From the human T2T-CHM13v2.0 reference genome, Homo sapiens: a stretch of DNA of 64,000 nt. The DNA lies in assembly GCF_009914755.1 (NCBI RefSeq), contig NC_060939.1. The stretch is one strand, 5' to 3'. The translations under genes and the position numbers were made by a program. How positions within the stretch are numbered: position 1 is the first letter of the stretch; every line of letters begins with the position of its first letter. Positions 1 through 64,000 of this stretch are shown here, piece by piece. The notes beneath the pieces were generated by a model, which saw only the letters and a list, made by a program, of their open reading frames with translations, ran no database searches and was not told the DNA's origin.

Positions 1-1625
1 TGGAATGGAATGGAATGGAATCAACCTGGGTGGAATGGAATGGAATGGAATGGAATGGAATGGAATTGAATGGAATCAACCAGAAGGGATTGGAATGGAA
101 TGGAATGCAATGGAATGGAATGGAATGGAATCAACCCGAGTGTAATGGAATGGAATGCAATGGAGTGGAAGGGAATGGAATGGAATGGAATGCAATGCAA
201 TAGAATGGAATGGAAAGAAATGGAATGAAATAGCCTCGAATGCAACAGAATGGAATGTAATCAACTCGAGTGGAATGGAATGGAAAGGAGTGGAATGCAA
301 TGGAATGGAATGCAATAGAATGGAATTGAATGGAATGGAATGAAGTGGCCTCGAATGCAACAGAATGAAATGGAATCAACTCGAATGGAATGGAATGGAA
401 TGGAATGGAATGGAATGGAATGGAATGGAAATGAATCAACTGGAATGGAATGGAATGGAATGGAATGGAATGGAATGGAATGGAATCAACGCGAATGGAA
501 TGGAATGGAATGGAATGGAATGGAATGGAATGGAATGCAATGGACTCAAGCGGAGTGGAAAAGAATGTAACGGAATGGAAAGGAATGGAACATCCAGAGT
601 GGAATGGAATGGAATGGAATGGAATGGAATGGAATGGAATGGAATGGAATGGAATGGAATTTAATGGAGTCATCCCGAGTGGAATGGAATGGAATGGAAT
701 GGAATGGAATGGAATGGAATGGAATGGAATCACCCCGAGAGGAATCGAATGGAATGCAATGCAATGGAATGGAATGGAATGGCATCAACCCGAATGGAAT
801 GGAATAGAATGGAATGGAATTGAATGGAATGGAATGCTATCAACCCGAGTGGCATGGAATGGAATGGAAAGGAATGGAATCAAATGGAATGGAATGGAAT
901 GGAATGGAATGGAATGGAATGGAATGGAATGGAATGGAATCAACCCGAGTGGAATGCAATGGAAAGGAATGGAATGGAATGGAATGGAATGGAATGGAAT
1001 GGAATGGAATGGAATGGAATCAACCCGAGTGTAATGGAATGGAATGGAATGGAATGGAATGGAATGGAATCAACCCGAGTGGAATGGAGTGGAATGGAAT
1101 GGAATGGAATGGAATGGAATCAACCCAAGTGGAATGGAATGGAATGGAATGGAATGGAATGGAATCAACCCGAGGGGAATGGAATGGAATGCAATGGAAT
1201 GGAATGGTATGGAATGGAATGGAAAGGAATGGAATCAACCTGAGTGGAATGGAATGGAATGGAATGGAATGGAATCAACCCCAGTGTAGTGGAATGAAAG
1301 GAATGGAATGGAATGGAATGGAATGGAATAGAATCAACTAGAATGGAATGGAATGGAATGGAATGGAATGGAATGGAATCAACCCGAGTGGAATGCAATG
1401 GAAAGGAATGGAATGAAATGGAATGGAAGGGAATATAATGGAATGGAATGGAATGGAATCAACCCGAGTGCAATGGAATGGAATGGAATGGAATGGAATG
1501 GAATGCATTGGAATGGCATGGAATGGAATGGAATCGAATGGAATCAATTCGAGTGGAATGGAATGGAATGGAATGGAATAGATTGGAATGGAATGGAATG
1601 GAATGGAATGGAATGGAATGGAATG
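1..1625 (+). repeat. Human satellite III (HSat3), canonical (GGAAT)n with ATCAACCCGAGT-type interruptions
   Basis: Long perfect GGAAT runs interrupted every ~40-110 bp by TCAACCCGAGT or variants (e.g. ~130, 840, 940, 1020, 1070, 1379, 1459; last variant TCAATTCGAGT ~1543). This motif is the established hallmark of classical satellite III. Confidence 0.95.
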
Positions 1626-4600
1626 GAGTGGGATGGATTACAGTGGAGTGGAGTGGAGTGTTATGGAGAGGAGTGGACTGTAGTGGAATGGAATTGAATG
1701 GACCAGAGTGGAATAGTGTGGAATCGAGTTCGGTGGAATGGATTGGAATGGATTAAAGTGGAATGGAGTGGAGTGGAGTGGACTGGGGTGGAATGGAATG
1801 GAGTGGAGTGGAGTGCAACTGAGTGTAGTGGAGTGGAGTGGAACGGTATGGAGAGGAGAGGAATGGAATGGAATGGAATGGAAAGGAGTCAACTGGAATG
1901 GGATTGAGTGAAATGGAATGGAACAGATGGGAATGTAATGGAATGGCGTAGAGTGGAATGGAATGGAGTGAAGTGGAATGGATTCGATTGGAAAAGAAAG
2001 GATTGGATTGGAGTTGAGTGGAATGGAGTGGAGTGGAATGGAGTAGGCTGGAGTGGATTGAAGTGGAGTGGAGTGGAATGTACTCGAATGGAATGGAATG
2101 GAGTGGAGTGGAGTGCAATGGAATAGAATGGATTGAAGTGGAATGTAATGGAATGGAATGGAATGGAGTGGAATGTAATGGATTGGAAAGCGGAATGGAA
2201 TGGAATGTAACAGAGTGGAATGGAATGGAATGGAGTGGAGTGGAAGGCATGGAAAGAAGAGGAATGGATTTGAGATGAATAAAGTGGAATGGAATGCAGT
2301 GGAGCGGAATAAAATGGAAAGGAGTGGAACGGAATGGAATGGAGTGTAATGGAATGGAGTGGAGTGGAGTGGACTGGAGTGGAGTGCAGTGGAATGGAGT
2401 GGAATAGAATGGTGTAGAATGCAGTGGAATGGATTGGAGAGTGTAGAATGGAATGGAGTGTAGTGGAATTGAATAGAGCGGAGTGGAACCGAGTGGAGTG
2501 GAGTGGATTGGAGAGAGTTGTATTGAATGGAATGGAGGGGAAAGGATTGGAGTACAATGGAATGGAGTGGAATGGAATGGAACGGAGTGGGATGGAATGT
2601 AATGAATTGGAGTTGAGTGGAATTGAGTGTATTTGAATGGAGTTGTGTGTAATGGAATGGAATGGAGTGGAGTTGAATGAAAAGTAGAGGAATGGAATGG
2701 AAAGAAGGGAGTGCAGTGGAGCGGAGTGGAATGGAATGGACTGGAGTGGAGTGGAGTGGAGAGCAGTGGAGTGGAATGGAGTGGAGTTGAATTGAGTGGA
2801 GTGCAATGAGTGGAGTGGAGTGGAATGGAGTGGAGTGGAGGGGAATGAACTAGAGTGGAATGGAATGGAGTGGATTGGTATGGACTGGAGTGAAATGGAA
2901 AGGATTGGAGTGGAATGGAATGGAATGGAGTGGAGTGGAGTGGAGTGTGGTTGAATGGATTTGAGTGGAGTGGAGTGGTGTGGAATGGAATGGGGTGAAA
3001 TGGATTTGAACGGAGTTCAATGGAGTCAAATGGAGCGGAGTGGAGCGGAATGGAATGCAGTGGAGTGGGGTAGAGTGGATTGGAGTGGAGTGTTATGGAG
3101 AGGAGGGGAGTGTAGTGGAATCGAATGGACTGGAAGGGAATGGCATAGAATTGAATTGAGTGGAGAGGATTGGAATGGATTTGGGTGGAATGGACTGAAG
3201 TGGAATGGAATGGAGTGGAAAGGAATGGAGTGGAGTGGAGTGGAGTGCAACTGATTGGAGTGGAGTGGAGTAGAATGGAATGTAGAGGAGTGGAATGGAA
3301 TGGAATGGAATGGAAAGTAGTGAACTGGCATGGCATGGACTGAAGAAGAATGGAATAGGATGGGATGTAATGGAATGGAGTGGAGAGGAATGCAAAGGAG
3401 TGAACTGGAATGGAATGGACTGAAGTGGAATGGAATAGGATGGGATGTAACGGAATGAAGTAGAGAGGAATAGAATGGAGTGAAGTGGAATGGATTCAAA
3501 TAGACTAGAAAGAAGTGGGATGGAGTTGAGTGGAATGGAATGGAGTGGAATGGAGTTGGGTGGAGTGGAATGAAGTGGAGTGGAGTGGAATGTACTGGAA
3601 TGGAATGGAGAATAGTGGAGTGGAATGGAGTGGAATTTAGTGGAGTTGAGTGGAATGTACTGGAATGGATTGCAGTGGAATGGAGAGGAATGGAATGGAA
3701 CGTAGTGGAATGGAATGGAGTGGAGTGGAATGGAATGGATTGGATAGGAAAGGAATGGATGGAATGGAGTGCAATGGAATGGAATGGAGTGGAGTGGAAA
3801 GGAATGGAATTGAAGGGAATGGAATGCAGTGTAATAAAGTGCAATGGAATGCAGTGGAGTGGAATAAAATGGAGTGGAGTGGAACGGAATGGAATGGAGT
3901 GTAATGAAATGGAGTGGAGTGGAGTGCAGTGGAATGGAGTGGAATGGAATAGAATGGTGTGGAATGAAGTGGAATGGAGTGGAATGGAGTGGAGAGTGTG
4001 GAATGCAATGGAGTGGAGTGGAATTGTGTGGAATGGAATGGAGTGGAGTAGAATGCAATGTATTGGAAAGGAATGAAATAGACTGGAGTGGAATATTATG
4101 GATTGGAGTGGAGTAGAGTGGAGTGGAGTGGAGTTTAATGGAATGCAGTGGTGTGGAGTGGAGTGGAATGGAATGGAGTGGAGTGGACTACAGTGTAGTG
4201 GAGTGAAATGGACTGGAATGGAATGGAGTGGAGTAGAGAGAAGAGGATTGGAATGGATAGGAGTGGAATAGACTGGAATGGAATGGTGCAGAGTGAAATG
4301 GAGCTTACCAGAGTGGAAAGGAGTGGAAAGGAATGGAGTGTCATAAAATGGAACATGGTGGAGTTGAACTGAGTGGAGTGGAGAGGAATGAAGTGGAGAG
4401 GAATGAAGTGGAGTGGAATGGAGTGGAATGGAGTAGAATGAATCGGAGTGGAGAGGAATAGAGAGGAATGGTATGGAGAAGAGTGGAATGGAATGGAATG
4501 GAGTGGAATTGAATGGAGTGGAGTGGAGTGGAGTGGAATGCAGTGGAGTTGTGAGGAGTGGAAAAGAGTCGAGTGGCAGGGAATTGAAGGGAATGGAATG

Positions 4601-7600
4601 GAATTAAATGGAATGGAATGGAATAGTGTGGAATGGAGTGGAGTGGAATGGAGTGGAGTGCATTGGAATGGAGTGGAGGGGAGTGGAATGGAATGTAGTG
4701 GATTGGAGTGGCATTGAATGGAATGTAATGGATTGGAGTGGAATGGAGTGGAGTGCAGTGGAATGGACTAAAATGGAATGGAGTGGAGTATAGTAGAGTA
4801 GAGTACAGTGGAGTGGGGTAGAATGGAGTGGATTATGGTAGAGTAAAGTGGAATGGAGTGGAGAAGAATGGAATGGAGTGGATTGGAATAGAGTGGAGTG
4901 TAGTGGAATTGCGTGGAATGGAATGCAGTGGAGTGGCATAAAGTGGAATTGTTTGGAATGGAATACAATTGACTGGAATGGAATGGAGTGGAATTGAGTG
5001 GAGTGGAATGGAGTTGAGTGGAATGGATTGGAGTGGAGTGGAATGTAGTGGAGTGGAGTGGAGTGAAGTGGAGAGGAGGGGAATGGAGTGGAGTAAATTG
5101 GAGGAGTGTGGAATGTAGTGGAATGGAATGCTCTGGAGTGTAGTGTAGTGTATTGGAATGGAATGGAGTGGAGTTGCATGGAGTGGAGTGGAGTGGAATG
5201 GACTAGAATGGAGTGGAATTGAGTGGAGTGGAATGGAGTGCAGTGGAGTGGAGTGGAATGGAATGGAGTCTAGTGGAATGGAGTGGAATGGAGAGGAATG
5301 GAGTGGAATTTAATGGAGTGGAATGGAATGTAGTGGAGAGGAATGGAGTGGAGTGGAGTGGTGTGGAGTAGAGTGGAGTGGAATGAAGTGGAATGGAGGG
5401 GAATGGAGAGGAACGAAGTGTAGTGGAGTGGAATGGAATTAAGTGGAGCAGAATGGAATGGAGTGCAATGCTATGGAATGGAGTGGAGTAGAATGAAGTG
5501 GACTGGAGTGGAGTGTAGGGGAGTAATACAGAAAGGAATGGAGTGGAGTGGAGTGGAGTAGAGTGGAGTGGAGTGGAGTAGAGTGGAGTGGAGTGTCATG
5601 GAGTGGGGTGGAATGGAGTGGATTGGAATGGAATGGATTGGAATTAAATGGATTGGAGTGGAATTGAATGGAGGGGAATGGAATGGTGACAAATGGATTA
5701 GAAAGTATTTCAGTCGTGTGGAAAAAATGGAGTGGAAGGGAAAGGAAAGGAATTCAATGGAATGCACTGAAGTGGAGTGACATGGAGTGGACTGCAGTGG
5801 AATGAGGTAGAATGGAATGCAGTGGAGTGGAATGGAATGGAATGGAAAGGAAAGGAAAGTAATGGAATGGAGTTGTGTGTAATGGAATGGAGTGCAGTGT
5901 AATTGAGTGGACTGCAGTGAAGTGGAGTGGAATGGAGTTGAATGGAGGGGAATGAAGTGGAGTGGAGTGGAGGGGAAGGAAGTGGAGTGGACTAGAATGG
6001 AGTGGAATGGAGTGGAATGGAATGCAGTGGACAGGAATGGAATGGAGTGGAGTGCAGTGGATTAGAGTTGAGTGGAGTCGAGTGCAGTGGATTAGAATGG
6101 AAAAGATTGCAATGGAGAGGAGAGGAATGGAATGGAGAGGGGTGGAATGGATTGCAATGGAGTGGAATGGAATGGAATGGAGTTTAGTTGAGTAGAGTGG
6201 AGTGGAAAGGAGTGGGGTGGAATGGAGTTGAGTGGATTGGAGAGGAATGGAATCGAGTGGAGTCAAATTGAAAAGAGTGGAGTGGAATTGAGTGGAATGG
6301 ATTGCAGCGGAGTGGAATTGTGTAGAATGGAATGAAGTGGAATGGAGTGGAGTGGAGTCGAGTGGAGTGGAGTCGAATGGAGTGGAGTGGAATGGAGTGG
6401 AGTGGAATGGAGTGGAGTGGGGTGGAATGGGGTGAAATGGAATGGAATTAAGTGTAAAGGAATTCAGTAGAGGAGAATGGAATGGAGTGCAGAGGAACGT
6501 AATGAAATTCATAGGAGTGGAATGGAATGGAATGGAATAGAATGGGATGGAATGCAGTGGAGTTGAGTGGAATGGATTGGAGAGGAATGGAATGTAGTAG
6601 AATGGAAAGCAGTGGAATGGAATGGCGTGGAATGGAATGGAAAGCTCTGAATTGGTGTTGAATGGAATTGAGTGGATGGAGTGGAAAGGAGTGAAGTGGA
6701 ATGGGGTGGAATGGAATGAAATGGAGTGGAATGGAATGGAATGCAATGGAGTGTTGTGGAATGGATTGGATTGGAGTAGAATTAAGTGGACTGGAGTGGT
6801 GTGCAGTGGAATCAAGTGGTGTGGAGTGGAATGAAGCGGAGTTTAGTGGAATGGAGTGGAAAGGAATGGAGTGGAGTGGAAAGGAATAGATTGGATTGGA
6901 GTAAAGTGCAATGGAGTGGAGTGGAGTGGAGTGCAATGCAATGCAGTGGAGTGGAGAGGTGAGGAATGGAATGGAGTTGAAAGGAATGGAGTAGAGTGGA
7001 GTGGAAAGGACTGGAATGGAATGGAGTGGAGTGGAGTAGAGTGGAGTGTAGAGGAGAGGGGTCGAATGGAGTGGGGTGGAGTGGAATGGAATGGAATGGA
7101 GTGGAGTAAAATGGACTGGCTTGGAGTGGCACCGAGTAGAATGGAATGGAGTGGAATGAAATGCTGTTGAAGGGAATAAAATGGAGTGGCGTGGAATGGA
7201 ATGGAATGGAGTGGAGTGGAGTGGAATGGAGTGCAGTGGAGTGGAATGGAGTGGAATGGAATGGAGTGGAGAAGAATGGAATTTAGTAGAGTGGAGAAGA
7301 GTGGAGTGGAGTGGAGTGGAATGGAACGAAGTGCAGTGGACTGAAGTGGAGAGCAAAGGAATGGATTAAAGTGGAATTGAGGGGAGTGGAATAGGAAGGA
7401 GTAGAGTGGAATGGTGTGGAATGGATTGGAATGCAATGTAGTGGAATGTAGTGGAGAAGAGTGGAATGGAATTGAGTACAGTGGATTAAAATGGAATGGA
7501 GTTGATTGAAATGGAATGTAGTGGAATGGAATGAAGTGGAGGGGAGTGGTGTTTAGTGGAGTGTAGTGGAATGGAGTGGAATTGAATGGAATGGAGTGGA

Positions 7601-10600
7601 ATGGAGTGGAGTGCAGTGGAAGGGAATTAAGTGGAGTGGAATGGATGGAGTGGATCGGAGGGGAGTAGAATGGAGAGGACTGGAGTGAAGTGGAGTGCAG
7701 AAGATCGCAAATTAGTGGAGTGGAGTGGAATGGAATGGAATGGAGTTGAATGCAGTGGAATTTAGTTGAATGGAGTGCAGTGCAGTGGAATGGAATTAAG
7801 TGGAGTGGAATGGAATAGTGTGGAATGGAATGGAATGCAGTCGAGTAGAATGGTGGGGACTGGAGTAGAGTGGAGTGGAGTGGAATGAAAAGGAGTAGAG
7901 TGGACTGGAGAGGAATGGAGTAGAGTGGAAAGGAATGGAGTCGAGCAGAATGCAGTGGAGTGGAGAGGAATGGAGTGGAACGGAATGGAGAGGAGTGGAA
8001 TGGAGTGGAGTGGAATGGAATGGAATGGAATGGAGTGGAGTGTAATGGAATGGATTTGATTGGAGTCAATGGAGTGGAATGGAATGGAATGGAATGGAGT
8101 GGAATGGAGTGGAATGGAGTGGTGTGGCGTGGATGGAAATGGAATGGAGTGGAATGGAGAGGAAAGTAATGGAGTGGAGTGGAGTGGAATGGAATAAAGT
8201 GAAATGGAGTGGAATGGAACAGAGTTAAATGGAGTGGAATTGAGTGTAGTGGAGTGGAATGGAATCGAATGCAGTGGAATAAAATGGTGTGGAGGGGAAT
8301 GGAATGGAATGGAGTGGAATTGAATGGAGTGGAGTGCAGTGGTGTGGATATCAGTGGAGTGTAATTAAATGGAGAGTAATGGAATGGAATGGAGTGGAAT
8401 GGAGAGAAACGAAGTGGAGTGGAGTGGAATGGAATGGAGAGGAATGGTATGGAATGGAATGGAGAAGAATGAAGTGGACTGGAATGGAGTGGAGAGGAGT
8501 AGAATGGAAACGAGTGGAGTGGAGTTGAGTGGAGTGGAGATGAGTGGGGTAGATTGGAGTGGAGTGGAATGGAGTGGAGTGTAATGGAGTGGAGTGGAGT
8601 TGAGTGGAGTGGAGATGAGTGGGGTAGATTGGAGTGGAATTGAGTGGAGTGTAATGGAGTGGAGTGGAATTGCAGGGCATGGAAGGGCATGAAATGGATT
8701 GGAATGGTTTGCAGGGGTGTGGAAAAATTGGAGTGGAGGGGAGGGGATTCGTATGGAGTGGAATGGAATGGAGTGGAATGGAGTGCCTTGGAATGGAGTG
8801 GAATGGAATGGAATGGAGTATAATGGAGTGTTATGGAGAGGAGTGGAGTGGAATGGACTGGACTGAAATGGAGCGGAGTGGAGTGGGGTGGTATGATTAG
8901 GAGTGGATTCCAGTGGAATGTGATGGAATGTAGTGGAATGGAGTGCAGTGGAGTGGAATGGAGTGGAATGGAGTGGAGTGGACGGGAAAGGAATGTAGTG
9001 GAGTGGAATGGAATGAAAGTGAATGGAGTAGAGTGGAATGGAATGGAATGGAGTGGAGTGGAGTGGAATGGGATGGAGTGGAGTGGAATGGAATGGAGTG
9101 GAGTGGAACAGAGTGGACTGGTGTGGAATGGAAATTAATCGAATGGAGTTTAATACAGAGAAGTAAAATGAAATGGAATGTAGGGGAATGGATTTAGTGG
9201 AATGGAATGGAATGCCCGGAAGAGGAGAGGAATGGAGTGGAGTGAAGTGGAGAGGAGTGGAGTGGAATGGGGTGGAATGCAATGAAGTGGATTGGAATGG
9301 AATGGAATGAAAGGAATGGAATGGAGTGCTGTGGAAAGGAATGGAGATGAGTACAATGCAGTGGAATGGAATGGAGTGGAGTGCAGTGAATTAGAGTGGA
9401 CTTACTTGAAATGGAGTGGAAAGGAGTGTAAAGAAGTGAAATGGAATGGAATGGAGTGGAATGGAATGGAAGTCAGTGGGGTGGAGTGTAACGGAATGGA
9501 GTGGAGCAGAGTGGTGCGGAATTGTATGGAATGGAGTGGACTGGAGTGGAGTGGAATATAGTGGAGGTCAATTGAGAGGAGTGGAATGGAATAGGGTGAA
9601 ATGGAATGGAATGTAGTGGAATACAGTGGAATGGAGTGCAGTGGAGGGGAAAGGAGTGGAGTGGAATGGAATGGAATGGAGTGGAATGGATCGAGTGGAG
9701 TGGAATGGAATGTAGTAGAGTGGAACAGAGTTGAGTGGTGTGGAACGGTAGTAAGTGGAATGGAGTGGAACGGAGAGAAGTGAAATGGAGTTCAGTGGAA
9801 GAGAACGGATGTAGTGGAATGGAATGGAATGCCCTGAAGACGAGTGGAATGGAGTGGAGTGAAGAGGATTTGAGTGGAGTGGAATGGGGTGGAATGGAAT
9901 GAAGTGGAGTGGAATGGAATGGAATGGAATGAAATGGAATTGAATGCAGTAGTGTGGACAGGAATGGAATTGAGTACAATGGAGTGGACTGCAGTGGAGT
10001 GGAGTGGAAAGGAGTACAAAGGAGGGGAATGAAGTGCAGTGGAGTGGAATGTATTGGAATGGAATGGAGTTGAGTTGAATGGAATGGAGTGGAGAGGAAT
10101 GGAATGGAGTGTAGTAGAGTAGAGTGGTGTGGAATGGAATGAAATGGAATGCAGTGTTGTGGAGTGGAGTGGAATTGAATGTAGTGGAGTGGAATAGAGT
10201 GGTGTGGAGAGAAACTGGGATGGAATGAAGTGGAGTGGAGTAGAGTGGACTGGAGTGGAGTGGGGTGGAATGGAGTGGAGTGGAGTGGAATGGAATGCTG
10301 TGGAGTGGAATGGAGTGGAATGGAATGAAGTGGAGTGGAATAAAATAGAGTGAATGGGAATGGAGTGGAAAGGATGGAATTGAAGGGAGTGGAATGGAGT
10401 GGAGGGGAATGGAATGGAGTGCAGTTGAGAGGAAAGAATTGCAGTGGAGTGGAATGGAGAGGAATGGAATAAAGTGGAGTGGAGTGGAATTGAGTGGAGT
10501 CGTGTGGAATGGAGTTGAGTGGAGTACAATGGATTGGAAGGGAGTGGAGAGGAATGGAATGGAATGAAGTGCACTGGAATGAAGTGGAGTGGAATGGAAT

Positions 10601-13600
10601 GGAGTGGAGTGGAACGGAGTAGAGTGGAGGGCAATGGAGTGGAATGAAGTGGACTGGAGTGGAGTAGAGTGGAATGGAGTGGAGTGGAATAGGGTGGAGT
10701 GGAGAGGAGTGGAACGGAATAAGGTGAAATGGAATGCAATGGAGTGGAGTGGAGGGGAAAGGAATGGCGTGGAGTGGAATGGGATGGGATGGAATGGAAT
10801 GGACTGGAGTGGAATGCAATGGAGTTGACTGGAATGAAATGGAGTGGAGTGGAATGGAGTGGAGTGGAGTGTAATGGAGGGCAACGGAGTGGAAGGGGAG
10901 TGGAATGGAATGGAGGGAAGTTCAATTGAGTGGAGTGGAGTGTGGTCGAGTGGAAAGGGGTGAAATGGAATGGAATGGAGTGGAGTGGAATGGAATTGAG
11001 TGGAGTGAAGTGGAGTGGAATGGAATGGAGTGGAGTGGAGTGTAATGGAATGGAATTGAATGGAATGGACTGGAATGGAATGGATTGGAATGGAGTGGAC
11101 TTTAATGGAATGGAGTGTAATGCAGTGGAATAGAAAGGAGTGGAGAGGAATTGAGTGGAGTGGAATTGAATGCAGTAGAGTGGCACAGAGTGGAGGGGAG
11201 TGGAGTGAGTGACTTGAAATGAATGGAATGTTATGAAACGCAATGGCAAGGAATAGAATGGAATGGAGTGGAATGCAGTGAAATAGAGTCAACTGGAATG
11301 GAATGGAGTGGAAAGGAGTGGAAAGTTTTGGAATGCAATGTAATGGTAGGGAGTGGAATGGAACACAGTGGAGTGGAGTGGAATGGAGTGCACTGGAGTG
11401 GAATTCTGTAGAATGGTATGGAGTGGAGTGGAGTGGAATGGAGTGGAGGGGAATGGAGTGCAGTAGAATAGAATAGGTTGAAATGCTATGGAATGGAGTG
11501 GAAAGGAGTGGAGGGAGGGGAAAGAAATGGAATGGAGTGGAATGGAATGGAATGGAGTGGAGTGGAGTGGAATGGAATGGAGTCGAGTTTAATGCAATGT
11601 AGTGGAGTGGAACAGAATGGAGTGTTCTGTAATGGAAGGAAGTGGAATGGAGTGGAGTGAAGAGAAGTGAAATGGAATGGACTGGAGGGGAACATACGGA
11701 GTGGAATGGAATGAAATGCCCTGAAGTGGAGTGGAATGGAGTGGAATGAGGTGGAGTTGAGTGAAGGGGAATGGGGTGGAACGGAATGTAGTGGAGTGGA
11801 GTGGAATGGAATGGAATGGAATGGAATGGAATGGAAAGGAATGGAATGGAATGGAAAGGAATAGAGTGGTTTGGAAAGGAATGGATTGGAGTAAAATGGA
11901 GTGGACTGCATTGGAGTGGAGTGGAATGGATGGCACTGAAGGGGAATGAAGTTGTGGAGAGGAAAGTAGCGGAATGGAATGGGGTGGAGTGGAATGGAAT
12001 ATAGTGGAGAGGAATGGAATGGAGAGGAATGGAGTAGAGTGGAGTGCACTGGAGTGGAGTGGAATGGAATGGAATGCAGTGGGGTGGAATGGAATGGAAT
12101 GGAGTGGAGTAAACCAGAGTGGATTCGAGTGGAGTGGAATGGAATGCAGTGGAGAGGAGTGGAGTGGAATGGAATGGAGTGGAGTGAAAAGGATGTCAGT
12201 GGAGTGAAGTGGAGTGGAATTGAGTGGAGGGGAGTGGAATGAAATGGACATATTGGAACAGAGTGGAATGGAATGGAATGCACTGGAGGGGAGTGGAATG
12301 GAAAGGAGTGTATTGGAATAGAGTGGTGTGGAGTGGAAGGGACTGGAATGGAATTGAGTGGACTGGAGAAGAGTGGAGTGGATTGGAGTGGGCTGGAATG
12401 GAATGGAGTGGAGTGGAGTGGAATAGAATGGAGTGGAGCTGAATGGAGTGGAGTGGAGTGGAGTGGAATGGAATGCAGTGGAGTGGAATGGAGTGGAATG
12501 GAATGAAGTGGAGTAGAATGGAATGAAGTGGATTGGAATAAAATGGAGTGCAATGGAATGGATGGATTTCAAGGGAGTGGAATGGAGTGGAGTGGAATGG
12601 AGTGGTTTGGAATGGAGTGGAGTGGAGTGGAGTGGAATTGAGTGGAGTTGAGAGGAAAGAAGTGGACTGTAGTGGAATACAAGGAATGGAGTACAGTGGA
12701 GTGCAGTGGAATTGAGTCGATTGGAATTTATTGGAGTGAAGTGGAGTACACTGGAATGGAGGGGAGGGGAGTGGAATGGAATGGAATGCAGTGCACTGGA
12801 ATGAAGTGGAGTAGAATGGAAGGAATTGGAGTGGAATGGAGTGGAATGGAGGGCAATGGACTGGGACAGAGTGGAGTGAAGTGGAGTAGAGTATAGGGGA
12901 GTGGAATGGAGTGCAGTGGAGAGGAATGGAATAGGGTGAAATGGAATGGAATGGAGTAGAATGGAGAAGATTTGTGGGGAATGGAATGGAGAGCAGTGGA
13001 ATGGAATGGAATGCAATGGAATGGAGTGGAGTGGAATGGAATGTAGTAGAATGGAATGGAGGAGAAAGGAATAGAATGGAGTGGAATGGAATGGAATTGA
13101 ATAGAGTGGAATGGAGTGGAGTGGAATGGAGTGGACTGGAGTGGAATGGATTAGAGTGGAGTGCAGTGGAATGGCGTGGAGCGGTAGGGAATGGATTGTA
13201 GTGGAATGGAATGGAATGCAACAGAGTGGAGGGGAGTAGAGGGGAGTCGAATGCAATGTAGTGGAGTGGAGTGCACAAGAGTGGAGTGGAATGGAGTGGA
13301 ATGGAATGGAGTGGAATGGAATGTACTGGAATGGAGTGGAATGGAATTGAATAGAATAGAGTGGAATGGAATGGAATTGAATGGAGTGGAATGGAATGCA
13401 GAGGAGTGGAATGCAACAGAGTGGAAAGGAATGGAGTAGATGGATTGCAGTGGAGTGGAGTGGAGTGAAGTGGAGTGGAGTGGAGTTCAATGGAGGTGAG
13501 TGGAGTTGAGTGGAGTGGAGTGAAGTGGAATGGAGTGGAATGTAGTTGAGTGCAGTGGAATGGAGTAGAATGGAATGGAGTGGACTGGAATGGAGTGGAA

Positions 13601-16122
13601 TGGAGTGGAGTTGAGTGGAGTGGAGTGGAGTGGAGTGGAGTGGAATGGAATGGAATGGAATGCAATGGTGTGGAGTGGGGTGGTGTGGAGTGGAGTGGAC
13701 TGGAATGGAGTGGAGGGGAGTGGAGTGGAGGGGAGTGGAGTGAACTGGAATAGAGTGGAAGGGAATAGAATGGAATGGAATGGAATGGACTGCAATGAAG
13801 TCAAGTGGAGTGGTGTCGACTGGAAGGGAACGGAGGGGAGTTGAGTGGAACGTAGTGCAGTGGAGTGCAATGGGGCGGAATTTAGTGGAATGGAATGGAA
13901 TGGAAGGGAAGAGAATGGAACACAATGAAATGGAATTTTATGGAATGAAATGGAGGTGAATGGAATGGAGTGCAGTGGAAATGGAATGAAGTGGAGTGGA
14001 ATGGAATGGAGTGTATTGGATGGATTGGAATGGAGTGGAGTGGAGTAGAATGTAATGGAAGGGAACAGAGTGGATTGGAGTGGACTGCAATGGAATGGAG
14101 TGGTGTGGAATTGAATGGAATGGAATGGAATTTAGTGGAGTGGAATAGAATGTAATGAAAAGGAATGGAATGGAATGGAGTGGACTGGTGTGCAGTGGAT
14201 TTGTGTGGAGTTGAGTGGAGTGGAGTGTAATGGAGGGAAGTGTAATAGAACGGAATGGAGTGGAATGGAATGCAAAGGAATTGAATGGAACGGATTCGAG
14301 TGGAATGGTGGGGAGTGGAATGGAGAGGAGTAGAATGGATTGGAGTGGAATGGAGTGGAGTGGAATGGAGTGGACTAGAGAATAATGGGGTGGAGCGGAA
14401 TGGAATGGAAAGGAATTGAATGGGGTAGAATGGAATGGAATGCGATGTGGTGGAGTGGAATGGAGTGGAGAGAAGAGGAGTGGAGATTATTGGAATGGAG
14501 TGGAATGGAGTGGAGACAAATGGAGTGGAGTGGAGTGGTTTGCAGTGGAGTGGAGTGGAGTGGATTGCAGTGGAGTGGAGTGGAATGGATTGGTGTGGTG
14601 TGGAGGGGAATAGAATGGAATGGGAAGGAGTGGAGTGCAGTGGAGTGGAGTCAAATGGAATGGAATTTAATGAAATGGAATGGAGAAGATTGCTGTGGAG
14701 TGGAGTGGAATGGATTGGAATGGATTGGAGTAGATTGTTGTGGAGTCCCGTGGAATGGAAAGGAGTGTAATGCAGTGGAATGGAGTGAAATGGAATGGAA
14801 TGGAGTGGAATGGAGTTGACTGGAATGATGTGAAATGGAATGGTATTCAGTGGAGTGGAATGCAATGGACTGGAATGGAATGGAGTGGAACGGAATGGAA
14901 TGGAATGTAATGGAATGGAAAGGAATGGAGTTGAATGGGGTGGAATGAAATGGAATAGAATGGAATGGAATGGAGTGGAGTTGAATGGAATGGAATGGAG
15001 TGGAATGGAGAGGAGTGGAGTGCAATGGAGGGCAATGCAGGGAAATGGAGTTGAAAGGAATGGAATGGTGTGGAGTGCAATGGAATGGAGTAGAGTTGAA
15101 TAGAATGCAGTGGAGAGGGATGGAATGGAGATGCTTGGAATGGAATGGAATGGAAAGGAATGGAATGGAGTTGAGTGGAGTGGAGGGGAAAGAAATGGAA
15201 TGGAATGGAATGGAGTGGAGAGGAGAAGAACATATAATGGATTGGAATGGAATGGAATGGAGTGGAGAGGAGAAGAATATAATAGAATGGAATGGAATGA
15301 AATAGAGTGGAATGGAGTGGAGTAGAGTGGAATGGAATGTAGTGGAATGGAATGGATTGGAAAGGAATGGAATGGAGTGGATTGGAAAGGAGAGAAGTGG
15401 AATGGAGTGAAGTGGATTGGAATGGAGTGCAGTGGAATGTAATGGAATGGAAAGGAGTGGAGTGGAATGGAGTTGTACGGAGGGGAGTTGAATTGAATGG
15501 AGCAGAGTGGAGGAGAATGGAGTGGACTGGAGTAGAGTGGAATACAATGGAATGGAGTGGACTGGAGTGGTGTATAGTGGAGTGGAGTGAAATGGAGAGG
15601 AGTGAAATGGAGTGGATTGGAATGGAGTTGTCTGGAATGGAATGCATTGGAATGGAGTGGAATAGAGTGGAGAGGAGAGGAATGAAATGGACTGGAATGG
15701 AGTGGAATGGAATGGAATGGAGTGGAATGGAATGAAATGGAAAGCAATGGAGGGAAGTGGAGTGGAGTGGCATTGAGTGGAGGGGAATGGATTGGGGTTT
15801 AATGGAATGGAATGGAATGGAATGGAATGGAATGGAGAGAAATTGAATGGAGTGGAATGGAATGGAATGAACTGGAGTGGAATGGAATGGAGTGGAGTGC
15901 AATAAAATGGAAAGGAGTAGAATGGTTTGGAATGGAGTGAAATTGAGTGGATTGTAGTGGAATGGAGTGGACTGGAGTGGAAAGGAATAGACTGGAGTGG
16001 AATGGAATGGAGAGGAATGGAAGCTAATGAAATGGAGAGGACTGGAATGCAATGGAATGGAATGGAACGGAATGGAATGGAATGGAGTGGAATGGAATGG
16101 AATGGAATAGAAGAGAATGGGT
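1626..16122 (+). repeat. Diverged GGAAT/GGAGT pentameric satellite (HSat3-related), no inserts
   Basis: The 5-bp register is kept, but GGAGT is about as common as GGAAT, with many single-base variants (GCAGT, GTAGT, GGATT, GGACT, GAAGT). No CAACCCGAGT motif and no Alu fragments were seen. Confidence 0.9.
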
Positions 16123-16184
16123 GCTGAGATTGTGCCACTGTGCTACAGCCTGTGGGACAGGGGGAGATCCTGTCAAAAAAAAAA
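16123..16184 (+). mobile_element. Leftmost Alu 3'-end fragment, with an A10 tail
   Basis: GCTGAGATTGTGCCACTGTGCTACAGCCTGTGGGACAGGGGGAGATCCTGTC followed by A10 (16175-16184). It aligns to the Alu 3' end GCCGAGATCGCGCCACTGCACTCCAGCCTGGGCGACAGAGCGAGACCCTGTCTCAAAA. Confidence 0.85.
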
Positions 16185-19100
16185 CGGGTTGAATGGAATG
16201 CAGTGGAGTGGAGTGGAGTGGAAAGGAGTGGAGTGGAGAGGAATGGAATGGACTGGAGTGTAATGGAATGAAGTGGAGGGGAATGGAATGCAGTAGAGTG
16301 GAATGGAAAGGAATGGAGTGGAGTGGAATGGAATGGAGTGGAGTGGAATGGAATGGAATAGAATGCAGTGGAATGGAGTGGAATAGAATGCAAAGGACTG
16401 GAGTGGAATGGAAAGGATTGGAGTGGAGCAGAATGGAGTGGAGTAGGGTGGAGAGGAGTGGAATCGAGAGGAGTAAAGTGGAATGGAGTGGAGTGGAGTG
16501 GAGTGCACTGGATTGGAATGGAGTGGATTAGAGTTGAATGGAATGGAATGGAGTATAATGGAGTGGAGTGGAGTGGAGTGGATTGGAGTGGAATGGAGTT
16601 GATTGGATTGGAGTGGAGTGAAGAATGAAATGGAGTGGAATAAAATTTAATGGAATGGAGTGGAGTGGAATGGTTTGGAGTATATTTCAATGGATTGGAG
16701 ATGCAGGGAGTGGAGTACAGTGGAATGGAAAGGAATGGAATTAAGAGGAGTGGAGTGGATTTGATTGGAGTTGAGTGGAGTGGAGTGGAATGCAATATAC
16801 TGGAGTGGAAAGAATGGATTGGAGTGGAATGCAATGGAATTGAGGGAAATGGAGTGGAGTGGATTGAAGAGGACTGGAGTGGAGTGGAATGGAATAGAGT
16901 GGACTTGGGTGGAGTGGAATGGAATGGAATGGAATGGAATGGAATGGAGTGGAGAGGAATGGAATGCAGTGTCATGGAGTGGAGTGGAGTGGAATGGAAT
17001 GGAACGGAATGCAGGGGAGTGGAGTGAAAAGGAATGGAATGGAATGGAGGTGTGGTGTGAAGTGGAATGGACTGGAATGGAATCAGATGTAATGGAATGT
17101 AGAGGAGTGAAGTGGAGTGGAATGGAATGGAATGGAGTGCAGTGGAGTGGAGTGGAGAGGAATGCAGTGGAATGGAGTGGAATGGAGTGCAGTGGAGTGG
17201 AGAGGAGCGGAATGGAGTCGAATGTAATAGGATGTAATAGAGTGGAGCCGAGTGGAATAGTATGGAAATGAATGGAAAGAACCAAACGGAACAGAATGGA
17301 TGCTGAGATTGTGCCACTGTGCTACAGCCTGTGTGACAGACAGAGGTTGTGTCGAAAGAAAGGAGTGAAAGGTGATTCAGTGGAGTCGAGTGGAGTGCAG
17401 TGGAATGGAGTGGAATGGAATGGAATGGAGTGGAATGCAGAGGAGTGTAGTGGAGTTGAGTGGAGTGGAATGGAGTGAAATGGAGTGGAGTGGAATGCAA
17501 TGGAATGGAATGGGGAGTGAAACAGAATGCAATGAAACATAATGGAATGGAATGGAATGGAATGGACTGCTAAGGGTGCTGAGACTGTGCCACTGTGCTA
17601 CAGCCTTTGTAAGAGAGGGAGATCCTCTCAAAAGAAATTAATGGAATGGGATGGAGTTGTTTGCAGTGGAGTGGAATGTAGTTGAGTGGAGTTGAGTGGA
17701 GTGGAATGGAGTGGAGTTGCGTGGAATGGAGTGGAGTGTAGTAGAATGGAATAGAGAGGAGCGGAGTGGAATGGAATGGATTGCAGTGGAATGGACTTGA
17801 GTGGAGTGGAATGGACTGGAGTGGAATGGAATGGAGCAGTCGAGTGGAGTGGAATTTACTGGAGTGGAGTGCAGTGGAATGGAATGGAATGGAATGAAGT
17901 GGAGTTGAGTGGAGTGGAGTGGATTGAAGTGGAAAGGAAAGGAGTGCAATGGAATGCAGTGAAGTGGAGAGGAGTGGAATGAAGTGAAATGGAATCAGAT
18001 GTAATGGAATGTACTGGAATGGAGAGGAGTTCAATGCAATGGACGAAATGGAACACAACGGAATGGAACAAAACGGAACGGAACGGAATGGGTGCTGAGA
18101 TTGTTCCACTGCACTACAGCCTGTGTGACAGAGGGAGATCCTGTTGAAAGAAAGGGGTGGAATGGGATGGCGTGGAGTGGAATTGAGTGGAAAGGAGTGG
18201 AGTGGATTAGGGTGGAATGAAGTGGAGTGGAGTTGAATGGAGTGGGGTAGAGTGGAATGCAATGAAGTGGAGAGGAGTGGAATGGAATGGAGTGGAGTGG
18301 AGTGGAAAAAACAGGAGTGGAGTGGAATGGACTGGAGTGGAATGGAAAGGAATGGTGTGGAATGGAAAGGAATGGAATGCAACAGAGTGGAATGGAATGG
18401 AAAGAAGTTGAGGGTAATGGAGAGGAGTGCAGTGGACTGGAGAGAATTTGAGTGGAATGGAATGAAATGGAGTGGAATGGAATGGAATAGAGTGGAGTTG
18501 AATTAACTTGAATGCAGTTGATTAAACTGGAGTGGAATGAAATGGAAATGAATGGAGTAGAATAGAGTGGAGTGGAGTGGCGTGGAATGGAGTGGAATGA
18601 AATGGAATAGAATTGAATGGAGTTACAGCCTGTGTGACAGAGGGAGATCCTGTTGAAAGAAACGAGTGGAATGGTATGGAGTGGACTGGACGGGATCGGA
18701 GTGAAGTGGAGTGGAATGGAGAGGAATGGAGTTGAGTGGAGTGGAATGGAGTGGAGTGGACTGAAGTGGAATGGAGTGGACTGGAATAGAATGGAGTTCA
18801 ATGACTTGGAACGGAGTGGAGTGGAATCGAATGGAAAGAAGTGGAATGGCATGGAGTGGACTGGATTGGAGTGGAATGAAGTGGAGTGGAATAGAATGGA
18901 CTGGAATTTACTGAAATGGAGCGGAATGGACTGGAGTGGAATGGAATGGAATGGAGTGGAATGGGATGCAACAGAGTGGAGTGGAGTGGAATGGAGTAGA
19001 GTGGAGTGAAGTGGAGTTGAGTGGAATGGAGTGGAGTGGAGTTGAATGGAGTGGAATGGAGTGGAATGAAGTGGAGTGGAGTGGAGTGGAATGGAGTGGA

Positions 19101-22100
19101 GTGGAATGGAGTGCAGCGGAGTGGAAAGGAATGGAGAGGAGTGGAGTTGAGTGCAGTGAAAAGGAGTGGAGTGGAGTGGAGTTGAGTGCAGTGAAACGTA
19201 GTGGAATGGAGTGGAATGGACTGGAGTGGATTGCAATGGACTGGAGTGGAATAGAATGGATTGGAGTGCAATGCAATGGAATGGAGAAAAATGGAGTGGA
19301 GTGGATTGAAGTGGAGTGGAATGGAGTGGAGTGGAATAGAGTGGAATGGAGGGGAGTGAAGTGAAATGGAGTGGAGTGGAATGGAATAGAATGGTTTGGA
19401 GTGGAATGGAATGGAGTGGCGTGGAGTGGAGTCGAGTGGAATGGAATGGAATGGAATGCAGTGGAGTGGAGTGGAGTGAAAAGGAATGGAATGGAATGGA
19501 GGTGTGGACTGAAGTGGAATGGAGTGGAATTGGATTGGATGTAATGGAATGTAGTGGAATGGAGTGGAGTGGAATGGTATGGAACAGAATGGAGTGGAAT
19601 GGAGTGCAGTGAAGTGGAGTGGAGTGGAGTGGAAAGGAATGGAGTGGAATGGAGTTGAATGGAGTGCAGTGGAGTGGAGAGGAGTGGAATGGAGTTGAAT
19701 TGAATTGGAGGTAATGCAACGTAGTGAAGTGGAACGGATTGGAATGGAATGGAACGGAACGGAATGGAATGGAATGGAATCGAACGGAAGAGAATGGGTG
19801 CTGAGATTGTGCCACTGTGCTACAGCCTGTGTTACAGAGGGAGAGCCTGTCGAAAGGAAGGAGTGGAAGGGTATGGAGTGGAGTAGAGTGGAGTGGAGTG
19901 GAATGGAGTGGAATGCAGTGGAATAGAGTTGAGTGGAATGGAATGGAGCAGATCGGAGTGGAATGGAATGGACTGGAGTGGAATGGAATGGATTGGAGTG
20001 GAGTGGAATGGTGTGGAGGGGAGTGGAATGGAATGGAGTAGAGTGGAAAGAATTCGAGTGGAGTGGAATGGACTGGAGTGGACTGGAATGGAATGGGGTG
20101 GAATGGAAGGGAGTGGAGTGGAGTGGAATGGAGTGGAGGGGAGTGGAGTGCAGTGGAGTGGAGTTGAGTGGAATGGAATGTAGTGGAGTGGAATGGAATG
20201 GAATGAAGAAAAGTGGAATTTACTGGAAGGGAGTGGATGGAACTGTAGTGGAATGGATTGGAATGGCGTGGAAAGGAGTGGAATGGAGTGGAATGGAGTG
20301 GAATGGAGTGCAGTGGAGTGCAGTGCAGTGGAGTGCAGTGCAGTGGAATTGAATGGAATGGAATGGAATGGAATGGAATGGAGTGGACCGGAATGGAATG
20401 AAGTGGCGTAGAGAGAAGTAGAGTAGAATTGAATGCAACACAATGGAATGGAACGGAATGGGTTTTGAGATTGTGCCTCTGTGCTACAGCCTGTGTGACA
20501 TAGGGAGAACCTGTCAAAAGAAAGGAGCAGAATTGAATGGAGTGGAGAGAAGTGGAGTGGAGTGGTTTGGAGTGGAATGGAGTGTAATGCAGTGGAAAAG
20601 AGAGAAATGGATTGGAGTGGTATGGAGGGAAGTGAAATGAAGTGGATTGGAGTGGAATGGAGTGTAATGCAGTGGAAAAGAGAGAAATGGATTGGAGTGG
20701 TATGGAGGGGAGTGAAATGAAGTGGAGTGGAGTGGAATGGACTGGACTTTGGTGGAAAGGACGGCAGTGGAGTGGAATGGAATGGAGTGGAGTGGAATGG
20801 AATGGAGTCGAGTGGAATGGAGTGGAGTGGAGTGGAATGGACTGAAATGGAGTAGAATGGACTGGAGTGGAATGGAATGGAATGGAATGGAGTGCAAAGG
20901 AATGAAACAGAGTGGAATGGATAGAAGTGGAATGGAATGGAATGGAATCGAATGGAGGAGTGGAGTGGAGTTTAATTGAGTGGAGTTGGGTGGAGTGCAG
21001 TGAAATGGAATGGAATGGAATGCAATGGAGTGGAGAGGAGTGGAGTGGACTGGAAAGGAATGGAGTGGAATGGAGTGCAGTGGAGTTCAGAGGAGTGGAA
21101 TGGATTGAAATGGAATAGGATGTAATGGAATGTAGTGAACTGGAGTGGAGTGGAGTGGAATGGAATGGAATGCAACAGAACGGAACGTGGGCTGAGATTG
21201 TGCCACTGCATTACAGCCTGTGTGACAGAGGGAGATCGTGTCGAAGGAAAGCAGTGGAATGGGATGGAGTGGAGTGGATTGGAGTGGAGTAGAGTGGAAT
21301 GCAGTGGAGTGGAGTGATATGGATTGGAGAGGAATGGATGGAGTGGAATGGAATGGAGAGGAGTGGAAAGGAATGGAGTGGATTGGAGTGAAATGGAGTT
21401 GAGAGGAGTGGAATGGCCTGGAGTGGAATGGACTGGAATGGAGTGGAATGGAATGGAATGGAATGGAAAGGAATGGAGTCAAGTGGTGTAGAATGGAGTG
21501 GAGTGGAGTGGAGTGGAGTTGAGTACAGTGGAATGGAGTGGAGTGGAATTGAGTGGAGTGGAATTGAATGGAATGGAATGGAGTGGAGTGGAATGGAATT
21601 CAACGGAGTAGAGTGGAATTTACTGGAAAGGAGTGGAATGAACTAGAGTGGATTGGAATGGAATGGAGTGGAATGGAGTGGAGTGGAGAGCAATGGATTG
21701 GAGTGGAGTGGAGGGGAATGGAATGGAAAGGAGTGGAATGGAATGGAGTGGTGAGGAGTGCAGTTGAGTTGAATGGATAGAAATAGAAGGTAATAGAATG
21801 GAATGGAATGGATTGGAATGGAATTGGTGCAGAGATTGTGCAACTGTGCTACAGCCTGTGTGACAGAGGTAAATCATGTCGAAAGAAAGGAGTGTAATGG
21901 GGTGGGTTGGAGTTTAGTGGAGTGGAGTTGAGTGGAATGGAATGGAATGGAATGGAGTGGAGTGGAGTGAAATGGAGTGGAGTGGAGTGGAATGGAGTGG
22001 AGTGGAATGGAGTGGAGTGAAATGGACTGGAGTGGAGTGGAGTGGAATGGAATGGAGCAGAGAAGAGTGGAATGGAATGGAATAGAGTGGAAAGAACTGG

Positions 22101-25100
22101 AGTGGAGTGGAATGAACTGGCGTGGAATGGAAAGGAGTGGAATGGAATGGAATGAAATGGAATGGAATGGAATGGAATGGAATGGAGTGGAACGGAATGG
22201 AATGGATTTGAGGGGAATGGAGAAGAGTGGAGTCGATTGGAGTGGAGTGGAGTGGAGAGGAGTTGAGTAGAATGGATTGGAATAGAGTGGAGTTCAATTT
22301 GCTTGAATTGAGTTGAATGGACAGGAATGGAATGGAGTGGAAAGGAATGGAGTGAAATAGAGGGGATTGGAGTGGGGTGGAGTAGAGTGGAGTGGAATAA
22401 AGTGGAGTAGAATTCAATGGAGCTACAGCCTGTATGACAGAGAGAAATCCTGACGAAAGAAAGGAGTGAAATGGGATGGAGTGGACTGGACTGGAGCGGT
22501 GTGAAGTGGAGTGGAATGGAGTGGAATGGAGTTGAGTAGAGCGGAATGGAGTTGAGTGGAGAATGGAGTGTAGTGAAGTGCAGTGGAGCAGACTGGAATG
22601 GAATGGAGTGCAGTGACATGGAACGGAGTGGAGTGGATTCGAATGGAAAGGAGTGGAATGGGATGGAGTGGACTGGAATGAAGTGGAGTGAAGAGGAGTG
22701 GAATGGATGGGAATGGAATGGAATGGGAATGGAGTGGACTGGAAAGTAATGGAGTGGAATGGAGTGGAGTGGAGTGAAATGGAGTGGAATGGAATGGAAT
22801 GGAGTGGATAGGAATTTACTGGAAAGAAATGGAATTAACTGGAGTGGATTGGAATTGAATGGAGTTGAAGGGAACGGAATGGAGAGGAATGGAGTGGAGT
22901 GGAGTGGAGAGGAATGGAGTGGAGTGGAATGGATTGGGAAGGTTTTACTTGAATGGAGTGGAATGGAATGGAGTGGAATGGAGTGGAGTGGAGTGGAATG
23001 GAGTGGAGTGGAGTGAAGTGGAGTTGAGTGGAATTGAATGGAGTGGATTGAAATGGAGTGGAGTGGAGTGGAATGAAGTGGAGTGGAATGGAGTGGAGTG
23101 GAACAGAGAGGAGTGCAGTGGATAGGAGTGGAGTGGGACAGAGAGGAGTGGAGTGGATAGGAGTGGAGTGGAGGGGAATGGAATGGAATGGAGTGGAGTG
23201 GAACGGAGTAGAGTGGAGTGGAAAGGAATGGAGTGGATTGGAGTGGAGTGGAGTAGAGTGCAGTGAAATGGAATGGAATGGAATGAAATGGAATGGAATG
23301 CAATGGAATGGAATGGAGTGGAGTGCAATGGACGGGAGTGGAATAGAATGGATTGGAATGGGATGCAATAGAATGGAGAGAAATGGAGTGGAGTGGATTG
23401 AAGTGGAGGGGAATGGAGTGTAGTGAAATAGAGTGGAATGGAGTGGAGTGGAGTGGAATGGAGTGGAGAGGAATGGAATGGAACGGAATGGAATGGAATG
23501 GAATGGAACGGAACGGAACGGAACGGAACGGAACGGAATGGAATGGAATGGAGTGGAGTGGAATGGAATGCTATGGAGTGGAATTTCCTGGAAAGGAGTG
23601 GAATTAACTGGAGTGGACTGGAATTGAATGGAGTGGAAGGGAATGGAATGAAGAGGAATGGAGTGGAGTGGAGAGGAATAGAGTGGAGTGGAGTGGAGTG
23701 GAATGGTGGAGTGGAGTGGAATGGAATGGAGTGGAGTGGAATGGAATGGAGTGGCTTGGAGTGGAGTTGAGTTGAATCAAATTTAACTGAATGGAATGGA
23801 ATGGAATGGAATGCAATGGAATGGAATGGGTGCGGAGATTGTGTAACTGCGTTACAGCCTGTGTGACAGAGAGAAATCATGTCCAAAGAAAGGAGTGTAA
23901 TGGGGTGGGATGGAGTTGAGTGGAATGGAATGGAGTGGCGTGGAATGGAGTGGAGTGGAGTGGAATGGAGTGGAGAGGAATGGAGTGGAATGGAATTGAG
24001 TGGAGTGAAATGGAATGGAGCGGAGTGGACTGAAATTGAATGGATCGTTGAGTGGAGTGGAGTGGAATGGGGTGGAGTGGAGTGGAATGGAGTGGAATGG
24101 AATGGAGTGGAGTGAAACGGAATGGAGCAGAGCGGAGTGAAATGGAATGGATCGGAGAGGAGAGGAATTGAATGGAGTGGAGTGGTATGGACTGGAATTG
24201 AGTGGAATGGACTGGAGTGAAATGGAATGGAATGGAGTGGAATGGAATGGAGTGGAAGGGAATGGAGTGGAGTGTGGTGGAATGGAGTGGAGTGGAGTGG
24301 AGTTGAGTGGAATTGAATGGAGTGCAGTGGAATAGAATGGAATGGAGTTAACTGGAATTTTCTGGAATGGAGTGGAATGGACTGGAGTGCAATGGAATGG
24401 TGTGGAATGAAACGGAATGGAGTGTAACGGAGTGTAGTGCAGTACAGTGGAGTGGAATGGAGAGGCCTGGAGTGGAGTGGAGTGGTATGGAATGGAATAG
24501 AACGGGGTCGAGTGGAATGGAATGGAGTGTTGTGGACTGGAGTGGAGTGGAGTGGAATGGAATGGAGTGGTGTGGAGTGGAGTGGAGTACAGTGAAGTGG
24601 AGTGCAATGGAATGGAATGGTATGGAGTACAGTGAAATAGAGTGGAATGGAATGGAGTGGATTGGAATGTAGTGGTGTGCAATGGAACCGAATGGAGTGG
24701 AGTGGAGTAGAATGGAGTGGAGTGGAATGGAATGCAACGGAATGCAGTGGAGTGGAATGGAATGGAGTGGCGTGGAATAGATTTGAGTGAAATTGAAAGG
24801 AATGGAATGGAATGTCATGGAATGGAATGGAATGGGTGTTGAGATTGTGCCATTGTGCTACAGCCTGTGTGACAGAGGGAGATCCTGTATAAAGAAAGGT
24901 GTGGATTTGGATGGAGTGGAGAGGAGTGGAGTGGAGTGGAATGGAGAGGAACGGAGTGGTGTGGAGTGGAATGGAGGGGAGTGGAGTGCAGTGGAGTGGA
25001 ATGGATGGGAGTGGAGTGCAGTGGAGTGGAATGGAGAGGAACGGAGTGGTGTGGATTGGAATGGAGTGGAGTGGAGTGGAGTGGAGTGGAATGGAGTGGA

Positions 25101-27080
25101 GTGGACTGGAGTGGAGTGGAGTGGAATGGAGTGGAGTGGACTGGAGTGGAGTGGAGTGGAATGGAGTTCAGTGGGGTGGGGTGGAGTGGAATGGAGTAGA
25201 AAGGAATGGAGTGGAGTGTGGTGGAGTGGAGTGGAGTGGAGTTTAATGGAATGGATTGGAGTGGAATGGAATAGAATGGAGTGGAGTGGAATGGATTGGA
25301 GTGTTGTGGATTGGAGAGAAGTGGAATGGCATGGAGTGGAATGGAATGGCATGGAGTGGAGTAGAGAGGAGTGGAGAGGACTAAAGTGGAGTGGAATGGA
25401 ATGGAGTGGAATGAAATGGAATGTAGTGCAGTGCAGTGGAGAGTAGTGGAATGGACAGGAATGGAATCTTATGTAATGGAATGTAGTGGAGTGGAGTGGA
25501 ATGGAGTGGAGTGGAGTGTGGTGGAACAGAATGGAACGGAATAGAGTGCAACGGAATGGAACAGAACGGGTGCTGAGATTGTGCCACTGCGCTACAGCCT
25601 GTGTGACGGAGGGAGATCCTGTCGAATAAAAGGAGTGGAATGGGATGGAGTGGAGTGCAGTGGAGTGGTATGGAGTGGAGTGGAGTGGAATGGAATAGAA
25701 TGGAATGAAATGCATGCTGAGATTGTGCCACTGCACAACACCCTGTTTGACAGAAGGAGACCCTGTCGAAAGAAAGGACTGGAATGGGTTGGAGTGCAGT
25801 GTAGTGTAGTGGAGTGTAGTGGAATGGAGTGGAGTGGAGTGGAATGGAGTGGAGTGGAGTGGAATGGAGTGGAATTCAGTGGAGTGGATTGTAATGGAGT
25901 GGAGTGGAGTGGAATCGAGTGGAGAAGAGTCGAATGGAATGGAGTGCAGTGAAATGGAAAGAACGGGACTGTAGTGGAATGGAGTGGAGTGGAGTTGAAT
26001 GGAATGGAATGGACTGGAGTGGAATGGAATGGAATGGTGCGTAATGGAATGGACTGGAATGCAGTTGAATGGAATGGAGTGGAGTGGAACAAAATGGAAT
26101 GGAAGGAACCAGAATGAAACGGAACAAAATGTGTGCTGAGATTGTGTCACTGTGCTACAGCCTGTGTGACAGAGGGAGGTCCTGTCGAAAGAAAGGAGTG
26201 AAATGGAATGGAATGGGGTGGAGTGGAGTGGAGTGGACCAGAACGGAGTGGAGTGTAGTGGAGTGGAATGCAGTGGAGTGGAGTGGAATGGAGTGGAGAG
26301 GAGTGGATGGAGTGGAGTGGAGTGGAATGGAGTGGAATCGATTGGAATGGACTTGAGTGGAATGGAATGGACTGGAGTGGAATGGAATGGAATGGAGTGG
26401 AATGGAATGGAGTGAAGTGGAGTGGAATGGATTGCAGTGGAGTGGAGTGGAGAGGAATTGTGTGTAACGGAACAGGGTGGAGTGGAATGGAATGGAATGG
26501 AGTGGAGTGGAATTTACTGGAGTAGAGTGGTATGGACTAGAGTGGAATGGAATGGAATGGAGTGGAACGGAATGGAATGAGTGGAGTGGAGTGGAATGTC
26601 GTGGAGTGGAGTAGAATGGAGTGGAGTGGAATGGAATGCAACGGAATGAAGTTGAGTGGAATGGAATGGAGTGGTGTGGAGTAGACTTGAGTGAAACGGA
26701 AAGGAATGGAGTAGAATGCAATGGAATGGAAAGGAATAGGTGTTGAGATTGTGCCATTGCTCTACAGCCTGTGTGACAGAGGGAGAACCTGTCGAGCGAA
26801 AGGAGTGGAATGGGATGGAGTGGAGTGAAGTGGAGTGTAGTGGAGTGGAATGGAGAGGAACAGAGTGGTGTGGAGGGGAATGAAGTGGAGTGGAGTGGAA
26901 TGGAGTGCAGTGGAGTGGGGTGGAGTGGAATTGAGTAGAAAGGAATGGAGTGGAGTGTGGTGGAATGGAGTGGAGTGGAGTTTAATGAAATGGATTGGAA
27001 TGGAATGGAATGGAATGGAGTGGAGTGGAGTGGAGTGGAATGGATTGGAGTAGAGTGGAGTGGAGAGCAGTGGAATGGAG

Positions 27081-27305
27081 TGGAATGGAATGGAATGGAA
27101 TGTAGTGGAATGGAATGGAATGGAATGGAATGTAGTGGAATGGAATGGAATGTAGTGGAATGGAATGGAATGGAATGGAATGTAGTGGAATGGAATGGAA
27201 TGGAATGGAATGTAGTGGAATGGAATGGAATGGAATGGAATGTAGTGGAATGGAATGGAATGGAATGGAATGTAGTGGAATGGAATGGAATGGAATGGAA
27301 TGTAG
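27081..27305 (+). repeat. Perfect 30-bp minisatellite [TGTAG(TGGAA)5]n inside the diverged satellite
   Basis: TGTAG at 27101, 27131, 27151, 27181, 27211, 27241, 27271 and 27301, separated only by perfect TGGAA units (one 20-bp unit). Confidence 0.9.
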
Positions 27306-30300
27306 TGCAATGGAATGGAATGGAATGGAATACAATGGAGTGGAGTGGAATGGAATGGTGTGGAGTGGAGCAGAAAGGAATGGAGTGGAACGGAATGAAG
27401 TGGAGTGGAGTTGAGTCGAATGGAGTGAAATGGAATGAACTGGAATGAAATGGAGAGGAGTGGAATGGAATGGATAGGCGCGGATTGGAGTAGAGTAGAA
27501 TAGAATGGGATGGAATGAAATGGAGTGGAGGGGAGTGGAATTTAGTGGAGTGGAGTGGAATTGAGTGGAGGGTAGTGGAGAGCAGTGGAATGGAATGGAA
27601 TGGAATGGAATAGAATAGAATAAGTGCAGAGTTTGAGCCACTGCACTGCATCCTGTGTGACAGAGGGAGATTCTGGCGAAAGAAAGAATTGGAATGGGAA
27701 GGAGTGTTGTGGATTGGAGTTCAGTGGAATGGAGTGGAATGGAGTGGAGTGGAGTGGAGTGGAGTGGAATGGAGTGGAATGGAATGGAATGGAATGGAGT
27801 GGAGTGGAATGAAACAGAATATAGTGGAATGGAGTGGAGTGGAATGTACTGCAGTGGAGTGGAATTGACTTGAGTGGAAATGATTGGAATGGAGTGGTGT
27901 GGAATGGATTGGAGTGTGGTGGAATAGAGTGGAGCGTAGTGGAGTGTAGTGGAGTTGAATGGAATGGAACGGAGTGGCGTGGAATTGAATGGAATGGAAT
28001 GGAGTGGAATTTACTGGAACGGTGTGGAATGGGCTGGATTTGAATGGAACGGAACGGATTTTAAAGGAAAGGAATGGAGTGGAATGGAGTGTAGTGGAGT
28101 TGAGTGGAGTTGAATGGAGTGTAGTGGACTGGAGTGCAGTGGAGTCCAGTGTAATGGAATGGAAATCTATGGACTGCAGTGGAATGAAATGCAGTGGTTT
28201 TGAGTGGAGTGTAGTGGAATAGAATGGAATGGAATGGAAAGGTGGAGTGGAGTGGAATTCAGTGGAGTGGATTGCAGTGGAATGGAACGGAATGGAATGC
28301 AATGTAGTGGAGTTGTTTAGAGTGGAGTGGATTGGAAAGGAATGGAAAGAAATGGAGTGGAATGGAGTGCAGTAGAGTTGAGAGGAGCGGAATGGATTGG
28401 AATGGAATCAGATGTAATGGAATGTTGTGGAGTTGAGTTGAGTGGAGTGGAACGGAATGGAAAGGAACAAAACATAATGGAACGGAACGGAATGTGTGCT
28501 GAGATTGTGTCACTGCGCTACAGCCTGTTTGACAGAGGTAGAGCCTGTTGAAAGAAAGGAGTGGAATGGGATTGGGTGGAGTGCGGTGGAGTGGAGTGGA
28601 GTGGAATGGAGTGGAGTGGAGTGGATTGGAGAGGAGTGGATGGAGTGGAGTGGAGTGGAATGGAAAGGGGATTAGAGGAAAGGAATGTAGTGTAGTGGAA
28701 TGGAAAGGCCTGAAGTGGAATGGAATGGAATGGAGTGGAGTGGAATGGAGTGGAGTGGAGTGGAATTGAGTGGAATGCAATGCAGTGGAGTGGAAGGGAA
28801 TTAAATGGAATGGGGTATAATTGACTGGAATGGAGTGGAATGGACTGGAGTGGAATGGATTAGAAAGGAGTGGACTGGAATGCAATGGAGTGGAGTGGAG
28901 AGGTGTGGAGAGGAGTGGATTGGAGTGCAATGGAGGGCAATGGAGTGGAGTGTAGTCGAGTGCTGTGGAATGGAGTGTAGTAGAGTGGAATGGAATGGAG
29001 GGGAGTGGAATGGAATGGAGTGGGGTGGAGTGGAGTTGAGTGGAATGTAATATAATTGAATGGAATAGAATAGAATGGAATGGAATGGGTGCTGCGATTG
29101 TGCCACTGCACTACAGTGTGACAGACGGAGATCCTGTCGAAAGAAAAGAGTGGAATGTGATGGAGTGTAGCGGAGTGCAGTGAAGTGGAATGGAGTTGAG
29201 TGGAATGGATTGGAGTGGAGTGTAAAGGACTGGAGTGGAGTGGAATGGACTCGAGTGGAGTGGAGTGGACTGGAAAGAAATGGAATGGAATGAAATGGAA
29301 TGGAATGCACTGGAATGGAATGGAATGGTGTGGAATGGAATGGGTGCTGAGATTGTGACACTGCACTGCAGCCTGTGTGACAGAGGGAGACCCTGTCGAA
29401 TGAAAAGAGTGGAATGCGATGTAGTGGACTGGAGTGGATTGGAGTGGAGTGGAGTAGAATAGAGTGGAGTGGAGTGCACTGGAGTTGAGTGGAGTAGAGT
29501 GGACTGGAATGGAATGGAATGGAGTGGAGTGCAATTGAATGAAGTGGTGTGGAAGAGAGTGGAGAGAAATATAATGGAATGGAATGGAACTGAATGGAGA
29601 GGGGTGGAGTGGAGTGCAGTGCAATGTAATGTAATGTAATGGAATGGAATGGAAAGGAGTGGAGTGGAGTGCAATGGAATGGAGTGCAATGGATGAAGTG
29701 GAGTGGAGTGCAGTGGAGTGGAATGGAGTGGAATGAACTGGAATGGAATGGAGTGGAGTGGAATGGAATGGAGAGGTGTGAAGTGGAGTAGAGTGGAATG
29801 AAATGGAATGTAATAAAGTAGATTGGTGTGGAGTGGAATTGAGTGGAGTGCAGTGAAATGGAATGCAACGGAATGGAATGGAGTGGAGTTGAGTGGGGTG
29901 GAGTGGAAAGGAATGGAGTGGAATGGAGTGGAATGAAGTGCAGTGAAGTGGAGTGGAGCCAAATGGAGTGGAATGGAATCGGATGTAATGGAATATAGTG
30001 GAGGGGAGTGCAGTGGAGTGGAAAGGAATGGAAAGGAACAGAATGGAATGGAACGGAATGAAATGTGTGCTGTAATCACGCCACTAAGCTACTGCCTGTG
30101 TGATAGAGGGAGATCCTGTCGAGAGAAAGGAGTATAATGGGATTGAGTGGAGTGGAGTGGAGTGGAATGGAGTGGAGAGGAGTGGAGTGATGTGGAATGG
30201 TGGGGAGTGGAGTTTAATGGATTAGAGTTGAGGGGAATGCAATGGAATGGAGAGGAGTGGAATGGGATGGAGTGGAGTGGAATGGACTGGAGCGGGGTGA

Positions 30301-33300
30301 AATGGACTGGAGTGGAATTGAATGGAATGGAGTGGAGTGGAATGGAAAGGAATGGAGTAGAATGGAGTGGAGTGGAGTGGAGTGCAATGGAGTGTGGTGG
30401 AATGCAATGGAGTATAGCGGAATAGAATGGAGTGGAGTGGAATTTACTGGAATGGAGTGGAATGGACTGGAGTCAACTGGAATGGAGTTGAGTGGAGTGG
30501 AATGGAGTTGAGTGGAGTGGAATGGAATGGAGTGGAGTGGAGTGGAATGGAATGGAGTGCAGTGGAGTGGAGTGGAGTGAAATGGAGTGGAGTGGAGTGC
30601 AATGGAGTGTGGTGGAATGCAATGGAGTGGAGTGGAATAGAATGGAGTGGAGTGGAATTCACTGGAATGGAGTGGAATGGACTGGAGTCGACTAGAATGG
30701 AGTTGAGTGGAATGGAATGGAGTTGAGTGGAGTGGAATGGAATGGAGTGGAGTGGAGTGGAGTGGAATGGAATAGAGTGGAGTGGAGTGGAGTGAAATGG
30801 AGTTGAATGGAATGGAATGGAATGAAATGGATACTTAGACTGTGCCACTGTGCTACAGCCTATGTGACAGTAGGGGAACCTGTCAAAAGAAAGGAGTGGA
30901 ATGGGAAGGAGTGGAGTGGAGTGTTGTGGAGTGGAGTGGAGTGGAATTGGAGATTAATGTAACGGAGTGGAGTGGAATGGAATGGAATGGAGTGGAGTGG
31001 AATGGATTGGAGTGGAGTGGGGTGGAGAGCAGTGCAATGGAGTGGAGTGGAATGGAATGGAATGGAATGTAGTGGACTGGAATGGAATGGAGTTGCGTGG
31101 AGTGGAGTTCAGTGGAATTGAATGGAATGGAATGGAACTGAGTGGAATGGAATGGAATGGAATTGGTGTTGAGATTGTGCCACTGCTCTACAGCCTGTGT
31201 GATAGAGGGAGATCCTGTCGAAAGAAATAATTCTAATGGGAAGAAGTGGAGTGGATTGGAGTTGAGTGGAATGGAATGGAATTGACTGAAGTGAAATGGA
31301 ATGGAATGAATGGTAAAGGAATAGAATGGAGTGGAGTGTGGTGGAATGGAATGGAGTGTAGTGAAGTGCAGTGCAGTTGAGTGGAATGGAATGGATTGGA
31401 GTGAAATGGAGTGGAAAGGAGTTGAGTGCAATTTACTTGAAAGGAGTGGAATGGAATGGAGTGGAATGGAAACACAAGGAGTTGAATGGAGTGTAGTGTA
31501 GTGGAGTGGAGTGGAGTGGAATGGAATAGAGTGGAGTGGAGTGGAGTGAAATGGAGTGGAATGGAATGGAATGGAATGAAATGGATACTTAGATTGTGCC
31601 ACTGCACTACAGCCTGTGTGACAGAGGGAGATCCTGTCAAAAGAAAGAATTGTAATAGGAAGGAGTGGAGTGGATTGGAGTTGAGTGAAATGGAGTGGAA
31701 TGGAACGGAGTGGAGTGGAGTGGAGTTGAATAGAATGGGGTGGAGTGGAATGGAGTTGAGTGGAATGGAGTGGAATGGAATCTGATGGAATGGAATGGAA
31801 TGGAATGGATTATGGTGGAGTGGAGTGGATTGGAGTGGACTAGAATGGATTGGAGTGCAATGAAATGGGATGGAATGGAATGCCATCGAGTGCAGTGGAG
31901 TGGAGTGGACTGGAGTGGCGGAGAGTGGAACGGAGACGAGTGGAATAGAATGGAGTGGAATAGAATGGAATGGAATGCAATGGAATGGAATGCAAAGGAA
32001 TGGAATGCAATGGAATAGAATGGAATGGAATGGTGAAATGAAATGTGAGCCGAATTTGTGCCACAGCACGCCAGCCTGGGTGACAGAGTGAGATGCTGTC
32101 GAAAGAAAGAAATGGAATGGAATGGAGTGGAGTGGAGCGGTGTGGAGTGGAGTGGTGTGGAGTGGAATGGAATGGGATGGACTGTAATGGAATGGAGTGC
32201 AGTGGAGTGGAGTGGCAGAGAGTGGAATGGAGTCACGTGGAATGGAATGGAATGGAATGGAGTGGAATGGAGTGGAATAGAATGGAAAGGAGTGGAGTGG
32301 AGTGCAGTGGAGTGGAGTGGAGTAAAGTGCAGTGGAGTGGAGTGGAGTGGAATGGAATGCAATGGATTAGTGAAATGAAATGTAAGCTGAGATTCTGCCA
32401 CAGTACTCCAGAAAGGGCGACAGAGTGACATCCTGTCGAATGTAAGGAAAGTAATTGAGTGGATTGGAATGGAATGGAGTGTAGTGGAGTGGATAGGAGT
32501 GTAGTGGAGTGGAATGGAGTGGAGAGGAATGGAATGGAAGGGAGTGGAGAGGAGTGAACGGGAGTGTAGAGGAATGTAATGGGATGGAATCCAATGGAAT
32601 GAAATGGAGGGGAGTGGAGTGGAGTGTTGGGGAGAGGAATGGAGTGGTATGGAATTGGATGGAATTGAATGTAGTGGAGTGGAGTGGCATGGAGAGGAGT
32701 GGAGTAGAGTGGAGTGGAATGGCACGAAATTGAATGGAGTGGAGCCGAGTGGAGTGGAGTGGAGTGCAGTGGAGTGGAATGGAATATAGTGGAATGGAAA
32801 TGAATGGAATGGAAAGGAATGTAATGGAATAGAGATGAATGATGAAATGAAATATGAGCTGAGATTGTAACACTGCACTCCAGCCAGTGTGACAGAGTGA
32901 AATACTGTCGAAATAAAGGAATGGAATGGACAGGTGAAGAATGGAATGGAATGGAATGGAGTGGAGTGGAGTGCATTATATTGGATTGGAGTGGAATGGA
33001 AAGGGATGGAATGGGATGGAGTGGAGTGGAGTGGAGTTGAATGGAACGGTGTTGTATGGAATGGAATGGAATAGAATTGAATGGAATGCAGTGGAGTAGA
33101 GTGGAGTGGAATTCGCAGGAGTGGAATGGAAAGGCATGGAATGGAATTGAATGCGTTGCAATGGAATGGAATGCAATGGAATGCAATGGAATGGAATGGA
33201 ATGCAATGGAATGGAATGGTGAAATGAAATGTGAGCTGAGATACTACCACTGCACTCCAGCCTGGGTGACACAGTGAGATCCTCTCAAAAGAGAGGAGAG

Positions 33301-36300
33301 GAATGGAATGGAATGGAGTGAAATGTAATGGAATGGAATGGAATGAAATGGAATGGAATGGCATGGAATGGAATGGAGTGGAGTGGAGTGGAATGAAATA
33401 GAATGGAGTGGAATGGAATGGGATGGAGTGGAAAGAATGGAGTGGAGGTGAGTGGAGTGGACGGGAGTGGAGTGGAGAGAAATGGAGTGAAATGGAATGG
33501 GATGGAATGGAATGGAGTGGAGTGGATTGGAGTGAAGTGGAGTGGAGTGGAGCGGAGTTGATTGGAGTGGAGTGGAATGGAGTGGAATGAAATGGAATGG
33601 AATGGTATGGAATGGAACGGGGGAGGGGAGTGGAGTGGAGTGGAGTGGAATTGAGTGTAGTGGCACGGAATGGAATGGAAAGGAAAGGAATACAATGGAA
33701 TGGTGAAATGAAATGTGAGCTGAGATTGTGCCCCTGTATTCCAGCCTTTTTTGACACAGTGATATCCCGTCGAAAGGAGGGAATGGAATGGAATGCGGTG
33801 GAATGGAATGTGATGGAATTGAATGAAATGGAATGGAATGGGGTTTAATGGAATGGAATGGAATGGAATGGAATGGAATGGAATGGAATGGAATGGAGAA
33901 ATTAAATGTGAGCTAAGATTGTGCCACTGCACTCCAGTCTGGGTGACAGAGTGAGATCCATTTCGAAATAATGGAATGGAATGGAATGGAGTAGAGTGGA
34001 ATGACTGCAGTGGCGTGGAATGGAGTGGAGTGGCGTGGAGTGAAGTTGAGTGGAGTGGAGTGGAATGGAATTTAGGGGAATGGAATGGAATGGAATGGTG
34101 AAATGAAATGTGAGCTGGGATTTTGTAATTGCACTCCATTTTGGGTGACAGAGTGAGATCCTGTCGAAAGAAAATAATGGAATGAAATGGAGTGGAAAAG
34201 AATGGAATAGAATGGAGTGGAGTGGAGTGGAGTGGAGTGGAGTGGAATGGAATTTAGGGGAATGGAATGGAATGGAAGGGTAGGGAAGGGAATGGAATGG
34301 AAGGGAAGGGAATGGGGAAATGAAATGTGAGCTGACATTGTGGCACTGCACTCCAGCCTGGGTGACAGAGTGAGATCCTGTCGAAAGAAAATATTGGAAT
34401 GGAATGGAGTGCAATGTAATGGAATAGAGTAAAGTGGAGTGGAAAGGAGTGGGATGGAATGTGATGGAATGAAATGGAGTGGAGTGGAGTAGAGTGAAAC
34501 GGAATGGAGTGGAGTGCAGTGGAGTGGAGTGGAATTCATTGGAACGGAATGGAATGGAATGGAAAGGAATGTAACAGGTGCTGAGATTGTACTACTGCGC
34601 TACAGCCTGTGTGACAGAGGCAGATCCTGTCGAAAGATAGGCGTGGAATGGGTTGGAGCAGAGTGGAGTGGAGTGGAAGGGAGTGGAGTGGAGTGGACTG
34701 GAGTGGAATGGAGTGGAGTGGAGTATAGTGGAGTGGAATGGAGTGGAGAGGAGTGCAGTGGAGTGGAATGGAATGGAATGGACTGGAGTGGAGTGGAATG
34801 GAATGGAGTGGAGTCGAATGGAATGGAGTGGAATGGAGTGGCGTGGAATGTAATGGAGTGGAGTGGAATGGAATGGACTGGAGTGGAGTGGAATGGAATG
34901 GAGTGGAGTCGAATGGAATGGAGTGGAGTGGAATGGACTGGAGTGGAATGGAATGGAATGGAGTGAACGGAATGGAGTGGAGTGAAGTGGAGTGGAATGG
35001 ATTGGAATGGAATGGAATGGAATGGAATTAAGTGGAGTGGAGCAGAGTGGAGTGGAAAGGAATGGAATGGAGTGGAATGGAGTGCAGTGAAGTGGAGAGA
35101 AGTGCAATGTAGTGAAATGGAATCGGATGTAATGGAATGTAGTACTGTGGAATGGAGTGAAGTGGAGCGAAATGGAATGGAACGGGACAGAACGGAATGG
35201 AACGGAGCGGAATGGGTGCTGAGATTGTGCCACTGCACTACAGCCTGTGTGAAAGAGAGAGATACTTTAGAAAGAAAGGAGTGGAATGGGATAGAGGGGA
35301 GTGGAGTTTAGTGGAGGGGAATGGAGTGGAGTGGAATGGAGTGGAATGGAGTGGAGTGGAGTGAAATGGAGTGGAGTGGAGTGAAATGGAGTGAAGTGGA
35401 GTGGAATGGAGTGGAGTGGAGTGGAATGGAGTGGAGTGGAATGGAGTGGAGTGGAGTGGAATTCAGTGGAGTGGAGTGGAGTAGAATGGAATGCAATGGG
35501 ATGGAATGGAATGGAATGGAGTCGTCTGGATTGGTGTGGAGTGGAGTGAAGTGGATTGAAGTGGAATGGAGCGGAATGGAATGGGATGGAATGGAATGGA
35601 ATGAAGTGGAGTGGAGTGGGGCGGAGTGGAGTGCAGTGGAATGGAGCGGAATGGAATGGGATGGAGTGGATAGAGTGGAGAGGAGTGGAGCGCAGTAGAG
35701 TGAATAGGAGTGGAATGGAGTGGAATGGAAACGAATGTAATGGAATGTAGTGGAGTGGAGTGGAACGGAGTGGGATGGAATTGAATTGAATTGAATGGAA
35801 TGGAATAGAATGGAATGCACTGGAATGCAATGGAATAGAATGCAATGAAATGGAAAGTTGACATGCAATGTGAGCTGAGATTGTGCCACTGTACTCCAGC
35901 CTCAGTGACACAATGATACCCTGTCAAAAGAAAGGAATGGAATGCAATGGAGTGAAATGGAATGGAATGGAGTGGAGTGGAGTGGAGTGGATTCGAGTGG
36001 AATGGAGTCGAATGGAATGGGATGGAGTGGAATGGAGTGGAGTGGAGTGGAGTGGAATGGAGTGGGATAGAATGGAATACAGTGGAATGGTGAAAAGAAA
36101 TGTGAGCTGAGATTGTGCCACTGCACTCCAGTCTTTGTGACAGAGTGAGATCTTGTGGAAAAAAAGGAATAGAATGAAATAAAGAGGAATGGAATGGAAG
36201 GGAATGGAATGGAATGGAAGGGAGTGGATTGGAGTCGAGTGGAATGGAGTGGAATGGAATGTGATGGAATGGAATGGCAAGGATTATGGTGGAGTGGAGT

Positions 36301-39300
36301 GGATTGGAGTGGAGTAGAGTGGAATGGAGTGGAATGAAATGGGATGGAATGGAATGCCATCGAGTGCAGTGGAGTGGAGAGGACTGGAGTGGCGGAGAGT
36401 GGAATAGAATGGAATGGAATGCAATGGAATGGAATGCAAAGGAATGGAATGCAATGGAATAGAATGGAATAGAATGGAATAGAATGGTGAAATGAAATGT
36501 GAGCTGAATTTGTGCCACTGCACGCCAGCCTGGGTGACAGAGTGAGATGCTGTCGATAAAAGAAATGGAATGGAATGGAGTGGAGTGGAGCGGTGTGGAG
36601 TGGAGTGGTGTGGAGTGGAATGGAATGGGATGGACTGTAATGGAATGGAATGCAGTGGAGTGGAGTGGCAGAGAGTGGAATGGAGTCGAGTGGAATGGAA
36701 TGGAATGGAATGGAATGGAATGGAGTGGAATGGAGTGGAATGGAATGGAAATGAGTGGAGTAGAGTGGATTGCAGTGGAGTGGAGTGGAGTGTAATGGAA
36801 TGGAATGGAATGGATTAGCGAAATGAAATGTAAGCTGAGATTCTGCCACTGTACTCCAGAATGGGTGACAGAGTGACATCCTGTCGAATTTAAGGAATGG
36901 AATGGAGTGGAGTGGAATGGAATGGAATGTAGTGGAGTGGATAGGAGTGGAATGGAGTGGAGAGGAATGGAATGGAAGGGAGTGGAGAGGAGTGGATGGG
37001 AGTGGAGTGGAATGGAATGGAATGGGATGAAATCCAATGGAAAGAAATGGAGGGGAGTGGAGTGTTGGGGTGGAGTGGAATGGTATGGAATTGGATGGAA
37101 TAGAATATAGTGGAGTGGAGTGGGATGGGGAGGAGTGGAGTAGAGTGGAGTGGAATGGAACGAAATTGAATGGAGTGGAGATGAGTGGAGTGGAGTGGAG
37201 TGGAGTGCAGTGGAGTGGAATGGAATATAGTGGAATGGAAATGAATGGAATGGAAAGGAATGTAACGGAATAGAATAGAATGATGAAATCAAATATGAGC
37301 TGAGATTGTAACACTGCACTCCAGCTAGTGTGACAGAGTGAAATATTGTCGAAAGAAAGGAATGGAATGGACAGGTGTAGAATGGAATGGAATGGAGTGG
37401 AGTGGAGTGGATTATAGTGGAATGGAGTGGAATGGAATGTGATGGAATGGGATGGATTGGAGTGGAGTGGAGTGGAATGGAACGGTATGGTATGGTATGG
37501 AATGGAATGGAATGGAATGGAATGCAGTGGAGTGGAGTGGAGTGGAGTTCGCAGGAGTTGAATGGAATGGGACGGAATGGAATTGAATGCATTGCAATGG
37601 AATGGAATGGAATGGAATGCAATGGAATGGAATGGAATGCAATGGAAAGGAATGGAATGGAATGCAATGGAATGGAATGCAATGGAATGGAATGGAATGA
37701 AATGGAATGGAATGGTGAAATGAAATGTGATCTGAGATACTGCCACTGCACTCCAGCCTGGGTGACAGAGTGAAATCCTCTCGAAAGAGAGGAATGGAAT
37801 GGAATGGAGTGAAATGGAATGGAATGGAATGAAATGGAATGGAGTGGAGTGCAGTGGAGTGGAATGGAATAGAAAGGAGTGGAATGGAATGGGATGGAGT
37901 GGAAGTAATGGAGTGGAGGTGAGTAGAGTGGAGTGGATGGGAGTGGAGTGGAGAGAAATGGAGTGAAATGGAATGGGATGGAATGGAATGGAGTGGAGTG
38001 GATTGGAGTGAAGTGGAGTGGAGTGGAGTTGATTGGAGTGGAGTGGAATGGAGTGGAATGCAATGGAATGGAATGGTATGGAATGGAATGGGGGAGGGGA
38101 AGGGAGTGGATTGGAGTGGAATTGAGTGTAGTCTGATGGAATGGAAGGGAAAGGAAAGGAATACAATGGAATGGTGAAATGAAATGTGAGCTGAGATTGT
38201 GCCCCTGTATTCCAGCCTTTTTTGAAACAGTGATATCCCGTCGAAAGGAGGGATTGGAATGGAATGGGGTGGAATGGAATGCAATGGAATGGGGTTTCAT
38301 AATGGAATGGAATGGAATGGAATGGAATGGAATGGAATAGAATGGAGACATTAAATGTGATCTAAGTTTGTGCCACTGCACTCCAGTCTGGGTTACAGAG
38401 TGAGATCCATTTCGAAATAAAGGAATGGAATGGAATGGAGTAGAATGGAATGGCTGGAGTGGCGTGGAGTGGAGTGGAGTGGCGTGGAGTGAAGTTGAGT
38501 GGAGTGGAGTGGAATGGAATTTAGGGGAATGGAATGGAATGGAATGGTGAAATGTAATGTGAGCTGGGATTTTGTAATTGCACTCCATTTTGGGTGACAG
38601 AGTGAGATCCTGTAGAAAGAAAATATTGGAATGGAATGGAGTGGAAAAGAATGGAATAGAATGGAGTGAAGTGGAGTGGAGTGGAATGGAATGGAACGGA
38701 ATGGAATGGAATGGAAGGGAAGGGTAGGGAATGGAAGGGAAGGGAATGGGGAAATGAAATGTGAGCTGACATTGTGGCACTGCACTCCAGCCTGGGTGAC
38801 AGAGTGAGATCCTGTCGAAAGAAAATATTGGAATGGAGTGCAATGTAATGGAATAGAGTAAAGTGGAGTGGAAAGGAGTGGGATGGAATGTGATGGAATG
38901 AAATGGAGTGGAGTGGAGTGGAGTATAGTGCAAAGGAATGGAGTGGAGTGGAGTGGAGTGGAAAGGAATGGAGAGGAGTGGATTGGAATGGAATGGAATG
39001 GAATCGAATCGAATGGAATGCTGAAAAGAAATATGTGTTGAGATTGTGCCACTGTGCTACAGGCTGTGTGACAGAGGGAGATCCTGTCAAAAGAAAGGAG
39101 TGGAATGGAAGGGATTGGAATGGAATGGAAACGAATGGAATGTAATGGAATGGAAGGGAATGGAATGGAAGGGAAGGGAATGGGGAAATGAAATGTGAGC
39201 TGACAGTGTGGCACTGCACTCCAGCCTGGGTGACAGAGTGAGATCCTGTTGAAAGAATATATTGGAATGGAATGGAGTGCAATGGAATGGAATAGAGTGG

Positions 39301-42300
39301 AGTGGTTTGGAAAGGAGGGGAATGGAATGGGATGGAATGAAATGGAGAGAAGTAGAGTGGAACGGAATGGAGTGGAGTGGAGTGGAAAGGAATGGAGAGG
39401 AGTGGAGTGGAATGGAATGGAATGGAATGGAATGGAATGGAATGGAATGGAGTGGAATGGATTGGAATGGAATGGAATGGTGAAAAGAAATATGTGTTGA
39501 GATTGTGCCACAGCGCTACAGGCTGTGTGAGAGAGGGAGATCCTGTCGAAAGAAAGGAGTGGAATGGAAGGGATTGGAATGGAATGGAATAGAATGGATA
39601 GGAGCAGAGTGGATTGGAATGGAGTGGAGTGGAGTGCAGTGGAATGGAATGGCATGGAATGGAATGGAATGGTGAAATGAAATGTGAGCTGAGATTGTTC
39701 ACTGCACTCCAGCATGGGTGACAGAGTAAGATCCTGTCAAAAGAAAGGAATGGAAAGGAATGGATTTAGAATGGAATGGAAAGGAAAGGAATGGAATGGA
39801 GTTGAATGGAGTGGAGTGGAATGGAGTGGAGTGGAGTGGAAATGATTGAAATGGAATTGGATGGCATGGAAAGGAGTGGAGTGGACTGGCATGGAGTGGA
39901 GTAGAGTGGAGTGGACCGGATTGGAGTGGAGTGGAGTGGAATGGATTGGAGTGGAGTAGAGTGGAGTGGAGTGGAGTGGAATGGAATGGAATGGAATGGA
40001 ATGGAATAGAAAAGAATCAATGGAATAGTGAAATGAAATGTGAGCTGAGATTGTGCCACTGCACTCCAGGCTGGGTGACAGAGTGAGATACTCTCAAAAT
40101 AAAATAATGGAATGGAAGGCAGTGGAATGGAATGGAATGGAATGGAATCTAATGGAATGGAATGGAATGGAATGGAAAGCAATGGATTGGAATGGAATGG
40201 AGTGGACTGGAGTGCAGTGGAGTGAAGAGGAGTGGAGAGGGGTGGAGTGGAATACAGTGGAATGGAGCAGAAAGAAATGGGATGTAGTGGAATGGAGTGG
40301 AGTGGAGTGGAATGGAATACAATGGACTGCAATGGAATAGATTGCAATGCAAAGGAAAGTTGACATGTAATGTTAGCTGAGATTGTGCCACTGCACTCCA
40401 GCCTGTGTGACAGAGTGATATCCTGTGAAAGAAAGGAATGTAATGCAATGGAGTGAAAAGTAATGTAATGGGATGGAATGGAGTGGAGGAGAGTGGAGTG
40501 GAGCGGAGTGAAATGGAGTCGAACGGAATGGGAAGCAGTGGAATGGAATGGAGTGGAGTTAAGTGGAGTGAAATAGGGTGGAATGGAATGGAATGGAAAG
40601 GAATGCAATGGAACGGTGAAATGAAAAGTGAGCTGAGATTGTGCCACTGCACTCCATGCTTTGTGACAGAGTGAGATCCTGTGGAAAGAAAGTAATGGAA
40701 AGGAATAGAGTATAATAGAATGGAGTGAAGTGGAGTGGAGTGGTGTGGAGTGCAGTGGAGTCAACTGGAATGGAGTGGAATGGAATGGGATGGAATGGAA
40801 TGTCATGGAGTGCAGTGGAGTGGATTGAAGTGGAGTAGAGTGGAATGGAGTGGAAAGAAATGGGATGGAATGGAATATCATGGAGTGGAGTGGAGTAGAC
40901 TGGATTGGAGTGGAGTAGAGTGGAAAGCAGTTGAGTGGAATGGAATGGAATGGAATGGAATACAGTGGAATGCAATGGAATGGAATGCAATGGAATAAAA
41001 TGAAATGGAATGGTGAAATGAAATGTGAGCCTAGTTAGTGCCACTGCATGCCAGCCTGGGTAACAGAGTGAGATGCTGTCAAAAGAAAGGAATGGAATGG
41101 AATTCACTGGAGTGGAGCAGAGTGGAGTGGAGTGGTGTGTAGTGGAATGGAGTGGATTGGAATGCCATGCAGTGGATTGCAATGGAGTGCAGTGGAGTCA
41201 AGTGGACTGGAGTGGAATTGAGTGGAATGGAATGGGAAGGAATGGAATGGAGTGGAGTGGAGGGAATGGAGTTCACTGGAATGGAATGGAGTGGAATGGA
41301 ATGGAATGCAATGGAGTGGATTGGATTTCAGTGGAGTGGAGTGGAGTGGACTGGAATGGAATGGAATGGAATGGAATGGAATGGAATAGTGAAATGAAAT
41401 GTAAGCTGAGATTCTACCACTGCACTCCAGACTGGGTGACAGAGTGACATCCTGTCGAATGTAAGGAATGGAAGGGAAAGAAGTGGAATGGAATGGAATG
41501 GAATGTAGTGGAGTGGAGTGGAGTGGAATGAAATGGACTGGAAAGAAATTGAATGGAATGGAGTGTAGGGGAGTTGAAAGGAGCAGAGTGGAATGGAATG
41601 GAAGGGGATGGAAAAGAATGGAATGAAATTGATGGGAGTAGAGTGGAATGGTGGGGAGAGGAGTGGAGTGGTATGGAATTGAATGGAGTGGAGTGGAGAG
41701 GAGTGGAGTAGAGTGGACTGGAATGGAAAGGAATGGGGTCGAGTGGAGTGGAGTGGAGTGCAGTAGAGTGGAATGGAAGGTAGTGGAATGGAATTGAATG
41801 GAATGGAAAGGAATGGAATGGAATAGAATGGAATGATGAAATGGAATATGAGTTGAGATTGTACCACTGCACTCCAGCGTGGGTGACAGAGTGAAATCCT
41901 GTTGAAAGAAAGGAATGGAATGGGAAGGAGTGGAATGGAATGGAAGGGAATGGAATGGAGTGCAGTGGAGTGGAGTGGAGTGGAGTGGAGTGCAGTATAG
42001 TGGAATGCAATGGGATGGAATGGAATGGAGTGGAGTGGAGTGGAGTGGAGTGAAGCAGAGTGGAATGGAATGGAATGGAATGGAATGGAATGGAATGGAA
42101 TGGAATGGAATAGAATGGAATGGAATGGAATGGATTGGAATAGAATGGAATGGAAAGCAGTGGCATGGAGTGGAATGGAGTGAAGTGGAGTGGAGTGGAA
42201 TTGAATGGAGTGTAGCGGAGTGGAGTGGAGTGGAATTGAATGGAGTGGAAAGGAATGGAATGGAGTGTAGCAGAGTGGAGAGGAGTGAAGTGGAATGGAA

Positions 42301-44621
42301 TGGAGTGGGATGGAATCGATTGGAATGAAGTGGAGTTTAGTGGAGAGGAGTGGTGGGAAGTGTAGTGGAGTAGAATGAAATTGGATGGAATTGAATGGAT
42401 TGGAGTGGAGTGACGTGGAGAGGAGGAGAAGAGTGGAGTGGAATGGCATGCAATGAAATGGAATAGAGTGCAGTGGAGTGGAGTGGAGTGGAATGGAATG
42501 TAGTGGAAATGGATTGAACGGAATGGAAAGGAATGGAATAGAATAGAATGGAATGGTGAAATGAAATATCAGCTGAGATTGTTCCACTGCACTCCAACAT
42601 GTGTGACAGAGTGAAATCCTGTTGAAAGAAAGGAATGGAATGGAAAGGAGTGGAATGAATGAAACGGAATTGAGTGGAGTGGAGAGAAGTGGAGTACATT
42701 GGAGTACATTGGAATGAAATCGGATAGAATGGAATGGAGTGAAGTGAAGTGGAGTGGAGTGGAATGGAATGGAATGGAATGCAGAGGAGTGGAGTTCACT
42801 GGAGTGGAATGGAACACGATGGAATGGTATTGAATGGAATGGAATGGAATGCAATGGAGTGCAATGGAATGCAATGGAATGGGATGCAATGGAATGGAAT
42901 CGAATGGTGAAATTAAATGTAAGGTGAGATAGTGCCACTACATCCAGGTCTGGGTGACAGAGATCCTGTCGAAAGAAAGGAATGGAATGGAATGGAGTGA
43001 AAAGGAATGGAATGGAATGGAGTGAAATGGAATGGAATGGAATGGAGTGGAGTGTAGTGGAGTGGAATGGAGTGGAATCGAATGGGATGGAGTGGAATGG
43101 AATGGAATGGAGTGGAGTGGAGAAGAATGGAGTGAAAAGAAATGGGATGGAATGGAATGGAGTGGAGTGGAATGGAGTGTAGTGGTGTGGAGTGCAGTTG
43201 ATTAGAGTGTAGTGGAATGGACTGGAGTGGAGTGCAGTGGAATGGAGTGGAGTGGAATGGAAGGGAATGGAATGCAATGTAATGGTGAAATGAAATGTGA
43301 GATGAGATTGTGCAATGGTATTCCAGCCTTTTTTGACACAGTGAGATCCCATCAAAAGAAAGGGATGGCATAAAGTGGAGTAGAATAGAATGGAGTGGAA
43401 TGGATTGGAGTGGGCTGGATTGGAGTGGAGTGCAGTGCAGTCGAGTGGAAAGGAGTGGAATGGAATGGGATGCAATGGAATGACATGGAGTGGAGTGGAG
43501 TGGAGTGGAGTGAATTGGAGTGAAGTAGAGAGGAATGGAGTGGAATTAAATGGGATGGAAAGGAATGGCATGGAGTTGAGTGGAATGGAGTGTAGTGGAT
43601 TGGAGTGTAGTGGAGTGGATTGGAGTGTAGTAGAGTGGAATGGAATGGAATGGAATGGAATGGAATGCAATGGAATGGAATGGAATGGAATGGTAAAATG
43701 AAATGTGAACTGAGTTTGTGCCACTTAACGCCAGCCTGGGTGACAGAGACAGATCCTGTCAAAAGAAAGGAATGGAATGGGGTGGAGTGTAGTATAGTGG
43801 TTTGGAGTTCAATGGAGTGCAATGGAATGGGATGGAATGGAATGGAATGGAGTGCGGTGGAGTGGAGTGGAGTGGAGTGGAGTGGCATGGAGTGGAATGG
43901 AATGCGATGGAATGGAATAAAGTAGAGTGGAGTTGAATGGAGTGGACTGGAGTGGAATGTAGTGGAATGGAATGGAATGAAGTGGAGTGGAGTGCAGTGG
44001 AGAGGGGTGAAGTGGAATGGAGTGGAATGGAATGGAATGGAATGGAATGGAATGGAATGGAATGGAATAGTGAAATGAAATGTGACCTGAGATTCTGCCA
44101 CTGCACTCCAGACTGTGTGACAGAGTGAAATCCTGTCGAATGTAAGGAATGGAATGGAATAGAGTGGAATGGAAAGGAAAGGAATGGAATGGAATGGAAT
44201 GGAATGGAATGGAGAGGAGCAGAGCGGAATGGAGTGGAGTGGAATTGAACGGAATTGGAAGGAATCGAATGGAACGAAGTGGAACGGAGTGGAATGTAGA
44301 GAAGGGACGAGGAGTGGAAAGGAATAGTATTGGATGAAATGGAATGGAGTGGAGTGCATTGGGGTGAAGAAGAGTGGAATGGAATGGAATGGAATGGAGT
44401 GGAATGGAATGGAGTGGAGTGGAGTAGAGTGGATTGGGGTGGAGTGTAATGGAATAGAATGGAATGGAAAGGAAAAGAATGGAATAGAATGGAATGATGA
44501 AATGAAATATGAGCTGAGATTGTGCCACTGCACTCCAGCCTGGGAGAAACAGTGAGATCCGGTCAAAGGAAAGGAATGGAATGGAAAGGAGTGGAATGGA
44601 ACGGAATGGAATGGAATGGAA

Positions 44622-44666
44622 CGGAACGGAACGGAACGGAACGGAACGGAACGGAACGGAACGGAA
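44622..44666 (+). repeat. (CGGAA)9 pentamer run
   Basis: Nine consecutive CGGAA units. A similar (CGGAA)6 lies at 23509-23538. Confidence 0.9.
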
Positions 44667-47600
44667 TGGAGTGGAGTGGAGTGGAGTGCAGTAGAGTGGA
44701 GTGCAGTATAGTGAAATTGAATGGGATGGAATGGAATGGAATGGAGCAGAGTAGTGTGGAGAGGAGTGGAATGGAATTGAAAGGAATGGAATTGAAAGGA
44801 ATGGAATGGAGTGCAGTGGAGTGAAGTGGACTGGAGTGTGTAGGAGTGGAATGGAATGGGATGGAATGGAACTTAAAGAAACATAATGCAATTGAATGCA
44901 ATGGAATGGAATGCAATGGAAAGGAATGTGAAATGAAATGCTAGCGGATATAGTGCCACTGCACCCCAGGCTGGGTGACAGAATGAGACCTTGTCGAAAG
45001 AAAGGAATGGAATTGAATGGAGTTGAATGGAATGGAATGGAGTGGAGTGGAGTGGAGCTGAGTGGAGTGGACTGGATTTGACTGGAGTTGAGTGGAGTGC
45101 AGTGGAATGGAATGGGGTGGAGTGGAATGTAAAGGAGGGGTGAGGAGTGGTGTGGAGTGGAGTGAAGTGGAATCGAGTGGAATTCAATGGGATGGAATGG
45201 AGTGGAGTGGAGTGGAATAGATTGCAATGGAATGGAATGGAATGGAAGGGAATGTAATTGAGTGCAGAGGAGTTCATTGGAGTGGAATGGAATGCAGTGG
45301 AATGGGAAGGGATGTAATGTAATGTAATGGAATGGAATGGAGTGGAATGGAATGGAATGGAATCATGAAATGAAATGATAGCTGAGATTATGGCGCTTAA
45401 CTCCATCCTGGGTGATGGAGTGAGATCATGTCGACAGAAAGGAATAGAACGGATTGGAGTGGAATGGAATGGAGTAGAATGCAGTGGAGTGGAGTGGAGT
45501 GGAATGGACTGGAATGGAATGGATTAGAATGCAGTGGAGTGGAGTAGAGTGGAATGGACTGGAATGGAATGAGATCGGAAGGAGTGGAATGGGGTGGAGC
45601 AGAGTGGAGTGAAGTGGAATGCAATGGAGTGGAATGGAAAGGGATGGAATGGAATAGAGTGGAGAGGAGTGGAGTAGAGTGCAATGGAATGGAATGGAGT
45701 GGAGTGGAGTGGGGTGGAGTGGAGAGGAGTGGACTGGAATGGAATGGAATGGAATGGAGTGGAATAGAGTGGAATAGAATGGTGAAATGAAATCTGAGCT
45801 GAGATTATGCCTCTGCACTCCATCCTGGGTGACAGAGTGAGATCCTGTCGAAAGAAAGCAATGGAATGGATTGGAGTGGAATGCAATGGAATGGAATGGA
45901 ACGGAAAGGAATGGAATGGAATGGAAAGGAGGGAATGGAATAGAATGGAGTGGGGTGGAGTGGAATGGAGTTGAATGGAATGGGATGTAATGAAATGGAG
46001 TGTAATGGACTGGACTGGAGTGGAATGGAGTTGAGTAGAGTGGAAGGGACTGGAATGGAATGGGATGGAATGGAATGGAATGGAGTGGAGTGGAGTGGGG
46101 TGGAAAGGAATGGGATGGAGTTGAGTGGAGTGGAGTGAAATGGAGTAGAATGGAAAGGAATGGAGTGGAGTGGAGTTGAATGGAATGGAATGGAATGAAA
46201 TTGAATGCAATAATGAAATGAAACGTGAGGTGTTATTGTGCTACCGCACTCCCGCCTTGGTGACAGAGTGAGATCTTCTTGAAAGAAAGGAATTGAATGG
46301 AATGGAGTGGAATGGAATGGAATGGAATGCAGTGGATGGAGTGGAGTGGAATAGAGTGGAACGGAATGTGATGGAGTGGAATGGAATGGAGTGGAGTGGA
46401 GTGGAATTGAGTGGAATGGAAAGGGATGGAATGGAATGGAATGGGGAGGAGTGGAGTGGAAGGGAGTTGAGTGGAGTGGGGAGGAATGGAATGGAATGGA
46501 ATGGAGTGGAGTAGAGTGGCGTGGAGTGGAGTGGAGTAGAGTGGAGTATAGTGGAGTGGAGTGGAGTATAGTGGAGTGGAATGGAGTATAGTGGAATGGA
46601 GTGGAATGGAATGGAATGGAATTAAGTGGAGTGGAGTGCAGTGGAATGGAATGGAATGGAATGGAATGGAATGGAATGGAATGGAATGGAAAGGAATTGA
46701 AAGGAATGGAATGCAGTGGAGTGGAGTGGAGTTCACAGAAGTGGAATAGAATTGAATGGAATGCAATGGAATGGAATGCAATGCAATGGAAAGGAATGGA
46801 ATGCAATGGAATGAAATGGAATGGAATGCAATGGAATGCAAAGGAATGGATGGTGAAATTTAATGTGAGCTGAGATAGTGCCACTGCACTCCAGCCAGGG
46901 TGACACAGTGAGAGTCTGTCGACAGAAAGGAATGGAATGGAAAGCAGTGAAACGAATGGAATGGAATAGAATGGAGTGGAGGGGAGGGGAGTGGAGTGGA
47001 GTGGACTGGAGTGAAATGGAGTCGAATGGAATGGGATGGAGTGAAATGGAATGGAGTGGAGTGGACTAGAGTGAAATAGAGTGGAAAGGAATTGGATGGA
47101 ATGGAATGCAATGGAATAGTGAAAAGAAATTTGAGCTGAGATTGTGCCACTGCACTCCAGCCTTTGTGAAAGAGTGAGATCCTGTGGAAAGAAAGGAATG
47201 TGATGGAATGGAGTGGAATTGTATGGAATGGAATGGAGTGAAGTGGAGTGGAGTGGAGTCGAGTGCAATGGAGTGGAATGGAATGGGATGGAAAGGAATG
47301 GCATGGAGTGGAGTAGAGAGGAGTGGATTGGAGTGGAGTAGATTAGCATGGAATGGAATGGAATGGGATGGAATTGAATGCCATGGAATGAGGTGGAGTG
47401 GAGTGGACTGGATGGAGTGGACTGGATTGGAGTGGAGTAGAGTGTAATGGAGTGGAGTGGAATGGAATGGAATGGAATGGAATGCAGTGGAAAGCAATGG
47501 AATGGAATGCTATGGAATAGATTGGAATGGAGTGGTGAAATGAAATGTGAGCTGAATTTGTGCCAATGCCCGCCAGTCTGGTTGACAGGGTTACATGCTG

Positions 47601-50284
47601 TCAAAAGAAAGGAATGGAATGGAATGAATTGGAGTGGAGCTGAGTGGAGTGGAGTGGTGTGGAGTGGAATGGAGTGGAATGGAATGGGATGGAGTGGAAT
47701 GGAATGGAGTGTATTAAGTGGAGTGGCATGGAGTGAAATGCAGTGGAATGGAACGCGATGGAATGGGATGGAATGGAATGGAGTGGAGTGGAGTGGAATA
47801 GAGTGGAATAGAGTGGAATGGAGTGGAATGTAATGGAATGGAATGGAGTGGATTGGAGTGCAGTGAAGTGGAGTGGAATGGAATGGAATGGAATAGTGAA
47901 ATGAAATGTAAGGTGGGATTCTGCCACTGCACTCCAGACTGGGTGACAGAGTGACATCCTGTCGAATGTGAGGAATGGAGCGGAATGGAGTGGAATGGAA
48001 TGTAGTGGAGTGGAGTGGAATGGAACGGAGTGGAAAGGAATGGAACGGAATGGAGTGGAGCGGAGTGGAGAGGAGTGGAGTTGAATGGAATGGAATGGGA
48101 TGGAATCGAATGGAATGAAGTGGAGGGGAGTGGAGTGGAGTGTTGTGGAGAGGAGTGGAGTGGTATGGAATTGGATGGAATTGAATGGAGTTCAGTGGAG
48201 TTGGGTGGAGAGGAATGGAGTACACTGGAGTGGAATTGAATGGAATGGAATGGAGTGGAGTTGAGTGAAGTGGAGTGGAGTGGAGTGGAATGCAATGTAG
48301 TGGAATGGAATTGAATGGAATGGAAAAGAATGGAATGGAATAGAATGGAATGATGAAATGAAATATGAGCTGAGATTGTGCCACTGCACTCCAGCAGGGT
48401 GACAGAGTGAAATCCTGTTGAAAGAAAGGAATGGAATGGAAAGGACTGGAATGCAATGGAATGGAATAGAGTGGAGTGGAGTATACTGGAAGGGAGTGGA
48501 ATGGAATGGGATGGAATGGAATGGAGAGGAATACACTGGAGTGTAGTGGAGTGGAATGGAATGGAATGGAATGGAATGGAATGGAATGCAGTGGAGTTTA
48601 GTTCACAAGAGTGGAATGGAATGGGATGGAATGGAATGGAATGCAATGGAATGGAATGCAATGGAATGGAATAAAATGGAATGCAATGGAAGGGAATTGT
48701 GAAATTAAATGTTAGCTGAGATAGTGCCACTGCACTCCAGCCTGTGTGACAGAGTGAGATCCTGTCGAAAGAAATTAATGGAATGTAAAGGTGTGAAGTA
48801 TGATGGAATGGAAGGAAATGGAATGGAGTGTAGTGTAGTGTAGTGGAATGGAGCGTAATGGAGTGGAATGGAATGGGATGGAGTGGAATGGAATGGAGTG
48901 GAATGGAGTGGATTGAATTGGAGTAGAGTGGAGTTGACTGGATTGAAGTGGAATGGAGTGGAGTGGAGTGGAATGGAATGGAATGGAATGGAATGGAATG
49001 GAATGGAGGGGAGTGGAGGGAGGTGGAGGGGAATGGAGTGGAGTGGAGTGGAATGGTGAAATAAAATGTGAGCTGAGATTGTGCCACTGTGTTCCAGCCT
49101 TTTTTGACATAGTGAGATCCCATCAAAAGAAAGGACTGGAATGGAATGGGGTGGAATGGAATGGAGTAGAATGGAACGGAGTGGAGTGGGTTGGAGTGGA
49201 GTGCATTGGAGTGGAGTGGAGTCAAGTGAAATGGAGTGAAATGGAATGGAAGGGAATGGAATGGCATGTAGTGGAGTGGGGTGGAGTGAATTTGAGTAGA
49301 GTAGGGTGGAATGGAGTGGAATGGAGTGGAATGGAATGGGATGGAAGGGAATGGCATGGAGTGGAGTGGAATGGAGTGGATTAGAGTGGAGTAGAGTGGA
49401 ATGGAAAGGAACGGAATTAAATGGAATGGAATGGAATGGTATGGAATGGAATGGAATGCAATGGAATTGAATGGAATGCAATGGAATGGAATGGAATGGA
49501 ATGGAATGGAATGGAATGGAATGGAATGGAATGGTGAAATGAAATGTGAGCTCAGTTTGTGCCACTGCACGCCAGCCTGGGTGACAGAATGAGATCCTGT
49601 CGAAAGAAACGAATGGAATGGAATGGAGTGGAGTGTAGAGGTGTGGAGTGATGTGGAGTGGAATGGAGTGGAATGGAATGGGATGGATTTGAATAGAAGG
49701 AGTGTAGTGGAGTAGATTGGAGTGGAGTGGAGTGGAATGGAGTGGAATGGAATGGAATTGAATGGAATGGAATGGAATGGAATGTTGTGTAGTGTATTGG
49801 AATGGAGTGGAATGGAGTGAAATAGAGTGTAATGTAATGTAGTGGAATGGAGTGGAGTGGAGTGCAGTGGAGAAGGGTGTAGGGGAATGGAATGGAATAG
49901 TGAAATGAAATGTGAGCTGAGATACTCCCACTGCACTCCAGACTGTGTGACAGAATGAGATCCTGTCGAATGGAATTGAATAGAGTGGAATGAAATGGAG
50001 TGCAGTGGAGTGGAGCAGAGTGGAGTGGAGTGGAGTGGAATGGAATGGAATGGGATGGAATCAAATGGTATGAAGTGGAGGGGAATGGAATTGAGTGGAG
50101 GGACGAGGAGTGGAATGGAATGGAATTGGATGGAATGGGATGGAATGGAGTGGAGTGGGGTGGAGAGTAGTGGAGTAGAGTGGAATGGAATGGAGTGGAG
50201 TGGAGTAGAGTGGATTGGAGTGTAATGGAATAGAATGGAATGGATAGGAATGGAATGGTATAGAATGGAATGATGAAATGAAAT

Positions 50285-50348
50285 ATGAGCTGAGATTGTG
50301 CCACTGCACTCCAGCCTGGGTGACAGAGTGAGATCCTGTCAAAGGAAA
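50285..50348 (+). mobile_element. Representative, near-consensus Alu 3'-end fragment (type B)
   Basis: ATGAGCTGAGATTGTGCCACTGCACTCCAGCCTGGGTGACAGAGTGAGATCCTGTCAAAGGAAA. It differs from the AluJ-type 3' end mainly by CpG>TpG changes and loss of the terminal TC. Confidence 0.9.
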
Positions 50349-52620
50349 GGAATGGAATGGAAAGGAGTGGAATGGAATGGAATGGAATGGAATGGAATGG
50401 ATTGATTGGAGTGCAGTGGAGTAGAGGTGAGTGGAGTTCACAGTAGTGCAATGGAATGGAATGGAGTGGAGTCGAGTGCAGTGGAGTGGGTTGGAATGGA
50501 ATGGAGTGGAATGGAATGGGATGGAATGGAATGGAGTGGAGTGGAGTGGAGTTCACAGGAGTGCAATGGAATGGGATGGAATGGAATTGAATGGAATGGA
50601 ATGGAATACAATGGAGTGGAATGCAATGGAATGCAATCGAATGGAATTGTGAAATTAAATGTGAGCTGAGATAGTGCCACTGCACTCCAGCCTGTGTGAC
50701 AGAGTGAGATCCTGTTGAAAGAAATTAGTGGAATGTAAGAGAATAAATTATACTGGAATGGAATGGATTGGAGTGGAGTGGAGAGTAATGGAGCTTAATG
50801 GAGTGGAAGGGAATGGGAAGGAGTGGAATGGAATGGAGTGGAGTGGAGTGGAGTGGAGTGGAGTGGAGTGGAGAGAAATGAGGTAAAATGCAATGGGATG
50901 GACTGGAATGGAGTGGAGTGGAGTGGAGTGAATTGGAATGGAGTGGATTTGACTGGATTGCAGTGGAATGAAGTGGAGTGGAATGGAATGGAATGGAATG
51001 GAGGGGAGTGGAGTGGAGTTGAGGGGAATGGAGTGGAGTGGAATGGAGTGGAATGGAATGGAATGGAATGGTGAAATAAAATGTGAGCTGAGATTGTGCC
51101 ACTGTGTTCCAGCCTTTTTTTGACACAGTGAGAGCCCGTCAAAGGAAAGGAATGGAATGGAATATGGTGGAATGGAATGGAGTGGAGTGGATTGGAGTGG
51201 AGTGGAGTGGAGTCAAGTGGAACAGAGTGGAATGGAATAGGATGGAATCGAATGGCATGTAGTGGAGTGGGATGGAGTGAATTTCAGTGGATTAGGGTGG
51301 AATGGAGTGGAATGGAATGGGATGGAAGGGAATGGCATGGAGTGTAGTGGAGTGGACTGGAGTGGGTTAGAATGGAATTGAATGGAATGGTATGGAATGG
51401 AATGGAATGGAATGCAATGGAATGGAATGGTGAAATTGAATGTGAGCTGAGATAGTGCCACTCCACTCCAGCCTGGGTGACAGATTGAGATCCTGTCAAA
51501 AGAAAGGAATGGAATTGAATGGAGGGGAATGGAATGGGATGGAGTGGGGTGGAGTGGAGTGGAGTGGATGGGACTGGATTTGAGTGGAGTCTAGTGGAAC
51601 AGAGTGGAATGGAATGGGGTGGAGTGGAACGGAATGGAATGGAGAGGAGTGGTGTGGAGTGGAGTGGATTGGAATTCAATGGGATGGAATGGTATGGAGT
51701 GGAGTGGAATGGAGTGGAGTGGAATGGAATGGAATGGAATGGAATTGGAATGGAATGGAATGGAATGGAGAGGAGAGGAATGGAGTGGAATGTAGTGTAA
51801 TTGGAAAGGATGGAATGGAATGGAATGCCATGGAATAGAATTAGGAATAGAATGGAATGATGTGGAATGGAATGGAGTAGAATTCAGTGGAGTGGAGTGG
51901 AGTGGAGTGGAATGTAATGTAATGGAATGGGATGGGATGGAGTGGAATGGAATGGAGTGGAGTGGAGTGGAGTGGAATGGAGTGGAATGCAATGGGATGT
52001 GATGGAATGGAGTGGAGTGGAGTTGAGTGGATTGAAATAGAATGGAATGGAGTGGAGAGGAGTGTAGTGGAATGGAATGGAATGGAATGGAATAGAAGGG
52101 AATAGAATGGTGAAATGAAATGTGAGCTGAGATTGTGCCACTGCACTCCATCCTGGGTGACAAGTGAGATTCTATCGAAAGAAAGGAATGGAACGGATTA
52201 GAGTGGAATGGAATGGAGTGGGGTAGAGTGGAGTGGAGTGTAGTGGAGTAGAGTGGAATAAAGAGGAATGGAATGGGATGTAATGGAAAGGAATGCAGTG
52301 GAGTGGAGTAAAGTGGAGTGGAGCGGAGTGGAGTGGTGTGGAGTGGAGTGGAGTGGAGTGGAATGGAATGGAATGGAATGGAATGGAATGGAATGGCACG
52401 GTGAAATGAAATGTGGGCTGAGATTGTGCCACTTCACTACAGCCTGGATGACAGAGTGAGTTCCTGAAGAAATAAAATAATGTAATAGAATGGATTGGAA
52501 TGAAATGGAATGGAGTGTAGTGGACTGGAGTAGAGTGGAATGGAGTGGAGTAGAGTGGAAGGGAATGGAATGAAATGAGATGGAATGGAATGGAATGGAA
52601 TAGAATGGAGTGGAGTGGAG

Positions 52621-52964
52621 TGCAAAAATCCTCAATAAAATACTAGCAAGCCGAATCCAGCAGCAAATCAAAAAGCTTATCCACCATGATCAAATGGGTT
52701 TCATCCCTGGGATGCAAGGCTGGTACAACATACGCAAATCAGTAAACGTAATCCATCATATAAACAGAACCAACGTCAAAAACCACGATTATCTCAATAG
52801 ATGCAGAAAAGCCCTTTGACAAAATTCAACAACCTTCATGCTAAAAACTCTCAATAAATTAGATATTGATGGGACGTATCTCAAAATATTAAGAGCTATT
52901 TATGACAAACCCGCAGCCAATATCATACTGAATGGGCAAAACCTGAAAGCATTCCCTTTGAAAA
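52621..52964 (+). mobile_element. L1PA internal fragment (ORF2 reverse-transcriptase region), frameshifted
   Basis: Translates to [50 protein letters not shown] and [42 protein letters not shown], which match the L1 ORF2p RT region. Small deletions (AACCAC--GATT, CAACAACC-TTC) break the frame. No poly(A) and no TSD. Confidence 0.95.
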
Positions 52965-53213
52965 TCTCAGTTACCTTTCTTTTGGATATGTGTGTGAGGA
53001 AAGAGTACCTACAAACTACCCTTTTAGTTAAATGCCATATACAATAAATATTAATACCTACAGTCCTCATGTTGTACATTAGAGCCCTCAATTTGTTAAT
53101 TCTACATATCTGCAACTTTGCATCCTTCGAATTCTCTATCTCCATTTTCTCTTCTCACCCCCAGCCCCTAGTAACCACTGTTTTATACTCTATCTCTGCA
53201 TATTTACCTTTTT
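52965..53213 (-). mobile_element. Old L1 (L1MA-type) 3' UTR fragment
   Basis: AGTTACC...TACAGTCCTCATGTTGTACATTAGA...CTGCAACTTTGCATCC...CCCCAGCCCCTAGTAACCACTGTTTTATACTCTATCTCTG resembles the antisense L1MA 3' end as I remember it. Confidence 0.7.
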
Positions 53214-54559
53214 GCTGTTTTTGTCCTGAGAAGTTTATTGGGACTTTCAGCTAGGAGATAATATGTTCTGAGTCTTGATTATCTCAAATTATATCAGGTA
53301 AGAAGTTTTACTTGTCTGGAGAGCAGAGAGCAAGTGCATAATTTTATGCAGAAGAGGGAATAAAGAGAATTCTCTAATTAAAATTTGAATCAGAAATATG
53401 GTTCATATTTTTATGTACAACAATCTCTAAGGCTTCCTGGAAAGGAATTAGCTGCCTGATTTTTTTTCATTTGAATCCTCTAATACATGAAGAGGATGAT
53501 TCTACCATACCAATCACAAGAATGATATCTGTAGAATCAAAAGTTGAAATCCTATTATCCTAGAAGTTTTTTCAGAAAACTTGAACATGTATTGAAATGT
53601 CATGCTGGTCATATATGTTACAGCAATGAGGAATTTACTTATTATATACTTTAGCTTTTTAGCCCTTTCCCTGCCCACCAGAAATGTTTCTTTTGAATCC
53701 AATTTGGTCCTCATAGTTTTAGAATGTTAAGGAATGTATAGGGGTATCTTTTTTCTTCTTTTTTTTTTTTGTCAAGCTATTGTATATTTTTACTTTACCT
53801 GTTTGGGTATGTAGTTACTATTTGTTTGGACTGTCATACTAGAAAAAAATTATAGTGAATTTTACATGTATGGAGTCTTCATTAATCTGTATAAACTGAC
53901 AAGTTTAGAATATCAAAGTCAACACTGTAAAAAATAAAGTGATATTTTATCTGGTCTATCTCCTTGCAAATAAAAGAACAATAAATTCTGTACTATTATG
54001 AAATATAAGAGCTTGAAAATTTTTCAAGTGTCTTGTATAGAATGGCCTTCGAATTCAAGGTATAAACTACAACAAAACACTTTCGAGATCTAGTTTGATT
54101 GAAGAGTGCATTCTTACTTATTTATATATTCTCTGCAATTTCTGATTCAAGATAGTCCACAATTCTAAAGGAAAACCAAAATAGAATAATAATTACAAAA
54201 CAAAATAAAAAGTAATTGAGGAAGACAATTGAGCAACTTATTTTTGACAACTAGCTTTTTAACAAACAGAAAAGTGCACTAAAAATACTGCCTAGTTGTT
54301 TAAAGTAGGCTGAGATCTGACTGTATCCCCTGAGTGTCATAAAGAAAAAACTACCTTTGAGGGAGCACAGTGATTAAATTTAAAAGATTTATTGTTTAAC
54401 CTCAGGAAGACTTTCAATAACTTTTTATAAATTGTATACAGTTAATGGAAGACATGCTAGGCTTCTTGTAAGAATTTGTTCCAGATCACTGTGTATAATT
54501 AATGGCTTGTCTACATATTTTTTCAATAAAACTGTTCATGAAGAATTTTAAGTATGCAC

Positions 54560-54705
54560 TTTCAGTACCAGAATGAATATATCTTTGTGAAGATACCATT
54601 TATGTACCATAACATCCAAAGCATAATGAGGAGATTTTGATACACTGCAGATTTAGAACTGAGTTGGAAAACAAAACTTCAACATACTGTCTTGTCAGCA
54701 CAAAG
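54560..54705 (+). repeat. 146-bp dispersed direct repeat, copy 1 (putative donor)
   Basis: Ungapped match to 55305-55450 with 9 mismatches (~94% identity), offset 745 bp. Confidence 0.9.
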
Positions 54706-55156
54706 CAAATAAATTCATCACTGTCAGTTGAGATTTAAATTCACAAACTTATAAGCAATAAAATCAAAGTAATTTTGTTATAAGTTTTTTGACACCAGAT
54801 TATATGGGGTAAATAATTTACTTTCTAATCAAGCAATTGATACATATAAACCTGAAATAGAGAGTTTTGCCTTTTAATTAGATACATTGTTACGCAAAGA
54901 GTGGTTGAAGCTGCAGTTGAGAATTATCTTTTTCTCTTTTTGCTGTTCTTACAAGGACAGTTTCTAGAATTCTTTTCAAAACAATAGAACAGAAAATTTC
55001 ACTTACTCACTTAATTTAACTTTTGTTAAAGTACTTTGCCAAAATTAGCAAACTATGAAAGGAAAGTTTGCCTTTTCAATATATATGTAAGTGGCAAGTA
55101 AAAGTTGTTCTTAAATCACGTGATCTCATAGAAATAACATGGGATAAAAAGAGTTC

Positions 55157-55864
55157 TGAAGGTGTTCAGGAAATGCCAGTCCTAAATGTATTGCTTTGGT
55201 GTACTGATTACATTGAACTGAAAATATTTGAAAAATAACAACTGTGGGACATGCTTTCTCTGCACTCCCTTTACGTTCCTCAAGAGAGATCCTCCAAAAG
55301 GAATTTTCAATACCAGAATGAATGTATCTTTGTAAAGATACCATTTATCTACCATAACATCCAAAGCATGATGAGGAGATTTTTATACACTGCAGATTTA
55401 GAACTGAATTGGAAAACAAAGCTTCAAGATACTGTCTTGTCAGCACAAAGACATTCATCTCCTTCCTAGGAGTTTCATCAGCCAGGGAAAATTGACTCCT
55501 CATATCACAGGAGACAAGACTAAGAGTCCATTCCACACCAAGGCAGACTGCCACAAACTATCATCTATGCTCCTAGGGGTCTGGTCATCTTTCCCAAAAG
55601 TCATTTGCTCTCCCTTAAGTTTCCTACATTCTTCCTCCTGCCTTCCCTACAAGCTCCTAAATCTCACTGGGTTTTTTTCTTGGTGGTGTTTTGTTTGTTT
55701 TGTTTTGTTTTGTTTTTGATTCCACGTTTCTTTCCTGTGATTCCCCCATGCGTGTAATAAATGTGTACACATTTTCTTCTTTTGACATGCCTGTTATCCA
55801 TTTATTCAATAGACTCAGTTATCATACCTTCAGAGGGTAGAGGGAAAGGTCTCCAAGTCCTACA
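55157..55864 (+). mobile_element. Solo LTR, MER34/MER39 (ERV1) family, probably MER34C-like
   Basis: Begins TGAAGGTGTTCAGG and ends ACCTTCAGAGGGTAGAGGGAAAG...CCTACA (TG...CA termini). It has AATAAA at ~55756 and a 4-bp TSD GTTC at 55153-55156 and 55865-55868. It is interrupted by the 146-bp duplicate at 55305-55450. Confidence 0.75.
55305..55450 (+). repeat. 146-bp dispersed direct repeat, copy 2 (inside the LTR)
   Basis: TTTCAATACCAGAATGAATG...GTCTTGTCAGCACAAAG, ~94% identical to 54560-54705. Confidence 0.9.
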
Positions 55865-56148
55865 GTTCCAAAAGAAAATAGCTAGTAATGCAAATGCAAA
55901 AGTCATATAAACTTTGAGACAAAGTTAGCGTCTTATATGGTACGTTCAGAAAGAAGAGGTGTGTTGCACACCAAGGGACATTTTCCTGGTCTTAGCTACT
56001 AAGTTTCTCTGAGAAGAAGCAGTCACTACTACAGCAGTTAAACACCTGACTCCCAAATTATAAAAGCCTAAGTGTTCAGATTAAATCATGAGTTGTCACC
56101 TGTGAATCATAAAGTCTGAACTCTTTAAATTGCAAACACACATAGAAA

Positions 56149-56284
56149 AACGATTCTTACACAGGGATCCATGAGTGGAACTGCAAAGTTTTGTCAAAAT
56201 CTATATATATGTTTTCTTTTTAAGGGTCATAGATTTCAATATATGTTAAAAGATATCTGGGGCTAGTAAAGATTAATAACCATT
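56149..56284. mobile_element. Degraded hAT-Charlie non-autonomous DNA transposon (Charlie4z-like)
   Basis: GGGATCCATGA...TGCAAAGTTTTG...AGGGTCATAGATTTCA...AAAGATTAATAACCATT weakly resembles the remembered consensus. Confidence 0.4.
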
Positions 56285-57492
56285 TTCAGTTTTGTGCTGA
56301 AATTGGCAAATCATGGCTTTTCTCCCTCCAACACACCACCTCCCGCCTCAGCACACCACTGGTTAATCTTTATTTTCAGGAGAGAAAAAGATGTTTCATA
56401 TTAATAAAGGTAAATTATACACTTGTTTGTTTTATACTTTTCCACCTCTTAAGCTTAATCGTGTTTTAATAATGTATAATTGAATACATTAACATTTAGA
56501 TGTTAGTAAATGAATAACAAATGTTCATTATTTCTCTTGAGTAGAGGAATAAAAATTTTGCACCTGTTGTATAGAATGATTTTTAAAATCTCATTCAATC
56601 CTTCAGAAGTTTAAGATTTTTTTTCAAGAATTTTTATATAAAATTTTTACTCAGAAGCAGATAGCTCACAAAAAGTATGGGGGTTTTTTGGATTATAAAT
56701 AAACTATTCCACTCACCAAGATGCTGAGACATCCTACTTTCTGGTATTTTGAAATAAAAACAAAACACAAGAATGTGACGATGAAGCAAGTGAAAATTAA
56801 AAGGGTACAGACTTTAGAAGTATCATAAGCTAAAAATAAAATGAAACAAACCTGTAAAGGAACCAAAAGCCCAGGTAGATATAATACAGTAAATTATGAG
56901 AAGCTAAAAAAAATGAGGAGGTGATAAACAATAAAGTGAAAATCTCTGATAAAGCCAAAACTACTTGAATGGCAGTCAACAAAACAGAAGAAAAAAATGA
57001 CACTCATAACAAGGCAGAACTATGGAAATGCATCCCTGGGGGTAAGATAATAGAGTTGCGAATTAGTGGAGGTGGATCACAAATACTGGCCAAATAAAGC
57101 CCGCTAACATAATTCAAAGGACAGAGAAATTCTGTAGCTGAAGACAAAAAGTCTGAAATACATTATGGTATAGTCAAATGAGTGTCATTTCTAATAGACA
57201 CACTTATTTTTCAAGAGTTGATAATATGAAGTAAAAATTTAGTATGCAAAGTTCAAATTTTCCATTTGTTGAGTAATTCATTTTTATTAAATATTTTCCA
57301 ACAATTAAACTAAAGTGGTACCAGAACAGAGTAGACATTCTGAGTTTTCACTTTACAAAAGCTACACATAAATCTACGTACTTCTTAAGGGTATAAACAA
57401 AGTCAGAGCCTGTGTGATATTTCAATAAACAATTGGAGAAAATTTTTTTAAGAATAGATTATATACATAATGACCTCTTTGAGAACCTTATT

Positions 57493-59305
57493 TTTTTCTT
57501 TTTTTTGTGTGTGTGTTTGTTTTTTTTTTGTGTGTGTGTTTTCATTTCTTTTTTAAATTATTATTATTATACTTTAAGTTTTAGGGTACATATGCACAAC
57601 GTGCAGGTTCGTTACATATGTATACATGTGCCATGTTGGTGTGCTGCACCCATTAACTCGTCATTTACATTAGGTGTATCTCCTAATGCTATCCCTCCCC
57701 CCTCCCCCCACCCCACAACAGTTCCCAGTGTGTGATGTTCCCCTTCCTGTGTCCATGTGTTCTCATTGTTCAATTCCCACCTATGAGTGAGAACATGCGG
57801 TGTTTGGCTTTTCATCTTTGCGATAGTTTACTGAGAATGATGGTTTCCAGCTTCATCCATGTCCCTACAAAGGACATAAACTCATCATTTTTATGGCTTC
57901 ATAGTATTGCATGGTGTATATGTGCCACATTTTCTTAATCCAGTCTATCATCGTTGGACATTTGGGTTGGTTCCAAGTCTTTGCTATTGTGAATAGTGCC
58001 ACAATAACATACGTGTGCATGTGTCTTTAGAGCAGCATGACTTATAATCCTTTGGGTACATACCCAGTAATGGGATGGCTGGGTCAAATGGTATTTCTAG
58101 TTCTAGATCCCTGAGGAATCACCACACCGACTTCCACAATGGTTGAAATAGTTCACAGTCCCATCAACAGTGTAAAAGTTTTCCTATTTCTCCACATCCT
58201 CTCCAGCACCTGTTGTTTCCTGACTTTTTAATGATTGCCATTCTAACTGGTGTGAGATGGTATCTCATTGTGGTTTTGATTTGCTTTTCTCTGATGGGCA
58301 GTGATAGCATTTTTTCATGTGTTTTTTGGCTGCATAAATGTCTTCTTTTTAGAAGTGTCTGTTCATATCCTTCGCCCACTTTTTGATGGGGTTGTTTTTT
58401 TCTTGTAAATTTGTTTGAGTTCATTGTAGATTCTGGATATTAGCCCTTTGTCAGATGAGTAGGTTGTGAAACTTTTCTCCCATTCTGTATGTTGCCTGTT
58501 CACTCTGATGGTGGTTTCTTTTGCTGTGCAGAAGCTCTTTAGTTTAATTAGATCCCATTTGTCAATTTTGGCTTTTGTTGCCATTGCTCTTGGTGTTTTA
58601 GACATGAAGTCCTTGCCCATGCCTATGCCCTGAATGGTATTGCCTAGTTTTTTTCTATGGTTTTTATGATTTTAGGTCTAACATGTAAGTCTTTAATCCA
58701 TCTTGAATTAATTTTTGTATAAGGTGTAAGGAAGGGATCCAGTTTCAGCTTTCTACATATGGCTTGCCAGTTTTCCCAGCACCATTTATTAAATAGGGAA
58801 TCCTTTCCCTAGTTCTTGTTTTTGTCAGGTTTCTCAAAGATCAGATAGTTGTAGATATGCGGCATTATTTCTGAGGCCTCTGTTCCATTCCATTGGCCTC
58901 TATCTCTCTTTTGGTATAAGTACCATGCTCTTTTGGTCACTGTAGCCTTGTAGTATAGTTTGAAGTCAGGTAGCGTCGTACCTCCAGCTTTGTTCTTTTG
59001 GCTTAGGATTGACTTGGCAATGCAGGCTCTTTTTTGGTTCCATATGAACTTTAAAGTAGTTTTTTCCAATTCTGTGAAGAAAGTCATTGGTAGCTTGATG
59101 GGGATGGCATTCAATCTATAAATTACCTTGGTCAGTATGGCCATTTTTACAATATTGATTCTTCCTACCCATGAGCATGGAAGGTTCTTACATTTGTTTG
59201 TATCTTCTTTTATTTCATTGAGCAGTGGTTTGTAGTTCTCCTTGAAGAGGTCCTTCACATCCCTTGTAAGTTGGATTTCTAGGTATTTTATTTTCTTTGA
59301 GTCAA
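57493..59305 (-). mobile_element. 5'-truncated L1PA (about L1PA4) with 3' ORF2, 3' UTR and a degenerate poly(A) tail
   Basis: The antisense 3' end reads TTATACTTTAAGTTTTAGGGTACAT...CTCGTCATTTACATTAGG. ORF2 peptides include [69 protein letters not shown] and [29 protein letters not shown]. The 14-bp TSD is TTGAGAACCTTATT (57479-57492) / TTGAGATCCTTATT (59306-59319), 1 mismatch. The tail has decayed to T/GT repeats at 57493-57570. Confidence 0.95.
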
Positions 59306-59343
59306 TTGAGATCCTTATTGTGAGATTCAATTCAGAATCTGGG

Positions 59344-59641
<298 letters not shown>

Positions 59642-60449
59642 CAGAATCTGGGTCTTAACCAGATTTGCCATTATAAAATGAAATGAAACCAAAACCACCA
59701 GTCAATATCTGTAGCAGTGTTATTGTTGGGGAGCATGCACGTTTGTTTGAGCTTACTTATATATACAGAGCTGTTTAGCTTAATCTTTAAATTGAAAATT
59801 TTTAGTATTTTTAGAATGTTTTAGATACTTTGATGAATAAATTTTGTGTTAACAAACTACTATTAATAAAACTTATAAATTAAATATTTCTGAACACATT
59901 GGCAGATGTAAATGACAAAGTTATATTCACACAATCAGTTTTTCTTGCACAGAATTGACATTTTGTCAAAAAGTTAAAATCTTTGAAATGTGTTTTCTGT
60001 CCTCATCTTTCCCCTTTTGAGCATTTTTCCCCCTGGGTTGGTTATAAAATATTCCCTAACTTCAGGCATCTGGTTAAGTTTTGGGTTTTCTCCCTTCCTA
60101 CCAACTCATATGGATTGGTAATGATCTGATAGAAGACAATTGCCAAAAATCAATCAAATATGTTTTAAATGAAACTTCTCCAATATAATATTCATGTTAA
60201 TCCTTCTTTAATTGCTGAATGAGTAATAATTGTTCACTGACCCTTAAAATCCTAAAACTTAATCAGCTCACTGGAGTGGATGAATGGATGTTTGTCTAGA
60301 AGAGAATGCTTAAGGTCTACTTCAAGGAGTTCATAATAGTAAAAATGTCCTTTTCTTCCATCAGAAACTTCATCCTGATCTTTTCATCCTTGTTTTTCTA
60401 CTAGCTCTCCTTCTCCAAATACACTGACTTGGAACCCCAGTTTCAGTGG

Positions 60450-60545
60450 TGGACTGCGTGGATTTGATTCTAAGCTATGCTATAATGAGAAAGTAGCTCT
60501 AACCCTATTCTCATTTTCTTCACCTGTAATATAGAAATCATCATC
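60450..60545 (+). mobile_element. MIR core fragment
   Basis: GACTGCGTGGATTTGATTCTAAGCT...CTCATTTTCTTCACCTGTAATATAGAAAT resembles the MIR core (CTCAGTTTCCTCATCTGTAAAATGGG). Confidence 0.45.
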
Positions 60546-61211
60546 AGACAATATACAGATAGGGGCCAGTTATTTCACAGATAATAATAGGTGAAAATGG
60601 AGAGTATGTGGGTGTAGGCATGGAAAAGTGAGTTTAAATGGTTTCAGGAGTCTGTGGAAATTGTCTTTGGGTGATTCAATGTTCTCAGGGAAGCACACCC
60701 AAAAAGACATTGAGGATTTCTGGGGAAGTGTTAGGGATTAGAGACAGGATAAGATACAAAACTAGGAAAATTAGAGAGTGAATAGATTGGAACATATGTA
60801 GTATGATTGATTGATAGGCGGCACTCAGATTCTCAGTTTCAAGTGGGATATTTTTCAATTTGATCCATATAGCTAGTTGCTAAAATATATGTGGGGATTT
60901 GGTGGAAATTTGGATCTAACCAGGGTTATTTTCCTGGTTAGATTCAGCAAAGTGAAAGAGAAACAAGGAAGTTGAAGTTTCCTGGGAATGGTTGGCCACG
61001 GAATTTAGGCAGGAGAACAGGAAATAGAGTACATCAGTAGGTAAGGGTCATTATAAATATGATAAAATAATAGTTTGGAGGTCTCAGAGAGATTGAAAAA
61101 TTTTATGTCAGCGTATGAAAGGGAATGATTAAAGGAGGAGTTCAGAGAATGGGATGAATGAAATTGTGACTACAGAGGAGTTGCTATTATAAGTAACGAC
61201 GATGCTTCACT

Positions 61212-61399
61212 CAGTCCCTCTGGAAGTGTGGTCCCTGTGCTAGCAGCAACAGCATCACCTGGGAACTTACTAGAACTGCATATTCTCAGGTTACACCCCC
61301 AGATCTTCCAAATATGAAATTCCAATAGCAGGTCTCAGCAATCTCTTATTGTAACACAACTGTAGGCAATTTTGAGGCACACAGTAGTTAGCACAACTG
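61212..61399. mobile_element. MER5A (hAT-Charlie) MITE
   Basis: CAGT...AAGTGTGGTCCC...AGCAGCAACAGCATCACCTGGGAACTTACTAGAACTGCATATTCTCAGG...CACCCCAGA...CAGCAATCT...ACTG, ~190 bp. Confidence 0.85.
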
Positions 61400-61406
61400 G
61401 TCTAGT

Positions 61407-62090
61407 GTATGTCTTATTTGGTCTTCCTCCCCGGTTCACAGTACAGAGCTCCTGAAACTTGAAATTTCCTGATAGAGATGAGAGGACCATCCTTTACTAG
61501 TCATAAGTCCCTCTTAGCCATACCTGAGTTTATGCTATTGACATGACATGAGTGGTGGCTGGAGACCCGTATGGCTTCAGGGTGGGTGCTTGACACCAGA
61601 AACATGAAGGCATAACTAGATGGTTAAAACTGTCAGCCCTCTCCTCCATCACCTCTGAGGTGCTGGGAGGGTGATACAATGATATACTTAGAGGTCATAT
61701 GGTAGCTTTGTGCCCCTTTTCACCATACCTGGCCCTATGTGTCTCTTCTATTTGACAGTTCCTGATTTGTATCAGACAGTAACTGTAAGCAAAGTGCTTT
61801 CTTGGGTTCTGTGAGCCATCTTAGCAAATTATAGAACCTGGGGAAGGAATCCATGGAAGTCCTAATTTATAGCCAGTTGGTCAGGAGTATGGCAGGCCCA
61901 CAACTCCTCTCTAATGGTGGGGGGGTGGCAGTCTTGTGGTCCTGAACCCTGAACTTGTGGGATCTGATTCTATCTCCAGATAGATAGTCTCAGGATTGAA
62001 TTGAATTGTAGGACACCATTTGGTGTCCTGAGAGTTGAAAAATTGATTGGGGTGAGACTAAACCAACAAATTTCATCTCAGAAGTTTGAG
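61407..62090 (+). mobile_element. MER21-family LTR
   Basis: Contains the characteristic segments CAGAGCTCCTGAAAC, CATACCTGAGTTTATGCTA, CCATACCTGGCCCTATG, GTTCTGTGAGCCATCTTAGCAAATTA, TTTATAGCCAGTTGGTCAG, GCAGTCTTGTGG, GTGGGATCTGA and GAATTGAATTGTAGGACACC. Confidence 0.8.
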
Positions 62091-62929
62091 TAGAAATAAT
62101 TCTGTTGGAAAACATTATCGTTAGATCAAAGGTGTTAATAGAACTGAGAGACCAAAATGGCAAAGAGTCATCTATGATTACACATTGTTGACATAAACTA
62201 GAATTAAGACAAGAGTATGTCAAAGAGAGTTACATTGAGCCAGGGATAAAAATAGTCAATTGATTGATTAGAATTTAGTAAATGCTATTTTTTGAAAAAT
62301 TAATATTTAGTTAATTGAGATACTTAATTATCTCCATTTTGACTTTAAATTTAAAACTAAAAAATTGATATTTTATCTATTTTCCATAAATGGAAATTGA
62401 AAAGCAATAGCAAAATGCTTCGACAGAAAATCTGCCCTTCTTATTCCCAAGAGGAAGAATGGCCAACTACCTTAAGAATAAGTTAGAAAAACTTTCATAA
62501 TTTTTTAAGTTGCCATATTTTATAGCTTTGAACAAGTTGAATTATTAACTAGACTGCCCAGGGAATGGAGCCATCTAATATAATTTCCTTACTATTTAGA
62601 TAAAATCTTTGTTGTTGAAAATCTTAATCATTTTTAATGATCCTGTTTTCAGAGCCTGATATTAATGATTCGTGAAACTCATTAAATGCAGTTATACATC
62701 TGATTTGAAAATCATGAGGGAGATTTTTGGTCAGATATGCATAGCAAATCTATGTCACTAGACATAAGTCCCTTCTACCCATGCCACAACCTTTATGTCT
62801 ACTCTTGAATTGAGGTTTTGCTACGTTTTATTTTTGAGGTTTAAGAATTATTCATTTAACTGTCGGAAAATTGTGTTTCTCTTGTTAGAATAGAGCCCAA
62901 TTTATCCTTTCTATTTTTCATGGAGACAT

Positions 62930-63153
62930 GAAAGGATGTGAATTTGCAATCAGAGAAACCTGAGTTCCACCATGCTTTCTTCCTCTTGCAAGCCATGAAA
63001 TCCACAGTGGGTTAGTGGATATTACAAACCTCTGGTCCCACCTTATTAAGATGGAAAAAAATAAGACTAATTGAAAGAACAAATGTGGTAATGAGAAGAA
63101 ATGGTATCAATAAAGTTCCTGGAACACAGTAAGTTCTAACAAATGCTAGTTCT
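62930..63153 (+). mobile_element. MIR, degraded
   Basis: The 5' part AATCAGAGAAACCTGAGTTC and the 3' part CCTGGAACACAGTAAGTTCTAACAAATGCTAGTT match the MIR ends. Confidence 0.55.
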
Positions 63154-64000
63154 TTTCTTTCATAATTCAAAATCTAAATAGAAGCCAGTTGGTAATTCCA
63201 AGATAATAGTATGAAGACAAAAAAAATGTTTGTTAACTGACCTTCAACCATTGAGACCTTATCTTATAGGAAGCAAAATTAACAAATATTTTCTCCCTTC
63301 TACAAATGTATACCCTCTGAGAAAGAGAGACAGTGTTCCAATCAAGACGATGACAGTATTCTGTGCACACATAGGAAAGGAAGAAGAATAAGAGAGAACA
63401 TTTAAAAAGACAATTTTAGATAGGCATCCTATTTTTACCGGCAATAACATTTTTTAGAACTTACGGCATACAAAATAGACCTTAAATGGACTCAGTGTTG
63501 AGAAAATTTTATAAGGCTGCTTTATTTTCTTCTATGGTAAATCTAGGAACCAATAAAATAGCTTTGATAATTCACTCATTACATTCTTTCCTAACTAAAC
63601 TATTTACATTATAAACTTTGTTGATATGCTGTGCTTTTGCATTAATAATTCTCATGTGTCTCATTTGTGAATACATGAAAACTAGTTGTAAAATAAGGAA
63701 AATGTAATTTTGAAACATCTTCAAAAACAGTTGCATAATTTAACAAATGTTTATAAATTTTCGTCCTTACTCTAAAACCATAGATATCCTAAAATTGATT
63801 GAAGGTAAAATGATTTTTAAAGAACTGGATTTCTCACCATGAGTTATTTTATCTCCATACAAACTGTGGTAGTGTTATACAATGGTTAAGAAGAAATTAC
63901 TTAAAAATGAGAATAAAGATACAGCTTATTAACACTTCATTTTGTGGATGAGACCTGAAAAATTAAACTTTTCTTCTAGAGACAAGTTGTAGTTGTGTAT

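What the first reader, a model, noticed from the sequence alone, without database searches (positions are those of the whole stretch)
16123..52480. Composite satellite: one ~60-bp Alu 3'-end fragment amplified ~79 times inside a GGAAT/GGAGT array
Seen: about 79 same-orientation copies of the same Alu interval (from GTGAGC/GTGCTGAG to CCTGTC plus an A-rich tail), spaced ~140-1400 bp apart by pentamer blocks over 36 kb. Most copies share derived states: CpG>TpG in GCTGAG/GATTGTGCC/GTGAC, GAGATCCTGTC, a missing terminal TC, and a GAAAGAAAGG tail. They have no individual TSDs. They also share satellite landmarks, such as GGAATCRGATGTAATGGAAT ~95-105 bp upstream of the copies at 18094, 28498, 30069 and 35218. 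Known: the CCTGTC ending is the AluJ/monomer (FRAM/FLAM) state, whereas AluS/Y have CTCCGTCTC. Alu-fragment composite satellites are known with AT-rich DNA (DYZ2/HSat1B). Inference: a single old, already CpG-decayed Alu end was captured once and then amplified as part of a variable-length satellite monomer. Routine annotation would split this into simple repeats plus dozens of tiny Alus and hide the family. I cannot confirm that it is undescribed.
Basis: partly seen in the sequence, partly recalled or inferred. Interest (0 to 1): 0.8.

Follow-up and report, generated by a model that had tools for sequence, protein, structure and literature searches.

The report
Alu-end fragment embedded in HSat3 satellite
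A short piece from the tail end of one Alu element has been copied along with a pentamer satellite (human satellite 3) thousands of times on many chromosomes; the pattern is real, but the human genome papers have already noted it in outline.

Summary
A profile search finds 79 same-strand copies of one 56-nt Alu right-arm 3' interval plus an A-rich tail between 16120 and 52485, and none on the other strand inside the array. All copies share the same two breakpoints and the same tail. The satellite consensus reads TG at all five former CpG sites, a combination seen in 1 of 67 ordinary Alus. A single capture followed by co-amplification with the pentamers is well supported.

1. The feature is not local to chr15. 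The two Alu/satellite junctions occur 2,099 and 2,388 times genome-wide with 0 control hits, on at least 14 chromosomes. The window's block is 92-99% identical to paralogues on C22, C14, C3, C13, C21 and C4.
2. The AluJ/monomer assignment is not secure. The interval mixes an S/Y-like state with a J-like state.
3. It is already in print in outline. The T2T-Y paper describes HSat3 arrays intermingled with Alu fragments on Y and the acrocentrics, and the CHM13 centromere paper says HSat3 units often include old TE fragments.

Possibly new details are the fixed breakpoints, the B → A0 → A series of types, and doubt about the published AluY label.

The parts
16120..31655 (+). Type A sub-array: 24 copies of the Alu-end island in a GGAAT/GGAGT array, spacing 146-1407 bp. 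The body carries CTACAG / CTGTGTG / GAGGGAGA and the 5' junction reads ...GGAATGGGTGCTGAG. Two copies (18623-18672 and 22422-22471) share the same 5' truncation, 3.8 kb apart.
   Evidence: 24 of 24 copies in this segment typed A
32045..52485 (+). Type B sub-array: 55 copies, 51 type B (5 of them the TTTTT variant) and 4 type A (34576, 35214, 39033, 39492). Median spacing is 376 bp. Type B is closest to ordinary Alu (CTCCAG / CTGGGTG / GAGTGAGA) and is preceded by the conserved GGTGAAATGAAAT.
50272..50368 (+). Example of one complete island: a 13-nt conserved upstream flank, the 56-nt Alu right-arm 3' interval (GTGAGC...CCTGTC), an A-rich tail of about 10 nt, then pentamers.
   Evidence: copy c50285; best profile score in the window, 83.7 bits
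39034..39565 (+). Two A0 copies (39034-39106 and 39493-39565) with a B-type upstream flank and an A-type body. This is the intermediate form, and it is also found on C1, C3, C4, C10, C13, C15, C16 and C22.
31742..34490 (+). Block duplicated at an offset of about 4.46 kb; its partner is 36221-38919 at 89-93% identity. This is the only clear higher-order repeat in the array.
36221..38919 (+). Second copy of the duplicated block.
52486..52625 (+). Last pentamers of the array. The satellite ends here and non-satellite sequence follows.

Best explanation
This is a stretch of human satellite 3 from a lineage whose repeat unit contains a passenger. The passenger is the last 56 nt of an Alu right arm plus a short A-rich tail, flanked upstream by a conserved 13-nt pentamer variant. 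One Alu 3' end came to lie in a GGAAT array, on the strand that reads GGAAT. By then, or soon after, all five of its CpGs had become TpG. The island and its neighbouring pentamers were then multiplied together by the usual satellite processes (unequal exchange, slippage in pentamer steps, block duplication). This gave units with a median of about 370 bp that vary in multiples of 5 bp. Monomer variants arose early, in the order B, then A0, then A, along with the TTTTT form. The lineage then spread to the acrocentric short arms, several pericentromeres and the Y. The window's own 36-kb block is an old, poorly homogenised array that was recently copied between chromosomes. Its 16-32 kb part is a local expansion of the most derived type, A. 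Shown here: anatomy, counts, shared breakpoints, co-orientation, genome-wide spread and paralogue identity. Inferred: the order of events and the amplification mechanisms. I see no evidence that the Alu piece has a function of its own.
For: Window copies: 79 of 79 are co-oriented and share the same 3' end and tail.
Other loci: in 20 10-kb loci on 14 chromosomes, all 418 satellite-embedded copies lie on the GGAAT strand.
Shared boundaries: of 501 profile hits (4 are ordinary Alus), 472 match the 13-nt upstream flank at >=10/13, 449 match the tail at >=8/10, and 0 continue with TC after CCTGTC.
Founder signature: the satellite consensus has TG at all five former CpG sites, versus 1 of 67 ordinary Alus. 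At four of these sites T is present in 424-476 of 497 copies.
Clade test: with 110 satellite and 67 ordinary rows over 56 columns, the tree holding the satellite copies together has a higher likelihood (+44 lnL) and is not rejected (AU p 0.81).
Pentamer-step variation: 379 of 476 spacings fall in two residues mod 5.
Genome-wide junction counts: 2,099 and 2,388, with 0 in reversed controls.
Pattern of identity: paralogues are 92-99% identical over about 3.5 kb, while inside the array only one block pair exceeds 89%.
Against: No progenitor was found. An exact-pattern search for a satellite-embedded copy retaining more of the Alu gave 6 hits, all ordinary euchromatic Alus, and that search tolerates no mismatch. 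The 56 columns resolve little: the free quick tree needs 5 label changes. Concerted evolution could in principle make independent insertions look alike, although it would not give them identical breakpoints. No ape genome could be searched, so the timing is not anchored. The 20 comparison loci were chosen from exact pattern matches and are therefore biased toward well-conserved copies.
Confidence: 0.85

Rival explanations
1. The Alu end is the seed, not a passenger. In this reading the pentamer array of this lineage grew out of the Alu's own A-rich tail, as pentanucleotide repeats are reported to do at Alu tails, and Alu end plus expanded tail was then duplicated as a unit.
For: The Alu sense strand is always the purine-rich GGAAT strand, and the tail grades directly into pentamers (GAAAGAAAGG then GGAATGG). 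[quoted passage not shown] Six ordinary euchromatic Alus carry a near-identical tail.
Against: The upstream side of the piece is also pentamer satellite, with its own conserved 13-nt flank. The adjacent 14.4 kb of the same GGAAT/GGAGT satellite (1640-16100) has no copy. The junction counts imply that only a small share of the 47.6 Mb of HSat3 carries the piece. The orientation is equally expected from L1-type integration into an A-rich strand, which is established knowledge and was not tested here.
Confidence: 0.08
2. The published reading: the HSat3-associated Alu fragments are AluY fragments seeded from AluY elements of PAR1 (T2T-Y paper).
For: The T2T-Y paper states this from a tree rooted on AluSc8 (passages read). 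The piece has the S/Y-like GAGAT state in 405 of 497 copies. The satellite consensus differs from the data-derived S/Y-like consensus at 8 of 56 positions, 5 of them CpG transitions.
Against: The piece ends in the J-like CCTGTC, not the S/Y-like CTCCGTC or its decayed forms. As I recall it, and without a test here, the 56-nt interval has no position that separates AluY from AluS. Copies average 10.7% from their own consensus with no CpG left to decay, which is at least as diverged as the sampled old Alus (11-12% with CpG sites included). I could not confirm that the fragments in their tree are the same objects, because the figure and supplements were not available.
Confidence: 0.15
3. Many independent Alu insertions into the satellite were later trimmed or homogenised to look alike.
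For: Ordinary Alus do insert into or beside these arrays. Three were found in the 20 loci (C16 x2, C10).
Against: Those three lack the shared flank and tail and are easy to tell apart. All 497 satellite-embedded copies cover the same interval, and none extends beyond either breakpoint. The five-TG signature is seen in 1 of 67 ordinary Alus.
Confidence: 0.02

Closest known systems
HSat3 arrays intermingled with Alu fragments (T2T-Y paper, bioRxiv 10.1101/2022.12.01.518724; passages read)
   Same: Alu fragments interspersed with HSat3 on the acrocentric short arms and on the Y, with Y and acrocentric copies related to one another. I find the same piece on C13, C14, C15, C21, C22 and C24.
   Different: That text calls them AluY fragments seeded from PAR1 and reports no local homogenisation and no clustering by subgroup. 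Here the interval has mixed S/Y-like and J-like states. All copies share one pair of breakpoints. Distinct types exist, and one of them forms a local block of 24 of 24 copies. The identity of the objects is likely but not verified.
HSat1B / DYZ2 (satellite with an Alu-derived subunit)
   Same: A satellite whose repeating unit includes part of an Alu that was captured once and amplified with it (descriptions).
   Different: HSat1B is a regular unit of about 2.5 kb, made of an Alu subunit, an AT-rich part and a more GC-rich part, and is highly homogenised. Here only 56 nt of Alu sit in a pentamer array of variable length (median 371 bp), and homogenisation is weak.
HSat3 subfamily A4 (Altemose et al. 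2014, PMC4022460)
   Same: Its listed chromosomes (13, 14, 15, 21, 22, Y) match much of the distribution found here. Its diagnostic 24-mer is the only one that recurs in the Alu-bearing loci (table text).
   Different: Only one 24-mer per subfamily was available. It hits 12 of 20 loci at <=1 mismatch and the window's B part 3 times, but the A part 0 times. That paper's main text has 0 occurrences of 'Alu'. Membership is therefore a lead, not shown.
WaluSat and the composite satellites of the T2T repeat paper (bioRxiv 10.1101/2021.07.12.451456; passages)
   Same: Acrocentric satellites whose history involves an Alu, spread by segmental duplication.
   Different: WaluSat is a 64-nt non-Alu unit transduced next to an AluSx3. 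Composite satellites are built entirely of TEs. Neither fits here. That paper also mentions a new annotation for an 'AluJb fragment' without saying where it lies, and I could not tell whether it is this piece.

Membership tests
Human satellite 3 (HSat3) | Built from diverged GGAAT (CATTC) pentamers | tested here: met
   TRF finds period 5, consensus TGGAA, over 15001-52396. GGAAT plus GGAGT make up about half of all pentamer slots in 1640-52620.
Human satellite 3 (HSat3) | Pericentromeric or acrocentric short-arm location | tested here: met
   The window is C15:1612001-1676000. Related arrays lie on acrocentric short arms and near centromeres.
HSat3 subfamily A4 | Subfamily-specific 24-mers of Altemose et al. 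2014 | tested here: inconclusive
   Only one 24-mer per subfamily was available. The A4 24-mer at <=1 mismatch hits 3 times in the window's B part, 0 times in the A part, and 1-13 times in 12 of 20 other loci. The A1 and A2 24-mers hit sporadically (0-2 per locus), and A3, A5, A6 and the B-type 24-mers hit 0 times in the Alu-bearing loci.
Alu (right arm, 3' end) | Sequence homology to the Alu right-arm 3' end | tested here: met
   The satellite consensus matches the consensus of 40 ordinary S/Y-like Alus at 48 of 56 positions, and 5 of the 8 differences are CpG transitions. It also aligns to the in-window Alu.
Alu (as a retrotransposon insertion) | Dimeric body of about 300 bp, poly-A tail and its own target-site duplication | tested here: not met
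   Only 56 nt plus a tail of about 10 nt is present in every copy. None reaches Rfam's SRP model at E<=1 in 30000-64000, whereas the ordinary Alu at 59352-59640 does. TSDs cannot be assessed inside a pentamer repeat.
   Site 2 is J-like (CCTGTC). Site 1 is S/Y-like (GAGAT in 405 of 497 copies). Among ordinary Alus the two sites mostly co-vary (40 S/Y+S/Y, 16 J+J of 67). One Alu that is S/Y-like at 7 of 7 upstream columns has the J-like ending. The subfamily names attached to these states are recalled, not taken from a library.
HSat3-associated AluY fragments (T2T-Y paper) | Alu fragments interspersed with HSat3 on Y and the acrocentrics | tested here: met
   Copies are found on C24 (29 in 10 kb) and on all five acrocentric contigs.
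HSat3-associated AluY fragments (T2T-Y paper) | AluY identity | tested here: inconclusive
   See the J and S/Y sites above. No AluY consensus was available to the tools.
Composite satellite with a regular unit (HSat1B-like) | Fixed unit length or a clean higher-order repeat | tested here: not met
   Spacing ranges 144-1771 bp with IQR 278-466. Only one block pair exceeds 89% identity in 36 kb.

The most novel reading that the evidence does not exclude
All HSat3-embedded Alu pieces in the human genome descend from one founder with fixed breakpoints. That founder was not an AluY but an older element with mixed S-like and J-like states, so the published PAR1-AluY seeding account would be wrong for them. 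The island of about 80-95 nt then defines a discrete HSat3 lineage, roughly 1.5-2 Mb in total, with ancient monomer classes shared between chromosomes. That would give a unique-sequence handle for tracing exchange among acrocentric short arms, pericentromeres and the Y.
Probability: 0.35. Interest if true: 0.4.

Novelty: already known. Interest (0 to 1): 0.28.

Why it matters
As a phenomenon it is ordinary, because satellites often carry a TE fragment in their unit, and the T2T papers have noted this for HSat3. It has modest practical value. The island is a non-pentamer tag recurring about every 370 bp in an otherwise featureless satellite, so it could serve as a marker or probe for one HSat3 lineage and for following sequence exchange between acrocentric short arms. 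The mixed diagnostic states are also a caution against reading RepeatMasker subfamily labels on 56-nt CpG-decayed fragments as evidence of source or age.

Tried and rejected
1. The loose fuzzy-regex scan produced hundreds of minus-strand 'hits' that are only pentamer noise. The profile search replaced it.
2. Rfam: no satellite copy reached E<=1 in 30000-64000; only the ordinary Alu did.
3. The first self-BLAST was swamped by 72% pentamer alignments and was redone with an identity floor.
4. The tree showed a 100% split between satellite and ordinary copies. This was an artefact of a one-column register shift between two separate hmmalign runs. It is discarded and replaced.
5. The type counts used one wrong diagnostic column, and one search used two wrong ones. 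Both are corrected. One CpG column was mis-indexed and is not quoted.
6. Several one-mismatch signature motifs lay within one change of the consensus and are not used. Only the TTTTT variant is kept.
7. The progenitor search found only euchromatic Alus.
8. Literature that was not held: the journal versions of the two T2T papers (ids recalled by me) and three classic satellite III papers. PMC1971745 is held as an abstract only. Bandyopadhyay et al. 2001, cited for TE fragments in HSat3, was not seen.
10. Control fetches from the large chr9, chr15 and Yq12 HSat3 arrays were not possible. The whole-genome pattern counts and the window's own Alu-free 1640-16100 segment serve as the controls.
11. 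I considered a function for the island (protein binding or transcription) and found nothing in the data to support it. The flanks are as conserved as the Alu part.
Full report
**Observation.** Reading the sequence at 16120 and 18091 shows a non-pentamer insert inside GGAAT/GGAGT repeats. A profile built from 22 window copies and searched over the whole window gives 80 hits at E<=0.01. Of these, 79 are on the + strand between 16120 and 52485, spaced 146-1407 bp apart. One is on the - strand at 59352-59415. That last hit is the 3' end of an ordinary dimeric Alu at 59352-59640 in the non-satellite flank. It matches Rfam's metazoan SRP model twice (45.3 and 27.1 bits, both below the gathering score). 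None of the satellite copies reached E<=1 in 30000-64000. The satellite ends at about 52625, and AT-rich non-satellite sequence follows.

**Anatomy.** I aligned the 79 copies with 30-nt flanks, together with the in-window Alu. The Alu-homologous interval is 56 nt, from GTGAGC to CCTGTC. It is followed by an A-rich tail of about 10 nt (most often GAAAGAAAGG) and then pentamers. The terminal TC of ordinary Alus is absent.
- 77 copies begin at the same Alu position.
- The other two (18623 and 22422) share one identical 5' truncation and lie 3.8 kb apart, so they are copies of each other.
- There are two types. With verified diagnostic columns, all 24 copies at 16-32 kb are type A. The 55 copies at 32-52.5 kb are 51 type B (5 of them a TTTTT variant) and 4 type A.
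- Type B is the closer to ordinary Alu.
- Two of the four type-A copies in the B part (39034 and 39493) have a B-type upstream flank with an A-type body.
Four lie 90-99 bp upstream of a copy.

**Structure of the array.** There is no clean higher-order repeat. With an 84% identity floor, self-comparison of 16000-52700 finds one block pair, 31742-34490 against 36221-38919, at an offset of about 4.46 kb and 89-93% identity. It also finds four weaker relations at 85-86%. TRF adds short local periodicities of 144-217 bp. Over the window and 20 other loci, the spacing between islands has a median of 371 bp (IQR 278-466). 379 of 476 spacings fall in two residues mod 5, so length changes occur in whole pentamers.

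**Genome-wide spread.** The window's genome can be searched.
- A 561-nt type-B unit finds 154 matches. They include 96-100% matches on C22, C14, C3, C21 and C13, 91% on C4, and weaker ones on C9 and C17.
- A 31-nt pattern across the tail/pentamer junction, which an ordinary Alu cannot match, occurs 2,099 times at <=3 mismatches and 0 times when read backwards. Exact matches lie on C1, C3, C4, C9, C10, C13-C17, C20-C22 and C24.
- The 5' junction occurs 2,388 times, with 0 in the control.
- Only 43 and 33 of the window's 79 copies match these patterns at that stringency. The true number is therefore several thousand. At about 370 bp per unit that is roughly 1.5-2 Mb, a small share of the 47.6 Mb of HSat3 reported for CHM13. 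This extrapolation is an inference.
- The adjacent 1640-16100 segment of the window is the same kind of satellite but has no copy.

**Test of single capture.** I fetched 20 10-kb loci on 14 chromosomes. The profile finds 421 hits there. Three are ordinary Alus, and all 418 satellite-embedded copies lie on the GGAAT strand. In one register with the window's hits (501 in all):
- 472 match the 13-nt upstream flank at >=10/13;
- 449 match the tail at >=8/10;
- none continues with TC.

The satellite consensus has TG at all five former CpG sites. Among 67 ordinary Alus (from 50 kb of C19 and the window's flank), 22 have lost all five CpGs, but only 1 has TG at all five. At four of these sites T is present in 424-476 of 497 copies.

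A first tree seemed to separate satellite from ordinary copies with full support. This was an artefact of a one-column shift and is discarded. In a common register (110 satellite rows, 67 ordinary rows, 56 columns) the free tree is poorly resolved, with 5 label changes. The tree holding the satellite copies together has a higher likelihood (+44 lnL) and is not rejected (AU p 0.81). A search for a satellite-embedded copy retaining more of the Alu found only six euchromatic Alus. Together these results support one founder. The strongest evidence is the identical breakpoints and the five-TG signature, not the tree.

**Types and history.** Of 497 satellite-embedded copies, 429 are type B (21 of them TTTTT), 49 type A, 15 unclear and 4 partial. 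Outside the window, 21 of 418 are type A, and 15 of those have the intermediate A0 form, on C1, C3, C4, C10, C13, C15, C16 and C22. The TTTTT variant occurs in 9 of the 21 loci under the strict typing, and in 10, including C24, by a one-mismatch motif. Monomer variants are thus shared between chromosomes, and the series B, A0, A runs from most to least Alu-like. The window's 16-32 kb block is a local expansion of type A. Over about 3.5 kb the window is 99.3% identical to C22, 97.0% to C14, 96.2% to C3, 95.9% to C13, 95.4% to C21 and 92.1% to C4. Most neighbouring units inside the array are below 84%. So this is an old array that was recently copied between chromosomes.

**Which Alu?** Two sites inside the interval separate the sampled ordinary Alus into two groups that mostly co-vary (40 and 16 of 67). 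From memory these groups correspond to S/Y and J (the motif-based count gave 36 and 13 of 68). The satellite piece has the S/Y-like state at the first site (405 of 497) and the J-like CCTGTC at the second. Non-CpG differences number 2-3 against the S/Y-like consensus and 3 against the J-like one. Four ordinary Alus were scored as having the same mixture. Two of these were alignment misclassifications. One is S/Y-like at 7 of 7 upstream diagnostic columns, and one is mixed 4 to 3. The CCTGTC ending therefore does not show an AluJ or monomer source, and an AluY label cannot rest on this interval either.

**What is in print.**
[quoted passage not shown] For this it cites three earlier papers, among them Bandyopadhyay et al. 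2001 on acrocentric satellite III subfamilies. I read passages of the preprint but did not see the cited paper.
[quoted passage not shown] - The T2T repeat preprint mentions a new annotation for an AluJb fragment without giving its location, and describes WaluSat, which is a different thing (passages).
- The 2014 HSat2,3 subfamily paper has no occurrence of 'Alu' in its main text. Neither does a 2021 review of human satellites. The HSat3 transcription-factor preprint showed 0 occurrences in a search listing.
- Searches for HSat3 with 'Alu fragment', with AluJ and composite, and with AluY, fragments and acrocentric returned no fuller description.
- Supplements of the bioRxiv papers are closed and may hold more.

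**Verdict.** The feature is a genome-wide property of one HSat3 lineage, possibly subfamily A4, whose 24-mer is the only one that recurs in these loci. It is already described in outline. What may be new is limited to the fixed breakpoints, the type series, and the doubt about the subfamily label.

Noticed in passing
window 1-1640: A different HSat3 type at the left edge. GGAAT fills 63% of pentamer slots, with CAACCCGAGT-like decamers. The HSat3B1 24-mer matches within one mismatch at 936 and 1375. It changes to a GGAAT/GGAGT mixture at about 1640.
   Followed up: partly
window 1640-16100: 14.4 kb of GGAAT/GGAGT satellite with the same pentamer make-up as the type A block but no copy of the Alu island. 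This is either an Alu-free relative or a stretch that lost the island.
   Followed up: no
window 59352-59640 (-): An ordinary full-length dimeric Alu in the non-satellite flank, with sub-threshold Rfam hits to Metazoa_SRP and to mir-1268. It was used as the in-window comparator.
   Followed up: yes
window 52626-64000: The satellite ends abruptly at about 52625. The sequence that follows looks by eye like LINE-1 coding sequence (not tested), and the rest of the window is AT-rich non-satellite DNA.
   Followed up: no
all satellite copies (window and L009-L028): All five former CpGs of the piece read TG and never CA on the G-rich strand. If each site decayed independently on either strand, this would be about a 1-in-32 outcome. 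It may just reflect the founder, or it may reflect strand-biased mutation in a strongly G-over-C-skewed satellite.
   Followed up: no
window 25488-25848, 33781-34528, 38301-38953, 38932-39633: Short local tandem duplications of whole units, with periods of 144, 217, 202 and 162 bp (TRF). They give the closest-spaced islands in the array.
   Followed up: no
L034-L039 (C3, C4, C5, C7, C16, C22 chromosome arms): Six ordinary euchromatic Alus end in CTGTC followed directly by A/GAAAGAAAGG, without the usual TC. The satellite's tail form can therefore arise in ordinary Alus.
   Followed up: no
C15:1567712 (about 44 kb left of the window) and C13:5006926, C14:1346775, C21:1986760, C22:3536490: Exact matches to the type-A tail junction lie 85-135 kb upstream of the type-B paralogues on each acrocentric. 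This suggests further type-A blocks within the same shared duplication.
   Followed up: no
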